From: an uncultured Alphaproteobacteria bacterium
GTDB taxonomy: Bacteria > Pseudomonadota > Alphaproteobacteria > UBA828
Direction: 5' to 3'
Assembly: GCA_913053235.1 (NCBI GenBank)
Contig: CAJXFT010000002.1
Span: 1 to 62,183 of the forward strand
DNA: 62,183 nucleotides
Part shown: positions 1 to 62,183 of the stretch, in pieces
How the letters are laid out: every line of letters starts with the position of its first letter
Position numbering within the stretch: position 1 is the first letter of the stretch
Notes under the pieces: generated by a model
Seen by the model: the letters and a program-made list of their open reading frames with translations, nothing else
What the model was told of the DNA's origin: nothing
Database searches by the model: none
Position numbers and translations under genes: made by a program

Positions 1-1
1 G

Positions 2-190
2 TATCTGCCGCCCTATTCGCCCGACTTCAACCCCATTGAGATGGCCTTCTCCAAGCTCAAGGCCGCCCTGCGAAAAGCCGCCCTGCGCACCAAAGACGAG
101 CTCTGGCAGATCATCGCCGAAGCCATCGACGACTTCACACCCACTCAATGTCAAAATTACTTCACCGCAGCAGGGTATGAACCGGATTAA
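2..190 (+). mobile_element. IS630-family DDE transposase, C-terminal fragment (gene runs off the left edge of the window)
   Basis: Frame 2 reads YLPPYSPDFNPIEMAFSKLKAALRKAALRTKDELWQIIAEAIDDFTPTQCQNYFTAAGYEPD*. The YSPDxNPIE block followed by a K/R-rich helix is the catalytic-Glu region at the C-terminus of IS630/Tc1-mariner transposases. TAA at 188-190. Confidence 0.75.
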
Positions 191-316
191 ATTGAATCTG
201 CTTTAGAAGCGGACATTTTCATTTGAGTTTGTTCGATATGAAGCCGTGCCCGCCACGCGCCAGCGAAAGGCGAATTCTTGCGGCGCGGCGTGACCGGCCT
301 CGGCGTGCGCTGTCGA

Positions 317-1051
317 TTATCCACGCACCTCGGGGCGCTTTGGAGAGCCGACAAATTCGCGGCGGCCGTGCGGTCGGTCGGCGCCGAAATGCTTGAAGGC
401 GATCTCACTGGATTCAGCTATGTGCGCCGCCATCAGCGTTTCGGCGCTGCCGCCGTCACCGGCCTCAATCGCTTTCAAAACCTCGCCATGCTGTCGCCAG
501 CCACGCTTCAACTGCGTGGCCGGGTATTTGTAGCGCGAGCGGTGTGTAATGGTCACCGCCAGAACCTGGCGCTCCACCGTCAACAGGAGCTGGCTGCCGG
601 CGGCGACGGCGACGGCCTCGTGGAAGGCGAGGTCGGCCTGAGCCTGATCCTGCGCGGTTCCGGTTTTACCCAGGCGCTGCTGTGCCGCCAGGGCGTCGGC
701 CACCCGGTCGATCTTGATCCGGTCGCCGTTCTCGGCCGCGAGGCGCGCCGAATGCGATTCCAGCAGCCGCCTGAGCGCGTAGATCTGTTTGATGTCGCTC
801 TGCGTGACACGGCTCACGCGGGCGCATTGGTTGGGGATAAGATCGACCAGCCCCTCGCCGCTCAAGGTGAAGAGCGCCTCGCGTATCGGCGTGCGGCTTA
901 CCCGCAGCTCCTCGGCCAGGCGGCGCTCGCGCAACTGCTGGCCGGGGCCGAGGATGCCGGCCAGGATCGCCTTGCGCAGGACATGGGCGATGCCCTCGCT
1001 GGTGCGCACGGCCATCGGGCCGCTAATCAGATCCGCCAACAGGCCGGGCAT
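317..1051 (-). CDS. GntR-family transcriptional regulator (FadR/FCD subfamily)
   Basis: 244-aa ORF. N-terminal GntR winged HTH (RRLAEELRVSRTPIREALFTLSGEGLV) and an all-helical FCD-like C-terminal domain. ATG 1051 is preceded by GGGAG and lies 7 nt after the stop of the HD-domain gene. Confidence 0.85.
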   Translation of the reverse strand: MPGLLADLISGPMAVRTSEGIAHVLRKAILAGILGPGQQLRERRLAEELRVSRTPIREALFTLSGEGLVDLIPNQCARVSRVTQSDIKQIYALRRLLESHSARLAAENGDRIKIDRVADALAAQQRLGKTGTAQDQAQADLAFHEAVAVAAGSQLLLTVERQVLAVTITHRSRYKYPATQLKRGWRQHGEVLKAIEAGDGGSAETLMAAHIAESSEIAFKHFGADRPHGRREFVGSPKRPEVRG

Positions 1052-1058
1052 TGAACGG

Positions 1059-1724
1059 TTACTCCCTGGCTAGGCCGAGCAACAGGCTTCGGCTGCTCGC
1101 GATCTCGCGCTGGCACTTCACATCGATGTCGGTGTCGTGCGCGGATTCGAGCGCTTGCAGGGCGCTCTCGAAAAGCGGAAGTGCGGCGGTCAGCGCCAGC
1201 GAGGGGCGGATGCGCTCGACGCTGTAATCGAGCTTCTCTCTCGCCTGTTCCACTGTGTAACGCCCGCTGCGCACCCACTCGACGGTGAGCCAATCCGAGG
1301 TTTCGAGGAAGGACAGGGAATCGGCCGCCTGCACGAAATCGGCCTCCCAGTTGCCGCCGATCTCATGCCTGAGGACGAGCCGGCGGACGCGCCGGATGTA
1401 ACCTTCATCCGGCGCCGGCGAGCGCTCGCACAACCATTTCTCGACGATGTCGGCGGAGCGGATCGAATGGGCGAAAAGGTAATCGGGGTCGTCAAAACCG
1501 TCGCTCGGCGTGCTCGTCGGGCCGCCGGGGAAATGCCGCTCGGCATCGTGCACCAGCGTCGCCAGCTTGACTTCGGCGGAGGCCTCCGGGCACAGCTTCA
1601 TCACCCACATCCGGGCGCATAGCAGATGTTCGAGCTGATAGAAGCCGTCCAGCCATTCGACGGCATCCGCCTCGATCGGCGAAAGGCCCGCATTGGCATA
1701 GCGCCCGGCGGCGGCGCTACCCAT
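1059..1724 (-). CDS. HD-superfamily metal-dependent phosphohydrolase-like protein (uncharacterised)
   Basis: ORF 1059-1763. The preferred start ATG at 1724 shares one base with the TGA of the upstream Mo subunit (TGATG on the minus strand). H..HD..H/D pattern (LEHLL, LVHDAERH, LRHEIGG). No closer family recognised. Confidence 0.55.
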   Translation of the reverse strand: MGSAAAGRYANAGLSPIEADAVEWLDGFYQLEHLLCARMWVMKLCPEASAEVKLATLVHDAERHFPGGPTSTPSDGFDDPDYLFAHSIRSADIVEKWLCERSPAPDEGYIRRVRRLVLRHEIGGNWEADFVQAADSLSFLETSDWLTVEWVRSGRYTVEQAREKLDYSVERIRPSLALTAALPLFESALQALESAHDTDIDVKCQREIASSRSLLLGLARE

Positions 1725-4087
1725 CACGGATTCGCCCCCTTGGCGTTCTTCAGAGCGCGCCACACGCTCTCCGGAGTCAATGGCAGTCGGGAGAGTTCGA
1801 CGCCGAACTCAGACAGCGCATCGCACAGCGCGTTGGCCAGCGCAGCCGCCGGCGGGATGGTGCCGACCTCGCCGACGCCGCGCTCGCCGAAACTGGTGAC
1901 CGGAGAGGGAATCTCGCTGTGCAGCAGTTCGATCGGCGGCACATCCGCCGCCGTCGGCATGAAATAGTCGAGCATGCTGCCGCTCACCAGCTGGCCGGTA
2001 TCGGGATCGTAGATCAGGTCCTCGGAGAGCGCCGCGCCCAGCCCCTGCACCAGGCCGCCCAGCACCTGACCCTCGACCAGTAGCGGGTTAACCGCGGTGC
2101 CGCAGTCATGCACCATCACCAAGCGATCGACGCTGAACTCGCCGCTCTCGGGATCGGCCGCAACCACCGCCGCCGCCGTGCCGAAGGAGAAAGCCGCTTC
2201 GTCGGGCGCGTAATGCGCGCTCGCTTCAAGGCCCGGCGTCTCTTCTGGCGGAATGCCCTGGCCGATGATGGCGCGGGTGAAGATATCGCTGAGCGCCAGG
2301 CTGCGCGAGTGGTCGTCGCGCAAGCGTACCACTTGGCCGCTCACCTCCAGCGCCTCGGGCGCCGTCTCAAGCACCCAGGCGGCGATGCGCAAGGCCTTGC
2401 CGCGCAGCTCATCGGCGGCTTCGCGGATCGCCCCGGCGGCGGCGATCAGGGTACGCGAGGCGAAGGCGCCGGTGTTGAGGGGCGACGAGGCGGTGTCGCC
2501 GGCATGGACGTGGATCGATTCGTAATCGACGGCCAAAATCTCGGCGCAGATCTGGGCAAAGGCGGTCTCGCTGCCCTGTCCGAAGGTCGAGACGCCGGTG
2601 TAGAGATCGATGTCACCGGAGCGGTTGGCGCGCAAAGTCACGCTCTCATGGGCGCCGAAAATCGAGCCCCGGTTGGCGAGGAAGCGGGCGCTGGCATAGC
2701 CGGTGCGCTCGACAAAAGAAGCAAAGCCGATCCCCTTCAGGCGGCCATCGCCGTCGGCCCGCCGGGGCGCGGCGCGGTGCGCGGCATAACCGACGGCTTC
2801 GCCGGCCATGCGCAGCGTCTTCACGTAATCGCCGCTGTCATAGACGGCGCCGCTCGGGGTTTTCCACGGCAGATCCTCCGGCCTGAGCATGTTGCGCTCG
2901 CGGAATTCGAGCGCATCGAGCCCAAGCCGGCGCGCCAGCCTGTCGATCAGGACCTCGCGGGCGAAATTGACCTCCGGCTGGCCGTAGCCCCGATAGGCGC
3001 CGATCGGCGTCTTGTTGGTCACGGCGACGCGCCGCTCGGCCACGGCGTCGGCCAGCTTATAGGGTCCGGTGAAGACGACGCTGGAGAGCTGCGCCGAGCC
3101 GAACGAGGAGTTCCAGGCGCCGAGGTCGGTGGTGTAGCGGTTGGTGATGGCGCTGATCTCGCCGTCGGTCCGGGCACCGATGGCAAAGTCGAACACCGCC
3201 TCGCGCGCATGTGTGCTGGCGCGGAAATATTCGAGGCGGTCCTCGATCCACTTGACCGGGCGGCCGAGCGCCATGGCGTGCAGGGCGGCGAGCAGGTCCT
3301 CCGGATAGATTCCCAGCTTCTGGCCGAACCCGCCGCCAACATCGGATGCGGCAACGCGGATGCAGCCCTCGTCGAGGCGTAGCGATTCGGCGAGCTGATG
3401 GCGCAACAGATGCGGCGTCTGGGTCGAGGCGTAAACCGAAAGCTGGCGCGCTCCGGGGCGCCAACGGGCGACGACGCCGCGCCCCTCCATCGCCATCGCA
3501 GTCACGCGGTTGATGCGGAAGCGTTCCCCGACGACTATGTCGGCCTCGGCCATGCGTTCCTCGGGCACGCCGGCGCGGTCCTCGTGACGTGCCAAGAGGT
3601 TGCTGTCCAGCACGCCGGGATGAAGAACCGGCGCATCTTCCGCCAGGGCTTGCAGCGTATCGGTGACATGGGGCAGCGGCTCATAATCGATGTCGATCAA
3701 TTCGAGCGCGTCCTCGGCGAGCGCGCGGCTGGTCGCCACCACGCTCACCACCGGCTGCCCCTCATGGATCGCGCGCTCCCCGGCCAACGCATAATAGGGC
3801 AGCTCCGGCGCGCCGGGCACCGGCCGCAAGACAGTCAGCGGCGCGCTCAGGGCGCGCACATCGGCGCCGGTCAGGATATGTTCGACGCCCGCCAGGGCGA
3901 GGGCAGGGGAGACGTCGAGCCCGCGAATTTCGGCATGCGGGAAGGGGCAGCGGCCGACCGCCATTTCGAGCTGATGCGCCGATTGCACATCGTCGGTGAA
4001 GCAGCCGTCACCGCGCAGCAGCCGGTCGTCCTCCTTGCGCGGCAGCGAGGCGCCGATAAGGCTGCGTTGCGCCGCCACCGCGCTCAT
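1724..4087 (-). CDS. Xanthine-oxidase/CoxL-family molybdopterin-binding large subunit (set 1)
   Basis: 787 aa. N-terminal SLPRKEDDRLLRG, loop GAYRGYGQPE, and C-terminal FGERGVGEVGTIPPAAALANA carrying the family catalytic Glu. Lacks the form-I CODH loop VAYRCSFR. ATGA overlap with the 2Fe-2S subunit at 4084-4087. Confidence 0.9.
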   Translation of the reverse strand: MSAVAAQRSLIGASLPRKEDDRLLRGDGCFTDDVQSAHQLEMAVGRCPFPHAEIRGLDVSPALALAGVEHILTGADVRALSAPLTVLRPVPGAPELPYYALAGERAIHEGQPVVSVVATSRALAEDALELIDIDYEPLPHVTDTLQALAEDAPVLHPGVLDSNLLARHEDRAGVPEERMAEADIVVGERFRINRVTAMAMEGRGVVARWRPGARQLSVYASTQTPHLLRHQLAESLRLDEGCIRVAASDVGGGFGQKLGIYPEDLLAALHAMALGRPVKWIEDRLEYFRASTHAREAVFDFAIGARTDGEISAITNRYTTDLGAWNSSFGSAQLSSVVFTGPYKLADAVAERRVAVTNKTPIGAYRGYGQPEVNFAREVLIDRLARRLGLDALEFRERNMLRPEDLPWKTPSGAVYDSGDYVKTLRMAGEAVGYAAHRAAPRRADGDGRLKGIGFASFVERTGYASARFLANRGSIFGAHESVTLRANRSGDIDLYTGVSTFGQGSETAFAQICAEILAVDYESIHVHAGDTASSPLNTGAFASRTLIAAAGAIREAADELRGKALRIAAWVLETAPEALEVSGQVVRLRDDHSRSLALSDIFTRAIIGQGIPPEETPGLEASAHYAPDEAAFSFGTAAAVVAADPESGEFSVDRLVMVHDCGTAVNPLLVEGQVLGGLVQGLGAALSEDLIYDPDTGQLVSGSMLDYFMPTAADVPPIELLHSEIPSPVTSFGERGVGEVGTIPPAAALANALCDALSEFGVELSRLPLTPESVWRALKNAKGANP

Positions 4088-4569
4088 CCGACGGCCTCGC
4101 CGTCGCCGAGATAATCCTCGACCGCCCGGACGATGCCGTCATAGCCGGTGCAACGGCAGAGAACGCCGCTCAGCTCGCCGCGGATTTCATCGCGCGAGAA
4201 TTTGCGCCCGCTGGATTTAAGGCCGGTCGCCAGCATCAGGAAGCCCGGCGTGCAGAAGCCGCATTGCAGCGCGTGGCGCTTCTTGAAGGCGGCTTGCAAA
4301 TCGCTCAGCCGATCGTCCTCGGCCAGGGATTCGACCGTTCTCACATCGGCGCCTTCCAACTGCATCGCCAGAAGCAGGCAGGATTTGACCGCCTCGCCGT
4401 CGAGCAGGATGGTGCACATGCCGCACACGCCCTGTTCGCAGCCGACATGGGTGCCGGTCAGCCCCAACCGGTGGCGCAGGAAATCGGCCGCATGCATGCG
4501 CGCCGGCGCCTCGGCCGACACCTCCCGCCCGTTTACGCGAAGGCTTATGCTGTGTTCGTTCGAACTCAT
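4084..4569 (-). CDS. (2Fe-2S)-binding small subunit, CoxS-like (set 1)
   Basis: 161 aa. Motifs GCEQGVCGMCTILLDG and QCGFCTPG...CRCTGY indicate two [2Fe-2S] sites typical of Mo-hydroxylase small subunits. Confidence 0.9.
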   Translation of the reverse strand: MSSNEHSISLRVNGREVSAEAPARMHAADFLRHRLGLTGTHVGCEQGVCGMCTILLDGEAVKSCLLLAMQLEGADVRTVESLAEDDRLSDLQAAFKKRHALQCGFCTPGFLMLATGLKSSGRKFSRDEIRGELSGVLCRCTGYDGIVRAVEDYLGDGEAVG

Positions 4570-4584
4570 GCGCGATCCCCGGGC

Positions 4585-5208
4585 CTACATCCGCAACAAA
4601 ATGATCAGGGCAAGGATGGCCGCGGCGGCGCCAAAAAACGCCGCCGCCTTGGCCCATGGGTCGCCTCGCGGCGGTGCTGGAACTTGGGCCGGCATGGCCG
4701 CGGGTTCTCGCTTGGCAGTGGCCGCTCTTTGGGTTTTTTGTTCGACCGGGGCCGTCGCCCCCGCGCCCGACAGCGCGCGCTGCAGATTGCTTGCGAATTC
4801 GGCGGTCACCTTTGCCGCCTGCTTGGTGATTATCGCGTTTCCGACCGTGCCGAGCACGCCGGCCAGCGCCGCCTCGCCTTCGACCACCACATCGGTCTCG
4901 TCGCCGACCGCCGTCAGGGTGACCGAGTTCTGCGTCCGGAAATGGCCGAGCGCGCCGCGTACCGCCTTGCCGGTCGAGGTGAATTCGATGCGCTCCTCAT
5001 GGACGCGCTCGGTGATGCGCACCTTGGCCTCGAAGGTGGCCGACATCGGCCCCAGCTTCTGGGTCGTGCGCACGGAAAGGCAATCATCCTCGAGCAGCTC
5101 GGCCTTCTCGACGCCGGGGATGCAATTCGCCACCTGCAGGGGTTGCTCGAAAAAGAGCCACACTTTGCCGATTTTCTCGGCGACGCGGAACTCCTGGCGG
5201 AATTTCAT
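4585..5208 (-). CDS. CoxG-like SRPBCC protein with a C-terminal hydrophobic tail anchor
   Basis: Start ATG 5208 (MKFRQEFRVAEKIGKVW...), 17 nt after the FAD-subunit stop. CoxG/SRPBCC-like core of about 150 aa, an Ala/Pro-rich linker, and a terminal helix AAAFFGAAAAILALIILLRM. The ORF-track extension to 5373 is rejected. Confidence 0.75.
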   Translation of the reverse strand: MKFRQEFRVAEKIGKVWLFFEQPLQVANCIPGVEKAELLEDDCLSVRTTQKLGPMSATFEAKVRITERVHEERIEFTSTGKAVRGALGHFRTQNSVTLTAVGDETDVVVEGEAALAGVLGTVGNAIITKQAAKVTAEFASNLQRALSGAGATAPVEQKTQRAATAKREPAAMPAQVPAPPRGDPWAKAAAFFGAAAAILALIILLRM

Positions 5209-5224
5209 CTCGCAGCCGAGGCCC

Positions 5225-6088
5225 TTAGCCTTGCGCCGAGAGGCGCAGGTCGCGCAACGCCTTGGCGATGTAGCGCGGCACGAGATGGGCGCGGTATTCC
5301 GCCGAGCCGCGAATATCGCTGGGCGGGTCGATGGCGCCGAGCGCGGCCTCGCCCGCCGCCGCGATATCGGCATCGCTCAGGCTGCTGCCTTCCAAGAGCG
5401 CCATGCTCGCCTCGGCCAGCACCGGCCTGTCATTGACCCCGCCCAGACCGATGCGAAGGCCGTGCCACCCACCGTCGGCGGAAAAATGCCCGGTGGCGGC
5501 CACCGAAAGCACGGCGAAATCATTATGCCGGCGGCACAGCTCGTGGAAGGCGAAATGCGGCGGATGCACCGCAAAGCGGATCTCGGTCAGCAGCTCGTCC
5601 GCCTCCAGCGCGGTCGCATAGGCGCCGTCGTAAAAATCCTCGATGGCGATCATGCGCGCGCCGGCCGGGCCGACGGCATTGATCTCGGCGCCGAGCACGA
5701 GACAGCCGAGCGGCATCTCGCTCGCCGGATCGCCCTGCACCAGGCTGCCGCCGATGGTCCCGCGCCTGCGTATTTGGTGATCGCCGATAAAGCGCACCAT
5801 GGTGGCGAGCAGCGGCAGCCTGGCGGCGATCAGCGGCGACGTCTCCAGGGTGGCGTGGCGGACCAGGGCGCCGAGATGCGTCTCCTCGCCTTGCGCCGTC
5901 ACTTCGGCGAGCTCCGAGAGCGCGTTGATATCGATCAGCGCCGCCGGGCGCCAGAGGCGCATGTTGAGCATCGGCATCAGGCTCTGCCCGCCGGCGAGCA
6001 GGCGCGCCTCGCCATCGTAATCCTCCATATAGCGCAGCGCTTCCGCCACCCCGGTCGCACGGTGATAGATGAAATCGGCGGCCTTCAC
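5225..6088 (-). CDS. FAD-binding medium subunit, CoxM-like (set 1)
   Basis: GTG 6088 overlaps the stop of the upstream gene (GTGA). VKAADFIYHRATGVAEAL...LLAGGQSLMPMLNMRL and IRRRGTIGGSL match the FAD_binding_5/CO_deh_flav_C pattern. Only two Cys residues, so no Fe-S insertion. Confidence 0.85.
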   Translation of the reverse strand: MKAADFIYHRATGVAEALRYMEDYDGEARLLAGGQSLMPMLNMRLWRPAALIDINALSELAEVTAQGEETHLGALVRHATLETSPLIAARLPLLATMVRFIGDHQIRRRGTIGGSLVQGDPASEMPLGCLVLGAEINAVGPAGARMIAIEDFYDGAYATALEADELLTEIRFAVHPPHFAFHELCRRHNDFAVLSVAATGHFSADGGWHGLRIGLGGVNDRPVLAEASMALLEGSSLSDADIAAAGEAALGAIDPPSDIRGSAEYRAHLVPRYIAKALRDLRLSAQG

Positions 6089-7182
6089 GGCTTGTCCTCC
6101 CAGGATGGCGTCGTCGCCACGCGGACACCCGAAAGACGCTGAAGCACGTGATCGATCGGCGATTTTGCCTTCGACATCTGGCCCTTGTTTTGGCGCTGGC
6201 TCCACACCGTCTCGGGGCGAACCTGGAGCACCGATATGGCGCCCTTTTCGTCGACCGCCCATTCGATGTCCTGCGCCCCGCCGCGCCGTTCCTCGATATG
6301 TTTGGCCAGCCTCGCCAGTTCCAGCGCTTCCGCGTCGGTGATGCAGACGGCGTCGCGCCGCTCAGGCTCGACCGGCAACAGAGCGACGGCGCCGGTGGCA
6401 GGATCGAAGCGATACTCCTCCGGCTGCGCGGCGGCATCCTTCTTGATGATTTCGAAGGTGACCTTGTCGATGGTGAAGCGGTCCGGCGTCACGTCGCCCT
6501 TGACCACGCCCTCGCCGAGGCCCCAACAACCCTCCATGACGATCTTGGAGCGGTCGCCGTTGAGCGGGTCGAGGGTGAACATCACGCCGGCGGCGCGCGC
6601 CTCGACCATCTGCTGGATGCCGACGCAGATCGCGGCGTCCGCCACGGTTGCAGCGTCCGCCCCTTCATGGCGATAGGAAAGCACGGCCTCGCCGAACATG
6701 CTGGCCCAGCAGCCCCGCATGTCGCGCAGCACCGCTTCGGTGCCGGAGATCCAGAGATAGGTGTCGTATTGGCCGGCGAAGCTGGCCCCGGCGAGATCTT
6801 CCGATTCGCCGCTCGAGCGAACCGCGACCGGCACGCCGTCCCGGCCCGTCTTCTCTTCCAGAGCGGCGTAATTGCTTCGCACCGCCTCTTCGAGGTCGCC
6901 CGGCAGCGCCGCCGATTGGATGCCCTTCACCAGATCGGCGGTAAGCTCTTTAATCTTGGACAAATCCGTGGATTTCGCCGCCTGGCGCACGCGCGCGGCC
7001 TCCGTTTCCAGCCCCGTACGGCTCATGAAATGGCGATAGGCGGCGGTGGTGACGCCGAAACCCGCCGGTACGGCGAAGCCGGCGGCCATCATCTCGGCGA
7101 GATTGGCGAACTTGCCGCCGAGCAGGGCGTTGCCCGGCGCGCCATCCTGGTCGAGCCACAGGATGAAGGGATCCGCGGTCAT
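6085..7182 (-). CDS. PEP-synthase/PPDK N-terminal ATP-grasp domain protein (phenylphosphate synthase beta, PpsB-like)
   Basis: 365 aa. Motifs GGKFANLAEM, VAVRSSGESEDLAGASFAGQYDTYL and GVMFTLDPLNGDRSKIVMEGCWGLGEGVVKGDVTPD are canonical PPDK_N nucleotide-binding motifs. ATGA overlap with the upstream gene at 7179-7182. Confidence 0.8.
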   Translation of the reverse strand: MTADPFILWLDQDGAPGNALLGGKFANLAEMMAAGFAVPAGFGVTTAAYRHFMSRTGLETEAARVRQAAKSTDLSKIKELTADLVKGIQSAALPGDLEEAVRSNYAALEEKTGRDGVPVAVRSSGESEDLAGASFAGQYDTYLWISGTEAVLRDMRGCWASMFGEAVLSYRHEGADAATVADAAICVGIQQMVEARAAGVMFTLDPLNGDRSKIVMEGCWGLGEGVVKGDVTPDRFTIDKVTFEIIKKDAAAQPEEYRFDPATGAVALLPVEPERRDAVCITDAEALELARLAKHIEERRGGAQDIEWAVDEKGAISVLQVRPETVWSQRQNKGQMSKAKSPIDHVLQRLSGVRVATTPSWEDKP

Positions 7183-9053
7183 GCGGCGGCTCTCTCCACC
7201 ACCCGCACCATGCCCTCATTGCCGTCGACTTCGATGACATCGCCGGTCTTGATCGTCGCCGTGGCGAAACCGACGCCGACGACGGCGGGCAGCCCGTATT
7301 CGCGCGAGATGATCGCCGTGTGCGCCATCATGCCGCCGACGTCGGAGACCGCCGCGGCGATGCGCGAGAATACCGGCGCCCAGCTCGGCGCGGTGATCCG
7401 GCAGACCAGGATTTCACCATCCTCGACCTCGAACAGATCCTCGTAATTGGTGACGATACGCGCCCGCCCCGACGCCTTTCCGCCCGCCGCGGGAACGCCG
7501 CGCAGCGCGTCGCCCGCGGCGTCGGGATCGACGCCGAGCCATTCCTCGACGGTCTCGGCGGTGATGCCCCACAGCATGATGGTGAGCGGCTCGGTAATGA
7601 TCGAGGGCGGCGTTCCCAGGGCCGGCGGCGGCACCCACTTGGCCAGCACATCGCGGATTTGCCGCCGCCGCTTGACGATCGGCCGCCAGTAGATCTCGCC
7701 GCGCGACTGGCTGCCGGTGGCCCAGCCGATGATCAGATCGTAAAGCGCGTCATAGACCTCGTGACGATGCAGGTAGAATAAATCCTCGCGGTCGTCGATG
7801 AAGTTGTGGGCGACGAACACATCGGCAAGCTCGCGCACTTTCGACCAGAAGGTCGTGTGGTGCCAATGCTCGACGAAGAAATTGTGATCCTCGACAAAGG
7901 GAAAAACCTTCCAGTTGAGCGCCAGCAGGCCGTCGAAAGCCTCGCGGTCCTGGTCCGTCGGCAGCAACCCGCGATATTCTTCCGTCACCTGGCGGCGCTT
8001 CTCGAGCAGGCTTTCAAGCGGGCGGCTGATATCCTCGCCGCGGCCGAGCGCCTCGACATAGCCGCGCATCGCCATCAGCGGCAGGCGCAAATCGTCGATC
8101 CACACCGGATCGGAATGGGTATAGCCGACGCCGGTGGAGAAGTGGAACCAGGGCTCCTTCGCCGCCTCGAAGGCATCCAGCCATTTGCTACCGCCTTCGG
8201 CCTTGGCCATGGCCGCCAGCATCGCGTCCGGATCGTCATGGCCGGTGACGATATCGGCGAGCTTCAACTCGACCGCCAGTTCGGCCAGCTTGCGCAGCTC
8301 GTCGTCCGGCCGCATCAACATGTTATCGACGCCGCATACCATTTGCGTCAGCGTGCGGTCGGTTACGCCGGGAAACGCCTGCTGGCAGAACTCGCGGAAG
8401 GTCAGATAGGCGCCGTAGCCGAGATTTAGCATCTCAAAATGGTAGGAGCCCATCTCCAGCATGTTCTCGATCAGCCGGTTATATGTGCTGAGCAGATCGT
8501 GCGAGGAATAGACGCCGCGATGGCTGAAGACATTCTCCTCCGGGTCGAGCTCCGGAAGCGGATGGAACTCGATCTCTTTCAAGCGTGCGATGCAGTCCCT
8601 CGCCTTTTCCTCCCAATTGACATAGATCTCGTCCCAATTCTCGAAATAGTGACCGGCGCGGCGGGTGAAATGCTCATTTCGCTCGGCGATTTTTTCGGGA
8701 TCGGTGACGCCGTTCGGGCTGATATAGATGTAGCCGTTGACGAGGCGGTGATCGATCCCCATGGCCACCGGTATGGGCCACACCCGGCTCGCCATCTGGC
8801 TCGCCGCCACCCACCAGTTCTCGGTCATGATGGTATCGAACGGATAGAGCGGCTCCGGGTTGTGCATGCCATCGAAGAACCAGAACTTGCCGTCCTCCAT
8901 CTCCTGCCGCTCGGCGCTGAACAGATAATAATATGGATAAAGCTCTTCCCAGCCCTCGGCCCCTTCGGGCGTCGGCAGCTTGAACGGGCTTGGGAAGCGC
9001 TCATTCGCCTCCCCCGTCTGCTGCATCGCATCGCTGCCAGACTTTTCGGTCAT
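7179..9053 (-). CDS. PEP-utilising swivel-His domain protein (phenylphosphate synthase alpha, PpsA-like)
   Basis: 624 aa. Large N-terminal domain of unknown specificity plus a C-terminal mobile domain with the phospho-His motif GGMMAHTAIISREYGLPAVVGVG. No PEP/pyruvate-binding TIM-barrel domain follows. Size and architecture match the ~70 kDa subunit of phenylphosphate synthase. Confidence 0.75.
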   Translation of the reverse strand: MTEKSGSDAMQQTGEANERFPSPFKLPTPEGAEGWEELYPYYYLFSAERQEMEDGKFWFFDGMHNPEPLYPFDTIMTENWWVAASQMASRVWPIPVAMGIDHRLVNGYIYISPNGVTDPEKIAERNEHFTRRAGHYFENWDEIYVNWEEKARDCIARLKEIEFHPLPELDPEENVFSHRGVYSSHDLLSTYNRLIENMLEMGSYHFEMLNLGYGAYLTFREFCQQAFPGVTDRTLTQMVCGVDNMLMRPDDELRKLAELAVELKLADIVTGHDDPDAMLAAMAKAEGGSKWLDAFEAAKEPWFHFSTGVGYTHSDPVWIDDLRLPLMAMRGYVEALGRGEDISRPLESLLEKRRQVTEEYRGLLPTDQDREAFDGLLALNWKVFPFVEDHNFFVEHWHHTTFWSKVRELADVFVAHNFIDDREDLFYLHRHEVYDALYDLIIGWATGSQSRGEIYWRPIVKRRRQIRDVLAKWVPPPALGTPPSIITEPLTIMLWGITAETVEEWLGVDPDAAGDALRGVPAAGGKASGRARIVTNYEDLFEVEDGEILVCRITAPSWAPVFSRIAAAVSDVGGMMAHTAIISREYGLPAVVGVGFATATIKTGDVIEVDGNEGMVRVVERAAA

Positions 9054-9067
9054 GCTCGAGCACCTCG

Positions 9068-9120
9068 CCCTTTGTTTTGCGCTTTGTTTTACGCTTTGTT
9101 TTGCTCTGTGGTTTGCGCTT
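9068..9120. repeat. 12-bp tandem direct repeat (CGCTTTGTTTTG, 3 good plus 1-2 degenerate units) in the leader of the ppsA-like gene
   Basis: Read directly: ccctttgttttg cgctttgtttta cgctttgttttg ctctgtggtttg cgctt. On the mRNA strand this gives GCAAAACAAAGCGUAAAACAAAGCGCAAAACAAAGGG, immediately 5' of the SD-like GGCGAGGUG and the ATG at 9053. Confidence 0.6.
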
Positions 9121-9163
9121 GATCGCGAATCGGCTTTCGAGTTTAACCGGCTCTTTTAAGATT

Positions 9164-9179
9164 GTATACCAGTATACCA
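9164..9179. promoter_or_regulatory. Candidate GntR-type operator: tandem GTATACCA GTATACCA (two GTATAC palindromes)
   Basis: Lies in the 358-bp divergent intergenic region between the ppsA-like gene and the LLM gene. GT-N-AC palindromes are the generic GntR-family operator core, and a GntR gene closes the minus-strand operon. Confidence 0.35.
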
Positions 9180-9411
9180 TTCATCTATGATGCGACATGT
9201 TGCCTGCGCACGGATTGATTCGCTGTGGATCGATTCGATCCGCTGCAATAGGATATTAAAAAACGGGCCCCGGATGCGGGGCTGGAATCAATAGCCCTAA
9301 AAGGCGGGGGCACCGCCGGGGTTCAAGGGAGAGCTTTCCGATCGTATTGCCGGCGGTTGAGGATATCGCGGGCGGCGCTGCGGACGGGTCTCGGAACAGG
9401 AGCGTGACGCG

Positions 9412-10425
9412 ATGAAATCCAGCCTCGTCTATTCAATGCACGGCTTCGAGTATAACGATCCCCATCGCACCTTCCGGGAGACCGTCGAGCAGATTCAATT
9501 GGCCGAGGCTCTGGGCTTCGACGCCGCCCTGATCACCGAGCACCACGTCGTCGAGACCGGCTATTTCCCGGCGCCGTTGATAACCTGCGCCGCACTGGCG
9601 ACGGAGACCTCGCGGATTCGCCTCGGCACCGGGGTGCTGCTGCTGCCGCTTCACGATCCGCTCCACGTCGCCGAGCACACGGCGATGCTGGACATCGTTT
9701 CGAACGGCCGCTTCATCCTCGGCCTCGGCTATGGCTACCGGCAGGAGGAGTTCGACGCGTTCGGGATTTCGCTCGACGAGCGCGCCTCGCGGCTGAACGA
9801 GGGCATCCGGGCGATCCGCGCGCTGTGGACCGAGGAAGTGACCAATTTCGACGGCAAGCATTTCAAATATAACAATGTTACCCAGCGCCCGCTGCCGTTA
9901 CAGAAACCCCATCCGCCGATCTGGCTGGCCTCCAAGGCGGAAGGCGCGGTGCGCCAGGCGGCGCGCAATTCCGATGCCTGGTTCGCCGATCCGATAACGC
10001 CGTTCTCGGTGCTCAAGCTGCGCCTCGCCGCCTACAAGGAGACCCTGGCCGAACTCGGCAAGCCGACCAGCGGCTTCGATTTTCCGATCTTCCGCGAGGC
10101 CTATGTCGCCGACACGGACGAGCAGGCCTGGGAGGAGGCCAGGGAAGGCGTGCTCTTTATCTATAAGGAATATCTCGAATGGGGCCATCTCCTGGACGAG
10201 GACGGCCGGCCGGTCAAGCCGGATACGCCAAACGCCCTTGATCTGGTGCGCCAGCGCTTCCTCATCGGCAGCCCGGAAACCTGTATCCGCCAGGCTCTCA
10301 AGGTCAAGGAGGAGCTTGGCTGCACCAACGTCGTGATGCGCATGAAATACCCGGGCATATCGCAGGACAAGGTCATGAAATCGATCAGGCTGTGGGGCGA
10401 GCAGGTGCTCCCGGCGATCGCCTGA
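9412..10425 (+). CDS. LLM-class (luciferase-like) flavin-dependent oxidoreductase (paralog 1)
   Basis: 337 aa. AGGAG lies 8 nt upstream of the ATG. TIM-barrel LLM pattern: QLAEALGFDAALITEHH, IRLGTGVLLLPLHDPLHVAE, GRFILGLGYGYRQEEF, HPPIWLASK. Confidence 0.85.
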   Translation: MKSSLVYSMHGFEYNDPHRTFRETVEQIQLAEALGFDAALITEHHVVETGYFPAPLITCAALATETSRIRLGTGVLLLPLHDPLHVAEHTAMLDIVSNGRFILGLGYGYRQEEFDAFGISLDERASRLNEGIRAIRALWTEEVTNFDGKHFKYNNVTQRPLPLQKPHPPIWLASKAEGAVRQAARNSDAWFADPITPFSVLKLRLAAYKETLAELGKPTSGFDFPIFREAYVADTDEQAWEEAREGVLFIYKEYLEWGHLLDEDGRPVKPDTPNALDLVRQRFLIGSPETCIRQALKVKEELGCTNVVMRMKYPGISQDKVMKSIRLWGEQVLPAIA

Positions 10426-10435
10426 GACAGAGACG

Positions 10436-11365
10436 ATGGCCGACAGCGGCCGGGCGATCTTCAAAACCACCGAGAGCGTGCGCGCGGCGTTCGCCGAACA
10501 TAACTATATCGCCGACCGGGCGCTGGCGCTGACCGTCATGCTCGGCGCCGAGCTGGAAAAGCCGATCCTTCTCGAAGGCGAGGCCGGGGTCGGCAAGACC
10601 GATGTCGCCAAGGTGCTGGCCGGCGCTCTCGACACGCCGCTGATCCGCCTGCAATGCTATGAAGGGCTCGACGCCGGCACGACGATCTATGAGTGGAACT
10701 ATTCGCGCCAGATCCTGCAGATCCGCATGGCCGAGCAGGACGCGGCGCTGAAAAGCGCGCTTCAGACATCGATCTTCAGCGACGAGTTTCTGCTCAGCCG
10801 GCCGCTGCTCCAGGCCATCCGCCACCCCGGGCCGCGCCCGGCGGTGCTGCTGATCGACGAGATCGACCGCGCCGACGAGGAGTTCGAGGCCTTTCTGCTC
10901 GAGATTTTGTCGGACTTCCAGGTGACGGTGCCCGAGATCGGAACGCTGACGGCGGTGCAGCGCCCGCTCGTCGTGCTGACCTCGAACCGCACGCGCGAGC
11001 TCAACGACGCGCTCAAGCGGCGTTGCCTCTATCTCTGGATCGATTATCCGACGCCGGAGAAGGAGCGCGAGATCGTCCTCCGCCATGTGCCGGACATCGA
11101 AGCGGGACTGGCCGAGCAGATCTGCGCCGTCATGCGGACCCTGCGCCAGGTCGATTTCTACAAGCGCCCGGGCGTCGCCGAGACGCTGGATTGGGCGCGC
11201 GCGCTGCTGCGCCTCGATGCGCGCGCGCTCGAACCCGATCTGCTGCGCGACACCGCCGGTTGCGTGCTCAAATATCATGACGATATCGAGCGCCTCGGCG
11301 CCATCGGCGCCGACAAGGTACTCGCCGGAGAAGTCGGTGACGAAGGCGTCGCCGAGCAGATTTGA
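10436..11365 (+). CDS. MoxR-like AAA+ ATPase (CoxD-like)
   Basis: 309 aa. Walker A LLEGEAGVGKTD and Walker B VLLIDEIDRADEEFEAFLLEIL. Typical MoxR length, and sits next to a VWA protein. Confidence 0.85.
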   Translation: MADSGRAIFKTTESVRAAFAEHNYIADRALALTVMLGAELEKPILLEGEAGVGKTDVAKVLAGALDTPLIRLQCYEGLDAGTTIYEWNYSRQILQIRMAEQDAALKSALQTSIFSDEFLLSRPLLQAIRHPGPRPAVLLIDEIDRADEEFEAFLLEILSDFQVTVPEIGTLTAVQRPLVVLTSNRTRELNDALKRRCLYLWIDYPTPEKEREIVLRHVPDIEAGLAEQICAVMRTLRQVDFYKRPGVAETLDWARALLRLDARALEPDLLRDTAGCVLKYHDDIERLGAIGADKVLAGEVGDEGVAEQI

Positions 11366-11371
11366 AATGAC

Positions 11372-12517
11372 ATGACAGCCGCCCGCCTGACCCTCGAATC
11401 GAGCGCGCCGGATATCAAGGCCGCGAGCGAGGCTTTGTTCAGCCGCCTGCTCGGGTTCCGCGCCGTGCTCCGCGCCGGCGGCTTCAACGTCACCTCCGGC
11501 CGCATGATCGACGCCGTTCGCTCGCTGCGCCATATCGATCTGATCGAGCCCGACGCGATGCGCCTCGCGCTGCGTCTCAACATCGCCGCCAGCCGCGACG
11601 AGGAGGAGCGCTTCGACCAACTGTTCAACGCTTTCTGGCTGGGCGCGTCGGAGATCGAGCAGCAGCCGACCGAGATCGAGCTCGAGCCGCGCCCCGACGA
11701 CCGCAACCGCGAACATCCGGAAATGCCGCCCGACCTGCGCGGCGACCCCATGCAATGGAGTTCCGACGGGGTGACGCGCGAGCTCGACCTGGCGGCGCGC
11801 TGGCGCGAGGCGCGGCCGGATATCGAGGCGCTGTTGCGCGAGCTTACGCGCCGCCTGGCGACGCGGCCGAGCCGGCGGTTGCGCCCCGCGCGGCGCGGCC
11901 GGCGCGTCGATCTCAGGCGCTCGCTGCGCCGCAATCTGCGCCACGGCATGGATCTCGTCGAGCTCAGCCGCACCCGGCGCCGCGTGCGCAAGACGCGCCT
12001 GGTGCTGTTCTGCGACGTCAGCGGCTCGATGGACAGCTACAACCCGTTCCTGCTCGAGTTCATGTTCGGGCTGCAAAAGAGCCTGGCCAATTCGCGCACG
12101 GTGGTGTTCAGCACCGAGGCGACCGAGATCAGCGCCGTGCTGCGCCAGCATTCGGTGCGGCGTACGCTCAGCGAGATCTCCCGCCGCGCGCGGCACTGGT
12201 CGGGCGGCACCGATATCGGCGGCGCGCTCGCCATTCTCAATCGCGACATCCTCGGCCAGGGCGCGCCATCCTCGACGGTCGCAATCATTCTCAGCGACGG
12301 CTATGATCAGGGCGATGCGGCGCGCATCGAGAGCGAGATGCGGGCGCTGCGCCGGCGCGTACGCACGGTGGTGTGGGTCAATCCGCTGTTCGGCTCCGAC
12401 GGCTATGCACCGATCGCCAAGGGCATGCGCGCGGCGCTGCCGCATGTCGATCATTTTTTGCCGGCGCATGATATCGGCTCGCTGCACCTGCTATGCCGCG
12501 ATCTGGCGCGGATATAA
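11372..12517 (+). CDS. VWA domain protein (CoxE-like)
   Basis: 381 aa. MIDAS motif LFCDVSGSMDSY in the C-terminal VWA domain. The N-terminal region resembles the CoxE family. Immediately follows MoxR. Confidence 0.8.
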   Translation: MTAARLTLESSAPDIKAASEALFSRLLGFRAVLRAGGFNVTSGRMIDAVRSLRHIDLIEPDAMRLALRLNIAASRDEEERFDQLFNAFWLGASEIEQQPTEIELEPRPDDRNREHPEMPPDLRGDPMQWSSDGVTRELDLAARWREARPDIEALLRELTRRLATRPSRRLRPARRGRRVDLRRSLRRNLRHGMDLVELSRTRRRVRKTRLVLFCDVSGSMDSYNPFLLEFMFGLQKSLANSRTVVFSTEATEISAVLRQHSVRRTLSEISRRARHWSGGTDIGGALAILNRDILGQGAPSSTVAIILSDGYDQGDAARIESEMRALRRRVRTVVWVNPLFGSDGYAPIAKGMRAALPHVDHFLPAHDIGSLHLLCRDLARI

Positions 12518-12547
12518 AGAAACGAAAGCAATGGAGGTAGAGGGACA

Positions 12548-14929
12548 ATGAAACATATCGGACGGGCGCAGACCTCGCTGACCAACCGTCAATTGGCCGC
12601 CGGCAAGGGCGTATTTGTTTCGGATATCCAGCGCCACGACATGACGCATATGGCGGTGGTGCGCAGCCCGCACGCCTCGGCGCGAATTGTCAGCATCGAC
12701 AGCGCCGCCGCCGAGGCCATTCCCGGCGTCGTCAAGGTCGTCACCGGGCAGGAAATCAAGGCCAACATGAATCCGATTTTCGAGGCCTATGACACCGAGG
12801 CGATGGGCGCCAAGGGCGTGGTCTCCTACGCCCTCTGTCCGGAACGCGTGCGCTATGTCGGCGAGGCGGTCGCCGCGGTCGTCGCCGAAGACAAATACAC
12901 CGCGCGCAAGGCCGCCGATCTGGTGGCGGTCGAATATGAGACGACGCCCATCGTCAGCAACACCAAAGCGGCCCTTGAGCCGGGCTCGCCCCTGGTCGAG
13001 CCCGATTGGGGCGACAATATTCTGATCACCCGCGATTTCGTCAAGGGCGATCCCGACAAGGCCTTCGCCGACGCCGAGATGACGAGCAGCGACGAGGTCT
13101 ACCAGCATCGCTATACAGGTGCCGCGCTCGAGCCGCGCGCCTATATGGCGGAATACGATCCCTATACGGAGCAGCTTACCTATTGGGCGTCGACGCAGAA
13201 CCCGCACCCCGTGCGCGTCTTCCTGGCGGAAACGCTGGGCATCGAGGAAAGCTCGATCCGCGTCATCCAGCCGCATGTCGGCGGCGGCTTCGGTCTTAAA
13301 ACCCCGACCTTCCAGGAAGAGCCGTTGGTCGCCTATCTGGCGCGCAGCCTCGAACGCCCGGTCAAGTTCGTCTCGGAGCGCACCGAGGATCTTCTGGTCG
13401 GCGGGCATGCCCGCGAAATGCGCCTTTCCTACGATGTGGCGTTCACGAAAGACGGCCGCATCACCGGCTTCAGAGCCAAGGTGGTGGCCGATGTCGGGGC
13501 GCCGTCGGCGCTCTGCGGCTGGGGCATGTCGTTCGTCTGCGCCTACTCGATTCCCGGCTGCTACAAGATCGAGAACGCCAACGTGAAGCTATTCTCCGTC
13601 GTCACCAATAAATGTCCGTGGAACGCCTATCGCGGCTACGGCAAGGAGACCGCCTCCTATCTGATGGACCGCGTGCTCGACGATGTCGCGGCCAAGACCG
13701 GGCGCGACCGCGCCGAGGTGCGGCTGAAGAACTTCATCCCGCCGGACGAATTCCCCTATACGCAGGTGTCCGGCGCCAATCTCGACAGCGGCAACTATCC
13801 GGGGACGCTGAAGCGCGTGCTCGAGATGATCGATTATGAGGGCTTCCCCGCACGCCAGGAAGAGGCGCGGCGCGAGGGCCGCTATATCGGCCTCGGCATT
13901 GGCCAGGAGCTGACGCCGGAGGGCTGCTCGATGCCGCGCTCGACCCTGCTCGGCGGCTATGACGGCGCCACGGTCAGGGTCAATCCGTCGGGCCAGGTCA
14001 CCGTGTTGACCGGGATTACCTCGCCGGGCAACGGCAATGAGACGGCGATCGCCCAGATCGCCGCCGACTCGCTCGGCGTTCCCTTCGATCAGATCAAGGT
14101 GATCCAGGGCGACACCGACATCTGCCCCTACGGGCTCGGCAATTACAGCTCGCGCAGCGTCATCATGGGCGGCTCGGCCGTGCAGATCGCCGCCAAGGAC
14201 ATTCGCGACAAGATGCTTAAAGTAGCGGCCAAGATGCTCGAGGTCAGCGCCGACGAGGTCGAGGTCGAGGAGGGCCAGTTTTCCGCCAAGGGCGCGCCGG
14301 CGCGCTATGTGCTGTTCAAGGACGTCGCCTCGACCGTCTATCGCGACTGTCACGGGGTCGCCGCCCTCGAGGTCGAGCCCGGCCTCGAATCGACGCGTTA
14401 TTTCCAGCACGGCAATGTCTACCATCAGCCCGAGACCCAGGGGCGCTTCAGCGCCTACCCGTCCTGGCCCAACCAGTCGATGGCGATGATCATCGAGATC
14501 GATCCCGAGACCGGGCATTTCGATATCCTCAAATATTGCGCCGTGCATGACAGCGGCACGGTGGTCAACCCGCTCCTCGCCGAGGCCAATCTGCATGGCG
14601 GCTTCCTGCAGGGCGTCGGCGGCGCGGCGCATGAGCATCTGGTCTATGACGATGACTGCCAGCTGCTCACCACCACCTTCATGGATTACACCTGCCCGAC
14701 GGCGATGGAGGTGCCGTTCTTCGAGGTCGAGCATCAGGAGACGCTGTCGCCGTTCACGCCGCTGGGCACCAAGGGGGTCGGCGAATCCGGCGTCGCCGGC
14801 GCCTTGAGCGGGCTGTGCAGCGCCATCGAGAATGCGCTGCCGCATCTCGATCTGCGCTTCACCGACCTGCCGCTATCGCCGAACGCGGTGTGGAACGCCA
14901 TCCATGAAGCTGAGGAGAAACGGACATGA
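12548..14929 (+). CDS. Xanthine-oxidase/CoxL-family molybdopterin-binding large subunit (set 2)
   Basis: 793 aa. MAVVRSPHASARIVSID, loop NAYRGYGKETA, and C-terminal PLGTKGVGESGVAGALSGLCSAIENA. Overlaps the next gene by 4 nt. Confidence 0.9.
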   Translation: MKHIGRAQTSLTNRQLAAGKGVFVSDIQRHDMTHMAVVRSPHASARIVSIDSAAAEAIPGVVKVVTGQEIKANMNPIFEAYDTEAMGAKGVVSYALCPERVRYVGEAVAAVVAEDKYTARKAADLVAVEYETTPIVSNTKAALEPGSPLVEPDWGDNILITRDFVKGDPDKAFADAEMTSSDEVYQHRYTGAALEPRAYMAEYDPYTEQLTYWASTQNPHPVRVFLAETLGIEESSIRVIQPHVGGGFGLKTPTFQEEPLVAYLARSLERPVKFVSERTEDLLVGGHAREMRLSYDVAFTKDGRITGFRAKVVADVGAPSALCGWGMSFVCAYSIPGCYKIENANVKLFSVVTNKCPWNAYRGYGKETASYLMDRVLDDVAAKTGRDRAEVRLKNFIPPDEFPYTQVSGANLDSGNYPGTLKRVLEMIDYEGFPARQEEARREGRYIGLGIGQELTPEGCSMPRSTLLGGYDGATVRVNPSGQVTVLTGITSPGNGNETAIAQIAADSLGVPFDQIKVIQGDTDICPYGLGNYSSRSVIMGGSAVQIAAKDIRDKMLKVAAKMLEVSADEVEVEEGQFSAKGAPARYVLFKDVASTVYRDCHGVAALEVEPGLESTRYFQHGNVYHQPETQGRFSAYPSWPNQSMAMIIEIDPETGHFDILKYCAVHDSGTVVNPLLAEANLHGGFLQGVGGAAHEHLVYDDDCQLLTTTFMDYTCPTAMEVPFFEVEHQETLSPFTPLGTKGVGESGVAGALSGLCSAIENALPHLDLRFTDLPLSPNAVWNAIHEAEEKRT

Positions 14930-15783
14930 TTTCCCAGGAGTTCGATTTCGAGGCGCCGAGCGCCTTGCCCGAGGCGCTGGCGCTGCTCGCCCGCCACGGC
15001 GACGACGCCACTTTGCTTTCCGGCGGCATGAGCCTGATGCCGATGACGACGCTGGGGCTGGTGCAGCCGGGCATGATCATCAGCCTCAACCATATCGCCG
15101 AGCTCGATTATGTGCGCGAAGACGGCAATGAGCTTCGCATCGGCGCGCTGACGCGCCATGCCGACGTCGCCGCCGACCCGCTGATCGGCGCCCATGCGGC
15201 GCTCCTGGCCGAGGCCGCTTCATTGATCGGCGACGTTCAGGTGCGCAACCGGGGCACCATCGGCGGCAGCATCGCGCATGCCGATCCGGCGGCCAATTAT
15301 TTGCCTGCGATGCTCGCTCTCGGCGCCCGGCTCAGGCTTCAGAGCGAGGCCGGCGAGCGCAGCGTCGAGGCGAAGGATTTCGTCAAGGGAATCATGACGA
15401 CGGCCATCGAAACCGGCGAAATGCTCACCGAGATCGCCATTCCCAAGCTCGCCGCCGGCACCGGCTGCTCCTATCAACGGCTGGTGCGGGTCGAGGGCAA
15501 CTTCGCCATCGTCATCGCCGCCGCCATCACCGAGCCCGGCCGAAAGGCGGCGCGGGTGGGGCTCGGCAATGTCGCTCCCGGGCCGGTGCTGGTCGATGTC
15601 AGCGGCCATCTCGGCAACGGCCTCGACGATGCGGCGTTGGCGGCGATCGGCGATGCCGCCTTCGATGCCGCCGCGGAGGCCGCCAGCGACCTCGCCGGCG
15701 ACGCCAATTATCGCCGCGAGATGGCGCGCGTGTTCGCCCGCCGCGCGGTGCAAAGCGCCACCGATGCAGCCGACGCCGGCTAG
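14926..15783 (+). CDS. FAD-binding medium subunit, CoxM-like (set 2)
   Basis: 285 aa. LLSGGMSLMPMTTLGL, VRNRGTIGGSIAHADPAAN, and C-terminal DLAGDANYRREMARV. Confidence 0.85.
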   Translation: MISQEFDFEAPSALPEALALLARHGDDATLLSGGMSLMPMTTLGLVQPGMIISLNHIAELDYVREDGNELRIGALTRHADVAADPLIGAHAALLAEAASLIGDVQVRNRGTIGGSIAHADPAANYLPAMLALGARLRLQSEAGERSVEAKDFVKGIMTTAIETGEMLTEIAIPKLAAGTGCSYQRLVRVEGNFAIVIAAAITEPGRKAARVGLGNVAPGPVLVDVSGHLGNGLDDAALAAIGDAAFDAAAEAASDLAGDANYRREMARVFARRAVQSATDAADAG

Positions 15784-15806
15784 CCAGAGCGCAAAGGATA
15801 GAGACA

Positions 15807-16286
15807 ATGAAAAAATCAATCGAAGTTACGGTCAACGGCAAGAGCCAAAGCGTCGAGGTCGATACGCGCATGGTCCTGGCCGATATGCTGCGCGAAAATC
15901 TCCGGCTTACCGGAACGCATATCGGCTGCGGCACCGGAAGCTGCGGCGCCTGCACGGTGATGCTCGACGGGCGCACGGTGAAATCATGCTCGGTGCTCGC
16001 CGCCGACGCCGACGGCCGCTCGGTCCAGACGGTCGAGGGCCTGAGTACCAGCGCCGTGTCGCTGCACCCGGTGCAGGAGGCGATGGTCGAGAACCAGGGC
16101 CTGCAATGCGGCTACTGCACCCCCGGCATGGTGTTGTCGGCGGTCGAGTTGCTGAATAAGAACCCCGATCCCACGGAAGACGAGATCCGCCACGGCATCG
16201 CCGGCAACCTGTGCCGCTGCACCGGCTACCATTTCGTCGTCACGTCGATCCAGGCGGCGGCCAAATCGATGAAGGAAGGCGCTTGA
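15807..16286 (+). CDS. (2Fe-2S)-binding small subunit, CoxS-like (set 2)
   Basis: 159 aa. [16 protein letters not shown] and QCGYCTPG...CRCTGY. Confidence 0.9.
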
Positions 16287-16383
16287 CGGCGGCTGCTCCG
16301 ATTGACTTGAATCAATGCCGCAAGCTGGCAGTTTCACCACGATAGCCCCGCATCGAGCTGGCGCCAGACAGGGAGCGGCCAAA

Positions 16384-18678
16384 ATGGAGGCTCAGGATTT
16401 TTCCGTAGTTCATAAGAGCGTGCCCCTAAAGGATGCCCATGAGAAGGTCACCGGGCATCTCCAGTTTCCCCTCGATTTCGCCGTCCCGGCAATGCTTTAC
16501 GGCCGGGTTCTCAGAAGCCCCCATGCGCATGCGAGGATCAAGCGCATTGATGCCCGAAAGGCGGAAGCCCTTCCCGGAGTCAAGGCGGTTCTGACTTATA
16601 AGGATACGCCCGAGAGGGAATGGTTCGGTCTTTGGCTCAATTATCGCGGATGCGTCATGGATGACACGGCGCGTTTCGTCGGCGACGAAGTCGCCGCCGT
16701 GGCGGCAATCGACGAGAGAACGGCCGAGCAGGCACTGGACCTCATCGAAGTGGATTATGAGGTGTTGCCGCATGTCCTCGAAGCCGAGGATGCGATGGCT
16801 GCCGACGCCCCGCAAATCCGCGCCGACGGCAATGTCAGAAACCCGGCCGTCGTCGAATGGGGAAACTGTGAAAAAGGCTTCGCGGAAGCTGACATTGTCG
16901 TCGAGAACAAGACCCGCAACTACAGCCAGGATCAGGCGACGATGGGGCGAAACGCGCCGATTGCCGACTGGACCCAGGACAAGGTGACGCTGTGGACCGG
17001 CACGACGTGTCCGAGCGAGCTGCGCGACGCGGTGGCCAATCTTCTCGACATGGCGAAGAGCAAGGTGCGGATCATCGCGCTGCCGACCGGGCCGTCGCTC
17101 GGCAAGTGGTGGTTCAACAATATCGAAATGGTGGCGGTGCTACTGGCCAGGAAAGCGGCGCGGCCGGTGAAGATGATGCTGACCCAGAAAGAAGTGTTTG
17201 CCGACGTCAAGAGACGGCATGCCGAAACGACGAGCGGCAGGATGGGAGTTGCCAGGGACGGCACCATCACATCGGTGCATCTCGAGGATGTTTTCGAGAA
17301 TGGCGCTTACGGCGACAAGCGCGACGTCTATCAGAGCATTCCCGACCTGTGGACGAGAATCCACAACGCAAAATTCGAGATGCGCGGCATATCGACCAAT
17401 CTCGTGACGTCGGGCTGCATGCGCGGCGTCGGCGATCTGACGATGAATTTCGGCATGGAGATGCTGATCAATAAGGCGGCGGCGGCACTGGCAATGGACC
17501 CGGTCGAGATCAGGTTGAAAAATGCCGTTCGCACCGGTGATGCGCTCCGGACGCAACGAACGCTGCATGCGCTTCTCGCTCCGGATACTCCGATGCCGGA
17601 AGCGTTCACGATATCGAGCGCGGCAATCGATGAATGCCTGAAGAAAGGGGCCGACGCCATCAACTGGCGCGACAAGTGGAAGGGCTGGGGACAGCCGACG
17701 GAAACCAACGGCGCGACCCGGCGTGGGGTGGGCGTCGCCACGGGCATGCATATATGCGGCATCCGTTACGGCGGTCAGTGCGGCGCGGTGGTGAAGATCA
17801 ACTCGGATGGTTCGGTGAACCTGCTGGTCAGTCTCGGCCGCCAGGGCAATGGCAACGATACCACGCAATGCCAGATAGCCGCCGAAGAACTGGGCGTGCC
17901 TTATGACAGGGTCTCCATAAGCTGTGGCGATACCGACGTGACGCCATGGGGTCAAGGCTCGACCGCCAGCACCTCGACGCATCTCTCGGGAACGGCGACC
18001 AAGGCGGCCGCCGCCGACGCCAAGCGCCAGCTCCTCGAATTGGCGGCCAAGGTGTTTCAGGCCAAGCCGGAAGATTTGGACATCAAGGATGGCATGATCT
18101 TCAGCACCGCCAATCCCGAGCAGAGAATTCCGATATCCGACATCACCGACAGACACGCACCCGAGCTGTGGGACGTCGGACAACAGCCCTGCATCGTCGG
18201 CAGCGCCGTCACCAATGTCCCGATCGACCCGGTGGCCAAGCACATGGCCGCCCATTTCACCGAATTAGAGGTCGACACCGACACCGGACAGGTCGAGATC
18301 GTGAAATATGTCGAGGCCCAGGACAGCGGCCGGCTGATCAATCCCGAGGTCTGCGAGAACCAGTTGAGCGGTGGATATTATCAGGGTCTCGGCTTCTCTC
18401 TGATCGAGGAGCTCGTTTATGACGACGATGGAAAAATTTTGAATCCCAACTTTGAGAACTACAAGATTTGGCGATGCGCCGACCTGCCGGACCCTGAATT
18501 GATCTTCGTCGAGGATGCCGACCCGGTGAGCCCGTTCGGCGCCAAGGGTCTGGGCGAGGTTCCGATATGCGTCCCGCCCGGCGCCATCGCCATGGCGATC
18601 TACAACGCGACAGGCGTATGGATGAATGAAACGCCGATGACGCCCGAAAGGATATTGCGGGCGCTCGGCAAGATCTAA
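16384..18678 (+). CDS. Xanthine-oxidase-family molybdopterin-binding large subunit (set 3)
   Basis: Start moved to ATG 16384 (MEAQDFSVVHKSVPLKDAHEKVTG), preceded by GGGAG. Loop SGCMRGVGDLT and C-terminal PFGAKGLGEVPICVPPGAIAMAIYNA. Confidence 0.85.
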   Translation: MEAQDFSVVHKSVPLKDAHEKVTGHLQFPLDFAVPAMLYGRVLRSPHAHARIKRIDARKAEALPGVKAVLTYKDTPEREWFGLWLNYRGCVMDDTARFVGDEVAAVAAIDERTAEQALDLIEVDYEVLPHVLEAEDAMAADAPQIRADGNVRNPAVVEWGNCEKGFAEADIVVENKTRNYSQDQATMGRNAPIADWTQDKVTLWTGTTCPSELRDAVANLLDMAKSKVRIIALPTGPSLGKWWFNNIEMVAVLLARKAARPVKMMLTQKEVFADVKRRHAETTSGRMGVARDGTITSVHLEDVFENGAYGDKRDVYQSIPDLWTRIHNAKFEMRGISTNLVTSGCMRGVGDLTMNFGMEMLINKAAAALAMDPVEIRLKNAVRTGDALRTQRTLHALLAPDTPMPEAFTISSAAIDECLKKGADAINWRDKWKGWGQPTETNGATRRGVGVATGMHICGIRYGGQCGAVVKINSDGSVNLLVSLGRQGNGNDTTQCQIAAEELGVPYDRVSISCGDTDVTPWGQGSTASTSTHLSGTATKAAAADAKRQLLELAAKVFQAKPEDLDIKDGMIFSTANPEQRIPISDITDRHAPELWDVGQQPCIVGSAVTNVPIDPVAKHMAAHFTELEVDTDTGQVEIVKYVEAQDSGRLINPEVCENQLSGGYYQGLGFSLIEELVYDDDGKILNPNFENYKIWRCADLPDPELIFVEDADPVSPFGAKGLGEVPICVPPGAIAMAIYNATGVWMNETPMTPERILRALGKI

Positions 18679-18714
18679 CATTTGTGAGCCGGGGCGGTGG
18701 AAGGAGAAGATGAG

Positions 18715-19581
18715 ATGACGGGCGCCTTCACGGTTGCTGAATATGTCAGGCCGGGGACGGTGGATGAGGCCTTGGCCGCCGTCGCCGAATATGGCGATCG
18801 CGGCAGGATAATCGCCGGCGGAACGAACTTGCTGGTCGACAGGCCAGACGGCGTCGAAGCGCTGATAGACATAACCCGCCTCGACCTCGGATATATCCGA
18901 AGCGATGGCGGCCTCACCATCGGCGCCCTGGCCACGGTTGCCGATCTGCGGGCCTCGCCCCTGCTGAGCGGCCCCTATACGATCCTGAAGGACGCGGCGA
19001 AGGCGCATGGACACGCGCTTATCAGTCATCTGGCGACGATCGGCGGCAATATCTGCAAGGCGCACCCCGTCCTCGACTTTCCGCCGCCGCTGCTGGCGCT
19101 CGACGCCGATGTCACATTGGCCGGCAATGGCGGGGAGCGGGTTATGCCGCTCGAAGAGTTTTTCCTCGGCTTCGAGGAGACGGCATTGGGTGAGGGCGAA
19201 ATGATCACTGAATTCAACCTCCCGGCGCCGGCTCCGAGAACCGGCGCCGCGTTCCTCAAAATGGGCTGGACGCATGTCGATATGGCTTTGGTCAACGCCG
19301 CCATCCTGGTCACGCTGGGCCCTGACAACAAATGCCAGGAGGCGCGGATCGCGCTCGGCACGGCGGCGCCGGTGCCGTTCAGATCGAAGCAGGCCGAAGC
19401 GGTCTTGATAGGCAAGAAAATCGATGACGCGCTGATCAAGGAGGCCGCCGCGGCCGCTGTGCGGCAAGCGGCGCCGATGGATTATCACCGCGGCTCGGAG
19501 GCCTATAAGCGGCACATCATCGGCGTTTTCGTCGAACGCGGCCTCACCGAGGCGCTGCGGATAGCTCAAGGGAAGTCATGA
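18715..19581 (+). CDS. FAD-binding medium subunit (set 3)
   Basis: ATG 18715 lies 8 nt after AAGGAG. The ORF-track GTG 18697 is an alternative start. IIAGGTNLLVDRPDG, ATIGGNICKAHPVLD, and C-terminal YHRGSEAYKRHI. Confidence 0.8.
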   Translation: MTGAFTVAEYVRPGTVDEALAAVAEYGDRGRIIAGGTNLLVDRPDGVEALIDITRLDLGYIRSDGGLTIGALATVADLRASPLLSGPYTILKDAAKAHGHALISHLATIGGNICKAHPVLDFPPPLLALDADVTLAGNGGERVMPLEEFFLGFEETALGEGEMITEFNLPAPAPRTGAAFLKMGWTHVDMALVNAAILVTLGPDNKCQEARIALGTAAPVPFRSKQAEAVLIGKKIDDALIKEAAAAAVRQAAPMDYHRGSEAYKRHIIGVFVERGLTEALRIAQGKS

Positions 19582-20045
19582 TGATGGCGCAATTCACGGT
19601 CAATTTGAATGTCAATGGAGATGACTGCAGCGTCTCGGTTGAGCCGCAAACCACCCTGCTCGGTGTGTTGCGCGACCAGCTCGGCTACAACGGGGTGAAA
19701 GCCGGTTGCGAGGAAGGCGATTGCGGCGCCTGTGCCGTCCTCATCGACGGCAAACCGGTCACCTCCTGCCTGGTCCTCACCGCTTCGGCCGAGGACAAGA
19801 AAATAACGACGATCGAGGGCCTCGCCGACGGCTGGCAGCTGCATCCGATACAGCAGGCTTTCGTCGACAATCATGGCATGCAGTGCGGCTACTGCACCCC
19901 CGGGGCGATAATCGCCGCGAAGGGGCTTTTGGACGAAAACCCGAAGCCCAGCGAAGGTGAAGTGAGGCAGGCGCTGTCCGGCAATCTATGCCGCTGCGGC
20001 TCCTATGGTAAAATGGTCAAGTCGGTATTGGCGGCGGCAGGTTAA
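19578..20045 (+). CDS. (2Fe-2S)-binding small subunit (set 3)
   Basis: 155 aa. GCEEGDCGACAVLIDG and QCGYCTPG...CRCGSY. Overlaps the FAD subunit gene by 4 nt. Confidence 0.9.
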   Translation: MMMAQFTVNLNVNGDDCSVSVEPQTTLLGVLRDQLGYNGVKAGCEEGDCGACAVLIDGKPVTSCLVLTASAEDKKITTIEGLADGWQLHPIQQAFVDNHGMQCGYCTPGAIIAAKGLLDENPKPSEGEVRQALSGNLCRCGSYGKMVKSVLAAAG

Positions 20046-20090
20046 GCGCCCCCGCTCCTTGGTATAAGGCGGATTGAAGGGGGCGATCAG

Positions 20091-22837
20091 GTGGAGCAAA
20101 ACCGCACGCCGACACGCCGCAAGATCAGGACCTACTGCAATCAGTGCGGCAATGGCCCCGACCTGCTGACGGTCGAGACGTTGGATGGCGTGGCGACCAG
20201 GATCGAACCCGATTTCGCCGCTCATGGCGTGCATCCCGCCGACGGCAAGGTGTGCGTCAAAGCCTATGGCCTGGTGCAGAAGCTCTACAATCCGCATCGT
20301 GTGTTGACGCCCTTAAAGCGGACGAATCCGAAGAAAGGCATGAACGAGGAGCCGGGCTGGGTCGAGATCAGTTGGCAAGAAGCCCTCGATACCGTCGCCG
20401 ACAAGCTCAACGGCATCAGAAAGCGCGGCCTCAAGGACGAAAACGGCAACCCCAGATTCGCCTTCACGATCGGCTCGGCGGCGTCTCCGATGTGGTACAT
20501 CGGCTCGTTCCCGGCATTCATCCAGGCGTGGGGCGATGTCGACCGTTCGATCGGCTCGGGCACGACCAATAAATGCTACCACACCGAGCATATATTCGGT
20601 GAGCTTTGGCATCGCGGCTTCACCGTGTTGCCGGACACGCCGCGCAGCGAATACATCATCGGCTTCGGCTATAACGCCGACGGTGCGGCGGGCGGCGTCA
20701 TTGCCGCGCGCCGGCACGCCGACGCCCGCGCGCGCGGGGTCAAACGAATTCAGTTCGAGCCGCATCTCTCGGTCAGCGGCGCCTCCGCGACGGAGTGGCT
20801 CCCCATAAAGGCCAAGACCGATTCGGCGGTGCTCTACGCCATGCTGCATGTGCTTCTGCATGAGCATCCGCTGACCGACCTCGACGTCGATTTTCTCAAA
20901 AACCACACAGCGAGCCCCTACCTGATCGGGCCGAACGGTTTCTACCTGCGCGATCCCGAAACCCGAAAACCACTGATCTGGGATTTGGCCGGCGGGCAAG
21001 CCGTGCCGCATGACCAAGCGGCGGCTGATCCTGCTCTCGAAGGATGTTTCGAGGTCATCGATGCGATCGAAATCGGCGCCGATCACGAGCTGTGGACACA
21101 TGCGCGCGCCTCGGGGATGACCGGCTTCGAGGCGCTCAGGCGACATGTCGCCGATCGCTCGCCCGAATGGGCGGCGGGCGTTTCAGACATCCCGGCGCAC
21201 AAGATACGCCGTATCGCCAACGAGTTCCTGTCGCACGCCAGGATCGGCGAGACGGTCGAGATCGACGGCCACCTATTGCCCTTCCGGCCGGTGGCGATCG
21301 TGTTCGGAAAATCGGTGAACAATGGCTGGGGCGCCTATGAATGCATTTGGGCGCGCACCGTGTTGCAAACGCTCGTCGGCGCGCTCGAAGTTCCCGGCGG
21401 CATCATCGGCAGCCTCGTTCTGCTGTCGGGAGCGCACGGCTACGATCGGATGAACACCGTGATAGCGGGCGAGGACGGTTTCATGTTCTATCCGTTCAAC
21501 CCGACAACGAAGAATGAGTGGAATCCGAGGTCGGATTCTCGGCACGCGCACCTCACGCTGACGCCGATGGCGGGAGACGGCATCTACAGCCATAACATCG
21601 GCAGCACGGTCATCAGTTGGATGCGGCTGCAGGGCCGCGCCGCCGAGACCTGGCCGCGGCCGAACCCTCCCGATGTGTGGTTTCTCTATCGCTGCAACCC
21701 GATGAATTCGTTCTCGGAACTCACCAAGCTCGGGGAGTCGATTGCCCGCTTCCCGTTCACCGTCACCTTCTCCTACACGATGGATGAGACCAACCATTTT
21801 GCCGACATCGTTCTGCCCGAGGCGATGGATCTCGAAAGCTACCAATTGATCCCGCTCGGCGGCACCGGCTGGCTCGAAAGCCTGTGGAGCTCGAAGGGCT
21901 GGGTTCTGCGGCAACCGATCGTCGAGCCCAGGGGCGAGGCCAGGAACTTCAGCTGGATCAGCAACGAGCTGGCGCGCCGCACCGGTTTGCTCGAAGCCTA
22001 TAACGCCGCGATCAACGCCGGCGCATGCGGCGTTCCGCTCAAGGCGGAGGGCTATGACCACGCGCTCGATGTCGCCGAAGAGCATGATGAGAAAGCGGTC
22101 TGGGACCGGGTTTGCAAAGCCGCGTCCGCCAGCCTAACGGACGGCGAAGAGGTGCACGGCCTGTCCTGGTTCAAGGAGAATGGAAACCTCCTCAGGCCGA
22201 TGTCGACGCTCAAATGGTATCTGTTTCCCAAAATGGTGGAGACCGGACTGCGCTTCGAGCTTCCCTATCAGGAGCGATTCCTGCGCATCGGCAAACAACT
22301 GGCCAACCGGCTGCACGAGACCGGCGTTGAATGGTGGGACCGGCAACTGGCCGATTACGAAGCGATGCCCGAATGGAAAGACCTCGAGAAGCTTTGGGAC
22401 GATGCGTTGCAGCGAAACTATCAGGCGGCCGCCAAGGATTATCCGTTCTGGCTCCTCACCACGCGCAGCATGCAGCATGCCTGGGGCGCCACCGCGAGCA
22501 TTCAGTTGCTGGCCGAGGTCGGCAATAACCTCGCCGGCCAGGACGGCATCCTCGTCAACAGCATAAAAGCGGCCGAGTTGGGCATTCGCGACGGCGATGA
22601 GATCGAAGTCCGCTCGGCGGTCGGGGCGATGCGCGGCACCGCCCGGCTGCGCCACGGCGTGCGGCCCGACGTGGTGCTCATGATCGGCCAGTGGGGGCAT
22701 TGGAAGACCCCCTTCGCCAAGGACTTGAAGCGGCCGGGGCCGAACGACCTGATACCGATGAACATGGATCTGATCGACGGAATGGGATCCACCAACGAGA
22801 CCACAAAGGTGGCGATCAGCCTGGTCGAGGCGCGCCC

Positions 22838-22841
<4 letters not shown>
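20091..22841 (+). CDS. DMSO-reductase-family (bis-MGD) molybdopterin oxidoreductase catalytic subunit, no Tat signal (PadB-like architecture)
   Basis: 916 aa. GTG 20091 follows GAAGGGGG. The N-terminus MEQNRTPTRRKIRTYCNQCGNGPD goes straight into a degenerate Fe-S motif (C16-x2-C19 ... C55, with the usual third Cys replaced by Pro). Candidate Mo ligand region is SGTTNKCYHTEH. C-terminal molybdopterin-binding barrel ELGIRDGDEIEVRSAVGAMRGTARL. Confidence 0.85.
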
Positions 22842-23497
<656 letters not shown>

Positions 23498-23501
23498 CAG
23501 T

Positions 23502-24332
23502 GTGACAAACACCGGCCAGGTGCTTCAAGCCAATTGGGACTGGCGCGCGGCGGGCAACTTCATGTTCGGCGGCAGCGGTGGAAGCCTGTTGCTGATCGCC
23601 GGGTTTTCTTCGCTGCCCGACGTGCCGCATCCACTCGTCGCTGCCGTGGCGATGGCGCTGGTCGGATTGGGCCTCTTTCTGGTGTGGGCTGAAATCGGGC
23701 GTCCATGGCGCTTCCTGCACGTGTTTTTTCACCCCCGCACATCATGGATGACGCGCGAGTCTGGGGTTGCCGTCGCCTTCTTTGCCCTGGCCATCACCGG
23801 CGTCGTGCTCAGCCTGCCGGTCGTCGTCGCGGTGGCGGGGGTGATGGGTTTGCTCTTCGTCTATTGTCAGGCGCGCGTCCTCAAGGCGAGCACGGGCATT
23901 CCGGCCTGGCGCCAGCCGGCCATCGTTCCCCTGATCCTCGCCACCGGACTGACCGAGGGAGCGGCATTGTTGTTGCTGTTGCTGGCCGCCGTGCAGGAAG
24001 CGATTCCGTGGCTGGACTATATACTGTTGGGACTGATCGTGGTGCGCGCGGTGGCGGCGGCGTCCTATCTGCACGCTCTCGCGCGCGCCAATGCACCGGA
24101 GGCGACGATTTCGGTGCTCAAACGAACGGCGATCCCCTTTCTTATGGTTGGAAGCCTCATTCCACTGATCCTCATCGTCCTCGAAGTAAGTATGACGACC
24201 GAGGCCGATATAGCGATCATCGTCGCCGGCATATTGGCTCTTGTCAGCGGCTGGTATGTGAAATTCACCATCGTCACGCGCGCCGCTCACGTCCAGGGAT
24301 TTTCCCTCGGCGTGCCGGGGCCGGCCTCTTAG
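23502..24332 (+). CDS. Integral-membrane anchor subunit (DmsC/PadD-like, about 8 predicted TM helices)
   Basis: GTG 23502 lies 5 nt after the Fe-S subunit stop. Highly hydrophobic sequence, with WDWRAAGNFMFGGSGGSLLLIAG and successive hydrophobic helices. The start is uncertain; an internal Met is possible. Confidence 0.7.
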   Translation: MTNTGQVLQANWDWRAAGNFMFGGSGGSLLLIAGFSSLPDVPHPLVAAVAMALVGLGLFLVWAEIGRPWRFLHVFFHPRTSWMTRESGVAVAFFALAITGVVLSLPVVVAVAGVMGLLFVYCQARVLKASTGIPAWRQPAIVPLILATGLTEGAALLLLLLAAVQEAIPWLDYILLGLIVVRAVAAASYLHALARANAPEATISVLKRTAIPFLMVGSLIPLILIVLEVSMTTEADIAIIVAGILALVSGWYVKFTIVTRAAHVQGFSLGVPGPAS

Positions 24333-24349
24333 TCTCGGATCGCCGGCAG

Positions 24350-25285
24350 ATGGGGAATTGGCGCAATCTTACCGCCGGCATGGCGCGCCTGCCGCTGCTG
24401 CCCACCGCCATGCTGTTCGCCTGCGGCATCACCTGGGGCCTCAGCTTCTCGTTCAACAAAATCGCCATCACCTCCGGCATTCCCGTTATCGCCTATGTGT
24501 TTTGGCAGAGCCTCGGCGCCGGGCTCATTCTATTGATCCTCTCCTTCGCCACCGCCAACCGAATGAATCTGAGCTGGTCGCATCTCAAGCTCTATGGCGC
24601 TTCCGCGCTGTTCCAGTTCGTTCTGCCCTTTCTGGCGCTCAATTATGTCGCCGACCGCTTGCCCGCCGGCGTCGTCAGCCTGGGCCAGGCCCTGGTACCG
24701 GCACTGACCTTCGGCTTTGCCATGGCGTTTCGCATCGACCGCTACAGCATGCTGCGTTTCGCCGGGCTTTGCATCGGTCTCGCGGGCGTCCTTCTGGTCG
24801 TCCTGCCAAAAGCCAGCCTGCCCGATCCCGGCATGGTCGGCTGGGTGCTTATCGCCCTGATCGCGCCGCTCTGTTACGGCTTCGCCAATACGCTGGTGGC
24901 AATCATGCGCCCGCCCCAGTCGAATTCCATTCCCCTCGCCGCCGGGCTTCTGCTCGGCGCATCGACAATCCTCCTCTTGCTCATGGCGGCGACGGATAGC
25001 TGGTGGTTTTTCGATGCCGGCCTGAACGACGGCGCCTTGGCCCTGATCGGAGTCACCGTCGTAAACGTCATTTTCTGGTATCTGCTGTTCGAGATCATCC
25101 ATCTCGCCGGCCCGGTCTTCTTCGCCAGCTACAATTATATTTCGCCCCTGGCGGGCATCGGCTGGGCCGTCCTGATTTTGCACGAGCGGCACAGCGTATG
25201 GATATGGGCCGCTCTGGCGCTCATGTTCGCCGGCCTGTTCCTGGTCAACAGGCGAGCGAGGGCAGCGCCCCAGCAGCGTGCGTAG
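24350..25285 (+). CDS. DMT-superfamily (EamA-like) transporter
   Basis: The second half of ORF 23705-25285, taken from ATG 24350 (MGNWRNLTAGMARLPLL...). About 10 hydrophobic helices in two EamA-like halves. ATG 24380 is an alternative start. Confidence 0.8.
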   Translation: MGNWRNLTAGMARLPLLPTAMLFACGITWGLSFSFNKIAITSGIPVIAYVFWQSLGAGLILLILSFATANRMNLSWSHLKLYGASALFQFVLPFLALNYVADRLPAGVVSLGQALVPALTFGFAMAFRIDRYSMLRFAGLCIGLAGVLLVVLPKASLPDPGMVGWVLIALIAPLCYGFANTLVAIMRPPQSNSIPLAAGLLLGASTILLLLMAATDSWWFFDAGLNDGALALIGVTVVNVIFWYLLFEIIHLAGPVFFASYNYISPLAGIGWAVLILHERHSVWIWAALALMFAGLFLVNRRARAAPQQRA

Positions 25286-25409
25286 CAGGGCCCTGGCCGG
25301 TGCGCGCACCGTGTTTGTTGACTGTGCCGGCACAGAGGATAAGCTGTGTTCCAAACCAGCCTTACGACGTAAGCTGGCGACAACGATAACAAAATGGGAG
25401 GCGGGAGCG

Positions 25410-26279
25410 GTGAAACCGGCACCATTTGATTATGTCCGCGCCGACAGCGTCGAGGGCGCCTTGTCGGCCCTGGCCGAGCAACCCGAAGCGCGTGTGCTGG
25501 CGGGCGGGCAGAGCCTCATCGCGATGATGAATCTGCGCCTGCTCAAGCCGGGCTGTCTGATCGATATCAATCGGCTGTCGGAGCTCGATTATATTCGGGC
25601 CGAAGGCGATGAACTGGCGATCGGCGCCCTGACGCGCCACACCGCTGCCGCCACCTCGCCATTGGTTGCGGAACATTGTCCGCTCATGACCGCGGCCTAC
25701 GGCCATATCGCCAACCGGGCGGTGCGCAACCGGGGCACCGTCGGCGGCAATCTCTGCCATGCCGATCCGGCGTCGGAGAATCCGGCCGTCGCCATCGCCA
25801 GCGGCGCCACGCTTGTCCTCACAAGCCTCGACGGCGAGAGGCGCATCGCGGCCGAGGATTTTTTCCTCAGCCTCTACGAGACCGCCGCCGAACAGAATGA
25901 ATTGTTGACCGAAATCCGCATCCCCAAGGCGCCGGCGAATCAGGGCTGGTCTTTTCAGGAGGTGAGCACGCGCAAGGGCGATTTCGCGCTGGTCGGCGTC
26001 GCCGCCACGCTTGATTGCCCGAATGGCACCTGCTCGGATGCACGCGTTGTTGCCGTCGGCGTCGGCGAGCGCGCCGAGCGCCTCGGCGCCGCCGAAACGG
26101 CGATCAAGGGAGCGGTGGTCGACGAGGCCGGCCTGGCAGCGGCGGCGGCGGCGGCCCGGGACGCGGTCGACCCGCCGTCCGATTTCCATGCCGATTCGGA
26201 ATTTCGCCGCGATCTCGTATTCACCCTCACCAGGCGGGCGCTTGGCGAAGCCCATGGGCGCTGCGGAAAAGGAGGCTGA
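25410..26279 (+). CDS. FAD-binding medium subunit, CoxM-like (set 4)
   Basis: GTG 25410 follows GGGAGGCGGGAG. VKPAPFDYVRADSVEGAL..VLAGGQSLIAMMNLRL, VRNRGTVGGNLCHADPASE, and C-terminal DFHADSEFRRDL. Confidence 0.85.
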   Translation: MKPAPFDYVRADSVEGALSALAEQPEARVLAGGQSLIAMMNLRLLKPGCLIDINRLSELDYIRAEGDELAIGALTRHTAAATSPLVAEHCPLMTAAYGHIANRAVRNRGTVGGNLCHADPASENPAVAIASGATLVLTSLDGERRIAAEDFFLSLYETAAEQNELLTEIRIPKAPANQGWSFQEVSTRKGDFALVGVAATLDCPNGTCSDARVVAVGVGERAERLGAAETAIKGAVVDEAGLAAAAAAARDAVDPPSDFHADSEFRRDLVFTLTRRALGEAHGRCGKGG

Positions 26280-26283
26280 GGCG

Positions 26284-26766
26284 ATGGACAGTGTAAAAAT
26301 TGCGCTCACCGTGAACGGCCGGCGCCATGAACGCGAAGTCGAGCCGCGCCGGCTGCTGAGCGATTTTCTGCGCGAGGATCTTAGGCTCACCGGAACCCAT
26401 TTGGCATGCGAGCATGGTGTCTGCGGCTCCTGCACGATTCTCATGAACGGGCAAACCGCGCGCTCGTGCCTGACCTTCGCCGTCATGGCCGACGGCGCCG
26501 AGATCACCACCATCGAAGGGCTCGGCAGCGTCGAAAACATGCATCCGCTGCAAGCGGCATTCTGGGAAAAACACGGCCTGCAATGCGGCTTTTGCACACC
26601 CGGAATGTTGATGTCCGCGCTTGAGCTGTTGCGCGAAAATCCGGACGCCAGCAGCGAAGAAATACACCAGGCTCTGGCCGGCAATCTGTGCCGCTGCACC
26701 GGCTATCAAACCATCGTCGAGGCGGTCGAAGCGGCGGCCGAGACAATGCGGGGAGCAGAGCGATGA
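26284..26766 (+). CDS. (2Fe-2S)-binding small subunit, CoxS-like (set 4)
   Basis: ATG 26284 (MDSVKIALTVNGRRHE). ACEHGVCGSCTILMNG and QCGFCTPG...CRCTGY. Confidence 0.9.
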   Translation: MDSVKIALTVNGRRHEREVEPRRLLSDFLREDLRLTGTHLACEHGVCGSCTILMNGQTARSCLTFAVMADGAEITTIEGLGSVENMHPLQAAFWEKHGLQCGFCTPGMLMSALELLRENPDASSEEIHQALAGNLCRCTGYQTIVEAVEAAAETMRGAER

Positions 26767-29222
26767 CATTGGACGCCTATATCCCGCCAAGCCGGCAGAC
26801 CGAGAAGCCGCGCGAATCATACCAGTGGATCGGCAAGAGCATGAAGCGGGTCGAGGACCCGAGACTCCTGGTCGGCCGCGGTATCTTCGCCGACGACATC
26901 AATCTGCCCGAGATGGCCCATGCCGCCATTCTCAGAAGCCCGCACGCCCATGCCGTCATCAAGAGCATCGACAAAAGCAAAGCCGAGGCGCTGCCCGGCG
27001 TTCTTTGCGTCATGACCGGAGCGGATGCGGCGAAATATACCGGCCCGTTGCCGAGCTGGGCGAACCCGCCGGTGCATCAACATTGCATCGCCCAGGACAA
27101 GGTTCGCCATGTCGGCGAAGCCGTTGCCGCCGTGGTCGCCGAAACCCGTTACATCGCCGAGGACGCCTGCGATCTGATCGAAGTCGCGTATGAGCCCCTG
27201 CCGGCGGTGGTCGATCTCGAAGCGGCGCTGAGCTCGACCGGAGATGCCGTGCTGCATCCCTATCGCGGCGATACCAATGTCGCGCTCGCGCGCACCTTTA
27301 CGTTCGGTACCGTGGAGGAGGATTTCGCCAAGGCCGATCGGGTGATCGAGCGCCGCTTCCGCTGGCCGCGCTCGGGCGGCACGCCGATGGAAACCCACGG
27401 CGCGGTGGCGAGTTACGATCCGGGAACCGGCAAATTCACCATCCACGCCAACACCTCGATGTATAATTACTGCGGCTGGATGATCGCCGATTCGCTCGGC
27501 GTTCCGGCCCACAAGCTGAATATCATCCCCACCCTCGCCGGCGGCAGCTTCGGCGCCAAGCTGTTCAGCCACAAACCCTGCGTGCTGGCCGCGACGCTGG
27601 CGCGCGCCACCGACCGACCGGTCAAATTCATGGAAGACCGCATCGACAACACCACCGGCTGCGACGCGCACGGCTCCGATCGGGTCTATTATGCCAAGCT
27701 GGCGATCCAGGACGACGGCACCCTCTTAAGCCTGAAAACCCATATCATCGACGATTACGGCGCCTATTTTCAATTCGGCGTCGGCCAGCACGGCAACGCC
27801 CTCTCGCAATGTGTCGGCCCGTACCAGATCAACAGCGTCGAAGTCGCGCTCGAAGCGGTGCTGACCAACAAATGCCAGCAGGGCGCCTATCGCGGCTTCG
27901 GCTCCGAAGTCGCCAATTTCGTCATTGAGCGCCTGGTCGACGGCGCGGCGGCGGAACTCGGTATGGATGTGGTCGATATCCGGCGCAAGAATTTCATTAC
28001 GCCGGATCAGTTCCCCTATCTCATCCCGACCGGCAACATGTATGACAGCGGCAACTATCAGGCGGTGCTCGACGAAGCCCTCGAATTGTCAGAGTATGAA
28101 TCGTGGCGCGCGAAACAGGCGGAGATGCGCAAAGAGGGCCGCTATGTCGGCATCGGCGTCGCCACCTGCCAGGAACGCAGCGTCTTCAGCACCACCGAGT
28201 TTTGGATGTGGAATCTCGAACCCGGCGGCGAATGGACCAGTTCACCGGATGCCGTATCGCTCAAGATCGACCCCACCGGCAAGGCCTTCGTGACCCTGCA
28301 CTCGCCGTTTTGGGGCAACAGCCCCGAGACCGTCGCCGTGCAGGTCCTGGCCGAGCAATTGACGCTCGACCCGTCGAATATCGAGGTCACCTATTCCGAT
28401 TCGGACCATGGCTTCAATTCCACCGGGCCCGGCGGCAGCCGCTTCACCGTGATGGTGGCGGGCGCCGTGGTCGGCGCGGCGCATCAGCTCAAGAAAAAGC
28501 TGCTGCGCATCGCCGGCCATCTGATGGAAGCGGACACCGCCGACCTCGAGTTCAGAGATGGCGCGGTGTCGCTGAAGGGCGCGCCGGACAAGCGCCTGAC
28601 GATCGCCGAACTCGCCAACACGGCGCATTACTTCCGCCTCGACCTGCCCGAGGACATGGACCTGACGAGCGGCCTCGACGCGAGCTACGTCTATGACCAC
28701 CCGGTCACGACGCTGCCGGCCAAGGACAATTCGCACCTCGGCATCTTTTACCCCATCATGGGCCACATGTGTCATATCCCGGTCATCGAAGTCGATATCG
28801 AGACGGGTAAGATTTCCTTCCTCAATTACGCGGCGGTGCATGATTGCGGCACCATGGTCAATCCAATGACCCTGAAGGGCCACGTCCGAGGCGGCGTGGT
28901 GAACGGCATCGGCAGCGCGCTCATGGAGCACTACCATTACGACGAAACGGGCCAGCTGCAGAACAGCCTGTTCACCGACTATCTCGTGCCTTCGATAATG
29001 GAATCGCCTTCCGACATAAAGATCGGCCATGTCGTCACGCCCTCGCCGTTCACCGAATATGGCATCAAGGGCGGCGGTGAAGGCGGACGCATGGGCGCAC
29101 CACCGGCGCTCGCCGCCGCGATCGAAGACGCGCTTCGCCCGCTCGGAGTGACGATTGACGAATTGCCGCTCAGCCCAAACCGCTTAAGGCGGTTGATTCG
29201 CGAAGCTCAGGGCCGGTCTTAA
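26763..29222 (+). CDS. Xanthine-oxidase/CoxL-family molybdopterin-binding large subunit (set 4)
   Basis: ATG 26763 (MTLDAYIPPSRQ...), ATGA overlap with the small subunit. KRVEDPRLLVGRG, AILRSPHAHAVIKSID, loop GAYRGFGSEVA, and C-terminal YGIKGGGEGGRMGAPPALAAAIEDA. Confidence 0.9.
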   Translation: MTLDAYIPPSRQTEKPRESYQWIGKSMKRVEDPRLLVGRGIFADDINLPEMAHAAILRSPHAHAVIKSIDKSKAEALPGVLCVMTGADAAKYTGPLPSWANPPVHQHCIAQDKVRHVGEAVAAVVAETRYIAEDACDLIEVAYEPLPAVVDLEAALSSTGDAVLHPYRGDTNVALARTFTFGTVEEDFAKADRVIERRFRWPRSGGTPMETHGAVASYDPGTGKFTIHANTSMYNYCGWMIADSLGVPAHKLNIIPTLAGGSFGAKLFSHKPCVLAATLARATDRPVKFMEDRIDNTTGCDAHGSDRVYYAKLAIQDDGTLLSLKTHIIDDYGAYFQFGVGQHGNALSQCVGPYQINSVEVALEAVLTNKCQQGAYRGFGSEVANFVIERLVDGAAAELGMDVVDIRRKNFITPDQFPYLIPTGNMYDSGNYQAVLDEALELSEYESWRAKQAEMRKEGRYVGIGVATCQERSVFSTTEFWMWNLEPGGEWTSSPDAVSLKIDPTGKAFVTLHSPFWGNSPETVAVQVLAEQLTLDPSNIEVTYSDSDHGFNSTGPGGSRFTVMVAGAVVGAAHQLKKKLLRIAGHLMEADTADLEFRDGAVSLKGAPDKRLTIAELANTAHYFRLDLPEDMDLTSGLDASYVYDHPVTTLPAKDNSHLGIFYPIMGHMCHIPVIEVDIETGKISFLNYAAVHDCGTMVNPMTLKGHVRGGVVNGIGSALMEHYHYDETGQLQNSLFTDYLVPSIMESPSDIKIGHVVTPSPFTEYGIKGGGEGGRMGAPPALAAAIEDALRPLGVTIDELPLSPNRLRRLIREAQGRS

Positions 29223-29296
29223 AAGATAGCGTAAATGCCGTTTTACAGTCGTCGTACGGCCGATCGACTGGAATTGCCGGAATCGACCGCGATCAA

Positions 29297-29334
29297 AATA
29301 TGTGAATAACGCCTCGACAAAGCGGTCACATATT
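29297..29334. promoter_or_regulatory. Perfect 9-bp inverted repeat AATATGTGA-N20-TCACATATT upstream of the binding-protein gene
   Basis: Read directly in the AT-richer 198-bp intergenic region, about 90 bp upstream of ATG 29421. Candidate operator. The spacing does not fit CRP/FNR sites. Confidence 0.25.
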
Positions 29335-29420
29335 GGTTGAATTCTAAAATCGGTAATTATTTGGATAAAGAAACAATAACATCCGTGTTTCGAAGCTAGA
29401 CTGCAGAAAGGGAGACTCTC

Positions 29421-30599
29421 ATGAAAATATTAAAGCTAATGAGTGTGATTGCCTTCGGAGCGGCGATCGCATTTGGAATACTGACGCAAGACACGACGTC
29501 GGCCCAAGCGGAAGATAATTGGTGGCCGGCAAAAGTACAGGTTTACAGCCCGTCCTGCACGGACGGCGATACCGCTTGCTGGGCCGTCGCCCAGGCGGCC
29601 GGTCTCGAGATCGTCGATTACGTGCCGCTGATGAAGGCGGACGCGAAACATCATATCTGCGTCTCGTTCCCCCATCTAAAGGATTCCTATTGGGTCGGGG
29701 CGGCGTATGGGATCATCGAGGAAGGCAAACGCCTGGGTCAGAAAATCACCCTGGTGGAAGCCGCCGGCTATGTGAACCTCGAAAAGCAGCTTGCACAAGT
29801 CGAAGACTGCATCGCCAACGGCGCCGACGCACTCGTGGTATCGGCGATCTCCGGTGACGGCAATGCCAAGCAGATCGACGAGATTCGCGCCAAAGGCATT
29901 CCGGTCATCGACCTGATCAACGGCGTCAACACCGAAGTCGATGCGAAATCCTTGATGAGCTACTACTCGATGGGCTATGGCTCCTGCAAGTGGGTGGCCG
30001 ACAAGCATCCCGCCGGCAGCGGCAAAGTGAAGATCGCCTGGTTCCCCGGACCTCCGGGAGCTGGTTGGTCGGTTGGCGGCAACGATGGCTGCAACGATGC
30101 CGTCAAGGGCAGCGATGTCGAGATCGTTCAAACCAAATGGGGCGATACCGGCAAGTCGGTCCAGCTCAAACTGGTCGAGGACGTGATCCAATCCCAGACT
30201 GTCGGAGACACGGTAGACCTCAACTATATCGTCGGCGTTGCTCCGGCGATCGAGGCCGCCATCGCGACCGTGCGAGAACTCGAACTGACGGATCAAATCA
30301 AGCTGGTATCCTATTATTACACTCCGGGCATGCACATGTTCATCGGCCGCGGATCCGTGGCAATGGCGCCGACCGATCAAATGATCCTTCAGACGCGCAT
30401 CTCCATTGACCAAGCGGTTCGGGCGCTCGAGGGCAAGGGCCCGGCAACGGGCGGACGCCCCGAGTACAACGATACCGGCCGCACGATCGAGCATGTGCAG
30501 CCGGTGATGTTCAACGTAACGCCCGAGAACATCGGGGAATTCGACACCAGCACCACGTTGGCGCCCAAGGGTTGGACACCCTCATTCACCGTTGATTAA
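29421..30599 (+). CDS. Periplasmic substrate-binding protein, TorT-family (Peripla_BP_4 type)
   Basis: 392 aa. Signal peptide MKILKLMSVIAFGAAIAFGILTQDTTSAQA. The blocks ICVSFPHLKDSYWVGAAYG, ITLVEAAGY, QVEDCIANGADALVV and MAPTDQMILQTRISIDQAVRALEG closely resemble E. coli TorT as I recall it (YPSLKDSYW, VLEAGGY, AASDQMVWQG). Confidence 0.8.
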   Translation: MKILKLMSVIAFGAAIAFGILTQDTTSAQAEDNWWPAKVQVYSPSCTDGDTACWAVAQAAGLEIVDYVPLMKADAKHHICVSFPHLKDSYWVGAAYGIIEEGKRLGQKITLVEAAGYVNLEKQLAQVEDCIANGADALVVSAISGDGNAKQIDEIRAKGIPVIDLINGVNTEVDAKSLMSYYSMGYGSCKWVADKHPAGSGKVKIAWFPGPPGAGWSVGGNDGCNDAVKGSDVEIVQTKWGDTGKSVQLKLVEDVIQSQTVGDTVDLNYIVGVAPAIEAAIATVRELELTDQIKLVSYYYTPGMHMFIGRGSVAMAPTDQMILQTRISIDQAVRALEGKGPATGGRPEYNDTGRTIEHVQPVMFNVTPENIGEFDTSTTLAPKGWTPSFTVD

Positions 30600-30656
30600 G
30601 GGCCGACGAGACAGCGACTTAGATAAGATAATAAGACTGACGAGGGTATAAATTAG

Positions 30657-32276
30657 GTGCCGCAAGCGTCAGTCGTTAACGGGACTGCGTCCCCGGAGCA
30701 TCCAAGCTCCGGGGACGTTATCCTGAAAATGGAAAACATCTCCAAGCAATTTCCGGGGACGCTGGCGCTCGACCGGGTGACCATGGACGTCCGCGCCGGC
30801 GAAGTCCATGTGCTGTTCGGCGAGAACGGCGCCGGCAAATCGACCATGATTCAAATAATCGCCGGGGTTTACCGGCAGACCTCGGGAACCATTCACTTCA
30901 AGGGAGAGCCGGTTTCGATTCACTCCGTACAGCATGCGCGCGGGCTGGGCATGAGCGCGGTCTTTCAGGAATTCTCGCTGGTGCCGGAGTTGAGCGTCGA
31001 AGACAATTTGTTTCTCGGCTCCGAACTGACGCGCGGCCCGATGCTGCGCAAGGCGACATTGCGCAAGCAAGCCAGAGAGACCCTTGACCGCCTGGGCTTC
31101 CCGTTAAAACCCAGCAAGATCGTCCTCTACCTTTCGCGCGCCGAACAGCAAATGGTCGAAATTGCCAAGGCGTTCCGCACCAAGCCGGCCATCATGATCT
31201 TCGACGAGCCGACCGCCTCGCTCACCGAGCGCGAAACGGAGCGGCTGTTTCAATTGATCGAACAATTGAAGACGGAAGGCATCGGGATCATCTATATCAC
31301 CCACCGAATGAACGAGATCAAGCGCATCGGCGATCGCATCACGGTGCTGCGCGACGGCAAGTTCATCGACACGATTCCGGTGGCGGAGGCGAGCGATCAA
31401 AAGCTCGTCGAATTGATGACCGGACGCGTCATCGATCAGATTTTTCCGGCGATAAAGAAGCACGCCGGTGACGAGTTGTTGAATATCGAAAACCTCAACA
31501 TCACCGGCGACAATGCGGTTCACAATGCCTCGATCCATGTGCGCCGGGGCGAAGTGGTGGGCCTCGCGGGCCTGGTAGGCTCGGGAAAATCGAGCATCGG
31601 GCGCGCCTGTTTCGGGCTTGAACATATTGTCGGCGGCAAGATCACCTATGACGGCGACGTTGTGTTTGACCGTGCGTCCCGCGTCAACAGGCTCGGCCCC
31701 CGGCGGATGTTGGATCGCGGTTTGTATTACCTTCCTTCCAACCGGCGCGCCGAGGGCCTGGTGATGTTGCAGAACGTGCGCGAGAATCTCTCGCTCGCGT
31801 CGCTTGGACTGCCGGCTTTCTCAAACAAGCTGTTTCTCAAGAAAAGGAGCGAGCGCGCCGAGGCCAAGAAGGTCGCCGACCGGCTCGACCTGATTCCGCC
31901 CAACATCGAGCGCGACCTCGAACATTTCTCGGGCGGCAATCAACAAAAGGTCATGGTCGGCAAGTGCCTGGTCAGGGATGTCAAGCTCTTCGTCTTCGAT
32001 GAACCAACCGTCGGCGTGGATGTCGGCGCGCGCGTCTCGATTTACGAGTTTATTCGGGATCTGTGCGAAGCGGGGGCGGGGATATTGCTGATTTCCTCGG
32101 ATCTGCCCGAGATCCTGCACCTCACCCACCGCACATATGTCATGTACCGCGGCGACATTCGTGCCGAACTCGACAAATCGGAAATTAACGAAGCCTCTGT
32201 ATTGAATCACTTCTTCGAAAAGGGCGACGAGATTACGGAACGCATCCAACACGAAAAATCGGGAGAGCCCTTATGA
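30657..32276 (+). CDS. Sugar-type ABC transporter ATP-binding protein (duplicated ABC domains, RbsA-like)
   Basis: 539 aa. GTG 30657, with ATG 30729 as an alternative start. Walker A GENGAGKST and GLVGSGKSS. Signatures LSRAEQQ and FSGGNQQKV. Walker B IMIFDEPT and LFVFDEPT. Confidence 0.9.
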   Translation: MPQASVVNGTASPEHPSSGDVILKMENISKQFPGTLALDRVTMDVRAGEVHVLFGENGAGKSTMIQIIAGVYRQTSGTIHFKGEPVSIHSVQHARGLGMSAVFQEFSLVPELSVEDNLFLGSELTRGPMLRKATLRKQARETLDRLGFPLKPSKIVLYLSRAEQQMVEIAKAFRTKPAIMIFDEPTASLTERETERLFQLIEQLKTEGIGIIYITHRMNEIKRIGDRITVLRDGKFIDTIPVAEASDQKLVELMTGRVIDQIFPAIKKHAGDELLNIENLNITGDNAVHNASIHVRRGEVVGLAGLVGSGKSSIGRACFGLEHIVGGKITYDGDVVFDRASRVNRLGPRRMLDRGLYYLPSNRRAEGLVMLQNVRENLSLASLGLPAFSNKLFLKKRSERAEAKKVADRLDLIPPNIERDLEHFSGGNQQKVMVGKCLVRDVKLFVFDEPTVGVDVGARVSIYEFIRDLCEAGAGILLISSDLPEILHLTHRTYVMYRGDIRAELDKSEINEASVLNHFFEKGDEITERIQHEKSGEPL

Positions 32277-33301
32277 CCGACGCCAGCCACCAATCGCAAG
32301 AAAGCCTGCTTGCAAAAATCGAGCAGAGGGCGGCTGTCGTTTTCGTCAGGGGGGGCGTGCTTCCGTGGTTTCTGATCCTGGCGATCCTGGTGTTCTGGCT
32401 TTCCACCGACAATTTCCTGTCGGGCAGAAATATCCTTACCATGCTGCGCCAGGCGACTTATCTGACCATGGTTTCGATGGCGCAGATGGTCGTTCTTCTG
32501 ACCGCCGGGCTGGACCTCTCGGTCGGTGTCATGTTCGCCATCACCTCGGTGATCTCGTCGATGGTGATGGTCGGCGTGTGGTCGGGCGAAGGCGCGGGCT
32601 GGGGCGCGATCGCTCTGGGATGCGCCGCCGGCATGGGCGCCGGCACGCTGGTCGGCGTCGGTAATGGCATCGGTGTCGCAATCTTTCGCGTGCCGCCCTT
32701 CATGATGACGCTTGCCATGTCGTCGATCGTCTTCGGTGTCGCCTTGACCATCACCGGTGGGACGCCGATCTACGGTATGCCGAGCGATTTCGCCGAAGTC
32801 TTCGGTTACGGCAAGTTCATTTCGGTCCCCGTTCCGATCTGGTTGACCATCGCCTTCATCATCCTGATGTACATATTTATCAATTGGAGCCGGATGGGAC
32901 GCTACCTCTATGCGCTCGGCGGCAATCTGAAAGCGTCCCAGCTTTCGGGCATCAACACCCGGCTCTACCTGTTCCTGGCATATGTGGTGTGCGCGGCGAT
33001 CACGACCTTCGCCGCGTTAATGCTGACGGCGCGGCTGGAAAGCGGCGAATCGAACATCGGCGCCAACTACCCGCTGCTGTCGATTTCGGCCTGTGTGATC
33101 GGCGGCGTCAGCCTATTTGGCGGTACCGGGCGGTTGCCCAACGTGGTGCTGGGCGCGATATTTATTATTTTGGTGCAAAACGGCATGAATTTATTACGCA
33201 TCAATTCTTACTTGCAAATGGTGGTGATCGGGTTATTGCTTATTCTCGCCGTTATCGGCGACAATTACCGGCAAAAGGTCATGCTGACACTACGCGACTG
33301 A
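32273..33301 (+). CDS. ABC transporter permease (RbsC/AraH-like, BPD_transp_2)
   Basis: 342 aa, about 9-10 TM helices. 4-nt overlap with the ATPase gene. Conserved TGGTPIYG / GGNLKASQLSGIN region. Confidence 0.9.
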   Translation: MTDASHQSQESLLAKIEQRAAVVFVRGGVLPWFLILAILVFWLSTDNFLSGRNILTMLRQATYLTMVSMAQMVVLLTAGLDLSVGVMFAITSVISSMVMVGVWSGEGAGWGAIALGCAAGMGAGTLVGVGNGIGVAIFRVPPFMMTLAMSSIVFGVALTITGGTPIYGMPSDFAEVFGYGKFISVPVPIWLTIAFIILMYIFINWSRMGRYLYALGGNLKASQLSGINTRLYLFLAYVVCAAITTFAALMLTARLESGESNIGANYPLLSISACVIGGVSLFGGTGRLPNVVLGAIFIILVQNGMNLLRINSYLQMVVIGLLLILAVIGDNYRQKVMLTLRD

Positions 33302-33395
33302 TGAAAAGATGATTTCGGTCATGATATAGTGCGACAGCGCGGACGTGACGCGCCGACGGGAGAGGACATCGCATACCAATTTGAGGGAGGCGGCT

Positions 33396-33821
33396 ATGAT
33401 ACCCAACATTCCCGAGAAAACCGGCATTCAAGAGAATCGCGGCCACACGCTAACCGACGACTTCATCACCCGAACCTACGTCCTGCCGCTGCTCACCGAT
33501 CCGGAATCCAAAGCCCGGCTCGTAGCGGAGCACAAGAACAATCCGATCGGCGTGCCGGGCAAGGCGGGAAAGGCGGCTGTCGGCCATAGCGAAGACCTGA
33601 TTCGGGTGATCGACAAGCTGCGGCGCCAGCCAATGCCCGGCAAATATGTGCGGGTGTGCGTAAATCCGCACGAGGGCTATTGCATCGGTATCGTATCGGG
33701 TGTGCGCGGCCAGCCGGTGGAAATACTGCGCGACGAGACCTATCCGAGCGAGGACGCGTGTGAACACGCAATTTTCGTGCGCCGGGTCGCCAATCTTTTG
33801 GCCGCCTACGGCTTCGACTAG
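33396..33821 (+). CDS. Small protein in the position and size of the N,N-dimethylformamidase small (alpha) subunit; paralog of 36324-36707
   Basis: ATG 33396 follows GAGGGAGG (MIPNIPEKTG...), 141 aa. Lies directly upstream of the DMFase-like large subunit. The C-terminal half (PGKYVRVCVNPHEGYCIGIV..PVEILRDETYPSEDACEHA) aligns with the downstream 127-aa protein. Confidence 0.5.
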   Translation: MIPNIPEKTGIQENRGHTLTDDFITRTYVLPLLTDPESKARLVAEHKNNPIGVPGKAGKAAVGHSEDLIRVIDKLRRQPMPGKYVRVCVNPHEGYCIGIVSGVRGQPVEILRDETYPSEDACEHAIFVRRVANLLAAYGFD

Positions 33822-33930
33822 GCGCCTTTGCCGCGGTCAAGCCGCGCCACGCCACTACGACTTATGAGACAAGCCAGTCGGCGCCGGGGGATGACCCGGT
33901 GCTGAACTGGAACATAAAGGGAGGTAAGTC

Positions 33931-36282
33931 ATGTTGCGGATTACTGGATACAGCGATCGCTATGCGTTATGCCCCGGCGAAGAGATCAGGTTCTACATCA
34001 ATTCCGAGCAGGGCGAGAGCTATCGCGCCGACATTGTTCGCATGATTCACGGAGACACCAATCCGGCCGGCCCGGGCTTCAAGGTGGAAGAACTCGACAC
34101 GCCGGTGAGCAAGGAATATGCCGGGCGCAATCAGATCATTCATGGCGGCTCCTACGCGGTGGTGCCACACCACCACCGGATGAACGTCGAGAGCTTCACC
34201 CTGCAGGCGTTTATTTTTCCAACCACGCCCGACAAGGGCGTCCAAGGCGTTTTGAGCAAATATGTCGGGACGGCGGGCTACGGCCTCTTTATCGACGAGA
34301 ACGCCAACCTGGCGTTGTGGATCGGCGACGGCAACGGCAAGGTCGAGAAGATCGCCAGCGGAAGCCCGCTGCTGCGCAAGGTGTGGTATCTCGCCGCCGC
34401 CTCCTACGATGCCGCGAGCGGCCAGGTGCGGCTCTATCAGGAGCCCGTCGTGACCTCGGCCAATGGCGGCCTGGGCATGGCGTTGCTGCACCCGGCCGAG
34501 GAGACCGCATCCGTTGTCGAGGGCCGCTCGGCCGTCGCACCAGGCGCCAACGATGCGCCCCTGGTAATGGCGGCGCGCACCGAGGTTGCAAAGTCCGGGC
34601 GCTCGATCTTCGGCGCCCACTTCAAAGAAGCGCGCAGCCCGATCGAGCTGCCCCAGCAGGCGGACGTCTACAACGGCAAGATCGATCGCCCGCGCCTCGC
34701 CGCCCGGGCGCTCGACAAGAGCGAGATCGACGCGCTGGCGCGCGGCTTCAAGACCTGCCCGGCGGCGCTCCGCCGGAGCGTTGTCGGGGCTTGGGACTTC
34801 CACGCCAACATCACCAACAACATCGCCTCGACGCAAATTATCGACGTCTCGCCGAGCGTGCTGCACGGCCACGTCGTCAATCTGCCGGCGCGCGGCATGA
34901 CCGGCTACAACTGGACCGGCGACGAGATCGTCTATCATCATGCGCCCGAGGAATATGGCGCCATCCATTTTCACGACGACGACATCGACGATGCGCGCTG
35001 GGAGGTGGATTTCAGCTTCACCGTGCCCAAGGGCACCAAGAGCGGCGCCTATGCGGCGCGGCTGCGCGTCGGCGGCGAGAGCTCGGCCGAGACGGAGGAT
35101 TTCATCACTTTCTTCGTGCGCCCGCCGCAGGGCACCGCGACCGCCAAGGTCGGCCTGATCATTCCGACCTCAAGCTATCTGGCCTATTCCAACGACAACC
35201 TGGCGACCAATTCCGTGGTCGCCGAGCTGCTCGCCGGCAAGGTGCCGATCATGCAGGCCTCCGATCTCTATCTCAACGAACACCGCGAATACGGCCTGTC
35301 GACCTATTCGCTGCATTCGGACGGCAGCGGGGTGTGCTATTCCTCACGTCTCAGGCCAATCCTCAACATGCGGCCCAAATATCGCCACTGGCTGTCGCCC
35401 TCGCTGTGGCAGCTCAACGGCGATCTGCATCTGACCGACTGGCTGGAGCAAAAGGGCATCGATTTTGACGTGCACACGGACGAGGAACTCGACCGCGAAG
35501 GGCTCGATCTGCTCAAGCGCTATCCCGTCGTGCTGACCGGCAGCCATCCGGAATATTCCTCGGAGAAGATGGTCGACGCCTACGAGGCCTATCAGCAGCA
35601 GGGCGGGCGCTGGCTCTATCTCGGCGCCGACGGCTTCTATTGGATCACCGAATACCATCCCGACAACAGCAACATCATCGAAGTGCGCAAGGGCGAGGCC
35701 GGGACGCGCGCCTGGACGGCGAATCCGGGCGAATACAACAACGCCTTCGACGGCAAGTATGGCGGCATGTGGCGCGCCCGCGGGCGTATTCCGAGCAAAG
35801 TGTGCGGCCTTACATTCACCGCCTACGGCTTCGACGTCTCGTCCTATTACCGGCGCGACACCGATAGTTTCCGCCCCGAATGCGAATGGATGTTCGAAGG
35901 TATCGGCGATGAAGAGATTATCGGCGATTTTGGCCTCGTCGGCGGCGGCGCCGCCGGGCTCGAGCTCGACCGCTACGATCTCGAATTCGGCACGCCGCAC
36001 AATGCCTATCTGCTGGCGCACTCCGAGGGCCACACCGATCTCATGCTGCAAGTCAACGAGGAGATTCATTTCAGCGTGCGCGGCTACTATGGCGGCGGCG
36101 ACGAGAACCCGATGATCCGGGCCGACATGATCTACTACAAGACGCCCAACGGCGGCGCGGTGTTCGCTCCCGGCTCGCTCGCCTGGTGCGGCAGCCTGTC
36201 GCACGACAATTACGACAACAATGTCTCGCGCCTCATGGAGAACGTCATCCGAGGCTTCCTGCGGGAGGGCCCGCTGCCATAG
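33931..36282 (+). CDS. N,N-dimethylformamidase large (beta) subunit-like amidohydrolase
   Basis: 783 aa. The blocks RITGYSDRYALCPGEEIRFYI, IVRMIHGDTNPAGPGFK, YGAIHFHDDDIDDARWEVDFSFTVPKG, FFVRPPQGTATAKVGLIIPTSSYLAYSN, YGLSTYSLHSDGSGVCYSSRLRPILNMRPKYRH, VVLTGSHPEYSS, GLVGGGAAGLELDRYDLEFGTP and SLSHDNYDNNVSRLMENV match my recollection of DmfA2-type proteins (about 760 aa). Contexts for the 2-Tyr-1-Glu iron site are present. Confidence 0.72.
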   Translation: MLRITGYSDRYALCPGEEIRFYINSEQGESYRADIVRMIHGDTNPAGPGFKVEELDTPVSKEYAGRNQIIHGGSYAVVPHHHRMNVESFTLQAFIFPTTPDKGVQGVLSKYVGTAGYGLFIDENANLALWIGDGNGKVEKIASGSPLLRKVWYLAAASYDAASGQVRLYQEPVVTSANGGLGMALLHPAEETASVVEGRSAVAPGANDAPLVMAARTEVAKSGRSIFGAHFKEARSPIELPQQADVYNGKIDRPRLAARALDKSEIDALARGFKTCPAALRRSVVGAWDFHANITNNIASTQIIDVSPSVLHGHVVNLPARGMTGYNWTGDEIVYHHAPEEYGAIHFHDDDIDDARWEVDFSFTVPKGTKSGAYAARLRVGGESSAETEDFITFFVRPPQGTATAKVGLIIPTSSYLAYSNDNLATNSVVAELLAGKVPIMQASDLYLNEHREYGLSTYSLHSDGSGVCYSSRLRPILNMRPKYRHWLSPSLWQLNGDLHLTDWLEQKGIDFDVHTDEELDREGLDLLKRYPVVLTGSHPEYSSEKMVDAYEAYQQQGGRWLYLGADGFYWITEYHPDNSNIIEVRKGEAGTRAWTANPGEYNNAFDGKYGGMWRARGRIPSKVCGLTFTAYGFDVSSYYRRDTDSFRPECEWMFEGIGDEEIIGDFGLVGGGAAGLELDRYDLEFGTPHNAYLLAHSEGHTDLMLQVNEEIHFSVRGYYGGGDENPMIRADMIYYKTPNGGAVFAPGSLAWCGSLSHDNYDNNVSRLMENVIRGFLREGPLP

Positions 36283-36323
36283 GAAAGGCGGCCAAGCGAA
36301 CGATAAGAGGCGAATGAGAGGAC

Positions 36324-36707
36324 ATGTCGGACAAAACGCGTAGCTCGCCGATGGCGCTTGCCAAGACGCCGCCCGGCAAGGCCATGATGCCGACCCGGGC
36401 GCAATCGGCGAGCGCGCTGGAGCAGGCGCTCTTGGGCGAACTCGACCGTGAAAAGCTCAGCGACCTCGCCAAGGTGCTGTTCACCTTGAACAATCGACGG
36501 CACGGCCCGATACCGGGCTTCTATGTCGTGGTGTGCACCAAGGCGGAGGAAGAGTGGTGCGTCGGCCAGCTCTGCGCCGACAGCGAAAAGCCGCTGATGT
36601 TGCTCGAGGACAGGCTCTACGATTCGCCTGAAGCCGCCCAAGCCGCCGCCGAACGCCTCAAGGCCGCGCATCCCGCTTCGGATCAGCCGGGCTATTCCAT
36701 ATTGTAG
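36324..36707 (+). CDS. Small protein, divergent paralog of the putative DMFase small subunit
   Basis: 127 aa. The segment LSDLAKVLFTLNNRRHGPIPGFYVVVCTKAEEEWCVGQLCADSEKPLMLLEDRLYDSPEAAQAAA aligns by eye with 33396-33821. Shared residues: RR, PG.YV.VC, C.G, P...L.D..Y.S..A. Confidence 0.5.
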   Translation: MSDKTRSSPMALAKTPPGKAMMPTRAQSASALEQALLGELDREKLSDLAKVLFTLNNRRHGPIPGFYVVVCTKAEEEWCVGQLCADSEKPLMLLEDRLYDSPEAAQAAAERLKAAHPASDQPGYSIL

Positions 36708-36721
36708 AAGGGAGACGTCAC

Positions 36722-37126
36722 ATGAGTACCAACGAGCAGTTCGAAAGCGTCGTCGACAATTATTACAACGGCATGTATCGGGGCGATCCGGAACTGATCC
36801 GCAAGGCGTTCCACCCCGAGGCCAGGCTCCAGGGCGTTATGGCGGGCCGATCCTTCTACGGTTTGACGCGGGACAACTTCTGTAAATTTGTCACCCTCAT
36901 GCCGACGCCGGCCGACAAGGACGATCCCCACGATGTCAAGTTCGAGGTCCTCGATCTGACCGGGGCGCAGGCGGCACTCAAAATAACCGACTATGTTTTC
37001 GGCGTTTGGTTTGTCGACTATCTCAGCCTGCTGAAAACCGAAGACGGCTGGAAGGTCGTCAACAAGACCTATTATGCCGACGAAATGCCGGAGGCTCCCG
37101 AGGCCGCCGCCAAATTGCTTGGCTGA
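36722..37126 (+). CDS. NTF2-like (SnoaL/lumazine-binding-like) family protein
   Basis: 134 aa. VVDNYYNGMYRGDPELIRKAFHPEARLQG...FVDYLSLLKTEDGWKVVNKTY is a typical cone-shaped alpha+beta NTF2-fold signature. Confidence 0.6.
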   Translation: MSTNEQFESVVDNYYNGMYRGDPELIRKAFHPEARLQGVMAGRSFYGLTRDNFCKFVTLMPTPADKDDPHDVKFEVLDLTGAQAALKITDYVFGVWFVDYLSLLKTEDGWKVVNKTYYADEMPEAPEAAAKLLG

Positions 37127-37176
37127 ACCGATGTCGGCAGCTCGCTTCGCGCCGGGGGCTCGTCTTACAACCCCGC

Positions 37177-38190
37177 TCAGACGTGCGGCGCCACCTGCTC
37201 CATAAGGATCCGCATCGACTTCCGCACCAGTTCGCTCGGCATTCCGACGAACTGGATGTGGGCGACGAAATGGGTAATGCCGATCTCCTTGTACTCCTTC
37301 AGGGCCTCGATGCAGTGCTCAGGCCCGCCGCACACGAAGCGGTCCCTGACGATGTCGTCGAGCAGGTCGGTGCGATCGGGCGGGATGATGTTGCCCTCGT
37401 CGTCGACCAGGTGGCTCCAGGAGAGGTACTTGGCGAACTCCTCGCGCATGCCCTTGCCGGCCTCCTCCCAGGCCTTCTCGTCCGTGTCCGAAACGTAGAA
37501 CTCGCGCCAGATTCCGATCTCGGCGCGCTCGGGATCGCGGCCGGCCGTGGCATATTCCTCGTGAAAGGCCTTGGCGTTGCGGCGAATGATGGCCAGCGTC
37601 TGCTTGGGGTCGGCGAACCATCCGTCTCCCACCCGGCCGGCGAGGCGGACCGCGGGCTCGTTCTCTCCGGAGATCCAGATCGGCGGGTTCGGCTTCTGCA
37701 GCGGCTTCGGCCGCAAGGTGACGTCGCTGAGCTGCCAGAAGCGCCCGTCATAGTTCACATGGTCCTCGGTCCACAGCTTGCGGATGATCTCGGCGCCCTC
37801 CCGGGTTCGCGGCCGGCGTTCCTTGCGCTCGATGCCGAAGCCGGCGAACTCCTCCGCCCGGAACCCTTGGCCCATCGCGAAGTTGAGGCGGCCATTCGAG
37901 AGGATGTCGAAAACGGCGCCGTCCTCGGCGACGTGGATGGGATTGTAGCCGAGCGGAAACAGCAGAATCCCGGGGCCGATCCGGATCTTCTTGGTGTGCG
38001 CGGCGAGGAAGGAGCAGGCGACGAAGGGAGACGGCAGGATGCCGTTCTCCTCGAAATGCTGCGACGACAGCTGCACGGTGGTCATGCCGAACTCCTCGGC
38101 GAACTGAATCTCTTCGAGAGCGGCCGCGAATCCGGCCTGGAAAGGCCGCCCAGGTTGGCTTCCGATCGTGTACGAGACTCCGAATTCCAT
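37177..38190 (-). CDS. LLM-class (luciferase-like) flavin-dependent oxidoreductase (paralog 2)
   Basis: ATG 38190 lies 8 nt after AAGGAG. The ORF-track GTG 38193 is an alternative start. Collinear similarity to 9412-10425, e.g. NPPIWISGENEPAVRLAGRVGDGWFADP versus HPPIWLASKAEGAVRQAARNSDAWFADP, and FYVSDTDEKAWEEA versus AYVADTDEQAWEEA. Confidence 0.85.
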   Translation of the reverse strand: MEFGVSYTIGSQPGRPFQAGFAAALEEIQFAEEFGMTTVQLSSQHFEENGILPSPFVACSFLAAHTKKIRIGPGILLFPLGYNPIHVAEDGAVFDILSNGRLNFAMGQGFRAEEFAGFGIERKERRPRTREGAEIIRKLWTEDHVNYDGRFWQLSDVTLRPKPLQKPNPPIWISGENEPAVRLAGRVGDGWFADPKQTLAIIRRNAKAFHEEYATAGRDPERAEIGIWREFYVSDTDEKAWEEAGKGMREEFAKYLSWSHLVDDEGNIIPPDRTDLLDDIVRDRFVCGGPEHCIEALKEYKEIGITHFVAHIQFVGMPSELVRKSMRILMEQVAPHV

Positions 38191-38219
38191 CACTTCGTCT
38201 CCTTGCCCCGCCCATTGAG

Positions 38220-38348
38220 TTACGATTGGCGAACACGCTCCGGCGTGAGCGGATAGCGGTCGACCTTGACCCCGCCGCAGGCATCCGAGACCGCGTTGGC
38301 GATTCAGGCGGGGGGGCGCGCGATCAAGCCGTCCTCGCCCGTGCCCTT
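38220..38348 (-). pseudogene. Remnant (C-terminal ~40 codons, frameshifted) of a fifth xanthine-oxidase-family Mo-binding large subunit
   Basis: The minus strand reads KGTGEDGLIARPPA (38348-38307), then a stop/frameshift at the G/C homopolymer run near 38303-38312, then IANAVSDACGGVKVDRYPLTPERVRQS* (38303-38220). Compare GVGEVGTIPPAAALANALCDAL...LPLTPESV in set 1. No upstream body of the gene is present. Confidence 0.65.
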
Positions 38349-38511
38349 GAACCTACCCCCCCGATGATCCCGGAACATGCGCCTGACGATAGCCGAAACG
38401 GCCCATTCGCGGAAGCGTGGCGAGAAATTGACGCCAATCCGCCACGCCGGCGGAGCGTTTGAGTTTGCAGTTTTTTCGCGGCTGTAAAGGTGACGTTGCT
38501 GATTGAAGTGA

Positions 38512-38760
38512 TCGTCGACCGAAGAGTGGATTGATGCGAACTTGCATCGCAACTTTCGGCTCCTGAAATACGCCATCGCCGAGTGGATCGGCTGCCACAA
38601 CGGTGAGCGGCCCCATTCCGCCCTGGCCGGTCAAACGCCGGCCGAGACCTATGGCGCCGGACAGTCCGTGGATATGATGGACAAGGCTATCGCCTTGCCC
38701 ACATCCCCACCGGCTCAACAACAGCAACAGGAATTGAAAAATAGGTTTTTGGCGGCATGA
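38512..38760 (+). mobile_element. DDE (rve integrase-core) transposase, C-terminal fragment only (IS3/IS481-like)
   Basis: Open frame SSTEEWIDANLHRNFRLLKYAIAEWIGCHNGERPHSALAGQTPAETYGAG... The W..YN..RPHSALgg.tP motif marks the end of rve-type transposases. No catalytic core lies upstream. Confidence 0.65.
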
Positions 38761-38820
38761 TCAACATTCGGAATACACCTTAGACAGGCCGCCAAGCTGT
38801 CCAACAAAGTGGGACCACCT

Positions 38821-38854
38821 CAGGTCCAAGGTTCGAGTCCTTGTGCGCCCACCA
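38821..38854 (+). other. tRNA 3' fragment (variable loop, T-arm, 3' acceptor strand, discriminator, CCA): possible att-site remnant
   Basis: caggtc CAAGG TTCGAGT CCTTG TGCGCCC A CCA: canonical 5-bp T-stem, GTTCGAGTC T-loop and a terminal CCA at 38852-38854. No complementary 5' acceptor strand (GGGCGCA) or D-arm was found in the preceding 80 nt, so it is not an intact tRNA gene. Confidence 0.6.
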
Positions 38855-38945
38855 ATTATTTCAATGGGTTAACAGAGCACATTCTGAGCCTCCACGGGTT
38901 CGGGCGGCGAAGGAGCCATCAGGGCTACCCTGGTTCGATTGGGAT

Positions 38946-40868
38946 ATGCGTGACAAAAAGATAATTGCCGACGAAGCAGCCGTGGCGGCGGCGATTGGCG
39001 AAGGCCGGGCGCATCACGGCGCCGGCCGTTTGCGGCAAGCCGAAGCAATTTATCGCGGCGTGCTTGCGGCCGAGCCCGATTGCCCGGATGCCGTCCACCT
39101 TTTGGGCGTGATCGCGCACCAGAACGGCGACGACGGCGTTGCCGTGGAGCTCATCACCAAGGCGATCGCCGCCAATCCGCGTGTCGCCGAATACCACAAC
39201 AATCTCGGCACCGCGCTCAAGCAGCTGGGCAGGCTGGAGGATGCGGTGGCGGCCTATGAGGAGGCCCTCGAACTGAGGCCCGAATCCGCCGCGGCGCATT
39301 ATAATCTGGGCAACACGCTGAGGGACCAGGACAAGCCGGAGGATGCGGTGACGGCCTTTCTGAGAGCCGTCGAATTGCGCCCCGAATATGCCGAGGCGCA
39401 CAACAATCTCGGCAATGTTCTCAGAGGCATGGGCCAATTGGAAAATGCGGTGGCGGCTTTCCGGCGCGCCCTGGAAACCAAAACCGACTATGCCCACGCG
39501 CACAACAATCTCGGCAATGCGTTCAAGGACCAGGGCAATCTCGACGATGCGATGGCCGCCTTCCGCACCGCGCTCGAATTGAATCCCGGCTTCGAAGAGG
39601 CGCACAGCAACCTGCTTTCATGCCTCTATTATCACCCTTCATGCGATCGCCAGACGATCTTTGCCGAGCACCGAAAGTGGAACGCGCAACATGCCGTGCC
39701 GCTAAGCCCCGCGGCAAAGCTCCATAACAACGCGGCGATCCCGGAAAGACGGATTCGCCTGGGGCTTGTCTCGCACAATTTCCGCCGCCATCCGGTCGGA
39801 TATTTGGCCCTTTCCGCCCTCGAAGCGCTCGATACGGAGGCCGTCGAGCTCTACTGCTACGCCGACATCATCCAGGGCGACGATCTTACCGGGCGCTTCC
39901 GGGAGGCCGCCCATGGCTGGCGCCCGACGGTGGGAATGAGTGACGAAAAAGTTGCGGCGCTGATCGGCGGTGACGAAATCGATATTCTGGTCGATATGTC
40001 CGGTCATGGCACGGGCAGCCGCCTCCTCGTCTTCGCGCACAGGCCGGCACCGGTGCAGGTCAAATGGGTGGGCTGTCAGAACAACACCACGGGCATGGAT
40101 GCGATCGACTATTTCATCTCCGATTCCGTCGAGACCCCGGCGCATCACGAGCCGTGGTACACGGAGGCGGTCGTCCGCCTGCCCGACAGCTATGTCTGCT
40201 ACGAGCCGCCGCATTATGCGCCCGCGGTAGCGCCGCCGCCGGCCCTTTCGAACGGCCATATCACGTTTGGCTGCTTCAACAATCTGACCAAGGTCAATCG
40301 CCAGGCGATCGCGCTATGGTCGCGGCTCCTCGAGCGCGCCCCTGCAAGCCGGCTCATCCTCAAGGCCAAGCAGCTCAACGATGCGGCGGTTCGGGGGCGC
40401 TATCAGGCCATGTTCGCGGAGCACGGGATCGCGCCCGAGCGCCTCGACCTGCTCGGATACTCGCTGCATGCCGAGCTGCTGGCGCATTACCATGATGTCG
40501 ATATCGCGTTGGACCCCTTCCCCTATTCCGGATGTCTGACGACCTGCGAAGCCCTGTGGATGGGCGTTCCCGTGGTGACCATGCCGGGCGAGATATTTGC
40601 CCATCGCCACTCGGCCAGCTTTCTCGGCACTGTCGGTCTCACCGATTGGCTGGCAACCACGCCCGAGCAATATCTTCGCATCGCCGAGCGCCATTGCGGC
40701 GACCTCGCCGGCCTGGCCGGCCTTCGCGCCGGTTTGCGCGAGCGGGTCAGGCGATCGCCACTATGCGACGCGCCGCGATTTGCCGGCAATTTGGAGGCCG
40801 CCTTTCGCCGCATGTGGCGCCATTGGTGCGCCACCAAAAGCGACGGCGGCCATACGCCTAATCGTTGA
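38946..40868 (+). CDS. TPR-repeat protein with C-terminal SPINDLY/O-GlcNAc-transferase-like (GT41) domain
   Basis: Start moved to ATG 38946 (MRDKKIIADE). Six to seven TPRs (recurrent AEAHNNLGN.L...G....A...F..AL...P). C-terminal GCFNNLTKVN...DPFPYSGCLTTCEALWMGVPVVT is typical of GT41-type transferases. Confidence 0.8.
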   Translation: MRDKKIIADEAAVAAAIGEGRAHHGAGRLRQAEAIYRGVLAAEPDCPDAVHLLGVIAHQNGDDGVAVELITKAIAANPRVAEYHNNLGTALKQLGRLEDAVAAYEEALELRPESAAAHYNLGNTLRDQDKPEDAVTAFLRAVELRPEYAEAHNNLGNVLRGMGQLENAVAAFRRALETKTDYAHAHNNLGNAFKDQGNLDDAMAAFRTALELNPGFEEAHSNLLSCLYYHPSCDRQTIFAEHRKWNAQHAVPLSPAAKLHNNAAIPERRIRLGLVSHNFRRHPVGYLALSALEALDTEAVELYCYADIIQGDDLTGRFREAAHGWRPTVGMSDEKVAALIGGDEIDILVDMSGHGTGSRLLVFAHRPAPVQVKWVGCQNNTTGMDAIDYFISDSVETPAHHEPWYTEAVVRLPDSYVCYEPPHYAPAVAPPPALSNGHITFGCFNNLTKVNRQAIALWSRLLERAPASRLILKAKQLNDAAVRGRYQAMFAEHGIAPERLDLLGYSLHAELLAHYHDVDIALDPFPYSGCLTTCEALWMGVPVVTMPGEIFAHRHSASFLGTVGLTDWLATTPEQYLRIAERHCGDLAGLAGLRAGLRERVRRSPLCDAPRFAGNLEAAFRRMWRHWCATKSDGGHTPNR

Positions 40869-43800
40869 GAATATCGAACACGCCTTTCAGAATGTCCTGT
40901 GGCGACAATGGGTCGTCGTCGGCACGTTCGGGGATAGGCTCGGGCGCCGGCGCCGGTTGCGGTGCCGGCGCGCGCTCGGCGCTAATTTCGCCTTGTTGCG
41001 GCGCCAACCCCGCCGGCTCCGCACCATCCCTCTGTGGCGCCAACCCGCTCGGCTCCGAGCCGCCTCTTTGCGGCGCCAGCGCCGGCTCGGATTCCTCGAT
41101 CCGAGGCTGCACGGCGCTCGGCGCATCTTCAAACGAATCGCCGAGCACACCGCGCAAGAGGACATCCTCGATCGAAGCGGGCGGCGAATCCTCGGCCGGC
41201 GGCGGTTGGGCGCCGTCCGGTGAACGTGCCGGCTCGCCGTCGTCGGGATCGCCGAAGACGCCGCGCAGCAGCGTGTCCTCGATCGACCCCGGCTCGGCCT
41301 TGGCGCCGTCGCGCAGCTTGGGCAGGACCAGCTTGCCGACCGCCGTCTTGGCGATGCGCTTTATCAGATAGGCCTGCATGTCCGAGATCAGCAGTTCGCG
41401 CGCCGGATTGTCGATGGCCCCGGTCATGCGGACGCCGAGCGGCGGCGCCTTGGGATGGTCGGTGAGGTCGAAGAGAGCCGTGAGATCGAGCCGCCAGGAC
41501 GGCAAATCGGCGGTGCCGCGGACGCTTCCGCGCCCGCCATCGGCGACCAGCAGAAGGTCGCTGGTGGTCGCCAGGCCGTTCTTGACATGGATGGTGCCGT
41601 CAAGGGATTCGAGCCGCGTGGTGCCCCCAGACAGACCAGTATCCGCCAAATTTAAAAAATCGCTGGGGTCGTTGAGGTCGCCCAGGCGGTCGCTGAGAAG
41701 GCGCAGATCGACGCCCTCGACGGTGCCGTTCCGGGCGTTCAGCGTGGCGTCTCCCCGCAGCGCGCGGACCAGGTCATATTCGCTGAGGCCTTCGCTGGCG
41801 AAGCGGCCGTCGAGGCTGGCGCGCCCCGTTACCGCCTCGATATCGGCGGCCTGGCGCAGCGCGCTGGCGAGATCCATGCTGTCCAATTTGAAAGCGAGAT
41901 TGACCTGCGGCGGCGCCGCGTCGGCGATGCGGCCCTGGGCCTCCAACAGGCCGTCGAAGATACGCCCGCGCAGGGAATCGATCTCGAGCGCGCCGCCGGC
42001 GACGCGGAACTTGAACTCGGCCTGATCGAACCGGTAGCCGCCGGCCAGAATGGCGTCGGCAAGCAGCGAAATATCGGCCTCGATTTCGGCCAGCGGCGAG
42101 AGATCGAAGGGCTCGCGCGACCATCGCTCGCCCGGGCGTTGCGGTTGCTGGCCAGGGCTTTGCGCGGCGCCATCGCCATTCCGGGAGGCGTTTGCGGCGC
42201 CGGCTTCTTCGTCGCCGGCAACGGCGCCGCCGATGAAGAGCCCTGCATCGAGCAGGCCGGCTTCCAGATTGGCGCGCAATACCGGCACCGGGCCGCCGAG
42301 CTCGAGGTCGGCGGCGCCGGAGATGCGCGTCGTGCCGAGTGCGACGCTCAAATCCGAAATCGCCGCCGCCGCCGCACCGCCGGCGAGGCGGCCCTTGATG
42401 CGCACCGCGCCGACCTCTTCGCCTTCATATTGGGCGCCGCTCAACAGCTCGGCCAGGGCGGCGAAGCTCGGATTGGCGAGGTCGAAGGCGAGGTTGTAGC
42501 GTCCGCCGCCGGAAAAATCGGCGAGATTGCCGGCCACTTGCAGATGATTGCCGGCGGCGCGCGCGCTGAGGCTCAGATTGAGCGCCTCCAAGCCACCGTC
42601 GAGGCCGCCATCGAGGGCGAGCGCACCAAGCCGGCGCACCAGTTTGGGCGGGCTCATATCGGCGGCGCGCATCAGCTCGGCGACGTCCGGCGAGCGCATT
42701 TCCAGGCCCAAATTGAGCGCCGCATCGTCGAGCGGCGAGGTGATGCTGCCGACCAGCGACAGCACCGCCGGCCGGGTCTCGAGCCGGGCGTTCAGACTGA
42801 CCGCGTCGCGCCCGCCGGAGAGGCTGCCCGCGAGGCTGACGGCGCCCAGATTGTCGGCGCGGAAACTGGGGTCGATGCCGGCGACGCGGATCAGGCCGAG
42901 AATCGAATCGGCCTTGGCATCGAAGCTGAGATTGACATCGGGGGCGCCGGCGAGATCCCGTATTTCGCCGTTCAGCGCCAGCTTGGCGCCCGAAAGATCG
43001 GACACATTGAGGCGATGCAGCGTGATGATATTATCCTTGAGAACGCCTTCGAGCGTGACGCCCGAGAGCACCGCACCGCCATAGCTGAGGCGCCCGGCGG
43101 TCAGTTTCAGCTTGGCATCGAGGCTATCCAAAAAGCCAAGATCGCCGCCTTGCGCCGCCGCCTCGGCCGCCTCGGGCGGTGCGGCGCCTGCATCCGCGCC
43201 CGCGTCCACACCTGCCTCCACGCCCGCTTCGGCCGCGCCGACGGCCAGATAGGCGTCCGCGTTGAGGCGGTCCAAATGCAGATTGGCGTCGAGGCTGTTG
43301 CGCGCGCCGTGCGAGAAATTGGCGTAGCCCTTCAGGCGCGAGGCATCGATGCGCAGATCGAGCTCCGACAGCTCGCCGCCCGTCTCGTCGGCGCTGATCG
43401 CCGTGGTCAGGCTGAAGCGCCGCAAACGGTCGCTCGGTATGTCCGAAGCATTGAGCATATCGAGCCAGGAAATAACGGCGCGCGCATCGTCGGACTCGAC
43501 CTCGAGCTGGCCGTCGAAGCGCGGCCCGTCCTCGGCCGGCGACAATTGGCCGAACAGGGCGACATTGCTGCCGCCCGGCAACAGGGCCGAGGCCTGCTGC
43601 ACGGTGATGACGCCCTCGTCGAGCGACAAGATGGCATGCGCCTGATGCACCACACCGCCGAGATAGCGCAGCGTCTGCACTTCGAGGTCGACCGAGGCGG
43701 CGAGGTCGTCGGGCAGCATCGCCATATATGTGCCGATGCCGGTCGCCGCCATGGCGCCGTCTTCGCCGCCGGGCGCCGTGGCTTCCGCCTGCGACGTTTG

Positions 43801-44850
43801 CGAAGCGCTCTCGGCGCCGCTTGCCGGGGCGCCGTTTTCGGCGATTCTGTCGAGATCGAAACGGTTTATCGTCAGTGCCGCGTCCAGTTGCGCGGGACTG
43901 CCCATCACATAGGCGATGGCGCCGCTGGCCTGGGTTTCGCCGAGGCGAATTTGCAGCTCGTCGAGGTTCAGGCTGGTTTCCGAGATTTCGGCGCTGGCCT
44001 TGAGCGAGAACTTTTCCGCCGCCAGCGATTGCGCGCCGCCGATGCCGAGCTGGGCCAGCAGATCCGCCAGATCGGGCCCGGAAGCGCGCAAGGTTCCCGA
44101 ACCCTCGCTGCCGGCCTGGCGCGCGAAAAGCATGCCTTCGAAGCCGAGCTGCGCCATGCCTTCGCCCAACTCGGCCTTGAACGAGACGGGAATTTGTCCG
44201 TCGCCGCGCTTGCGTCCGCTGGCGATTTGGAAGGCGGTCTCGAGGCCGCGCATGGCCATGCTGCCGTCGCCGCGAAACGGCCCCTCGAGGGATTTGGCCG
44301 ACAGGGTGCCGTTCAGGCGTTGGATATATTCGACCGTGCCCGAGGCGCTGTCGCGATAGATGATGGTGCCGTTCCGGATCGACACATCGCCGCTTATCTC
44401 GGTTGCGTCTTCTTCCCCATCTTCGTCCGAAGCGCCGCCATCGGCCTCGGCCGCGGTGCCGTCGCCGGGCGTGAAGCGCCAATTCTGGCGGCCGTCCGCG
44501 AGGCGCTCCAACTCGATCACCGGATCGATCAATTCGAGGCTGGAGACCTGGAAATCGCCCGACAGCAGCGGCCCCAGGGCGAGTTGCAGATCGAGCGCCT
44601 GGAGACGCATCATATCGGCCGCGTTGGCGCCCTCCACATTGGACAGCCGGACATCGGACACGCGCAGTTTGGGGCTCGGCAACAGCGAAATTTCGATATC
44701 GCCGTCGATCGACAATTGGCGCCCGGTCAGGGCTTCGACGGGCTCCAAAATTTCCGGCTTATAGCTGTTCCAGTCCATGAAGCCGGGCACCACGAAGGCG
44801 GCGATGATCACCAGCACGATGAAAGCGATCACGCCATAGATAATTTTCAT
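40858..44850 (-). CDS. AsmA-family outer-membrane biogenesis protein (giant, ~1330 aa) with Pro/Ala-rich repetitive C-terminal tail
   Basis: N-terminal anchor MKIIYGVIAFIVLVIIAAFVVPGF, then AsmA-type beta-rich repeats. ATG 44850 preferred; GTG 44868 possible. The 3' end overlaps the convergent TPR gene by 11 nt. Confidence 0.85.
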   Translation of the reverse strand: MKIIYGVIAFIVLVIIAAFVVPGFMDWNSYKPEILEPVEALTGRQLSIDGDIEISLLPSPKLRVSDVRLSNVEGANAADMMRLQALDLQLALGPLLSGDFQVSSLELIDPVIELERLADGRQNWRFTPGDGTAAEADGGASDEDGEEDATEISGDVSIRNGTIIYRDSASGTVEYIQRLNGTLSAKSLEGPFRGDGSMAMRGLETAFQIASGRKRGDGQIPVSFKAELGEGMAQLGFEGMLFARQAGSEGSGTLRASGPDLADLLAQLGIGGAQSLAAEKFSLKASAEISETSLNLDELQIRLGETQASGAIAYVMGSPAQLDAALTINRFDLDRIAENGAPASGAESASQTSQAEATAPGGEDGAMAATGIGTYMAMLPDDLAASVDLEVQTLRYLGGVVHQAHAILSLDEGVITVQQASALLPGGSNVALFGQLSPAEDGPRFDGQLEVESDDARAVISWLDMLNASDIPSDRLRRFSLTTAISADETGGELSELDLRIDASRLKGYANFSHGARNSLDANLHLDRLNADAYLAVGAAEAGVEAGVDAGADAGAAPPEAAEAAAQGGDLGFLDSLDAKLKLTAGRLSYGGAVLSGVTLEGVLKDNIITLHRLNVSDLSGAKLALNGEIRDLAGAPDVNLSFDAKADSILGLIRVAGIDPSFRADNLGAVSLAGSLSGGRDAVSLNARLETRPAVLSLVGSITSPLDDAALNLGLEMRSPDVAELMRAADMSPPKLVRRLGALALDGGLDGGLEALNLSLSARAAGNHLQVAGNLADFSGGGRYNLAFDLANPSFAALAELLSGAQYEGEEVGAVRIKGRLAGGAAAAAISDLSVALGTTRISGAADLELGGPVPVLRANLEAGLLDAGLFIGGAVAGDEEAGAANASRNGDGAAQSPGQQPQRPGERWSREPFDLSPLAEIEADISLLADAILAGGYRFDQAEFKFRVAGGALEIDSLRGRIFDGLLEAQGRIADAAPPQVNLAFKLDSMDLASALRQAADIEAVTGRASLDGRFASEGLSEYDLVRALRGDATLNARNGTVEGVDLRLLSDRLGDLNDPSDFLNLADTGLSGGTTRLESLDGTIHVKNGLATTSDLLLVADGGRGSVRGTADLPSWRLDLTALFDLTDHPKAPPLGVRMTGAIDNPARELLISDMQAYLIKRIAKTAVGKLVLPKLRDGAKAEPGSIEDTLLRGVFGDPDDGEPARSPDGAQPPPAEDSPPASIEDVLLRGVLGDSFEDAPSAVQPRIEESEPALAPQRGGSEPSGLAPQRDGAEPAGLAPQQGEISAERAPAPQPAPAPEPIPERADDDPLSPQDILKGVFDILND

Positions 44851-44963
44851 CGCGCCCGGCCCAGCCACGCGCCGCCGGGCGCCGATGGCGCGTAGCGGGA
44901 AACGCTGTTAACATTAGGTTCCATATGGGTTAGGCTACCTTATACCAAGGAAGGTCGGAAGCG

Positions 44964-45170
44964 ATGGCGGAGATCACGAATCTCAACCAATACCGCAAAC
45001 AGCGGAAAAAGGAAGAAAAGCGCAAGGCCGGGGCGTCGAACAAGGTGCGCAAGGGGCGTACCAAATTGGAACGTTTGGCGGAGAAATTCAGCGCCGAGCG
45101 GCACGATTTGGAACATGACGGAAAAATATTCATCGAGCGCGCCCGTTCGAAAGACAAAGACACGAATTGA
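44964..45170 (+). CDS. Small basic protein, DUF4169-like
   Basis: 68 aa. MAEITNLNQYRKQRKKEEKRKAGASNKVRKGRTKLERL... resembles the conserved alphaproteobacterial DUF4169 pattern (AEI.NL...RK...R..K...A..NR..FGRTKAER). AAGGAAGG lies upstream. Confidence 0.55.
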   Translation: MAEITNLNQYRKQRKKEEKRKAGASNKVRKGRTKLERLAEKFSAERHDLEHDGKIFIERARSKDKDTN

Positions 45171-45217
45171 GCCGCCCTGTTGCGTGCCCCCCGTGGCGTG
45201 ACCACCGCTCCTCGGTA

Positions 45218-45826
45218 TTATTTTAGAAATGTGTCGAAATAACGTCTGATTACCTGCTCCTGGCTGGTGTTGTAATCGTTCATCAGGACCATGGTCAGGT
45301 CGTTGTAAATTTGATCCCGCTCGTTGAGCGAAACATTTTCGGGCGTCGTCCGTGAGCGCGCGGCTTCGGTGTTGGTAAAGGCCAAAACGGCGCCGTCGGC
45401 GTCGGTGATTTCGATCTTCACCTGTAGGCGGGCATCGACGCGCTCGGCCTGTTCGGTGGTGAACAGGGCCTCCAAATCCTCGTTGGTCTTCAATTCCTCG
45501 ACGATTGCGCTGGCGTCCTCGACGATAACGCGCATCACATTGGCGCCGCCCGCCGTCGTCTTCAAACGGTCATCGCTCCAACGCCTGAGCGCCTGCATGA
45601 TGGGGGTGGGAAAGAGATGCTCGACATTGGGCGATTGCAGGGGCGAGCGGTATTTCTCGACAATTTCTATGCGCCCGACGGTGAAATTCAGGGCCGGCAG
45701 ATGCTTGAAGGAAAGCTCCGGGATGACCGGGCGTGAAACCGTGGTCTCGCAGGCGCCAAGCGCGCCCATGGCGATCAGTGAAATCACCATGATCAAAGCT
45801 CTCGTTCTAAACAGCCGCCCTATCAT
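45218..45826 (-). CDS. Lipoprotein, function unknown
   Basis: Preferred start MIGRLFRTRALIMVISLIAMGALGAC with the lipobox L-G-A-C. No recognisable catalytic motif. ATG 45853 is an alternative start. Confidence 0.55.
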   Translation of the reverse strand: MIGRLFRTRALIMVISLIAMGALGACETTVSRPVIPELSFKHLPALNFTVGRIEIVEKYRSPLQSPNVEHLFPTPIMQALRRWSDDRLKTTAGGANVMRVIVEDASAIVEELKTNEDLEALFTTEQAERVDARLQVKIEITDADGAVLAFTNTEAARSRTTPENVSLNERDQIYNDLTMVLMNDYNTSQEQVIRRYFDTFLK

Positions 45827-45849
45827 GGCCGGTTTCTCCTTGTCAGCGA

Positions 45850-46818
45850 TCACGCAGCGTATATGGCATCGAGCTCGATATCGCCAAAAGATTCGGATTT
45901 ATTGCAGAATTGGCAGGTGACGACGACGCGGCCGTCAATGTTTAACGCCTTGATTTCATCGCGCGGCAGCGCCTTGAGCGTGGTCTCGACGCGGTGGCGC
46001 GAGCAGCGGCAGCCGAAGGCGAGCGGGCGCGGCCGATGAACGCGCACCGATTCTTCGTGAAACAGGCGCAACAGCAGGCGGTCCGAGCCGAGCGCCGGGT
46101 CGAGGAGTTCGCCGGGCGTTACGCTGCTCATGAGGATCACGGCGCGGCGCCAATCCTCATGCGCCTCCTGCTCCTCAAGCCCGGCGCCGGGCGCATCGGG
46201 CAGCGCATCAGGCAGCGCGTCGCGCCCCGGCGGCCGGTCATATCCGCCGCCGCCCGGCTCGTGCTGGAGCATCAGTGCGCCGGCGCGCCAGACGCCCGCC
46301 AGGCGCTCCGCCGCGAGCTGGATCGCGCTGGCGATCTGTTCCGATTGGCGGAAATAATTATGCGCGCATTCGCTTAAAGACGTGCCTTCCAGCGCCACGA
46401 TACCCTGATAGCGTTCCGTATCCGGCCCCTGATCGACGGTAAAGGCGAGATGTCCGGCGCCCAACAGGCGCGGCACCGAGCTTTCCTCGCCGCCCGCCAA
46501 TGCGGTGCGAAGCGCCGCCGCATCGAAATCGGCGTAACCGCGCAGCGCGCCGGCGCTGGTGATATCGACCACCATCATATGAAGCGGCCCGTCGCCGCGC
46601 GTCTGCACGGTGAACACGCCGTCATATTTGATGGTGCTCGCCAGGAGCGCGCTGAGCGCGATCAGCTCGCCCAGCAGGCGCGATACCGGAGCCGGATAAT
46701 CATGCTGCGCCAGCACCGTGTTGAGGGCGCCGCCGAGGCGAACATGGCGGCCGCGCACGCCGGCGGCGTCGAGCCGAAAGCTGCGCACGAAATCATCGCT
46801 GGCGGCGATCCCGCTCAT
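45850..46818 (-). CDS. hslO: Hsp33-family redox-regulated chaperone
   Basis: Start ATG 46818 (ATGA overlap with the argF stop): MSGIAASDDFVRSFRLDAAGVRGRHVRLG...YPAPVSRLLGE. C-terminal zinc centre CRCS...CQFC. The ORF-track extension to 47337 is rejected. Confidence 0.9.
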   Translation of the reverse strand: MSGIAASDDFVRSFRLDAAGVRGRHVRLGGALNTVLAQHDYPAPVSRLLGELIALSALLASTIKYDGVFTVQTRGDGPLHMMVVDITSAGALRGYADFDAAALRTALAGGEESSVPRLLGAGHLAFTVDQGPDTERYQGIVALEGTSLSECAHNYFRQSEQIASAIQLAAERLAGVWRAGALMLQHEPGGGGYDRPPGRDALPDALPDAPGAGLEEQEAHEDWRRAVILMSSVTPGELLDPALGSDRLLLRLFHEESVRVHRPRPLAFGCRCSRHRVETTLKALPRDEIKALNIDGRVVVTCQFCNKSESFGDIELDAIYAA

Positions 46819-47729
46819 GACTCGCCGGCCAGGCACCAGAGCAGGATCGCCTCCTGCGCATGGAGGCGATTTTCGGCCTCGTCGAAGACCCGCGATTGGC
46901 CACCGTCGATCACCGCCGGGCTTACTTCGAGGCCGCGTTTGGCCGGCAGGCAATGCAGAAATATGGCTCCCCTGTCGGCCTTCGCCATGACCGCCTCGTT
47001 CACCTGGTAGGGCCTGAGGGCTTCTATCTTCTGCTTGCCGGCATCGTCGCTCATCGATATCCAGGTGTCGGTGACGACGCAATCGGCGCCGGCCGCGGCA
47101 TGGTGGACATCTTCGCCAACCTCGACATCGGCGCCGCGCGCCAGCGCCCAATCGAGGATTTCGGCTTCCGGTGCGTACTCCGCGGGACAGGCCAGGCGGA
47201 GCGAGAATCGGAACTGCGCCGCCGCCTGAATCCAGGTCGCCGCCATATTGTTGCCGTCGCCGAGCCAGGCGACGCGGCGCCCTTCGATGGCGCCGAGATG
47301 TTCCTCGAAGGTCAGCACATCGGCCATCAACTGGCACGGATGGGTGCGGTCGGTGAGGCCGTTGATGATCGGCACGTCGGCATTTTCGACCAGTTGCAGC
47401 AGCGATTCATGGCTGGCGGTGCGCAACAGGACGGCATCGACATAGCGCGACAGAACGCGCGCCGTATCGCCGATCGATTCGCCCCGGCCGAGCTGCAATT
47501 CGCCGGGCGACAGTGCGATCGAGCGGCCGCCGAGCTTGTTCATGGCGACATCGAACGAAATGCGCGTGCGCGTCGACGGGGTTTCGAAAATCATCGCCAG
47601 GGTCTTGCCGGCGAGCGCGCCCCGCCCGGTTTCGGGCGCGCGCTTAAGCTCTCCCGCGCGTTCGATCATATGGCGGAGCGTCTTGGGCTCGAAAGCCTCG
47701 AGCCCGATAAAATGGCGTATTGCACTCAC
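46815..47729 (-). CDS. argF: Ornithine carbamoyltransferase
   Basis: 304 aa. Carries the STRTR, HPCQ and HCLP motifs and DTWISMSD. Overlaps argD upstream and hslO downstream by 4 nt each. Confidence 0.92.
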   Translation of the reverse strand: MSAIRHFIGLEAFEPKTLRHMIERAGELKRAPETGRGALAGKTLAMIFETPSTRTRISFDVAMNKLGGRSIALSPGELQLGRGESIGDTARVLSRYVDAVLLRTASHESLLQLVENADVPIINGLTDRTHPCQLMADVLTFEEHLGAIEGRRVAWLGDGNNMAATWIQAAAQFRFSLRLACPAEYAPEAEILDWALARGADVEVGEDVHHAAAGADCVVTDTWISMSDDAGKQKIEALRPYQVNEAVMAKADRGAIFLHCLPAKRGLEVSPAVIDGGQSRVFDEAENRLHAQEAILLWCLAGES

Positions 47730-48895
47730 GATTCTATGGCGGCGCAGGCGCGCTCCACCGCCGCGCAGGCTTCGTCGATCTCCGCCTCGCCGATGATCAG
47801 CGGCGGCAGCAAGCGCAACACATTGCCGTCGGCGACGACGCTGAGCAAGCCCTGCTCGCGCAACTCAGCCATCAATTCGAGATTGGAATCGGTGCATTGC
47901 AGGCCCAGCATCAGGCCGCTGCCGCGCACCTCCGAGAATACCCGCTTGTTGCCGATCAGGCCTTCGAGACGCTGGCGCAACAAGGCGCCCATGCGCTCGG
48001 CATGGGCGAGAAAGCCGTCCGCCAGCATTTCATCGAGCACCGCATTGGCGACCGACATGGCGAGCGGATTGCCGCCGAAGGTGGTGCCGTGCTTGCCGGG
48101 GACGAGGGTCTCGGCGGCCGCCTCGGTGGCCAGCACGGCGCCGATCGGGAAGCCGTTGCCGAGCGCCTTCGCGACGGCCATGATATCCGGCGCGACACCC
48201 GGCCATTCGTGCGCCCAGAGCTTTCCCGTGCGCCCCATGCCGCATTGGATTTCGTCATAGATGAGCAGGATTCCGGCAGCGTCGCAAAGCGCTCTGAGGC
48301 CGGCCAGGAACGCCTTGTCGGCGATGTGAATGCCGCCCTCGCCCTGCACCGGCTCGACCAGGATGGCGGCGGTCTCGGGCCCGACAGCGGCCTTGGCGGC
48401 GTCGAGATCGTTAAGGGCGACTTGGTCGAAGCCATCGACCCGGGGCCCGAAACCGTCGAGATGCTTGGCCTGTCCGCCGGCCGCGATGGTGGCCAGGGTG
48501 CGGCCATGAAAGGCGTTGACGACGGTGACAACGCGGTAGCGCTCGGGCGCGCCGGTGCTGCTGTGATGGATGCGCGCCATCTTCAGCGACGCCTCGACGG
48601 CCTCGGCGCCGGAATTGCAGAAGAACACCCTGTCGGCGAAGGAATGGGCGGTGAGGCGCTCGGCGAGACGCGTTTGCGGGTCGATATTATAGAGGTTGGA
48701 GACGTGCCAGACCTTGTCCGCCTGATCCTTCAGGGCCTTGGTCACCCGCGGATGCGCATGGCCCAGGCTGGTGACGCCGATGCCGCTGGCGAAATCGAGA
48801 AACCGCCTGCCGTCATCGGCATAAAGATAGGCGCCCTCGCCGCGCTCGAAGGCGACATCGATACGGGCGTAATTCTGTACCAGTGCGGTGGACAC
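47726..48895 (-). CDS. argD: Acetylornithine/succinyldiaminopimelate aminotransferase (class-III PLP)
   Basis: 389 aa. FLDFASGIGVTSLGHAHP, FFCNSGAEAVE, LIYDEIQCGMGRTGKLWAHEW and TFGGNPLA. Sits upstream of argF as in many alphaproteobacteria. Confidence 0.9.
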   Translation of the reverse strand: MSTALVQNYARIDVAFERGEGAYLYADDGRRFLDFASGIGVTSLGHAHPRVTKALKDQADKVWHVSNLYNIDPQTRLAERLTAHSFADRVFFCNSGAEAVEASLKMARIHHSSTGAPERYRVVTVVNAFHGRTLATIAAGGQAKHLDGFGPRVDGFDQVALNDLDAAKAAVGPETAAILVEPVQGEGGIHIADKAFLAGLRALCDAAGILLIYDEIQCGMGRTGKLWAHEWPGVAPDIMAVAKALGNGFPIGAVLATEAAAETLVPGKHGTTFGGNPLAMSVANAVLDEMLADGFLAHAERMGALLRQRLEGLIGNKRVFSEVRGSGLMLGLQCTDSNLELMAELREQGLLSVVADGNVLRLLPPLIIGEAEIDEACAAVERACAAIES

Positions 48896-48998
48896 GATTT
48901 CCTCCTGGCCCCTTATTTCAAGGAGCGATTGCTCGTATTGACTGCGTCAGCGCAGCGAATATCGGGCCGCGCGCTCCGGAAGTCAACGCACCCTCCGA

Positions 48999-49805
48999 TT
49001 ATGACTTGAGGCGGTATCCCTTGGTAAGAATTCTATGGCATATCAACCACATAACGGCAACGCAGCCGAGCACCACGGCGGCGCCCACGGCGAGCGAACC
49101 GTCGGCATGGCCGATCATGCCGTAGCGGAAGCCGTCGATCAGATAAAAGAAGGGGTTGAACTTGCTCGCCGTAAAAAGCGGCTCCGGCAGCCGATCGATG
49201 GAATAGAAGGTGCCGGAGAGAAAGGCCAGCGGCGTGACGACAAAATTCGTCACCGCCGCCAATTGATCGAATTTCTCGGCCCAGATCGCCGTCAACAGGC
49301 CGAGCAGCGAGAGCATCAGCGACGCCGCCAAGGCGTGCAGCAGCAGGAAGCCGAAATTGTGCACCTCGAGATGAACGAAGGGCAGGATCACCAGCGACAG
49401 CATCAGCGCCACCGTGAGGCCGCGCGAGACGCCGCCGAAGGCGAAGCCGATGAGCAATTCGCCCGGGCTCAAGGGCGGCATCAGCACATCGACGACATTG
49501 CCCTGCACCTTGGAGATCATCAGCGAAGAAGAAGTGTTGGCGAAGGAATTCTGCATTATCGCCATGACGATCAGGCCGGGCGCCATGAACTGCAAAAAGC
49601 TGACGCCGCCGAGCTCCGGCATCGAACGCCCGATGGCGAGCGCGAAAACGGCGAGAAACAGCATGCTGGTGATGATCGGTGCGACAATCGTCTGCAGCCA
49701 GACCTTGAAGAAGCGGCGGCATTCCTTGCCGTAGAGCGTGCCAAGGCCGACCCAATTGACGGCGCCGATATGGCGCTCGGGCGGCATCTGCCGGCTGTTA
49801 TCCAC
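48999..49805 (-). CDS. ABC-2 type transporter permease (no cognate ATPase in the window)
   Basis: 268 aa, six hydrophobic helices. YGKECRRFFKVWLQTIVAPIITSMLF is typical of ABC-2/YadH-like permeases. Confidence 0.8.
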   Translation of the reverse strand: MDNSRQMPPERHIGAVNWVGLGTLYGKECRRFFKVWLQTIVAPIITSMLFLAVFALAIGRSMPELGGVSFLQFMAPGLIVMAIMQNSFANTSSSLMISKVQGNVVDVLMPPLSPGELLIGFAFGGVSRGLTVALMLSLVILPFVHLEVHNFGFLLLHALAASLMLSLLGLLTAIWAEKFDQLAAVTNFVVTPLAFLSGTFYSIDRLPEPLFTASKFNPFFYLIDGFRYGMIGHADGSLAVGAAVVLGCVAVMWLICHRILTKGYRLKS

Positions 49806-49823
49806 CTCGGGCCGTCAGTTCCG

Positions 49824-52166
49824 CTAGAAGCCGTCGCCGCCGTCGCCGCCGTCATCCTCGCCCGCCGCGGCGGGGGATTTTCGCGCTACCGGGACCGGTT
49901 TGCGATCCTTGCCCGGCTGCTTCGAGCGCGGCGCGTTGTCTTTGCTGTCCTCGAGGGTGATGAAGGCGGGCGGCGCATGGCCCTCTTTGTCCTCGCCGAA
50001 ATAGACGGTTTGGTGCGGGAACGGCATTTCGATTCCGCGCGCATCGAACGCGGCCTTGAGGCGGCGGTTATATTCGCGCCCGATGGACCATTGCATCGCC
50101 GGCTCGGTCTTGAGACGGGCGCGCACGATGACGGCGGAATCCTCGAAACGGTCGAGGCCCATGATGCTGATGGGCTCGAGAATATCGCCGCCGAAATCGG
50201 CATCGGCGCGTAAATCCTCGCCGACCTCGCGCATGATTTCGGCGACCTCGTCGTAATTTTCGCGGTAGGCGACACCGGCCTCGACCAGATAATAAGAGTA
50301 ATCCTTGGTCATGTTGGTGACGGTCGAAGCGGCGCTGAAGGGAATGGTGTGGACGTTGCCGCGCACATCCCTGAGGCGGATGGAGCGGATGGAAATGGTC
50401 TCGACGACGCCCGAGGCGCCGCCGACGCTGACCACATCGCCGACGGCAAGGCTGTTCTCCAAGAGAATGAAGATGCCGGTGATGACATCCTTGACCAGCG
50501 TCTGGGCGCCGAACCCGATGGCCAGGCCGATGACGCCGACGCCGGCCAGGATCGGCGTCACGTCGATGCCGATTTCCGTCAGGATCATCAAAAGTGCGAC
50601 GATGCCGATGACGATTCTGAGCGCATTGCGCGCCAGCGGCAACAATGTGCGCGCCCGTTGGCCGCGCTCCTTCTGCTCGCCTTCCTCGTCGGTGGCGCTG
50701 AGATAGCGGTCGATCATCGAGCTGGCGATCTCCCAAATCGCCAGCGCGACGAGGGCGATGGCGATGATCGAGGCGATGCGGCCGATGACGATGCGCCCGG
50801 TCTCGGTGGCGAGCCAGGTAAAGACGTCTATATTCCACGATTCGGCGACCAGGATGACGGCCAGCGCGATGACCAGCAGCTGCACGATAACGCGCGTCAC
50901 CGGCAGGTAGCGGTTGACCCGCTCCTGCATGCCGGGATAGCGCGCGCTGACGTCGGGGCGCAGGCGAAAGCCGTGGTCGACGGCTTTCTGGATGCCGATC
51001 AGGGCGAAGCCCATGGCCCAGATAATGGCGATGCTGGCGGCCGAGCTTTTGAGGAAAAAGAGAAAGCCGTTCAGCCCCAGCGCCGCCGCCAGCATGCCGC
51101 CGGCGAGAACGTAGAGGATCGCCAGAATGTGCCAGAAATCGGCGACCCGGTAGGCGACGAGAAAAAAGGCGCGCCAGCGCTTGCGCTCGCCGCCGGAGCG
51201 GATCCAGGTGGCGAAGGTGACCCTGTTTTGCAGGATCAGCGAAATCAACAGGGCCACCACGATAATGCCGAGCACCTTCACCAGCGCCAGATAGCCGACC
51301 TCGGGCAGGCCCAGCAGCAGGACCGCCTGGCAGATGAAATAGCCGTAAACCCCAATATTGATGAGACGGCGCCACCAGATGACGCAATAAACGGCGGTGC
51401 GGTCGCTGATGGTGGCCATGCGGAGATTCGGTGTCCACGGCGCCAGGCCCTGATTGGCCGCCGCCTTGAGGAGGACAGCGATGACATGGGCGTTAATCGC
51501 CGACAGCGCCACCAGGCGCACCACCTCATGCGGATCGAGCACCGTCAGAAGCCCGTAACCGGCACCGGCGAAGGCCAGCGCCGGCACCACGCGCAGCAAA
51601 TTGTAACCGAGCAGCATCAACGGGCGCAGCCATGGATTGGGGCGCGGCACGGATTCCAGGAAGCGCCGCGGCCGGCGCAGGCCGAACGAGAAAATAAACG
51701 CGGCGATGATGCCGCCGCCGATCACCACCGCCAGTTTCCACACCATTTCAGTCCAGATATCGCGCGATTCCGCCGCCGACCATTCATCGCCCAGCCAACG
51801 CGCGGCTTCGGGTATGTCGGCGAGACCCCTGGCAAATCTGACCAGTTCGCCGCCCACGTGCTCGAGGCCATCGGAAATATTCTTCAGGGCAGAGGCGCCG
51901 GCGCTGGTACTCTCGCCGTTTTCGCCGAGCGCCGCGCGCGCCGCCAACAAGGCCTTGAGATCGTCGAGAAAGCGTTCGCGCTCGGCCGGGTCTTCGAGCG
52001 TCTCGACAAACTCGGCGAGCTCGTCATTGTTGAGCGCCACCGCGTTTTCGGCCTCGGCCGCCGCAGGTGAAGATAGCGGGGCGAGCAGGAGGCAACAGGC
52101 AAGCAGCGCGGCCAGCGCGATCAAAAACCGGCCGCCGCGCCGGCCCGGGAGAGGCGTTCGCGTCAT
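49824..52166 (-). CDS. Mechanosensitive ion channel family protein (large MscS/MscK-like)
   Basis: 780 aa. N-terminal signal/anchor, about 11 TM helices, and the MscS core GVIGLAIGFGAQTLVKDVITGIFILLENSLAVGDVVSVGGASGVVETISIRSIRLRD. Acidic/Gly-rich tail. Confidence 0.85.
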   Translation of the reverse strand: MTRTPLPGRRGGRFLIALAALLACCLLLAPLSSPAAAEAENAVALNNDELAEFVETLEDPAERERFLDDLKALLAARAALGENGESTSAGASALKNISDGLEHVGGELVRFARGLADIPEAARWLGDEWSAAESRDIWTEMVWKLAVVIGGGIIAAFIFSFGLRRPRRFLESVPRPNPWLRPLMLLGYNLLRVVPALAFAGAGYGLLTVLDPHEVVRLVALSAINAHVIAVLLKAAANQGLAPWTPNLRMATISDRTAVYCVIWWRRLINIGVYGYFICQAVLLLGLPEVGYLALVKVLGIIVVALLISLILQNRVTFATWIRSGGERKRWRAFFLVAYRVADFWHILAILYVLAGGMLAAALGLNGFLFFLKSSAASIAIIWAMGFALIGIQKAVDHGFRLRPDVSARYPGMQERVNRYLPVTRVIVQLLVIALAVILVAESWNIDVFTWLATETGRIVIGRIASIIAIALVALAIWEIASSMIDRYLSATDEEGEQKERGQRARTLLPLARNALRIVIGIVALLMILTEIGIDVTPILAGVGVIGLAIGFGAQTLVKDVITGIFILLENSLAVGDVVSVGGASGVVETISIRSIRLRDVRGNVHTIPFSAASTVTNMTKDYSYYLVEAGVAYRENYDEVAEIMREVGEDLRADADFGGDILEPISIMGLDRFEDSAVIVRARLKTEPAMQWSIGREYNRRLKAAFDARGIEMPFPHQTVYFGEDKEGHAPPAFITLEDSKDNAPRSKQPGKDRKPVPVARKSPAAAGEDDGGDGGDGF

Positions 52167-52525
52167 GAAATACCGCTGCCGGGCGGGCGCGGGGCGCGCC
52201 GGATTTCATTCAGTTCAAGATACATTCAGCGCAACAAACCCCGCCCGGCGAAATTTTTCAACAATTTCCTCGATTTACACGCCGCCGGCACGGGCGAAAC
52301 CACCCCTGCCGTCGGCGTGCCGGAGCGAGAAGGCCCCCCGATTCGGGGCTGTATTCTGTCGCGTCGAATTGGTGGCGGTCGCCGGAATGGACAGTGAGCG
52401 AAGTTCGAAACTCGTTCGAAAGTCGCGGCGGAACTCGCTTCGTGAAAGAGCCGTCTTGGCGGGCAGGTCGAAGGTTACAAACGCTCACTGACGAGCTTCA
52501 AAAGCTTCTGCTCAACCTGTTGTGG

Positions 52526-52867
52526 CTAATAGGGTTTGGTGAGGTATGCGTCGACCGCGAATTCCTTGGCGGCATTGACGGAGTCCATATCCGCCTTACC
52601 CGTGACCATCATGAAAGGCATATCCGGATACACGGTACGGACCTCCTGGAGTAATTCGAGACCTGACATCCGAGGCATCTGCCAGTCGCACACGATAAAA
52701 TCCACCAGTTCCGGAGCTTCTTCCAGGAAATCCAAGGCGGCCCTTCCGTCTTGCGCCGTATAGATCTGGTTGATGCGGATTCCCTTGAGCACCATCTTCA
52801 TGAGCGCCAGTGCGCTCTTGTTGTCTTCCACCAACAGAACCTTGAGATCGGTCAATGCTATTGCCAT
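52526..52867 (-). CDS. CheY-like single-domain response regulator, terminated by an in-frame TAG just after the conserved KP(Y) (alpha-5 helix coded downstream in frame)
   Basis: 113 aa. VEDN acidic pair, phospho-acceptor CDWQMP, MVTG, and TKPY then TAG (52526-52528). Continuing in frame gives PQQVEQKLLKLVSERL then TAA (52475-52477). Confidence 0.8.
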   Translation of the reverse strand: MAIALTDLKVLLVEDNKSALALMKMVLKGIRINQIYTAQDGRAALDFLEEAPELVDFIVCDWQMPRMSGLELLQEVRTVYPDMPFMMVTGKADMDSVNAAKEFAVDAYLTKPY

Positions 52868-52935
52868 TGGACATACCTATTCTCAGTGGCGTCGAGTCGC
52901 GGGATTGCAACGGGTCACGCCAAATCCAACCCTAT

Positions 52936-55900
52936 TCACATTGCGTAGCGCGCCTTCAGCGCGGCGACCGCCCTACCGACCGCCTCATCAATGGCCGGAG
53001 CCAAAGTCAGGGCTTCCTCCTGGCGCTTCTCCAGGCAGGCGTGTTCGAGGTCTTTCGCGAGATATTGAACCTCAAGCATACCGATGGCGCCGCAACTGCC
53101 CTTCAGGTCATGTGCCAGCTCGCCCACGTCATCGAACGCCCCTGCTTCAACCGCCTCCATAAGCCGCTGAACGCATGCGCGCGAATCGGATACCTGGTCC
53201 TTTACCAAGGTGGCGAACTGGTCCTTGGGCAGGAACGCCTGCCAATCCTTCAACATCCTTGGGTCGAGAATTTTCACCGCTTCGTCGACGGCAACCGGAT
53301 CCGACGCTGGCGCCCGGTCAATTTCATCGCCGCCGCCGCCCCAGACGTTTACCGCCGCCACGAGCTTCTTCCGGTCCAGCGGTTTTGACAAATAATCATT
53401 CATACCGGCCACCAGGAACTTCTCCCTGTCACCCTTCATCGCGTTCGCGGTCAAGGCGATGATCGGTATGCGCCCCTTCTCGCCGCCCAATTCGCGAATC
53501 CTCGCGGTGGCCTGGACACCGTCCATTTCGGGCATGTTCACATCCATCAAGACCAGGTCGTAGGAAGCCCGGCGGACCGCCTCGACGGCTTCCAGGCCGT
53601 TGTTCGCGATGCCCACCCGATGGCCTCGCTTTTCCAGCGTCGCCTTGGCGAGCAACTGATTCGTCCGATTGTCTTCAGCCAATAGAATCTCCAACCGGCG
53701 TGTCGGCTGCGTCTCGACACCGTCGGTGGGCGTCTTGCGCCCGATTTCGCCACTGGGTTTCGTGCCAACCTCTCCACCGGTTCCGCGGACGTTGAGGAGA
53801 GCATGAAACAATGCGGATTGTCGAACCGGTTTGCAGAGACAGTCTTGAAATCCGATCCGCCGCAACCGGTCCAAGTCCTCGCGCAAATTCAAAGAGTTCG
53901 CAAGGATCAGTTTGGTCGGAGCGAGCTCGGGTGTTTGCTTGATCTTTCGGGCCAGTTCCTCGCCGTCCATTTTCGGCATGGCGTGATCGACAATCGCCGC
54001 GTCGAAAGAGCGGCCGGACTCAAGCGCTTCCCGCATTGCCGACAATGCCGCTTCGCCGTCGGCGGCAAAGGCCCCATCGATCCCCCAGGAGGCGAGTTGC
54101 TTTTCGAAAATCGTCCTGTTGAGTTGGATGTCGTCGACGACCAAGACGCGCAGCGCCGACAATTCCTCGATCGGCGCGGCGTTTTGTCCGAAACTGCCCG
54201 AAACTTCACCAAAACGGCCGGTAAAAAAGAAGGTGTTGCCTTTTGTCGGCCTGGATTTCACGCCTATCTCGCCGTCCATCAATGCGACAAGCTGCGAACA
54301 GATGGCGAGCCCGAGGCCGGTGCCTCCGTAACGTCTTGTCGTTGAACTGTCGGCCTGGGTGAACTTTTCGAAGAGCTTGGTTTGCGCCTCCTCGGGAATG
54401 CCAATTCCGGTATCCGTCACTTCGAATCGCAGCAATGCCTTGCCGTCCTCAACCGCGACAAACGATGCGGTAATCGCGACCGAGCCCGTATCCGTGAATT
54501 TGATCGCGTTGCCCACCAGATTGAGCAATATTTGGCGCAACCGGCCCGGATCGCCATTAAGAAATTCGGGCATGTCCGGCGCCACGAATGTGACCAGATC
54601 GAGGCCTTGTTCCGTAGCCTGGGGTCCCAGCAATTCCACCACTCCCTCAATGACCTCGACGAGGTTGAAATCGATCAATTCAAGCTCGAACTTGCCAGTC
54701 TCAAGCTTGGAAAAATCAAGGATATCGTTGATGATCGTGAGCAGGGCTTGCGCGGAATTCTGTACCGCCATCGCATATTGCCCCTGCTCCTCGTCAAGGG
54801 GTGTGTCCAACAGCAATTCAGCCATGCCTGTCACGCCGTTCATCGGCGTGCGGATCTCATGGCTCATGGTGGCGAGAAAATCGGACTTCATCCGATCGGC
54901 GCGTTCCGCTTCTACTTTCGCGGCCAGGATTTTTTCCTGCGATGCCTTGCGTTCGAAAGAACGTCCGAGCTGCGTGCCGACATGGTTCATGACGGCGGCG
55001 ATAGATCCCCCGTCTTTTCTCTTCTCCGTGGAATAAAATTCCAGGACGGCGACAACATCCTTGCCGGCCAGAACCGGCTGGGCGTATCCGCTTCTTATGC
55101 CGATCTCGGCGGCGACTTCCGACCTCAGGAAATTTTGATCGATAAAGGGTTCATCAAGCCAGGCGGGAATTCCATTGGCATAGACATTGCCAATCCAAAA
55201 CGCACCCGACTTAAATCGGGTGCTCTCCGTAGTACTTCGAAATGGCTCGAAACGTTCCGGCTCCGACAGTTGCCAGATTCCACCGCTCTTGAATTCGTTA
55301 TCGCTATCGACAGTTGGAACGAGTATATGTCCAATTTGAAACCCGGTATGAGCGCAGACAAGATCCAAGCAAATCGGGATCGCCTTTTCAGGCGTTTTCG
55401 CCTCGTTGACCGCGACGGCGATGGACTGAAACAGATCCAACAGAGCGACATTGTCCTTGAGGTCGATGTACTGCTTCTTAAGTATCCGGTTGGCATGACG
55501 GACGATAAAAAACAGGATCAGGTACAATGCCGCGAACGCCAACACCAAGCCGACCAATATTTTTGTCGTCGTCATTTCGATGTTGGCCATGAGGGGCGTG
55601 ACGTCGGAATAAAGCTCGAAGACCCCCTCCACCGGACCATCGCCTTGCATGATCGGAAGATAGCTTTCAACCAGGCTGCGGTCCTCGACGACGCCGTCGA
55701 ATGAAGGAAAGGTCTCGCGGAACGATAGTTTGCTGGCCGGCATGCCGTTTCGAACGGTGCTCATGAAGGCGGAATTGCCGCTCTTGTCGGCTCCCATTTG
55801 AGCGGCTTCCGACGAGAACACCGTAAGCCCGCCGGGATGGTACATCTTGACCTTGAGCACCGGCAGCCCCGACGACAGCTCTTGCAGCTTTTCATGGATC

Positions 55901-56142
55901 TCCCGGGTTTCGGGGCGCGCCCTCAAGGCGTCTCCATCAAGCCCCGGCGCCGCCCCGACATAGGCGGAGAACTCGGGCCAAATCGCATTGGCGAAGGACC
56001 GCGCCAACACCACGTTCTGGTTTTCCACATGTTCGACGAGTTCGCTAATCGCGTTCTGCCGGTACAGATACGCCGCCGCGACGCTCATTACGAGCAGGAC
56101 AAACGCGCTCGTAAAGGAGAAATAGCGGAGGAGATTGAACAT
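52936..56142 (-). CDS. Hybrid sensor histidine kinase (2 TM + periplasmic sensor, GAF, HisKA, HATPase_c, two REC domains, HPt)
   Basis: 1068 aa. H-box SHEIRTPMNGV, N-box LLNLVGNAIKFT, G-boxes DTGIGI and GGTGLGLAI. REC domains at VLVVDDIQLN..IVDHAMPKMDG and ILLAEDNRTN..LMDVNMPEMDG. HPt motif ELAHDLKGSCGAIG. Confidence 0.9.
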   Translation of the reverse strand: MFNLLRYFSFTSAFVLLVMSVAAAYLYRQNAISELVEHVENQNVVLARSFANAIWPEFSAYVGAAPGLDGDALRARPETREIHEKLQELSSGLPVLKVKMYHPGGLTVFSSEAAQMGADKSGNSAFMSTVRNGMPASKLSFRETFPSFDGVVEDRSLVESYLPIMQGDGPVEGVFELYSDVTPLMANIEMTTTKILVGLVLAFAALYLILFFIVRHANRILKKQYIDLKDNVALLDLFQSIAVAVNEAKTPEKAIPICLDLVCAHTGFQIGHILVPTVDSDNEFKSGGIWQLSEPERFEPFRSTTESTRFKSGAFWIGNVYANGIPAWLDEPFIDQNFLRSEVAAEIGIRSGYAQPVLAGKDVVAVLEFYSTEKRKDGGSIAAVMNHVGTQLGRSFERKASQEKILAAKVEAERADRMKSDFLATMSHEIRTPMNGVTGMAELLLDTPLDEEQGQYAMAVQNSAQALLTIINDILDFSKLETGKFELELIDFNLVEVIEGVVELLGPQATEQGLDLVTFVAPDMPEFLNGDPGRLRQILLNLVGNAIKFTDTGSVAITASFVAVEDGKALLRFEVTDTGIGIPEEAQTKLFEKFTQADSSTTRRYGGTGLGLAICSQLVALMDGEIGVKSRPTKGNTFFFTGRFGEVSGSFGQNAAPIEELSALRVLVVDDIQLNRTIFEKQLASWGIDGAFAADGEAALSAMREALESGRSFDAAIVDHAMPKMDGEELARKIKQTPELAPTKLILANSLNLREDLDRLRRIGFQDCLCKPVRQSALFHALLNVRGTGGEVGTKPSGEIGRKTPTDGVETQPTRRLEILLAEDNRTNQLLAKATLEKRGHRVGIANNGLEAVEAVRRASYDLVLMDVNMPEMDGVQATARIRELGGEKGRIPIIALTANAMKGDREKFLVAGMNDYLSKPLDRKKLVAAVNVWGGGGDEIDRAPASDPVAVDEAVKILDPRMLKDWQAFLPKDQFATLVKDQVSDSRACVQRLMEAVEAGAFDDVGELAHDLKGSCGAIGMLEVQYLAKDLEHACLEKRQEEALTLAPAIDEAVGRAVAALKARYAM

Positions 56143-56666
56143 CGTTTGCCGGCCTATCTAAGTTGTCAAACCTTTCATCCCGAGACCGGCGAACGCCGCG
56201 GACGAACGGGAAACGACTTTCGATAACCTCTTTTCGCTCATGACCTGATGGTCCGAGAACGTTGTGCGGGCAATAATGTGATTGCAACGTTAGCAAAGGA
56301 TTAAACCGGCATTTCCCGAATAGCCTTCAAATCGGCGGCGGCCACACCCGCATCGCGGCGCCGTCCGGGCGTATCTCCGTCTTGCTTTTCGTCACGCCGA
56401 CGACACCGCCTCGCGGCCGGTCGGCAATTGGGCGGGATGCATGGGTGGTCGGGAGGCATGGGCCGAGCCAATAGCCGCGCCCAAGCCAGCCGCCAGAAAA
56501 ATCCGGCCGCGTACCATAAACGATTGAAATAAAATACATATCAATACTTCCCTATCGCCCGCTAAAGTATGGACAGCTTTCAGCCGGCGTGACAGATTGG
56601 CCATGGCGGCCGGAACAGAGCCCAAAGGAGAGGCTCCCGCCCGCGCCCTACCAATACGAGCAACCC

Positions 56667-57626
56667 ATGCCGCCTGCCATCGTCTTTCATCCCGACTATA
56701 CGGTGCCGCTGCCGCCCGGCCACCGTTTCCCGATCGGCAAGTTCGGCCGCATCAAGGAATTGTTGCTGGCCGACGCGGTGATCGGCCATGCGGCGCTGCG
56801 CCGGCCCGAGCCGGTGACCGAGGACGAGCTTTGCCGCGCCCATGATCCCGACTATGTCGCCACGATTCTCGGTCTTACACTCGACAAGAAGTCCGAGCGG
56901 CGCCTCGGACTGCCATTGTCGGCGGCCTTGGTGCGGCGCGGGCGCGCCGCCGTCGGCGGCACCCTCCTGACGGCGCGCCTCGCCCTCGAAGACGGCCTGG
57001 CCTGCAATATCGCCGGCGGCAGCCATCACGCCTTTCCCGGCCACGGCGCCGGCTTTTGCATCTTCAACGACGTCGCGGTGACGATCGAAGTGCTGCGCCG
57101 CGACCAAGCCTTGCGGACGGCACTGGTGATCGATTGCGATGTCCATCAGGGCGACGGCACGGCGGCCTTCTTCCGGGACGCGCCCGACATATTCACTTTT
57201 TCGCTCCATTGCGAGGCCAATTATCCGCCCACCAAGGAAGTCAGCGATTTGGACATCGGCGTGCCGGCGGGAACCGGCGACGATGTCTATCTCTCGGTGG
57301 TCGAGAGCCATGTCGGGCCGCTTCTGGATTCGCACCGGCCCGACATCGTTTTTTACAATGCCGGCGTCGATCCGCACGTTGATGACAAGCTCGGCAAGCT
57401 GGCGCTCAGCGATGCCGGGCTTCGCGCACGCGACGATCACGTCATGGAATGCTGCATGCGGCGCGGCGCGGCGCTGGCCTGCGTGGTCGGCGGCGGCTAT
57501 GCCGACGATCTCGATGTTCTGGCGCGCCGCCACGGCATCCTGCACCGCGCCGCCACGGCCGCAGCCGCGGCCGCGGCGCGCGAAAGCGGCAAAATGCGAC
57601 AGCGACAACAGGGGAGAGCGATATGA
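56667..57626 (+). CDS. Histone-deacetylase-family (HDAC/AcuC-like) Zn-dependent deacetylase
   Basis: Start moved to ATG 56667 (MPPAIVFHPDY). Motifs AGGSHHAFPGHGAGFCIFNDVAV, IDCDVHQGDGT and GGGY. Confidence 0.85.
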   Translation: MPPAIVFHPDYTVPLPPGHRFPIGKFGRIKELLLADAVIGHAALRRPEPVTEDELCRAHDPDYVATILGLTLDKKSERRLGLPLSAALVRRGRAAVGGTLLTARLALEDGLACNIAGGSHHAFPGHGAGFCIFNDVAVTIEVLRRDQALRTALVIDCDVHQGDGTAAFFRDAPDIFTFSLHCEANYPPTKEVSDLDIGVPAGTGDDVYLSVVESHVGPLLDSHRPDIVFYNAGVDPHVDDKLGKLALSDAGLRARDDHVMECCMRRGAALACVVGGGYADDLDVLARRHGILHRAATAAAAAAARESGKMRQRQQGRAI

Positions 57627-58654
57627 AAGCGGCGGTGATCCATGACTATGGCGCGGGTTTCGACACCATTAAATATGAGGATGTGCAAACCCCCGTGCCG
57701 GACAGCGGCGAGCTGCTGATCAAGGTGCACGCCAACGCCGTCAACCATTGCGATACCGATTTGCGCAAGGGCCTCTTCGGCGTCGCCAGCACGATGCCGC
57801 ATGTGATGGGCGTCGATGCCGTCGGCGAGATCGTTCATGTCGGCGAGGGGGTAAGCGAGTTTCAGCCGGGCGACCGCGTCGCGCCACATTTCATGCTGAC
57901 CTGCGGGGTTTGCCGCGATTGCATCGACGGCAGGGAAAATCTCTGCGCCAACGCCGAGGTGCTCGGCGTCACGGTGTGGGGCGGCTATGGCGAATATCTC
58001 AAATGCGGACAGCATCATGTCGTGCCTATCCCCGACGGCCTTTCCTGGGTCGATGCGGTGGCCGGGCAGGTGCCCTTCGCCACCGCCTGGGAAGCGCTGG
58101 TAGAGGTCGCCGCGATCAGAGCCGGCGAGAACGTGCTGGTGACGGCGGCGGGCGGCGGCGTCGGCTCGGCCGGGGTGCAGATCGCCAAGCTGGCCGGTGC
58201 GCGGGTGATCGCGGCGGCGGGCGACGACGGCAAGCTCGAGCGCGCCCGCGAACTCGGCGCCGACGAGGTCATCAATTACCGAAAAGAGCATATCGGCGAG
58301 GTTGCGCGGGCGCTTACGGGCGGGCGCGGCGTCGATGTCTGCCTCGAGATGATCGGCGGCGACATCCTCGTGCAGTCCATCGACGCGCTGGCGGCCGGCG
58401 CGCGCTTGGCCACCATCGGCGCCCATGGCGGCGAGCGGGTCGAGCTCGATTTCGTCGAGTTCTTCCGCAAGCATATCACCGTGCATGGCTGTGGCCGCTC
58501 GACCAAGGCGCAGGTGATAAAGGTGCTCGACCTGATGGCGCGCGGCAAGCTCAAGCCGGTGGTGCACAAGACCTTCGGCCTCGACGAGGCGGGCGCCGCG
58601 CATGAGTTGATGGAAAGCCGAAATTTCTTCGGCCGCATGGTGCTGACGCGGTGA
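57623..58654 (+). CDS. Zinc-binding alcohol dehydrogenase / MDR-family oxidoreductase
   Basis: ATG 57623 (ATGA overlap with the HDAC gene). MKAAVIHDYG, structural-Zn Cys cluster CGVCRDCIDGRENLC, and Rossmann motif AAGGGVGSAGVQIAKLAGARV. Confidence 0.85.
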   Translation: MKAAVIHDYGAGFDTIKYEDVQTPVPDSGELLIKVHANAVNHCDTDLRKGLFGVASTMPHVMGVDAVGEIVHVGEGVSEFQPGDRVAPHFMLTCGVCRDCIDGRENLCANAEVLGVTVWGGYGEYLKCGQHHVVPIPDGLSWVDAVAGQVPFATAWEALVEVAAIRAGENVLVTAAGGGVGSAGVQIAKLAGARVIAAAGDDGKLERARELGADEVINYRKEHIGEVARALTGGRGVDVCLEMIGGDILVQSIDALAAGARLATIGAHGGERVELDFVEFFRKHITVHGCGRSTKAQVIKVLDLMARGKLKPVVHKTFGLDEAGAAHELMESRNFFGRMVLTR

Positions 58655-58672
58655 CGGCCGAGCGCTGGCGAA

Positions 58673-59644
58673 TTAGCCGAGAGCGCCGATCAAACGTTTC
58701 AACTGGGCGGCTTCTTTCTTGATGATCTGCGCTGCTTCAGCTTTCAGGTCTTTAATGTTTTTGGCGCTGGCATCGTCCATATCGTCATTGGCTACATCAA
58801 GCTCCGTATCCAAGCGAAAATATCGCTGCTGCTTTCCTTTGCTTTTATCGGGCAGAAGCTGCTGGAGGTGATAATCCGCCGCGTCGGCTTCGCCATCCAT
58901 CATCACGCTGAGGATCGGAACCACCCATCCCAATTTTCCCCAATCCTTGGCGTCGTCATATTCGATTCTCCGCGTCGCGACGCCGGTCCCCAACGAGAGC
59001 AGGAAAATTTCCTGCGATTCCTTTCTCAGCGACATTGCCTCGACATAGGCGCACATCGCCGGATTGTTGACGAAAACGCCGCCGTCAATGAGGGCGCGGC
59101 GCGTCGGTTTTTCGGCCAGGCTTTCGACGATTTTGGGTTCAAAAAATGTCGGAGCCGCGGAAGTGGCGCGGGCCACGTCTTTCAGAAAATGGTTACGATC
59201 CTCGGCATTCCGAGCCGCGCTTGTTTTAAAAAAATAGGGCTCGCGATTTTCAATGTCGTACGCCGTCACGACAATCGGCTTGATACAGCGCGACAGTTTT
59301 GCGTTGCCAAGATATTCCTGCAGCAATTTTTCCAGAGGTTTGTGGCTATACGTCTCATCGAAGGCGCCCCAGGCCGAGGTGAAGCCGCGCCAGGTCGAGC
59401 GGGCAAATATCTCTCCACCGCGCTCGCTATAAAGTTTGAGCAAATCATCGGCGGAATGCTTGGCTTTCCCGTGCCTGTTGCGAACCGTATATCCGGCCGC
59501 CAGGATGCCGCCCGTCGAAGTGCCGACAATGAGGTCAAACATCTCCGCGACGGATTTTCCCGTCTCTTTTTCCAGGTGAGACAGCAACACCGCCGGTATC
59601 ACACCGCGGATGCCACCGCCGTCAATAGAAAGTACTTTGAACAT
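58673..59644 (-). CDS. Patatin-like phospholipase
   Basis: ATG 59644 (MFKVLSIDGGGIRGV). Oxyanion motif DGGGIRG, nucleophile elbow GTSTGG, and catalytic Asp LIDGGVFVNNP. Confidence 0.85.
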   Translation of the reverse strand: MFKVLSIDGGGIRGVIPAVLLSHLEKETGKSVAEMFDLIVGTSTGGILAAGYTVRNRHGKAKHSADDLLKLYSERGGEIFARSTWRGFTSAWGAFDETYSHKPLEKLLQEYLGNAKLSRCIKPIVVTAYDIENREPYFFKTSAARNAEDRNHFLKDVARATSAAPTFFEPKIVESLAEKPTRRALIDGGVFVNNPAMCAYVEAMSLRKESQEIFLLSLGTGVATRRIEYDDAKDWGKLGWVVPILSVMMDGEADAADYHLQQLLPDKSKGKQQRYFRLDTELDVANDDMDDASAKNIKDLKAEAAQIIKKEAAQLKRLIGALG

Positions 59645-59789
59645 TGCCCTGCTCCCCTTGATATGAAAACGACAGAAATTCACCCGAACAAAAACGCCGG
59701 ATAGGTATTTCAATCAATTTATGTAACGAACATTGAATATCAAGTTGGCCATGCCTAATTATACGGGAATTAATTAAGCTGGCGCGGGC

Positions 59790-60188
59790 TCAGCGCATCT
59801 CCTTGCCGGCGCAGTCCTTGTTGTACTCCCTCGCCTTGGCGTTGAAGGCGTCGCGGCGCCGCGTCAGCTCGGGCAGCAGCTCGCCGTTGTAGCGCTCGAT
59901 GGTCAGGCCGTATTGGCCGACCTTGGCGTTATAGGCGAGCACGCTCTCGCGATCGCTCGCATCCAGCTTCTCCTTCATGTTTTCCAGGAGCGCGCCCTGT
60001 TGCTCGATCAGACGGCGCGCCCGCGCCACCCGGTCATCATGACTGTCGAGCCGGTCTTCCAGGCCTTCCAATTGATGCTGAAGATGGGCGCAGCGCGCCG
60101 CCTCTTCAGGCGGCAGTTCCTCGGCCGCCAGGGCCGGCATTGCCGCCATTGCCAGGATTGGGACGAGCAAAAATAAAAGGCGCATCAC
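59790..60188 (-). CDS. Secreted coiled-coil protein, function unknown
   Basis: 132 aa. Signal peptide MMRLLFLLVPILAMAAMPALAAE. Heptad-like charged helices and two Cys residues. No family recognised. Confidence 0.5.
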   Translation of the reverse strand: MMRLLFLLVPILAMAAMPALAAEELPPEEAARCAHLQHQLEGLEDRLDSHDDRVARARRLIEQQGALLENMKEKLDASDRESVLAYNAKVGQYGLTIERYNGELLPELTRRRDAFNAKAREYNKDCAGKEMR

Positions 60189-60233
60189 GCGCCCGATTAT
60201 ACGCCCTCTGGCGGGGCGGGTCAGCGCTTGTGT

Positions 60234-60791
60234 TCAGCGCCGCTTGGCGGGCGCCTTGAGGTCCAAACCGACGGCCATGCCGAAGCCTTCGCGCGCGATG
60301 CCGTTGGCGGCGCTTTCCAGCGTCCCCAGAAGATGGTCCAGGAGATGGGCTTCGCGATCCGACAATGCGGCCACCAGCTTCGCCTCATAGGCGCGCGCCA
60401 CCGGCACCACCTGAGCGTGGATATCAAGGCCGTCCTCGGTCGCAAAAAGCTTGGCGCGGCGGCGGTCGCGCTCATCGGAACGCCGCTCGATGCGCCCCGA
60501 TTCGAGCAGGCGGGAGACGGCGCGGCTGACCCGCACCTTGTCCATGGCGGCCAATTCGCAAATGGCGTTGCTGGAGACGCCGGGATAGCGCGAAATCACC
60601 GTAAGCACGCGCCAATCGGAAATGGTGAGGCCGAAGCGCACCGAATAAAGCCGCGCCAGGCCCCGGTTCACCAGGTTGGAAAGCGTCGCCAGCCGGTCGA
60701 CGATCAATTCCTGCGCTTTAGAATCGCCATTGCCTCGGCTATTGTCGCGCGCCGTACGTTTGGAGTTGGATTCGAGAAGTTTCGCGGTCAT
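60234..60791 (-). CDS. MarR-family transcriptional regulator
   Basis: Start moved to ATG 60791 (MTAKLLESNS). Winged HTH LTISDWRVLTVISRYPGVSSNAICELAAMDKVRVSRAVSRLLESGRIERRSDERDRRRAKL. Confidence 0.8.
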   Translation of the reverse strand: MTAKLLESNSKRTARDNSRGNGDSKAQELIVDRLATLSNLVNRGLARLYSVRFGLTISDWRVLTVISRYPGVSSNAICELAAMDKVRVSRAVSRLLESGRIERRSDERDRRRAKLFATEDGLDIHAQVVPVARAYEAKLVAALSDREAHLLDHLLGTLESAANGIAREGFGMAVGLDLKAPAKRR

Positions 60792-60863
60792 TCGATTGTT
60801 ATCTCTCACATGATCATAGCTGTGGCATTTACCTGATATTGGGCGATGGCGCGGCGTTCGCAA

Positions 60864-60877
60864 GTGACGACCGTCAC
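60864..60877. promoter_or_regulatory. Palindrome GTGACG-AC-CGTCAC in the MarR/FAH divergent intergenic region (candidate MarR operator)
   Basis: Perfect 6+6 inverted repeat read directly. A second palindrome, CGCCATGGCG, lies at 60898-60907. Position only; there is no functional evidence. Confidence 0.25.
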
Positions 60878-60999
60878 AGACGGGATAATTGGCTGATCGC
60901 CATGGCGGGTTTGTGCGACAATCCTTGTGCCGGGAACGGCGTGGTGTGGGCCGATTGCGTCAACTCCGGGAAGAATTGTTTGAAAAAGGACGCAGCGAC

Positions 61000-61992
61000 A
61001 TGAAACTCGCCTCGCTCAAGGGAAACAGCCGCGACGGCAGCCTGATCGTGGTCGACCGCGCATTGCAGCGCGCCGTATCGGCGCGGGCGCTGGCGCCCAC
61101 CTTGCGCGCCGCGCTCGACGATTGGCCGGCGCTGGAGCCGGGCCTGAGAGCCCTGGCCGAGGATTTAGAGGCGGGGCGCGCGGCGGATAGCTTCGCCCTC
61201 GATTTCGCCGCCTTGACGGCGCCGCTGCCGCGCGCGGCGCAGTTCCTCGACGCCAGCGGCTATCTTAACCATGTCGAGCTGGCGCGCCGCGCCGCCGGCG
61301 ACAGCCTGCCCGACACGCTGGAGAGCGACCCGCTGATGTATCAGGGCGCGTCCGAGCCGCTCGGCGGCCCGCGCCATCCGATCCACGCCGCCGACGAAAG
61401 CTGGGGCATCGATTTCGAAGCCGAATCGGCGGTCGTCACCGGCGCCATCGCGATGGGCGCGGACGCCCAGGAAGCGGGGCGCGGCATCCGCCTGATCATG
61501 CTGTTGAACGACGTCTCGGCGCGCCGCCTGGTGCCGGCGGAGCTCGCCAAGGGCTTCGGCTTTATCCACGGCAAGCCGCCCAGCGCCTGCTCCGCCGTGG
61601 CGCTCACGCCGGACGAGTTGGGCGCCGCCTGGGACGGCCAGCGCCTGCACGGGCGCATCGTCAGCACGTTGAACGGCAAACTGATCGGCGACCCGGATTG
61701 CGGCGTCGAGATGCATTTCGGCTATCCCGAGCTGCTCGCCTTCGCCGCCAAGACACGCGCCCTCGGCCCCGGCACGATCCTCGGTTCCGGCACGGTCTCC
61801 AACAGCGACCGCGGCCGCGGCTCGTCCTGCCTGCTTGAGCGGCGCATGATCGAAAAGGTCGACAAGCTCGACCGCCGCACCGATTTGATGCGCTTCGGCG
61901 ACATTGTCCAAATTGACATGACCGACGCGGAAGGCAGGAGCATTTTCGGCGCCATCGAGCAGAGAATGGAGAGAGCAACGGCCGGCGCGTGA
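61000..61992 (+). CDS. Fumarylacetoacetate hydrolase (FAH) family protein
   Basis: Start moved to ATG 61000 (MKLASLKGNSRDGSLIVV). C-terminal FAH-fold region: WGIDFEAESAVVTG, LLNDVSARRL, GTILGSGTVSN. Confidence 0.8.
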   Translation: MKLASLKGNSRDGSLIVVDRALQRAVSARALAPTLRAALDDWPALEPGLRALAEDLEAGRAADSFALDFAALTAPLPRAAQFLDASGYLNHVELARRAAGDSLPDTLESDPLMYQGASEPLGGPRHPIHAADESWGIDFEAESAVVTGAIAMGADAQEAGRGIRLIMLLNDVSARRLVPAELAKGFGFIHGKPPSACSAVALTPDELGAAWDGQRLHGRIVSTLNGKLIGDPDCGVEMHFGYPELLAFAAKTRALGPGTILGSGTVSNSDRGRGSSCLLERRMIEKVDKLDRRTDLMRFGDIVQIDMTDAEGRSIFGAIEQRMERATAGA

Positions 61993-62001
61993 ATTGATAA
62001 G

Positions 62002-62027
62002 CCCTTCTTCCCCGAGGGGAAGAGGGG
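62002..62027 (+). terminator. GC-rich hairpin after the FAH gene (possible intrinsic terminator or REP-like element)
   Basis: CCCTTCTTCCCC-GA-GGGGAAGAGGGG (11/12 pairing), followed only by TT. A second copy of the right arm (GGGGAGAAGGGG) lies at 62030-62041. Confidence 0.3.
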
Positions 62028-62183
62028 TTGGGGAGAAGGGGCAAACTTAGCGCGCGCAGCGCGCTCGCGGGTGTGCCGCTTGGAAGAGTCTTTGTGGGTT
62101 CCGGTGCATGCCGGGCGGGCGCCGGAGGGGCATCCGCGCGGGTCTCTTTTGTTTAGCCCTCAATCGCCGGGCGGTCGCATCCG

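What the first reader, a model, noticed from the sequence alone, without database searches (positions are those of the whole stretch)
1..38854. ~38.8-kb molybdoenzyme-dense island bounded by IS remnants and a tRNA 3' fragment
Seen in sequence:
- An IS630 transposase tail sits at 2-190.
- A composite scar sits at 38220-38854.
- Between them lie 36 genes, of which 16 encode subunits of five separate molybdenum enzymes. These are four xanthine-oxidase-family trimers and one DMSO-reductase-family trimer. A decayed piece of a sixth Mo enzyme is also present.
- Right of 38854 the content switches to housekeeping-type genes (hslO, argF, argD, AsmA, MscS).
- The four trimer sets have different gene orders (M-G-S-L, L-M-S, L-M-S, M-S-L) and clearly divergent sequences, so they are not recent tandem duplicates.

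Inference:
- This is a horizontally assembled catabolic island.
- It may encode a cascade of water-dependent hydroxylations. N-heteroaromatic or N-methylated substrates are plausible given the DMFase-like and TorT-like genes.
- Such a concentration of Mo hydroxylases in one locus is unusual.
Basis: partly seen in the sequence, partly recalled or inferred. Interest (0 to 1): 0.7.

Follow-up and report, generated by a model that had tools for sequence, protein, structure and literature searches.

The report
Mosaic molybdenum-hydroxylase gene cluster, marine MAG
An uncultured marine alphaproteobacterium carries a real but ordinary kind of feature: about 38 kb stitched together from several separately known catabolic gene modules (one matching the 3-hydroxypyridine dehydrogenase system), lying in a transposon-scarred variable region and not shown to be one imported island.

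Summary
Window 317-38193 carries four divergent xanthine-oxidase-family trimers, one with a separate CoxG subunit, and one DMSO-reductase-family trimer, making 16 subunit genes. An IS630 end lies at 2-190. At 38221-38854 there is a scar: a fragment of a sixth Mo subunit, an IS3 tail and 33 nt of tRNA-Lys(CTT).

The island reading is only partly supported.
- The window starts 255 bp into a MAG contig that ends inside the IS630. The left "boundary" is therefore an assembly edge.
- GC3 and tetranucleotide usage do not differ from the flank.
- Conserved synteny with relatives at 77-79% nt identity starts at AsmA (about 40855), not at 38854.
- A sister lineage at about 89% nt identity has the same order over 249-19016, but with different IS elements at the junctions.

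The region is modular.
- 317-9053 is colinear with, and 53-73% identical to, the hpdA-type 3-hydroxypyridine dehydrogenase module. It includes the PEP-utilizing and PPDK-like helper genes but lacks the ring-cleavage genes.
- The DMSO-reductase-type enzyme is cytoplasmic and PadBCD-like.
- 33345-36707 is a DMFase-like amidase set.

Each of these modules occurs on its own elsewhere, often next to IS elements. I rate it a new member of a known kind, of moderate interest.

The parts
2..190 (+). 3' end of an IS630-family transposase gene (cut by the window start and the contig end)
   Evidence: Pfam DDE_3 E 5e-9, profile positions 111-145 of 146. The six contigs shown out of the 17 that carry the identical GntR end within about 820 bp of it, and in five of the six the gene caller's last ORF is DDE_3.
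317..1051 (-). GntR/FCD regulator (counterpart of orf7 of the 3hpd cluster)
   Evidence: Pfam GntR and FCD. 74% identical to the GntR of L143.
1059..1724 (-). 221-aa conserved protein of unknown function (counterpart of orf8); contains an HDAERH motif
   Evidence: Only a sub-threshold DUF4202 match. 62-72% identical to the gene in the same position in L143 and L144. The AF2 model was unusable.
1724..4087 (-). L1, XO-family Mo subunit (HpdA1-like)
   Evidence: Pfam. Best solved structure is quinoline 2-oxidoreductase QorL, 485 bits. 73% identical to Hyphomicrobium sp. 99 and 76% to L143. Carries an AYRGYG motif.
4084..4569 (-). S1, 2x[2Fe-2S] subunit (HpdA2-like)
   Evidence: Pfam Fer2 and Fer2_2. 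71% identical to L143 and L144.
4585..5208 (-). Separate SRPBCC/CoxG subunit with a C-terminal hydrophobic anchor (HpdA3-like)
   Evidence: Pfam COXG. TM-like segment at residues 184-207. HpdA3 is described with the same features.
5225..6088 (-). M1, FAD subunit (HpdA4-like)
   Evidence: Pfam FAD_binding_5 and CO_deh_flav_C. Gene call in L001.
6085..7182 (-). PPDK_N / ATP-grasp protein (orf9-like; PpsB-like)
   Evidence: Pfam PPDK_N E 1.5e-92. 62-71% identical to L143 and L144.
7179..9053 (-). PEP-utilizing mobile-domain protein (orf10-like; PpsA-like) with an intact phospho-histidine motif
   Evidence: NCBIfam NF006153, 796 bits against a cut-off of 578. Motif GGMMAHTAIISRE. 72% identical to Hyphomicrobium sp. 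99 and 70% to Halomonas sp. MES3-P3E.
9412..10425 (+). LLM1, luciferase-like flavin oxidoreductase; first gene of the long plus-strand gene string
   Evidence: Pfam Bac_luciferase. TIGR03619, 179 bits against a cut-off of 167.
10436..12517 (+). MoxR/CoxD-like AAA+ ATPase (10436-11365) and CoxE-like VWA protein (11372-12517): maturation factors for CODH-type Mo enzymes
   Evidence: Pfam AAA_5 and VWA_CoxE.
12548..16286 (+). L2-M2-S2, XO-family trimer (AYRGYG type)
   Evidence: Pfam. Motif. Best plasmid homologs reach only 39% identity.
16315..20045 (+). L3-M3-S3, XO-family trimer; closest solved structure is 4-hydroxybenzoyl-CoA reductase alpha
   Evidence: Pfam. PDB 1rm6_A, 310 bits.
20091..24332 (+). 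PadBCD-like DMSO-reductase-family trimer: catalytic subunit 20091-22841, 4Fe-4S subunit 22838-23497, NrfD-like membrane subunit about 23502-24332. No Tat signal on any subunit.
   Evidence: Pfam. N-termini. Cluster members at 90% identity or more, and homologs at 57-64% identity, are named phenylacetyl-CoA:acceptor oxidoreductase by JGI. Only distant PDB hits: ArrA at 93 bits and PsrA at 90 bits.
24353..25285 (+). EamA-family transporter (start approximate)
   Evidence: Pfam EamA. 310-aa gene call in L140.
25423..29222 (+). M4-S4-L4, XO-family trimer (M4 about 25423-26279, S4 26284-26766, L4 26763-29222)
   Evidence: Pfam. ORFs. L4 is 63-64% identical to genes on plasmids of Cupriavidus sp. 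P-10, Cupriavidus basilensis and Ancylobacter polymorphus; the latter two records, whose annotation was read, are conjugative and carry an IS near the genes.
29421..33301 (+). Sugar-type (CUT2-like) ABC transporter: binding protein, fused ATPase, permease
   Evidence: Pfam Peripla_BP_4, ABC_tran and BPD_transp_2. 37-42% identical to the transporter next to the PpsAB-like and XO genes in Thermomicrobium roseum.
33345..36707 (+). DMFase-like amidase set: small subunit-like ORF 33345-33821, large subunit 33931-36282, second small ORF 36324-36707
   Evidence: 6lvb_A at 629 bits full length, with the Tyr/Tyr/Glu positions conserved. The small ORF's only PDB hit is the DMFase small subunit, E 0.003. 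The trio is 44/58/35% identical to Aminobacter niigataensis DMFA1 plasmid p1.
36722..37126 (+). Lumazine_bd_2 small protein
   Evidence: Pfam E 1.6e-25.
37177..38193 (-). LLM2, paralog of LLM1 (44% aa identity), in inverted orientation
   Evidence: Pfam. BLASTP.
38221..38345 (-). Pseudogene fragment: C-terminal ~40 residues of an XO-family large subunit with an in-frame stop
   Evidence: Translation, compared with the L1-L4 C-termini.
38542..38760 (+). IS3-family transposase C-terminal remnant
   Evidence: Pfam rve_3 E 3e-5. blastn to IS3 copies in Roseomonas plasmids.
38822..38854 (+). 3' fragment of tRNA-Lys(CTT): T arm, acceptor 3' strand and CCA
   Evidence: The 28-mer is the 3' end of tRNA-Lys(CTT) genes in 7 of 10 metagenome loci tested. 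ARAGORN finds no tRNA in the window.
38946..40868 (+). TPR-GT41 glycosyltransferase. It still belongs to the variable part: present in the sister lineage, absent next to AsmA in relatives at 77-79% nt identity.
   Evidence: Pfam. L016. L012-L014.
40858..44850 (-). AsmA-family protein: first gene of the conserved flank
   Evidence: Pfam. Synteny over 57281-40855 in L012-L014.

Best explanation
Region 1-40.8 kb is a mosaic catabolic supercluster. It sits in an IS-rich, variable stretch of the chromosome of an uncultured marine alphaproteobacterium. It was built from at least four separable modules, not imported recently as one unit.

Module 1 (317-9053, minus strand):
- It is an hpdA-type system. 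The PEP-utilizing protein plus the ATP-grasp (PPDK_N) protein activate a hydroxylated pyridine-type substrate. The inferred route is phosphorylation of its OH group through a phospho-histidine, as in phenylphosphate synthase.
- A four-component xanthine-oxidase-family enzyme then hydroxylates the ring carbon next to N with oxygen from water. Its parts are a Mo subunit, a 2x[2Fe-2S] subunit, an FAD subunit and a membrane-tethered SRPBCC/CoxG subunit. Electrons go to the respiratory chain.
- A GntR regulator controls it from the divergent promoter region at 9054-9411.

Module 2 (9412-29222, 16 tightly spaced plus-strand genes):
- It adds a luciferase-like flavoenzyme and CoxD/CoxE maturation factors.
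- It adds three more XO-family hydroxylases and an EamA transporter.
- It adds a cytoplasm-facing, membrane-anchored PadBCD-like molybdoenzyme. The named enzyme of that family hydroxylates an activated CH2 group with water.

Module 3 (29421-37126) is an ABC importer plus a two-subunit DMFase-like iron amidase, which would release an amine and formate or another acid from an N-acyl or N-formyl intermediate.

The IS630 copy, the IS3 remnant, the Mo-subunit pseudogene and the tRNA-Lys fragment are scars of the rearrangements that brought the modules together.

Status of the claims:
- Shown: gene content, homologies, modularity and the comparisons with relatives.
- Inferred: the substrates, the phosphorylation step, and whether the modules act in one pathway.
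For: Module 1:
- Its eight-gene order equals orf10-orf9-hpdA4-A3-A2-A1-orf8-orf7 of Ensifer adhaerens HP1. [quoted passage not shown]
- Its proteins are 53-73% identical to Hyphomicrobium sp. 99, which that paper lists as a 3hpd carrier. The PEP-utilizing protein is also 70% identical to that of Halomonas sp. MES3-P3E and 68% to that of Pseudonocardia sp. MH-G8, two further carriers listed there.
- The His motif and the CoxG C-terminal anchor are present.
- L1 is closest to quinoline 2-oxidoreductase among solved structures.

Modularity:
- Module 1 occurs alone between housekeeping genes in L143. It sits next to IS1595 and hydantoinase genes in L146. It occurs with nicX, nicD and nicE in L144.
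- The PadBCD-like set occurs alone in L019, and with two other XO trimers in L018.
- M4-S4-L4 homologs at 63% identity lie on conjugative plasmids next to IS elements.
- The DMFase-like trio lies on an Aminobacter plasmid.

Variable region:
- Homology with L012-L014 stops at 40855.
- The sister lineage is collinear over 249-19016, 20004-26169 and 38957-47896, with IS21, an IS1595 tail and an IS6-like fragment (identified from its translation only) at the breaks.

Not recent:
- Composition is host-like.
- The best hit to the PadB-like protein outside the lineage is 65% identical.
Against: - No left flank is available, so a single large integrated element cannot be excluded.
- The tRNA-Lys fragment has the orientation expected for the distal att site of an element lying to its left.
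- Operon structure is inferred only from gene spacing. The promoter and terminator scan gave nothing above chance.
- No substrate is known for L2, L3, L4 or the PadB-like enzyme.
- Sequence identity to the characterised HP1 proteins could not be measured directly, because the HP1 plasmid was not found in PLSDB.
- The window lacks nicX, nicD, nicE and nicF. Its module 1 may therefore act on a different hydroxylated heterocycle.
Confidence: 0.6

Rival explanations
1. It is one tRNA-Lys-integrated genomic island. An integrative element of at least 38.8 kb inserted into the 3' end of tRNA-Lys(CTT). The fragment at 38822-38854 would be the distal att site. The intact tRNA and the integrase would lie to the left, beyond the IS630 and the contig end.
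For: - The tRNA-Lys(CTT) 3' fragment lies on the strand expected if the element is to its left.
- IS and pseudogene debris lie beside it.
- The region is absent next to AsmA in relatives at 77-79% nt identity.
Against: - The window has no integrase, no intact tRNA and no second copy of the att sequence.
- Composition cannot be told apart from the flank.
- GT41, to the right of the fragment, is also missing in the same relatives, so the fragment does not mark the edge of conserved synteny.
- The modules are found separately elsewhere.
- An attempt to show that such fragments flank integrase-bearing elements in two metagenome loci found no integrase.
Confidence: 0.2
2. It is an ancestral, vertically inherited catabolic region of this lineage. 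IS elements have merely peppered it, and more distant relatives have lost or moved it. No horizontal transfer is involved.
For: - Composition is host-like.
- The sister lineage has the same order.
- The PEP-utilizing protein shows a smooth identity gradient of 92, 82, 81 ... 72%.
Against: - Module 1 sits in at least three different genomic contexts in bacteria whose PEP-utilizing protein is 81% identical.
- PadB-like identity drops from 95% straight to 65%.
- 63%-identical M4-S4-L4 sets lie on conjugative plasmids of Beta- and Alphaproteobacteria.
- A tRNA fragment and a Mo-subunit pseudogene at the edge point to past insertions.
Confidence: 0.15
3. The XO-family trimers are aerobic CO dehydrogenases (the CoxD, CoxE and CoxG genes hint at this), and the DMSO-reductase-type enzyme is a respiratory reductase or the sulfite dehydrogenase SoeABC. 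The locus would then serve energy metabolism, not catabolism of organic substrates.
For: - CoxD-like, CoxE-like and CoxG genes are present.
- The top NCBIfam hits include CODH models.
- The A-B-C trimer lacks Tat signals, as I recall for SoeABC (own knowledge).
Against: - All CODH NCBIfam scores are about half the cut-offs, for example 557 against 950.
- L1, L2 and L4 carry AYRG[YF]G, not the form I signature VAYRCSFR (the signature is from my own knowledge).
- JGI names members of the same 90%-identity cluster, and homologs at 57-64% identity, of the A subunit phenylacetyl-CoA:acceptor oxidoreductase, not sulfite dehydrogenase.
- Respiratory reductase models score 35-182 bits against cut-offs of 694-1750.
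Confidence: 0.05

Closest known systems
3hpd cluster of Ensifer adhaerens HP1: four-component 3-hydroxypyridine dehydrogenase HpdA1-A4 with orf9 (pyruvate-phosphate dikinase-like) and orf10 (PEP-utilizing protein) (Wang et al., bioRxiv 10.1101/2020.01.08.898148)
   Same: - The eight-gene order is identical: PEP-utilizing, PPDK-like, FAD, separate SRPBCC with a C-terminal anchor, 2Fe-2S, Mo subunit, orf8, GntR.
- The proteins are 53-73% identical to Hyphomicrobium sp. 99, and the PEP-utilizing protein is 68-70% identical to two further strains the paper lists as carriers.
- There are IS elements beside the cluster, and an ABC transporter within the region (about 20 kb from module 1), as the paper describes for HP1.
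   Different: - No 2,5-dihydroxypyridine dioxygenase, deformylase, amidase or isomerase (hpdBCDE; nicX, D, F, E) anywhere in the 62 kb window.
- Chromosomal in a marine MAG, not on a soil-isolate plasmid.
- Joined head to head with a 20-kb string of further Mo enzymes.
- The substrate is untested.
Phenylacetyl-CoA:acceptor oxidoreductase PadBCD of Thauera and Aromatoleum (EC 1.17.5.1)
   Same: - Three subunits: a Mo-bisPGD protein, a 4Fe-4S protein and a membrane protein.
- Members of the same 90%-identity cluster, and homologs at 57-64% identity, carry this name in JGI annotation.
- Water-dependent hydroxylation would fit the theme of the locus.
   Different: - Orthology to the biochemically characterised enzyme was not tested.
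- No padEFGHI or padJ genes nearby.
- Here, and in L018, it is linked to xanthine-oxidase-family trimers.
- The N-terminal Cys motif has only three Cys (C-x2-C ... C).
N,N-dimethylformamidase DmfA1A2 (PDB 6LVB; Paracoccus and Methylobacterium)
   Same: - Full-length match of the large subunit (629 bits), with the Tyr, Tyr and Glu metal ligand positions conserved.
- A small ORF immediately upstream weakly matches the small subunit.
   Different: - About 42-44% identical to the Paracoccus aminophilus genes, and closer (58%) to an uncharacterised Aminobacter plasmid gene.
- A second small ORF follows it.
- N-acetyl-beta-phenylalanine acylase is also a family member, so the substrate is open.
Catabolic plasmids and islands for N-heterocycles with several Mo hydroxylases (for example nicotine plasmid pAO1 with ndhLSM and kdhLMS; quinoline qor genes)
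   Same: - Several divergent XO-family trimers are clustered with transporters, regulators and IS elements.
- L1 is closest to QorL and KdhL among solved structures.
   Different: - Four trimers plus a DMSO-reductase-type enzyme lie within 27.5 kb.
- No ring-cleavage oxygenase was recognised.
- The host is a pelagic marine MAG.
- The comparison with pAO1 rests on my own knowledge and was not tested here.

Membership tests
tRNA-integrated genomic island / integrative element | Integrase gene at one end, next to the target tRNA | tested here: not met
   No integrase domain in any major ORF of 1-40868. The left end lies off the contig, so this holds for the window only.
tRNA-integrated genomic island / integrative element | Intact tRNA at one end and a direct repeat of its 3' part at the other | tested here: inconclusive
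   Only the 33-nt tRNA-Lys(CTT) fragment is present. ARAGORN finds no tRNA and there is no second copy. The contig ends 255 bp left of the window.
tRNA-integrated genomic island / integrative element | Base composition or oligonucleotide usage differs from the flanking core | tested here: not met
   GC3 is 0.73-0.88 in the region and 0.68-0.84 in the flank. The tetranucleotide z-score correlation is 0.91 between the two parts and 0.85 and 0.75 within them.
tRNA-integrated genomic island / integrative element | Absent from the same site in related genomes | tested here: met
   L012-L014 (77-79% nt identity) lose homology at 40855. Different genes follow AsmA in L012 and L013; L014 ends inside AsmA. 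The sister lineage at 89-94% nt identity does carry the region.
hpdA-type 3-hydroxypyridine dehydrogenase module (3hpd) | Four-component XO-family enzyme with the SRPBCC domain as a separate, membrane-anchored subunit | tested here: met
   L1, S1, CoxG (207 aa, TM-like segment at 184-207) and M1. Described for HpdA3.
hpdA-type 3-hydroxypyridine dehydrogenase module (3hpd) | Adjacent PEP-utilizing and PPDK-like genes | tested here: met
   7179-9053 and 6085-7182. Their essential role in HP1 is reported.
hpdA-type 3-hydroxypyridine dehydrogenase module (3hpd) | Orthology to clusters listed as 3hpd by the authors | tested here: met
   Against Hyphomicrobium sp. 99: L 73%, S 71%, M 63%, CoxG 53%, PpsA-like 72%, PpsB-like 62%, orf8 62%. 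The Halomonas sp. MES3-P3E protein is 70% identical. Identity to HP1 itself was not measurable.
hpdA-type 3-hydroxypyridine dehydrogenase module (3hpd) | Linked maleamate-pathway genes (2,5-DHP dioxygenase NicX and others) | tested here: not met
   tblastn with NicX, NicD, NicE and NicF from L143 and L144 finds nothing in the window.
hpdA-type 3-hydroxypyridine dehydrogenase module (3hpd) | Converts 3-hydroxypyridine to 2,5-dihydroxypyridine | not testable with these tools
   Needs expression and HPLC.
PadBCD phenylacetyl-CoA:acceptor oxidoreductase | Mo-bisPGD, 4Fe-4S and membrane subunits encoded together | tested here: met
   Pfam Molybdopterin and Molydop_binding; Fer4_11; NrfD_2 with at least 6 TM-like segments.
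PadBCD phenylacetyl-CoA:acceptor oxidoreductase | Orthology to the characterised Thauera or Aromatoleum PadB | not tested
   No reference sequence was at hand. The only evidence is JGI names on members of its 90%-identity cluster and on homologs at 57-64% identity. There is no NCBIfam model and no plasmid homolog.
PadBCD phenylacetyl-CoA:acceptor oxidoreductase | Context of phenylacetate-CoA ligase and phenylglyoxylate oxidoreductase genes | tested here: not met
   No such genes among the window's ORFs.
N,N-dimethylformamidase (DmfA1A2) | Large subunit with the DMFA2_C domain and the Tyr/Tyr/Glu iron site, plus a small subunit | tested here: met
   6lvb_A at 629 bits; Y399, Y440 and E521 align to Y, Y and E (the residue numbers are from memory). 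The small ORF's only PDB hit is 6lvb_B at E 0.003.
Form I Mo-Cu CO dehydrogenase | Active-site loop VAYRCSFR and a score above the equivalog cut-off | tested here: not met
   AYRGYG or AYRGFG in L1, L2 and L4, and none in L3. The best CODH model scores are 480-572 bits for L1, L2 and L4 and 253-307 bits for L3, against cut-offs of 950-991.

The most novel reading that the evidence does not exclude
The head-to-head pair of operons at 317-29222 could encode a so-far undescribed route for breaking down hydroxypyridine-type N-heterocycles in the open ocean, one that needs no oxygenase. In it, ATP-driven phosphorylation would be followed by a series of water-dependent hydroxylations carried out by four xanthine-oxidase-type enzymes and a cytoplasmic PadBCD-like enzyme. 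These steps would replace the NicX dioxygenase and maleamate pathway used by relatives. The DMFase-like amidase would release the nitrogen.
Probability: 0.1. Interest if true: 0.7.

Novelty: new member of a known kind. Interest (0 to 1): 0.35.

Why it matters
The region gives a marine, uncultured example of the hpdA-type hydroxylase whose two PEP-synthase-like helper proteins are essential, although their role is still unexplained. It also shows that this module travels as a cassette, with or without ring-cleavage genes.

The locus hints that pelagic Alphaproteobacteria use water-dependent Mo hydroxylases on dissolved N-heterocycles. The recurring link between PadBCD-like enzymes and xanthine-oxidase-type trimers, seen here, in the sister-lineage contig L140 (which ends inside the M4 gene, so only the start of one trimer is visible) and in an unrelated 4.7-Mb genome, is a testable lead.

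As a genomic island claim it is a caution. A contig end inside a multi-copy IS and a 33-nt tRNA fragment do not define an island.

Tried and rejected
- Plasmid origin: megablast of 50 kb against PLSDB found no near match.
- Left flank: all shown contigs carrying the identical or the sister GntR end within 406-817 bp of it. The flank could not be recovered.
- Genome-collection scan with AsmA: it gave three informative relatives, but two of those contigs end just after AsmA and the third ends inside it.
- GT41 as an anchor: the 66%-identical homolog lies in an unrelated context.
- SoeABC or a respiratory reductase for the DMSO-reductase-type enzyme: rejected on NCBIfam scores and JGI naming.
- Homarine catabolism: the hom operon is flavin-based and unrelated.
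- CO dehydrogenase: rejected on the motif and the cut-offs.
- tRNA-Lys fragments as att sites of small elements in metagenome loci L035 and L097: no integrase was found, so this gave no support.
- Fold of orf8: the single-sequence AlphaFold model had pLDDT 46 and was not searched further. PDB and Pfam gave nothing significant.
- Rfam: no riboswitch or other RNA family.
- Promoter and terminator scan: not above chance. One call failed on the length limit.
- Literature on strain DMFA1: nothing found.

Full report
**Source and limits.** The window matches contig JASLMO010000003.1 of MAG GCA_030746645.1 (window position = record position minus 255). NCBI labels proteins of this cluster 'Alphaproteobacteria bacterium'. 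Identical genes occur in Tara Oceans and JGI marine metagenomes. The contig starts only 255 bp left of the window. The six contigs shown, out of 17 that carry the identical GntR, stop within 623-817 bp beyond it, and in five of them the last called ORF there is DDE_3. The left flank is therefore unavailable. The IS630 'tail' at 2-190 (DDE_3, E 5e-9) is the visible end of a multi-copy element that breaks assemblies. It is not shown to be a remnant or a boundary.

**Observation.** Pfam and NCBIfam scans and ORF inspection confirm the gene content:
- four xanthine-oxidase-family enzymes, in the transcription orders M-G-S-L, L-M-S, L-M-S and M-S-L;
- one DMSO-reductase-family A-B-C set;
- together, 16 subunit genes.

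The large subunits are 28-34% identical to each other. No NCBIfam equivalog cut-off is reached by any of them. L1, L2 and L4 carry AYRG[YF]G, and L3 is closest to 4-hydroxybenzoyl-CoA reductase.

The scar holds three items:
- the last ~40 codons of a sixth large subunit, with an in-frame stop (38221-38345, minus strand);
- an IS3-family tail (38542-38760);
- 33 nt identical to the 3' end of tRNA-Lys(CTT) (38822-38854).

I count 32 intact genes plus four fragments. In PLSDB, L1 homologs give 411 places in 351 records, at most four per record. The local density is therefore uncommon.

**Is it an island?**
- Composition says no. GC3 per gene is 0.73-0.88 left of 38854 and 0.68-0.84 to the right. 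The tetranucleotide z-score profiles of the two parts correlate at 0.91, more than the halves of either part do with each other (0.85 and 0.75).
- Comparison with relatives says the region is variable, but with different edges.
  - Three MAGs at 77-79% nt identity are syntenic from 57281 to 40855, the AsmA stop codon. Homology is then lost. In the two contigs that continue past AsmA (L012, L013), different genes follow. GT41 is absent.
  - A sister lineage at 88-94% nt identity is collinear with the window over 249-19016, 20004-26169 and 38957-47896.
  - At the breaks, that lineage has an IS21 upstream of the PadB-like gene, an IS1595 tail upstream of GT41 and an IS6-like fragment left of GntR.
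  - The assembly of modules therefore predates the split of the two lineages, and IS turnover continues.
- The window has no integrase, no intact tRNA and no repeat of the tRNA fragment.
- The orientation of the fragment fits an element lying to its left. A large island that reaches beyond the contig cannot be excluded, but nothing else supports it.

**Module 1 (317-9053, minus strand).**
- The transcription order is PEP-utilizing protein, PPDK_N protein, FAD subunit, separate SRPBCC/CoxG subunit, 2Fe-2S subunit, Mo subunit, a 221-aa protein, GntR.
- This is exactly the order orf10-orf9-hpdA4-A3-A2-A1-orf8-orf7 of the 3hpd cluster of Ensifer adhaerens HP1. [quoted passage not shown]
- The PEP-utilizing protein has homologs at 72% identity in Hyphomicrobium sp. 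99, 70% in Halomonas sp. MES3-P3E and 68% in Pseudonocardia sp. MH-G8. The paper lists these strains as 3hpd carriers.
- Against the Hyphomicrobium locus the other proteins are 53-73% identical.
- The phospho-histidine motif GGMMAHTAIISRE and a C-terminal membrane anchor on CoxG are present.
- L1 is closest to quinoline 2-oxidoreductase among solved structures.
- The Hyphomicrobium operon holds nicE, nicD and nicX, and L143, whose PEP-utilizing protein is 81% identical to the window's, holds nicX. The window has none of these anywhere.
- The same module lies between hem, tsaD and gpsA genes in L143. It lies next to IS1595 and hydantoinase genes in L146. It behaves as a cassette.

**Module 2 (9412-29222).**
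- Sixteen plus-strand genes are separated by at most about 140 bp: LLM1, a MoxR/CoxD-like ATPase, CoxE, L2-M2-S2, L3-M3-S3, the A-B-C trimer, EamA and M4-S4-L4.
- The A subunit (916 aa) has no twin-arginine signal and no room for one upstream. The B and C subunits have no signal either. The complex should therefore face the cytoplasm on a multi-helix NrfD-like anchor with at least six TM-like segments.
- Respiratory reductase models score far below their cut-offs. PDB hits are distant.
- JGI names members of the same 90%-identity cluster, and homologs at 57-64% identity, phenylacetyl-CoA:acceptor oxidoreductase.
- In a 4.68-Mb genome the 63%-identical trimer is followed by CoxG and two XO-family trimers. 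Those large subunits are 34-36% identical to L3 and L4. In another genome the trimer stands alone.
- M4-S4-L4 has 63-64% identical counterparts, each followed by a CoxG gene, on conjugative plasmids of Cupriavidus basilensis DSM 11853 and Ancylobacter polymorphus ZM13. Each set lies near an IS and near CoA-ligase or CoA-transferase genes.

**Module 3 (29421-37126) and LLM2.**
- A Peripla_BP_4 ABC importer is followed by a small-large-small gene trio.
- The large protein matches DMFase over its full length (6lvb_A, 629 bits), with the Tyr, Tyr and Glu ligand positions conserved.
- The upstream small ORF's only PDB hit is the DMFase small subunit (E 0.003).
- The trio is 44/58/35% identical to one on plasmid p1 of Aminobacter niigataensis DMFA1.
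- A 37-42% identical transporter sits next to PpsAB-like and XO-family genes in Thermomicrobium roseum.
- LLM2 is a 44% paralog of LLM1 in inverted orientation.

**Mechanism.**
- Shown: the homologies, cofactor-binding domains, motifs and contexts described above.
- Inferred for module 1: it phosphorylates a ring hydroxyl through its phospho-histidine protein, by analogy with phenylphosphate synthase and CreHI as the 3HP paper discusses. It then hydroxylates the carbon next to N with water-derived oxygen. Electrons pass Mo, 2x[2Fe-2S] and FAD to the membrane.
- The remaining Mo enzymes would add further water-derived hydroxyl groups. The DMFase-like amidase would split an N-acyl or N-formyl product. 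Whether the modules form one pathway is open.

**Comparison and verdict.**
- The locus is a new member of known kinds: a catabolic gene cluster in an IS-rich variable region, with an hpdA-type module, a PadBCD-like enzyme and a DMFase-like amidase.
- The 'horizontally assembled' part is supported in the sense of modular, IS-mediated assembly.
- The single 38.8-kb island with those bounds is not supported.
- The N-heteroaromatic guess is supported for module 1 only.
- Interest is moderate, because of the unexplained helper kinase, the missing ring-cleavage genes and the recurring link between PadBCD-like and XO-family genes.

Noticed in passing
window 1059-1724 (-): The orf8-like protein, which is present in all hpdA-type operons I looked at (62-72% identical in the two compared), contains an HD-like motif (VHDAERH). 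It could be a phosphohydrolase that undoes the phosphorylation made by the PEP-synthase-like pair. Pfam gives only a sub-threshold DUF4202 match, PDB gives nothing, and the AF2 single-sequence model failed (pLDDT 46).
   Followed up: partly
window 20091-20300 (+): The PadB-like catalytic subunit has no Tat signal. Its N-terminal cluster motif has only three Cys (C-N-Q-C-G-N-G-P-D ... K-V-C-V-K), with the usual third Cys missing. Pfam finds no Molybdop_Fe4S4 domain.
   Followed up: partly
L154 1549-3913: In one sister-lineage population the L2 gene is split into two ORFs of 503 and 289 aa, which suggests a frameshift or decay of that enzyme.
   Followed up: no
L143 14461-15489; L144 14598-17246: In relatives the ring-cleavage genes (nicX alone, or nicE-nicD-nicX) are inserted inside the hydroxylase operon, between the CoxG and 2Fe-2S genes. 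The window, the sister lineage and L146 lack this insert.
   Followed up: partly
L018 14225-22742: In an unrelated 4.68-Mb genome the PadBCD-like genes are followed by CoxG, M-S-L and M-S-(CoxG fused to L). They are preceded by DUF1302, DUF1329, MMPL and BNR genes and by xdhC. The locus is cut at its right end.
   Followed up: partly
window 9412-10425 and 37177-38193: Two luciferase-like paralogs (44% aa identity, 70-79% nt identity over short stretches) lie in inverted orientation and bracket modules 2 and 3.
   Followed up: partly
window 38350-38540 (-): Between the Mo-subunit fragment and the IS3 tail, the minus strand reads ...FNQQRHLYSRE.... This looks like the C-terminal end of another transposase (possibly IS6-like). 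It was not verified.
   Followed up: no
L023, L072, L097 (metagenome loci): The same 28-nt tRNA-Lys(CTT) 3' end occurs without a detectable tRNA gene, twice in L097 about 2.9 kb apart. The ORFs between the copies gave no Pfam hit.
   Followed up: partly
window 52526-56142 (-): The hybrid sensor kinase and response regulator have the lowest GC (0.54-0.57) and GC3 (0.70-0.72) among the larger genes tabulated (only the 69-codon DUF4169 ORF has lower values), yet they lie in the conserved flank.
   Followed up: no
window 39195-39585 (+): There are four 102-nt tandem units (60-80% identity) inside the GT41 gene. They correspond to its TPR repeats and are ordinary.
   Followed up: yes

What the first reader, a model, noticed from the sequence alone, without database searches (positions are those of the whole stretch)
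1059..9053. Split PEP-synthase-type kinase (PpsA/PpsB-like) translationally coupled to a molybdenum hydroxylase, tail-anchored CoxG and an HD phosphohydrolase
Seen in sequence:
- Seven minus-strand genes run from 9053 to 1059, and a GntR gene follows 7 nt later.
- They are chained by start/stop overlaps: ATGA at 7179-7182, GTGA at 6085-6088, ATGA at 4084-4087, TGATG at 1722-1726.
- The first two genes form a split phosphotransferase. One is a 624-aa protein ending in the swivel phospho-His motif GGMMAHTAIISREYGLPAVVG. The other is a 365-aa ATP-grasp PPDK_N protein (GGKFANLAEM, VAVRSSGESEDL..SFAGQYDTYL).

Established knowledge:
- This two-protein architecture and size (~70 + ~40 kDa) is that of phenylphosphate synthase PpsA/PpsB of Thauera aromatica.
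- Rifampicin phosphotransferase is the fused version.

What differs here:
- The window has no PpsC-like protein, no UbiD/UbiX-type phenylphosphate carboxylase and no CoA ligase.
- Instead the kinase is co-translated with FAD, CoxG, 2Fe-2S and Mo subunits of a xanthine-oxidase-family hydroxylase, and with an HD-superfamily hydrolase.

Inference: this may be a route in which a hydroxyl or lactam oxygen is ATP-activated as a phosphoester, and the HD protein later removes or turns over the phosphate. That oxygen could be installed by the water-dependent Mo hydroxylase or already be present on the substrate. I know of no characterised pathway with this gene combination.
Basis: partly seen in the sequence, partly recalled or inferred. 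Interest (0 to 1): 0.8.

Follow-up and report, generated by a model that had tools for sequence, protein, structure and literature searches.

The report
3-hydroxypyridine dehydrogenase operon with kinase
This eight-gene operon matches a gene cluster published in 2020 that bacteria use to start breaking down 3-hydroxypyridine; that cluster pairs a molybdenum enzyme with an ATP-driven kinase, so the gene combination is known, but why the kinase is needed is still unexplained.

Summary
Eight minus-strand genes (9053 to 317) are chained by start/stop overlaps and carry the stated domains.

In content and order it is the core of the 3hpd cluster of Ensifer adhaerens HP1 (Wang et al. 2020): orf10 (swivel-His protein), orf9 (ATP-grasp), hpdA4/A3/A2/A1 (FAD, tail-anchored SRPBCC, 2Fe-2S, Mo), orf8 and orf7 (GntR).

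That study showed two things:
- hpdA1-4 convert 3-hydroxypyridine to 2,5-dihydroxypyridine only when orf9/orf10 are present.
- Orthologous clusters occur in 38 strains, several of which are among my retrieved loci.

My survey of 76 loci gave these results:
- 42 carry the Mo subunit beside the kinase.
- 40 of those also carry orf8.
- 21 have a 2,5-dihydroxypyridine dioxygenase (NicX) within the retrieved DNA, often inside the operon.

The window itself has no maleamate-pathway genes.

The "HD" protein misses Pfam HD. It does have an invariant H..HD..H..HE..D pattern, and its model matches HD-domain structures.

The likely mechanism, inferred by analogy with the Hpe pathway, is:
1. Phosphorylate the 3-OH.
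2. Hydroxylate the phosphoester.
3. Dephosphorylate with Orf8.

The system is already known. Its mechanism remains open and testable.

The parts
9163..9179 (-). Putative operator for the GntR/FCD regulator: TGGTATACTGGTATACA, two overlapping copies of a TGGTATAC(C)A palindrome, about 110-125 nt upstream of the start of gene A
   Evidence: - Sequence read.
- The same palindrome lies upstream of A in 11 other loci, mostly those with an adjacent GntR orthologue.
- GTATAC background is 0.048 per kb.
- Function is inferred.
7179..9053 (-). Dikinase large component (Orf10/PpsA/HpeH-like, 624 aa): N-terminal helical small-molecule-binding domain plus C-terminal swivel domain with catalytic His578 (GGMMAH)
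   Evidence: - PF00391 at residues 544-614 only.
- NCBIfam NF006153, 796 bits over the full length.
- AF2 model has pLDDT 75.5.
- Foldseek best hits are rifampin phosphotransferase, E 1e-16, 619 columns.
- His578 is invariant in 36 homologues.
6085..7182 (-). Dikinase ATP-grasp component (Orf9/PpsB/HpeI-like, 365 aa); start overlaps the stop of A (ATGA)
   Evidence: - PF01326, E 1.5e-92.
- Best solved relative is 9GOJ (HpeI), E 1.1e-62.
5225..6088 (-). HpdA4-like FAD-binding subunit of the Mo hydroxylase (287 aa, GTG start overlapping the stop of B)
   Evidence: - PF00941 and PF03450.
- Junction read.
4585..5208 (-). HpdA3-like separate SRPBCC/CoxG subunit (207 aa) with a Pro/Ala-rich linker and a C-terminal transmembrane helix; probable quinone shuttle and membrane tether
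   Evidence: - PF06240.
- Hydrophobic tail from residue 187.
- CoxG function comes from PMC12202499.
4084..4569 (-). HpdA2-like 2x[2Fe-2S] subunit (161 aa)
   Evidence: PF01799 and PF00111.
1724..4087 (-). HpdA1-like molybdopterin subunit (787 aa); catalytic Glu740, Gln223; active-site loop AYRGYGQ, not the CO-dehydrogenase loop
   Evidence: - PF01315, PF02738 and PF20256.
- Best solved relative is quinoline 2-oxidoreductase 1T3Q_B, E 4e-144, with Glu743 and Gln224 aligned.
1059..1724 (-). Orf8-like protein (221 aa), all-helical HD-superfamily fold; candidate aryl-phosphate phosphohydrolase. Its ATG shares one base with the stop of the Mo subunit.
   Evidence: - Invariant H33, H59-D60, H86, H120-E121 and D135 in 32 homologues.
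- AF2 model has pLDDT 89.6.
- Top PDB fold hits are all HD-domain proteins: YpgQ, Lin1889, 2PQ7.
- DUF4202 hits 31 of 32 family members and HD hits 23 of 32, all weakly.
- Present in 40 of 42 loci that carry the Mo subunit.
317..1051 (-). Orf7-like GntR/FCD transcriptional regulator (244 aa), 7 nt after orf8
   Evidence: - PF00392 and PF07729.
- Orthologues are adjacent in many loci.

Best explanation
**What it is.** The operon is an orthologue of the core of the published 3-hydroxypyridine (3HP) catabolic cluster 3hpd. Its gene order is orf10-orf9-hpdA4-hpdA3-hpdA2-hpdA1-orf8-orf7.

**Shown elsewhere, in E. adhaerens HP1.**
- The four-subunit Mo dehydrogenase converts 3HP to 2,5-dihydroxypyridine only when the two kinase genes are present.
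- Deleting either kinase gene abolishes growth on 3HP.

**Inferred mechanism.**
1. The ATP-grasp protein B loads His578 of A. A then transfers phosphate to the 3-OH of 3HP, giving AMP, Pi and pyridin-3-yl phosphate.
2. The Mo enzyme hydroxylates the phosphoester at C6 with oxygen from water. Electrons pass through the two 2Fe-2S clusters to FAD and then to quinone, which the membrane-tethered CoxG-like subunit delivers.
3. The HD-fold Orf8 hydrolyses the phosphate and releases 2,5-dihydroxypyridine. This enters the maleamate pathway, which must be encoded outside this window.

**Chemical rationale (my inference).** A free 3-OH or 3-O(-) donates electrons to C6 and disfavours nucleophilic attack by Mo-OH. 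Masking it as a phosphate ester removes that effect and also traps the substrate in the cell.

**Regulation.** The GntR regulator probably controls the operon through the TGGTATAC repeat upstream of A.

**Confidence.** About 0.9 that this is a 3hpd-type module, and about 0.5 for the three-step phospho-masking mechanism.
For: **Orthology**
- The domain content and gene order are the same as published.
- Loci L017, L019, L022, L026 and L031 are strains or contigs listed as 3hpd hosts in the paper's Fig. 8 and Table S1. They share 68-71% (A) and 65-73% (Mo subunit) identity with the window.
- The paper's gene order for contig NZ_LQIT01000038 matches my labels one to one, including orf8.
- A proteins that sit next to the Mo enzyme form one clade. 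The window nests inside it, beside NicX-linked L005.

**Product**
- A gene matching 2,5-dihydroxypyridine dioxygenase (PDB 7CN3, E 3e-88) lies in 21 of 42 loci.
- It often sits between the CoxG and FeS genes, with NicD-, NicE- and NicF-like genes.

**Kinase acts on a small molecule**
- The model of A matches rifampin phosphotransferase, including its substrate-binding domain.
- B is closest to HpeI.

**Precedent for the cycle**
- In the Hpe pathway, HpeCBA acts only on the phosphorylated substrate.
- HpeD then removes the phosphate and prefers the transformed product.

**Orf8**
- It has an HD-type motif and fold.
- It is present in 40 of 42 loci.
- Its identity to the window tracks that of A across loci (rho 0.86).
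- It is absent next to A/B paralogues that lack the Mo enzyme.

**CoxG role**: PMC12202499.
Against: - Wang et al. detected no product other than 2,5-dihydroxypyridine.
- Their host carrying hpdA1-4 plus orf9-orf10 but not orf7-orf8 still made 2,5-dihydroxypyridine. Orf8 is therefore not essential there, unless host phosphatases substitute.
- Phosphorylation of 3HP by this kinase has never been shown.
- Orf8 has no significant sequence match to any solved HD protein. HD folds also include non-phosphatases, such as cyanamide hydratase.
- The window has no NicX, NicD, NicE or NicF homologue in 62 kb, so its substrate and product are not confirmed by context.
- I could not compare directly with the HP1 protein sequences.
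Confidence: 0.6

Rival explanations
1. Same module, different role for the kinase. It does not make the hydroxylase's substrate. It could instead trap or scavenge 3HP in the cell, or activate the HpdA complex, for example by phosphorylating a subunit or cofactor. Under this view HpdA acts on free 3HP.
For: - No phospho-intermediate was seen by Wang et al..
- Dexter et al. propose scavenging or trapping as the reason for phenol dikinases.
- The orf8-less construct still gives 2,5-dihydroxypyridine.
Against: - HpdA1-4 alone were inactive in the heterologous host. Trapping alone does not explain this.
- A has a rifampin-phosphotransferase-like small-molecule-binding domain.
- All characterised two-component relatives phosphorylate small phenols, and in Hpe the next enzyme needs the phosphoester.
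- Orf8 is tightly conserved with the module.
Confidence: 0.15
2. This window's subclade acts on a different hydroxylated N-heteroaromatic rather than 3HP, and feeds a pathway other than maleamate.
For: - No NicX, NicD, NicE or NicF homologue occurs in the 62-kb window.
- Most of the closest loci also lack one within 10 kb: L002-L004, L006-L008, L010, L011, L013, L020, L033, L041, L045 and L053.
- The window is packed with other Mo-hydroxylase sets.
- Close relatives are flanked by hydantoinase, diiron monooxygenase and deacetylase genes.
Against: - L005 (81% A identity) sits inside the same subclade and L009 (76%) in the neighbouring alphaproteobacterial branch with L014 and L015; both carry NicX within the operon.
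- All eight proteins are 54-73% identical to those of a catalogued 3hpd member (L017).
- Catabolic genes are often unlinked.
Confidence: 0.15
3. Orf8 is not the pathway phosphatase. It could be an HD-fold enzyme of another chemistry (a hydratase, or an oxygenase-like activity), a regulator of the dikinase, or a maturation factor for the Mo enzyme.
For: - Orf8 has no threshold-level HD hit.
- Cyanamide hydratase is among the fold hits.
- Orf8 is dispensable in the heterologous host.
- No XdhC-like chaperone gene lies in the operon.
Against: - The invariant H..HD..H..HE..D pattern is typical of metal-dependent HD phosphohydrolases.
- The best fold hits are phosphohydrolases such as YpgQ.
- Orf8 accompanies only those kinase pairs that sit with the Mo enzyme.
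Confidence: 0.3
4. A phenylphosphate-synthase-type anaerobic phenol pathway, or a bona fide PEP synthase/PPDK, that merely neighbours an unrelated Mo hydroxylase.
For: - A and B resemble PpsA and PpsB in size and domains.
Against: - No PpsC, UbiD/UbiX carboxylase or CoA ligase is in the window.
- A has no PEP/pyruvate-binding domain.
- Start/stop overlaps join the kinase genes to the hydroxylase genes.
- Synteny holds across four bacterial classes.
- The genetic dependence is published.
Confidence: 0.02

Closest known systems
3hpd cluster of Ensifer adhaerens HP1: HpdA1A2A3A4 with Orf7-Orf10 (Wang et al. 2020, bioRxiv 10.1101/2020.01.08.898148)
   Same: - It has the same eight genes, in the order implied by the paper's constructs and Table S1.
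- It has a separate tail-anchored SRPBCC subunit.
- The kinase pair adjoins hpdA4.
- orf8 and a GntR gene follow hpdA1.
- The window's proteins are 54-73% identical to those of L017, a strain the paper lists as a 3hpd host.
   Different: - The window lacks the adjacent maleamate genes hpdBCDE and the ABC transporter arrangement described for HP1.
- It comes from an uncultured alphaproteobacterial MAG.
- I could not measure identity to the HP1 proteins themselves.
Hpe pathway of Rhodococcus rhodochrous GD02: HpeHI kinase, HpeCBA carboxylase, HpeD phosphatase (PMC9618137, PMC12167813)
   Same: - It has a two-component dikinase of the same family.
- It follows a phosphorylate, transform, dephosphorylate logic.
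- The middle enzyme accepts only the phosphoester.
   Different: - The middle enzyme is a biotin carboxylase, not a Mo hydroxylase.
- The phosphatase is NagD-like by its closest characterised homologue, not HD.
- The substrates are hydroxyphenylethanones.
Phenylphosphate synthase PpsAB(C) of Thauera aromatica, and CreHI of Corynebacterium glutamicum
   Same: - The architecture is split into components of about 70 and 40 kDa.
- The large component carries a swivel His.
- Both phosphorylate a phenolic OH.
   Different: - The window has no PpsC and no UbiD-type carboxylase.
- The context is aerobic and quinone-linked.
- A forms a separate clade tied to the Mo enzyme.
Rifampin phosphotransferase RPH (PDB 5FBS, 5FBT, 5FBU, 5HV1)
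   Same: - The fold of A matches the RIF-binding and swivel domains.
- B matches the ATP-grasp domain.
   Different: - RPH is a single fused chain that acts on an antibiotic.
- Sequence identity is about 16%.
Quinoline 2-oxidoreductase QorL (PDB 1T3Q) and the Mo-CODH/CoxG quinone-shuttle system (PMC12202499)
   Same: - QorL is the closest solved relative of the Mo subunit, and the catalytic Glu and Gln are conserved.
- CoxG has the same architecture: SRPBCC domain, linker and C-terminal helix.
   Different: - The Trp331 loop of Qor is deleted.
- 57 positions are invariant in the clade but differ in the paralogues, including R210, H270, R289, R352, H437, H480 and R489.
- The active-site loop is not that of CO dehydrogenase.

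Membership tests
3hpd core module (HpdA1-4 + Orf9/Orf10 + Orf8 + Orf7) | Gene content and order: orf10-orf9-hpdA4-hpdA3-hpdA2-hpdA1-orf8-orf7 | tested here: met
   They match the description and Table S1 of Wang et al..
3hpd core module (HpdA1-4 + Orf9/Orf10 + Orf8 + Orf7) | Orthology to members catalogued in the paper | tested here: met
   - L017, L019, L022, L026 and L031 are strains or contigs named in the paper.
- Identity to the window is 68-71% for A and 65-73% for the Mo subunit.
- The window nests in the Mo-linked A clade.
3hpd core module (HpdA1-4 + Orf9/Orf10 + Orf8 + Orf7) | Separate SRPBCC subunit with a transmembrane segment | tested here: met
   PF06240 on a 207-aa protein with a C-terminal hydrophobic helix from residue 187.
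3hpd core module (HpdA1-4 + Orf9/Orf10 + Orf8 + Orf7) | Linked maleamate-pathway genes hpdBCDE (NicX/D/F/E-like) | tested here: not met
   No homologue occurs anywhere in the 62-kb window. They are present in 21 of 42 related loci.
3hpd core module (HpdA1-4 + Orf9/Orf10 + Orf8 + Orf7) | Kinase-dependent conversion of 3-hydroxypyridine to 2,5-dihydroxypyridine | not testable with these tools
   Shown only for E. adhaerens HP1.
Two-component small-molecule dikinase (PpsAB/CreHI/HpeHI; RPH-like) | Separate ATP-grasp component of about 40 kDa | tested here: met
   PF01326, E 1.5e-92. Best PDB hit is HpeI, 9GOJ.
Two-component small-molecule dikinase (PpsAB/CreHI/HpeHI; RPH-like) | Component of about 70 kDa with a C-terminal swivel domain and a catalytic His within about 50 residues of the C terminus | tested here: met
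   PF00391 at residues 544-614. His578 of 624 is invariant.
Two-component small-molecule dikinase (PpsAB/CreHI/HpeHI; RPH-like) | Helical substrate-binding domain like the RIF-binding domain, in place of a PEP/pyruvate barrel | tested here: met
   Foldseek gives RPH at E 1e-16 over 619 columns. PPDK and PEPS match only through the swivel domain, TM about 0.15.
Two-component small-molecule dikinase (PpsAB/CreHI/HpeHI; RPH-like) | ATP to AMP + Pi + phosphorylated phenolic product | not testable with these tools
   This needs an enzyme assay.
Phenylphosphate synthase / anaerobic phenol pathway | PpsC and a UbiD/UbiX-type phenylphosphate carboxylase nearby | tested here: not met
   None among the ORFs surveyed across the window.
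PEP synthase / PPDK | C-terminal PEP/pyruvate-binding domain (PF02896) | tested here: not met
   A has only PF00391 and B only PF01326. Scores are far below the NCBIfam PEP-synthase cut-offs.
Xanthine-oxidase-family Mo hydroxylase (Qor-like, non-CODH) | L/M/S subunit domains with the catalytic Glu and the Mo-site Gln | tested here: met
   E740 and Q223 align with Qor E743 and Q224.
Aerobic CO dehydrogenase | Active-site loop AYRCSFR with the Cu-binding Cys (motif recalled from memory) | tested here: not met
   The window has AYRGYGQ. NCBIfam CODH scores are below the cut-off.
HD-superfamily metal-dependent phosphohydrolase | Significant match to the HD domain profile (PF01966) | tested here: not met
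   - The window protein gives no hit.
- 23 of 32 family members give weak hits, best E 7e-4, and 31 of 32 hit DUF4202 weakly.
- There is no PDB sequence or profile hit.
HD-superfamily metal-dependent phosphohydrolase | H..HD..D metal-binding motif and HD fold | tested here: met
   - Invariant H33, H59-D60, H86, H120-E121 and D135.
- Model pLDDT is 89.6.
- The five best fold hits, and most of the rest, are HD-domain proteins, with TM 0.54-0.65 and best E 3.6e-3.
HD-superfamily metal-dependent phosphohydrolase | Phosphoester hydrolysis | not testable with these tools
   This needs an enzyme assay.
CoxG-type membrane-tethered quinone shuttle | SRPBCC domain, flexible linker and C-terminal membrane helix, encoded with the XO-family subunits | tested here: met
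   The architecture is as described in PMC12202499. Quinone binding was not tested.

The most novel reading that the evidence does not exclude
The Mo hydroxylase's true substrate is a phosphate ester (pyridin-3-yl phosphate). ATP-dependent masking of an electron-donating hydroxyl would then be what lets a xanthine-oxidase-family enzyme hydroxylate an otherwise deactivated ring. Orf8 would be a previously unassigned HD-fold (DUF4202-related) aryl-phosphate phosphatase that closes the cycle. As far as the literature I could search shows, this would be the first Mo hydroxylase shown to act on a phosphorylated substrate.
Probability: 0.5. Interest if true: 0.6.

Novelty: already known. Interest (0 to 1): 0.35.

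Why it matters
The gene combination is a published, genetically validated module for the first step of 3-hydroxypyridine degradation, so this window adds one more orthologue, from an uncultured alphaproteobacterium.

What remains interesting is the unanswered question in that paper: why does a molybdenum hydroxylase need an ATP-dependent dikinase? Evidence gathered here points to a phosphorylate, hydroxylate, dephosphorylate cycle:
- The large kinase component has a small-molecule-binding fold.
- An HD-fold Orf8 is conserved in 40 of 42 clusters.
- NicX is embedded inside many of the operons.
- The Hpe pathway provides a precedent.

This cycle can be tested with three purified components. If it is correct, it extends the "phospho-masked phenol" strategy from carboxylases and P450s to molybdenum hydroxylases, and it assigns a function to a DUF4202-like family.

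Tried and rejected
- **Pfam, NCBIfam and PDB sequence or profile searches for the 221-aa protein.** No significant HD hit. Only the fold search and family-wide weak hits were informative.
- **HP1 sequences.** tblastn of A against PLSDB plasmids found only paralogues below 48% identity, and no 3hpd plasmid. HP1 did not appear by name among the best 120 homologues. Direct identity to HP1 is therefore unmeasured.
- **Promoter and terminator scan of 1-9800.**
  - No sigma-70-like site was found.
  - Ten of the 11 terminator-like hairpins fall inside ORFs and the other lies in the A-LLM intergenic region; none sits at a gene junction, and the count is not clearly above the shuffled expectation (11 against 6.5 ± 2.9).
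  - This gives no evidence for internal terminators, but the test is weak.
- **Rfam scan of the whole window.** Nothing was found, including no Moco riboswitch.
- **Phosphate-binding residues in the Mo subunit.** I found seven clade-specific invariant basic residues.
- **Literature searches for a follow-up explaining the kinase, or for pyridyl-phosphate intermediates.** None was found in the held library. The Cre pathway paper (PMC4813557) is not held.
- **My simple GC3-based gene caller.** It wrongly preferred an antisense 664-aa ORF (4148-6142, + strand) over the FAD, CoxG and FeS genes. Pfam and public gene calls settle the minus-strand genes.

Full report
**1. Observation**

The region holds eight co-directional minus-strand genes.

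| Gene | Coordinates | Length | Pfam or other evidence |
|---|---|---|---|
| A | 7179-9053 | 624 aa | PF00391 at residues 544-614 only |
| B | 6085-7182 | 365 aa | PF01326 |
| FAD subunit | 5225-6088 | 287 aa | GTG start; PF00941, PF03450 |
| CoxG/SRPBCC | 4585-5208 | 207 aa | PF06240 |
| 2Fe-2S subunit | 4084-4569 | 161 aa | PF01799, PF00111 |
| Mo subunit | 1724-4087 | 787 aa | PF01315, PF02738, PF20256 |
| 221-aa protein | 1059-1724 | 221 aa | sub-threshold DUF4202 only |
| GntR/FCD regulator | 317-1051 | 244 aa | PF00392, PF07729 |

- The quoted peptide motifs are present. The catalytic His is His578.
- The CoxG-like protein ends in a hydrophobic helix that starts at residue 187.
- Public gene calls on four contigs that encode the identical A protein give the same genes. 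The source is an uncultured-bacterium MAG: GCA_030745155.1, GCA_030746645.1, JGI 3300035205.
- The one point that fails as stated is the profile check for HD. The 221-aa protein does not hit PF01966 and gives only a sub-threshold DUF4202 match.

**2. Is the association more than chance?**

A scan of one genome per species returned 76 loci that encode relatives of A. I labelled them by tblastn with the window's proteins.

- Every locus with A at 67% identity or more, and enough flanking DNA, carries B, FAD, CoxG, FeS, the Mo subunit and the 221-aa protein.
- In Alpha-, Beta- and Gammaproteobacteria the order is the same as in the window.
- Mycobacteria and other Actinobacteria (A at 52-68%) keep the same set in a rearranged order.
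- In all, 42 loci have the Mo-subunit orthologue, and 40 of these have the 221-aa protein. The two exceptions are contigs cut within about 2 kb.
- A relatives below 50%, and three loci at 53-54% (L034, L042, L064), have only B beside them.
- In a neighbour-joining tree, the Mo-linked A proteins form one clade and the window nests inside it.
- Identities of B, the Mo subunit and the 221-aa protein to the window track that of A across loci (Spearman 0.91, 0.93 and 0.86).
- The B and FAD alignments abut in exactly the pattern of a 4-nt overlap in 11 of 34 loci.

**3. What it is**

The arrangement is the core of the 3hpd cluster of Ensifer adhaerens HP1 (Wang et al. 2020, bioRxiv 10.1101/2020.01.08.898148).

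- The paper describes hpdA1 (Mo), hpdA2 (2Fe-2S), hpdA3 (separate SRPBCC with a predicted transmembrane segment) and hpdA4 (FAD).
- These are flanked by orf9 ("pyruvate-phosphate dikinase") and orf10 ("PEP-utilizing protein mobile subunit") on one side, and by orf8 and orf7 (GntR) on the other.
- hpdA1-4 alone did not convert 3-hydroxypyridine in a heterologous host. hpdA1-4 plus orf9-orf10 did, giving 2,5-dihydroxypyridine. hpdA1-4 plus orf7-orf8 did not.
- orf9 and orf10 mutants lost growth on 3-hydroxypyridine.
- The authors state that the function of orf9/orf10 "remain[s] to be clarified".
- Their Fig. 8 and Table S1 list orthologous clusters in 38 strains. These include several of my loci:
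  - Salinicola peritrichatus JCM 18795 (L017)
  - strain R4HLG17 (L019)
  - Starkeya/Ancylobacter novella S2 (L022)
  - Pusillimonas caeni KCTC 42353 (L026)
  - Mycobacterium sp. GA-2829, contig NZ_LQIT01000038 (L031)
- For L031, the paper's locus-tag order is orf7, hpdD, orf10, orf9, A4, A3, orf8, hpdC, hpdB, A2, A1, hpdE. This matches my labels gene for gene, so the window's 221-aa protein is the orf8 orthologue.
- The window's proteins are 54-73% identical to those of L017 and 46-68% to those of L031. For A and the Mo subunit this is the range the paper reports between HP1 and these strains.
- I could not obtain the HP1 sequences themselves.

**4. Product**

- In many related loci, a 343-aa gene sits between the CoxG and FeS genes. 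It matches 2,5-dihydroxypyridine 5,6-dioxygenase NicX (PDB 7CN3, E 3e-88).
- It is accompanied by an alpha/beta hydrolase (NicD-like), a maleate-isomerase-like protein and an isochorismatase-type amidase.
- In Limibacillus halophilus one uninterrupted run of genes reads: kinase A, B, FAD, CoxG, isomerase, hydrolase, NicX, FeS, Mo, Orf8.
- 21 of 42 loci have NicX within the retrieved DNA.
- This ties the family to 2,5-dihydroxypyridine as the product.
- The window has none of these four genes in 62 kb, and most of its nearest relatives also lack them nearby. The exceptions are L005, inside the same subclade, and L009 in the neighbouring branch.

**5. The parts**

*Kinase*
- A has no PEP/pyruvate-binding domain.
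- It belongs to the unnamed NCBIfam PRK08296 group (796 bits).
- Its AlphaFold model (pLDDT 75.5) aligns with rifampin phosphotransferase over about 619 columns (E 1e-16). It aligns with PPDK and PEP synthase only through the swivel domain. Dexter et al. report the same relation for HpeH.
- The closest solved relative of B is HpeI, 9GOJ.
- A/B is therefore a two-component small-molecule dikinase of the PpsAB/CreHI/HpeHI kind.

*Mo subunit*
- It is closest to quinoline 2-oxidoreductase (1T3Q, E 4e-144). The catalytic Glu (E740) and Gln223 are conserved.
- The Trp331 loop of Qor is deleted, and the active-site loop is not the CO-dehydrogenase type.
- 57 positions are invariant in the orthologue clade and differ in seven paralogues. 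They include R210, H270, R289, R352, H437, H480 and R489. I could not determine their position relative to the active site.

*CoxG-like subunit*
- It has the SRPBCC, linker and C-terminal-helix architecture shown for mycobacterial CoxG.
- That protein extracts menaquinone from the membrane and delivers it to the FAD site (PMC12202499).

*Orf8*
- 394 homologues were found, almost all unnamed.
- H33, H59-D60, H86, H120-E121 and D135 are invariant.
- The model is confident and all-helical (pLDDT 89.6).
- The five best PDB fold matches, and most of the others, are HD-domain proteins: YpgQ, Lin1889, 2PQ7 and BH2835, plus the non-phosphatase Ddi2. TM scores are 0.54-0.65 and the best E-value is 3.6e-3.
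- Across the family, 31 of 32 members weakly hit DUF4202 and 23 of 32 weakly hit HD.

**6. Mechanism**

*Shown, in HP1*
- The reaction is 3-hydroxypyridine to 2,5-dihydroxypyridine.
- It needs all four Hpd subunits and both kinase genes.

*Inferred*
1. The kinase phosphorylates the 3-OH.
2. The Mo enzyme hydroxylates the phosphoester at C6. Electrons leave through FeS, FAD and CoxG-delivered quinone.
3. Orf8 removes the phosphate.

*Precedent*
- The closest validated precedent is the Hpe pathway.
- There, HpeCBA carboxylates only the phosphorylated substrates.
- The phosphatase HpeD strongly prefers the carboxylated product (PMC9618137).

*Chemical rationale*
- Masking an electron-donating oxygen para to the carbon under nucleophilic attack is my inference.

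*Against*
- No intermediate was detected by Wang et al.
- Their orf8-less construct still produced 2,5-dihydroxypyridine. Host phosphatases could explain the latter.

**7. Regulation**

- About 110-125 nt upstream of A lies TGGTATACTGGTATACA (9163-9179).
- The palindrome TGGTATACCA, often doubled, lies upstream of A in 11 other loci, mainly those with an adjacent GntR orthologue. The GTATAC background is 0.048 per kb.
- It is probably the operator of the Orf7-like regulator.
- No internal terminators stand out, and there are no Rfam matches.

**8. Comparison and verdict**

- The novelty claim does not hold. The gene combination, its distribution and the kinase dependence were published in 2020.
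- I found no later paper in the held library that explains the kinase.
- This analysis adds four things:
  - fold-level assignments for A (rifampin-phosphotransferase-like) and for Orf8 (HD fold);
  - quantitative conservation of Orf8 with the module;
  - a candidate operator;
  - the observation that this window and most of its closest relatives lack linked maleamate genes.
- Novelty is "already known". Interest is moderate to low for the window itself, with a testable open mechanistic question attached.

Noticed in passing
window 9163-9179 (minus strand): TGGTATACTGGTATACA lies upstream of gene A. The same GntR-type palindrome (TGGTATACCA, often doubled) is found upstream of A in 11 other loci, mainly those with an adjacent GntR orthologue. 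It is a likely operator.
   Followed up: partly
window 9412-20045 and 25278-29222 (+ strand): The neighbourhood holds three further xanthine-oxidase-family gene sets. One run reads: luciferase-like monooxygenase, CoxD-type AAA, CoxE-type VWA, then L-M-S and a second L-M-S. A separate M (25278-26279) and L (26688-29222) follow. It looks like a catabolic island for N-heterocycles, substrates unknown.
   Followed up: partly
window 20091-24332 (+ strand): A DMSO-reductase-type molybdopterin oxidoreductase (916 aa) is followed by a 4Fe-4S dicluster protein and an NrfD-like membrane subunit. This is a three-subunit complex of unknown substrate, sitting between the hydroxylase sets.
   Followed up: no
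window 29421-36282 (+ strand): A sugar-type ABC transporter (binding protein, ATPase, permease) is followed by a 783-aa protein similar to the N,N-dimethylformamidase beta subunit, and then by small unannotated ORFs.
   Followed up: no
window 4148-6142 (+ strand): A 664-aa ORF runs antisense to the FAD, CoxG and FeS genes. It is a high-GC artefact. My simple GC3-based caller wrongly chose it over the real genes.
   Followed up: yes
L082 13866-14372 (closest clade): In a close relative (A 81% identical) the CoxG-like gene is only 168 aa and overlaps the FeS gene, so it may lack the C-terminal membrane helix seen in the window's 207-aa protein. The same locus is flanked by hydantoinase A/B, a polysaccharide-deacetylase-like gene and an IS1595 transposase rather than maleamate genes.
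   Followed up: no
window ~1-190 (left edge); L078 18864-19067: Public contigs with the same operon carry a short DDE_3 transposase fragment just beyond the GntR gene. This echoes the mobile-element remnants that flank 3hpd in E. adhaerens HP1.
   Followed up: no
window 52936-56142 (minus strand): A 1068-aa hybrid histidine kinase (GAF, HisKA, HATPase, two receiver domains, Hpt) lies in the lowest-GC stretch of the window, about 0.56-0.59.
   Followed up: no
window 9267-9282 (minus strand): A GC-rich hairpin followed by a T run (GCCCCGCATCCGGGGC CCGTTTTTT) lies in the intergenic region between the divergent LLM gene and gene A. It resembles a terminator, but there is no upstream minus-strand gene for it to terminate.
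   Followed up: no

Follow-up and report, generated by a model that had tools for sequence, protein, structure and literature searches.

Two subunits make up N,N-dimethylformamidase (DMFase) as it is known, an enzyme that breaks down an industrial solvent; the descriptions of its iron site and of its two new folds all come from one Paracoccus enzyme. A locus in an uncultured marine Alphaproteobacteria bacterium raises the question of what a second small-subunit-like gene contributes beside a DMFase-type large-subunit gene. The region studied (33396-37126) lies within a window of 62,183 nt, the whole stretch of DNA analysed (CAJXFT010000002.1:1-62183, GCA_913053235.1). The best fit is a three-component amidase of the DMFase family, and we lean towards a reading in which the second small protein would be physically assembled with the other two as a permanent third subunit. 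The reference system is DmfA1/DmfA2 (EC 3.5.1.56) of Paracoccus sp. DMF (PDB 6lvb), P. aminophilus pAMI2 and Methylobacterium sp. DM1.

A first-pass annotation had described four tightly spaced genes on one strand, and this order was borne out, with open reading frames on the plus strand at 33396..33821 (small1, 141 aa), 33931..36282 (the large catalytic subunit, 783 aa), 36324..36707 (small2, 127 aa) and 36722..37126 (an NTF2-like protein, 134 aa). All four genes have Shine-Dalgarno-like purine runs 3-8 nt 5' of the start codon, GGAGG 6 nt 5' of the ATG in the case of small1, and high GC3 (0.74-0.83; 0.82 in small2). The start of small1 is the ATG at codon 18 of an ORF that opens with GTG at 33345, which yields the 141-aa protein, and public assemblies call the same gene.

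By sequence, the 783-aa protein is a DMFase-type large subunit with conserved metal ligands. It matches the Pfam family DMFA2_C (E 8.6e-94, 315 bits against a cut-off of 27) as well as Laminin_G_3, its residues 3-783 align to residues 5-760 of the Paracoccus DMFase (6lvb_A, E 1.1e-187), and the three-domain architecture of the DMFase large subunit (Ig-like, LamG/pentraxin and DMFA2_C) is complete. The motifs earlier proposed to hold the ligands had been read correctly: in the alignment with the Paracoccus large subunit, Y419 (SYLAYSN), Y459 (LSTYS) and E541 (GSHPEYSS) correspond to Y399, Y440 and E521, so that the Tyr/Tyr/Glu iron site is conserved, and H539 aligns with the catalytic H519 (residue roles from PMC7686228). 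All four residues are invariant in eight diverse homologues. F693, from a loop of the neighbouring subunit in the Paracoccus enzyme, corresponds to F714. Asn547, which is named alongside His519 near the active site in a structure figure legend (PMC7686228), is not retained and is replaced by Asp567; within the family this position is Asp in the window, L005, L007 and pAMI5, and Asn in pAMI2, L006 and L009.

The large subunit shares only 43 % identity with that of pAMI2 (DMFase subunit beta) and falls in a separate clade, in support of the earlier suggestion that the substrate need not be DMF. A further homologue, matching the large subunit from end to end although more distantly than DMFase does, is the N-acetyl-(R)-beta-phenylalanine acylase (8huy/8i59/8i5a, E 2.2e-130), a single named polypeptide (chains A and B) with no small subunit in the entries. 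This homology indicates that the family hydrolyses amides besides DMF.

The proposal that small1 is a small subunit also held. In a PDB sequence search its sole match was 6lvb_B (E 0.0023), its AF2 model (pLDDT 82) resembles 6lvb_B/6lvv_B in Foldseek (TM 0.70-0.80, and 0.72-0.80 against 6lvb_B; probability 1.00, E about 3e-6), and its precomputed Pfam assignment is DMF_alpha (PF26354), all of which mark it as an alpha-type subunit and DmfA1 orthologue. The window thus shares with DmfA1/DmfA2 the three-domain large subunit, the Tyr/Tyr/Glu plus His constellation and an adjacent small subunit of the same fold; it differs in carrying a second, paralogous small gene.

The likeness between the two small proteins, first noticed by eye, proved significant in proper alignment, both by BLASTP (28 % identity over 104 residues, E 5e-11) and by hhalign of the small1 family against the small2 family (probability 96.8 %, E 3e-10, 99 columns). 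On this alignment evidence, small2 is a true, divergent paralogue of small1. A precomputed DMF_alpha assignment exists for small2 too, flagged as weak in the window protein and unflagged in some orthologues. In the AF2 monomer (pLDDT 73), residues 1-21, which fall below pLDDT 50, are followed by the order H-H-E-E-E-H. The secondary structure of small2 (H42-55, E62-73, E77-84, E91-99, H102-115) matches only the C-terminal half of small1 (H66-76, E84-90, E94-99, E109-116, H119-137), with the helix-three-strand-helix core kept and the two long N-terminal helices missing. The small2 model retrieved nothing at E < 1e-3 in Foldseek, where 6lvv_B ranked third (E 0.18, probability 0.75, TM 0.36).

Small2 has no Pfam match in our local library, whose copy has no DMF_alpha model, and no sequence match in the PDB, as might be expected of a chance ORF or a decaying, functionless duplicate. 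However, the protein is conserved over Alpha- and Gammaproteobacteria in 72 triplets, its family has 82 representatives at E < 1e-3, and the gene is under purifying selection (median dN/dS 0.35), has the GC3 and ribosome-binding site noted above and is transcribed. The conservation data effectively refute this explanation.

A scan of species-representative genomes found 493 relatives, the best 80 of which were kept. Among these 80, every locus with enough flanking sequence on both sides (65/65) has both small genes. The two-small-gene set pointed out in the first-pass annotation is therefore real, but it is not peculiar to the window, being the fixed gene set of a whole clade. Large subunits across Alpha- and Gammaproteobacteria are 72-91 % identical to the window's, and the carriers include Pelagibacter (SAR11), Pseudothioglobus, Arenicellales and alphaproteobacterial MAGs. 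Complete triplets (n=72) occur in the orders small1-L-small2 (51) and L-small2-small1 (21), in unrelated neighbourhoods and beside differing transporters. The trio thus survives rearrangement with small2 staying directly 3' of the large gene, as it does in 72/72 triplets (median gap 25 nt, 17 overlaps). Pairwise distances of small2 and small1 correlate with those of the large subunit (r 0.88 and 0.85, respectively; Mantel p 0.001). Seven loci that represent other DMFase-family lineages (pAMI2, Methylobacterium DM1, pAMI5, Rhodococcus, Mycobacterium, Halalkalicoccus and Agrobacterium) have the first small gene alone, with small2 not found. The two-component composition of DMFase is therefore not matched at the gene level in the window's clade, where a third paralogous gene is fixed, and no description of a two-small-protein arrangement was found in the literature searched.

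The presence of both genes at all 65 informative loci points to a third component that is obligatory, and away from optional alternative assemblies, one of the roles first suggested for small2. Small1 and small2 could in principle compete for one site on the large subunit and give isoenzymes differing in specificity or regulation, given that they are paralogous with the same core topology and that the small subunit lines the substrate entrance in the solved enzyme (PMC7686228). Yet neither gene has been lost at the informative loci, where occasional loss would be expected of an optional partner, and small2 lacks the E123-H124 motif that is invariant in small1. It also lacks the two long N-terminal helices, which in the solved enzyme wedge between large subunits and hold domain II (PMC7686228), so that small2 is an unlikely substitute for small1. 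Clade-specific insertions on the large subunit (at about residues 224-241, 381-386 and 719-724), which DmfA2 lacks, suggest an extra site and not a shared one. We regard competition for a single site as improbable.

The three insertions are common to the small2-bearing large subunits and missing from 4/5 aligned homologues without small2; in the fifth, pAMI5, two of the three sites contain shorter, unrelated inserts. The small2-bearing large subunits form a single clade, and the correlation between insertions and small2 amounts to effectively one evolutionary event.

The other roles first suggested, chaperone or regulator, stand as rivals. Small2 is the least conserved of the trio (mean pairwise identity 0.51, against 0.62 for small1 and 0.78 for the large subunit), and its tails vary across the family, features compatible with an accessory factor as well. 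One rival is that small2 serves as a dedicated maturation or assembly factor, acting transiently, perhaps in iron insertion or large-subunit folding, and absent from the mature enzyme. Equally strict genetic linkage would be expected of a dedicated chaperone, and small2 evolves faster than small1 and has, besides the variable tails, an N-terminus of low model confidence. Moreover, iron loss disorders the interface between large and small subunits in the solved enzyme (PMC7686228), which couples metal loading to small-subunit docking. On the other hand, small2 has no metal-binding motif, and both cysteines of the window protein (C71 and C84) are not invariant across the family. The DMFase of Paracoccus sp. 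strain DMF is reported to consist of two polypeptides (alpha2beta2) with no third factor mentioned (PMC7686228), and no small2 gene was found at the pAMI2 and Methylobacterium DM1 loci. Small2 also keeps the core that in its small-subunit paralogue contacts domain III. A transient factor thus seems unlikely, though it is the rival that we take most seriously.

We hypothesize instead that small2 is a permanent subunit. The 783-aa catalytic subunit would hydrolyse a small N-substituted amide at a mononuclear Fe(III) coordinated by Tyr419, Tyr459 and Glu541, with assistance from His539. The substrate is probably a small polar amide, not necessarily DMF. The solved enzyme has a large subunit that is inactive by itself and a small subunit that stabilises the large one and lines the entrance (PMC7686228); small1, as the classical alpha subunit, would likewise stabilise the large subunit and help to form the substrate entrance. 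Small2 may have arisen when the small-subunit gene was duplicated in the clade's ancestor. It would have retained the helix-three-strand-helix core, the part packed on the large subunit, lost the two long N-terminal helices and gained a proline-rich N-terminal arm. It would most likely be bound permanently at a second site on the large subunit, possibly one that the clade-specific insertions create, to give an alpha/alpha'/beta enzyme. Among the 82 family representatives, none has small2 naturally fused to the large or small subunit.

A broader reading, which we put forward tentatively and would not yet favour, extends this architecture to the whole clade as an obligate alpha/alpha'/beta iron amidase, in which alpha' would sit on the insertions and reshape the substrate tunnel for a small natural amide of seawater. 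If true, the two-subunit DMFase that degrades a xenobiotic would represent a single branch within a wider family of natural amidases. Since the clade always encodes the second small protein, expression of 'dmfA1A2' only, taken from its carriers, may give an inactive or atypical enzyme. The window's clade is much larger and highly conserved, its carriers are among the most abundant ocean bacteria, and its genes are transcribed in situ; the defined three-gene set makes the natural substrate, and a role in marine nitrogen and one-carbon cycling, testable. DmfA proteins from Alpha- and Gammaproteobacteria are present in a Pacific Ocean metaproteome, where they were not shown to be of the window's clade (PMC9477243).

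Gene neighbourhoods bear on a further role for small2, that of an adaptor or regulator that controls activity or connects the enzyme with the membrane, flotillin microdomains or the uptake system. A flotillin gene lies upstream of the triplet in 32/80 loci, a sodium:solute symporter gene adjoins it in 26/80, and the triplet of an Aminobacter plasmid is likewise behind flotillin. Some small2 proteins (P0040-P0044) have long, lysine-rich C-terminal tails, and the N-terminal arm is proline-rich and modelled with low confidence. Nevertheless, the basic tails occur in only a few lineages, the window and many other loci keep small2 without flotillin nearby, and the co-divergence of small2 is with the large subunit and not with any neighbour. 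An adaptor function is accordingly a doubtful alternative to a permanent third subunit.

Flotillin also connects the triplet to the flotillin-associated rhodopsin (FAR) cluster of Pelagibacterales, HIMB59 and Pseudothioglobus, which includes a gene for an 'N,N-dimethylformamidase' (PMC10308929). That study names one DMFase gene and an 'inner membrane translocator', and does not describe small subunits. The FAR-cluster enzyme probably belongs to the window's clade, and the 'inner membrane translocator' is probably a mis-named small subunit; annotation pipelines overlook one subunit and give the other a wrong name. In the Pelagibacter and Pseudothioglobus loci, the large subunits share 73-74 % identity with the window's and both small genes are present. 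Upstream, these loci have flotillin and rhodopsin genes, neither of which adjoins the triplet in the window.

The regulator and transporter context differs from that of DmfA1/DmfA2, which has a LuxR-type dmfR: upstream of small1, the window encodes an ABC importer on the plus strand (29421..33301), composed of a TorT-like CUT2-family binding protein (29421-30599), a double ABC ATPase (30657-32276) and a permease (32273-33301). These genes were identified by Pfam and NCBIfam assignments and by PDB matches to 4yhs (E 2e-89) and TorT (3o1h, E 5e-45), and a TorT-like binding protein is also found beside the triplet in three other loci (L014, L056 and L066). The importer is probably the uptake system for the amidase substrate, a task that sodium:solute symporters or other ABC systems could perform elsewhere.

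The NTF2-like protein downstream of small2 was placed correctly, in both family and position, by the first-pass annotation: it matches Lumazine_bd_2 (PF12893, 90.6 bits against a cut-off of 22.1, profile positions 3-116 of 116) and the NTF2-like protein 3blz (E 5.8e-7). Its gene, however, occurs only in the near-identical loci L001-L004, with none in L005-L091, including loci whose large subunits are 90-91 % identical to the window's. This absence from every other lineage examined puts it outside the conserved module, as a lineage-specific add-on.

Four metatranscriptomes yielded RNA contigs that cover small1, the large gene and small2. None of these contigs spans the large/small2 junction, and the small2/NTF2 junction is spanned (36444-36737). 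The highest RNA contig depth falls on the binding-protein gene of the importer.

Four successive genes, separated by short gaps, occupy positions 33396-37126 on the + strand of the window: small1 (33396-33821, 141 aa), the gene for the large subunit (33931-36282, 783 aa), small2 (36324-36707, 127 aa) and a gene for an NTF2-like protein (36722-37126, 134 aa). Each is preceded by a purine-rich ribosome-binding site and has the high third-position GC expected of real genes (the window is ~62% GC), and gene calls on identical public contigs (from marine metagenomes and two MAGs) yielded the same four genes. Our analyses show that this region encodes a catalytic subunit of the N,N-dimethylformamidase (DMFase) family whose iron site is intact, together with the classical small partner of that subunit, small1, and a genetically inseparable paralogue of small1, small2, whose biochemical role we infer.

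The large subunit matches Pfam DMFA2_C (E 8.6e-94), carries a LamG-type domain, and aligns end to end with the large subunit of the solved Paracoccus DMFase (6lvb_A, E 1.1e-187). In the Paracoccus enzyme Fe(III) is coordinated by Y399, Y440 and E521, and H519 is essential (PMC7686228). The metal ligands proposed in the first-pass annotation are borne out by this alignment, in which Y419, Y459 and E541 correspond to Y399, Y440 and E521, and H539 to H519; all four residues are identical in 8 of 8 diverse homologues. The pocket residue F693, contributed by the neighbouring subunit in the Paracoccus enzyme, corresponds to F714 in the window protein. Paracoccus N547 corresponds to D567, a position that is Asp or Asn across the family; the exchange was rejected as a clade marker because both residues occur inside and outside the small2-bearing clade. 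The next-best solved relative of the large subunit is N-acetyl-(R)-beta-phenylalanine acylase (E 2e-130), and the DMFase family is therefore not confined to DMF.

In the PDB sequence search, small1 matches only the small subunit of DMFase (6lvb_B, E 0.0023), on which its AlphaFold model (pLDDT 82) superposes with a TM of 0.72-0.80 and a probability of 1.00. For small2, the PDB sequence search returned a chance match only (cardosin, E 0.31). The similarity between the two small proteins that had been proposed by eye proved significant (BLASTP E 5e-11, 28% identity over 104 residues), as did the comparison of the two families profile to profile (96.8% probability, E 3e-10), and precomputed Pfam assignments place both in PF26354 DMF_alpha, with a weak match for small2. 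The small2 model (pLDDT 73, with residues 1-21 below 50) has the element order H31-37, H42-55, three strands, H102-115, and small1 is predicted to follow the same order in its C-terminal half, with H66-76, three strands and H119-137. Because Foldseek recovers the DMFase small subunit weakly from the small2 monomer model (no significant match; 6lvv_B at rank 3, probability 0.75, TM 0.36), the argument for the fold rests on the profiles and the order of secondary structure. Small2 has neither the invariant Glu-His pair of small1 (E123/H124) nor its two long N-terminal helices, whose counterparts in the Paracoccus structure wedge between large subunits and hold domain II (PMC7686228). In a search for natural fusions, with the small2 profile against 1.84 billion representatives, the real matches were all stand-alone proteins of 55-231 aa; of the two long matches, P0225 and P0250, the former was rejected as a repetitive protein whose match reflects its composition.

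A scan of one genome per species yielded 493 relatives of the large subunit, of which the best 80, which are 72-91% identical to the window protein, were kept, and HMMs of both small families were run on every ORF of their loci. Carriers among these 80 include Pelagibacter, Pseudothioglobus/Thioglobus, Arenicellales, Njordibacter and many alpha- and gammaproteobacterial MAGs. Both small genes are present in 65 of the 65 loci among them that have enough sequence on both sides, and in the few loci where one small gene is missing, a contig end cuts the locus. The 72 complete triplets (small1, large and small2) occur in two orders, small1-large-small2 (51) and large-small2-small1 (21); small2 always follows the large gene immediately (median gap 25 nt, with 17 overlapping stop/start pairs), and the trio is retained despite completely different surroundings between lineages. 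Pairwise distances among small2 proteins correlate with those among the large subunits (r 0.88, Mantel p 0.001) as tightly as those among small1 proteins do (r 0.85); mean pairwise identity is highest for the large subunit (0.78), lower for small1 (0.62) and lowest for small2 (0.51). There is a negligible chance that small2 is a non-functional ORF (its median dN/dS is 0.35), as conservation effectively excludes this. It is also very doubtful that small2 is an alternative partner that competes with small1, since it lacks the N-terminal helices and neither small gene is ever lost in the informative loci.

Seven loci outside the clade contain nothing matching small2, and have a small1-type gene or domain upstream. 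These are P. aminophilus pAMI2, with genes annotated as dmfA1 and DMFase subunit beta, Methylobacterium sp. DM1, pAMI5, Rhodococcus, Mycobacterium, Halalkalicoccus and Agrobacterium pAt. The small2-bearing large subunits group together in a neighbour-joining tree, as one clade made up of two subclades, which fits a single duplication of the small-subunit gene. These large subunits have three insertions in common, at window residues ~224-241 (in the LamG-like domain), 381-386 and 719-724, the last adjoining the F714 loop. All three are absent from 4 of 5 aligned small2-less homologues; the fifth, pAMI5, carries inserts at two of these sites that are shorter and unrelated. The insertions are suggestive of a new docking surface, a correlation that rests on one evolutionary event. 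The most economical reading, towards which we lean slightly, is a three-component enzyme in which small2 would sit permanently as an extra subunit at a new site. That small2 is instead a dedicated assembly or maturation factor seems rather unlikely, given that it has no metal-binding motif, that no third factor has been reported for the solved Paracoccus enzyme (PMC7686228), and that the small2 gene was not found at the pAMI2 and Methylobacterium DM1 loci.

The large subunit and the first small subunit belong to the DMFase family, and the window enzyme is predicted to work like DMFase. It is not two-component at the gene level and falls in a separate clade, and for these reasons it should be named a DMFase-family amidase and not DMFase. 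In the full-text open-access papers and preprints searched, neither a third gene nor a third subunit is mentioned, and a genomic survey of DMFase recorded the small-subunit gene in only 41 genomes, in single copy in each. In the ocean the three-gene arrangement is both widespread and abundant, and it lends itself to direct testing.

The second, more divergent subclade also has the order small1-large-small2, with large subunits ~58% identical to that of the window; one member is on plasmid p1 of Aminobacter niigataensis DMFA1, a cultured strain. Its triplet is often in tandem with a clade-1 triplet. Two complete triplets, one per subclade, occur in tandem at loci L006/L069, L022, L035, L044, L060 and L077 and divergently at L042; scored against the window protein, the two large subunits reach about 1400-1470 and 1050-1080 bits, respectively, which suggests two enzymes with different specificities. 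The Aminobacter triplet lies on a conjugative plasmid (L009, NZ_CP132959.1 11017-14345), adjoins an ABC transporter with branched-chain-type permeases, and has a flotillin gene directly upstream (L009 2727-4487); its small2 homologue is at L009 7391-7840. To judge from its name, the strain may have been isolated on DMF. Among the Aminobacter plasmid records in the collection, none carries a homologue >60% identical to the pAMI2 large subunit.

Four metatranscriptomes of marine and hydrothermal-vent origin contain contigs with 95-100% identity to the region. Coverage is deepest over the binding-protein gene upstream of small1 and extends to small1, the spacer between small1 and the large gene, the large gene in several places, small2, and the junction of small2 with the NTF2-like gene; the junction between the large gene and small2 is not spanned by any contig. 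These contigs indicate that all of the genes are transcribed, though the data are compatible with DNA carry-over. Because RNA contigs span their junction, the NTF2-like gene may be co-transcribed with small2; it was rejected as a fourth member of the module, as it occurs only in near-identical loci. One promoter-like site (33301-33330) precedes small1, in a scan with totals at or near shuffle expectation for promoter-like (6 versus 3.4 ± 1.7) and terminator-like sites (8 versus 9.0 ± 3.2). In two metatranscriptome runs, short contigs contain a 49-nt 'goes back' joint at small1's 5' end (33390-33438), which probably arose when very short contigs were assembled and is an artefact. DmfA proteins of Alpha- and Gammaproteobacteria are reported from a Pacific Ocean metaproteome, and were not shown there to belong to the small2-bearing clade (PMC9477243).

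Upstream of small1 is an ABC importer (29421-33301, + strand) whose TorT-like, CUT2-family binding protein is encoded at 29421-30599. Linked importers vary: the TorT-like system occurs in the window and three other loci, the Aminobacter plasmid has the ABC transporter with branched-chain-type permeases, and among the loci of the best 80 of 493 relatives a sodium:solute symporter lies beside the triplet in 26 and PhnD-like binding proteins in 12. Together these importers suggest that the substrate may be a small polar amide. TorT binds trimethylamine N-oxide, which is near DMF in size and shape, a possible lead to the substrate and not a test.

A flotillin gene lies upstream of the triplet in 32 of these 80 loci and a rhodopsin gene nearby in 17, as read from the flanks of L012-L091; this is the flotillin-associated rhodopsin cluster (PMC10308929). 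A role for small2 as a membrane, flotillin or transporter adaptor is very unlikely, as small2 is retained where flotillin is absent. The paper on that cluster lists one DMFase gene together with an 'inner membrane translocator' (PMC10308929), which is probably a misnamed small subunit. Small-subunit homologues are widely misnamed 'inner-membrane translocator' or 'branched-chain amino acid transport system permease'. This observation covers L092 1278-2933, on Agrobacterium tumefaciens pAt, and L093 2413-2955. On pAt, a LivM-like ABC permease encoded directly upstream of the large subunit carries a DMF_alpha domain (residues 466-551, 56.6 bits) fused at its C-terminus. The fusion probably seeded the wrong name, and it physically ties the enzyme family to an importer.

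Downstream, and convergent with the operon, is a luciferase-like (LLM) oxidoreductase gene (37177-38193, - strand), whose retention is restricted to near-identical loci; at L006, L052, L072 and L084, LLM matches are weaker (65-104 bits) and several kb away from the triplet. Further upstream is a dense block of redox genes (9412-29222), which includes a luciferase-like oxidoreductase, an EamA transporter, MoxR/CoxD-like AAA and CoxE-like VWA proteins, and a DMSO-reductase-family molybdoenzyme with 4Fe-4S and NrfD-like partners. The block also contains three sets of CoxL/M/S-like molybdenum-flavin-FeS hydroxylase genes. In one of these (25278-29222) scans show the flavoprotein and large subunit only, and at the near-identical locus L001 the large-subunit gene is immediately preceded by one for a Fer2 small subunit.
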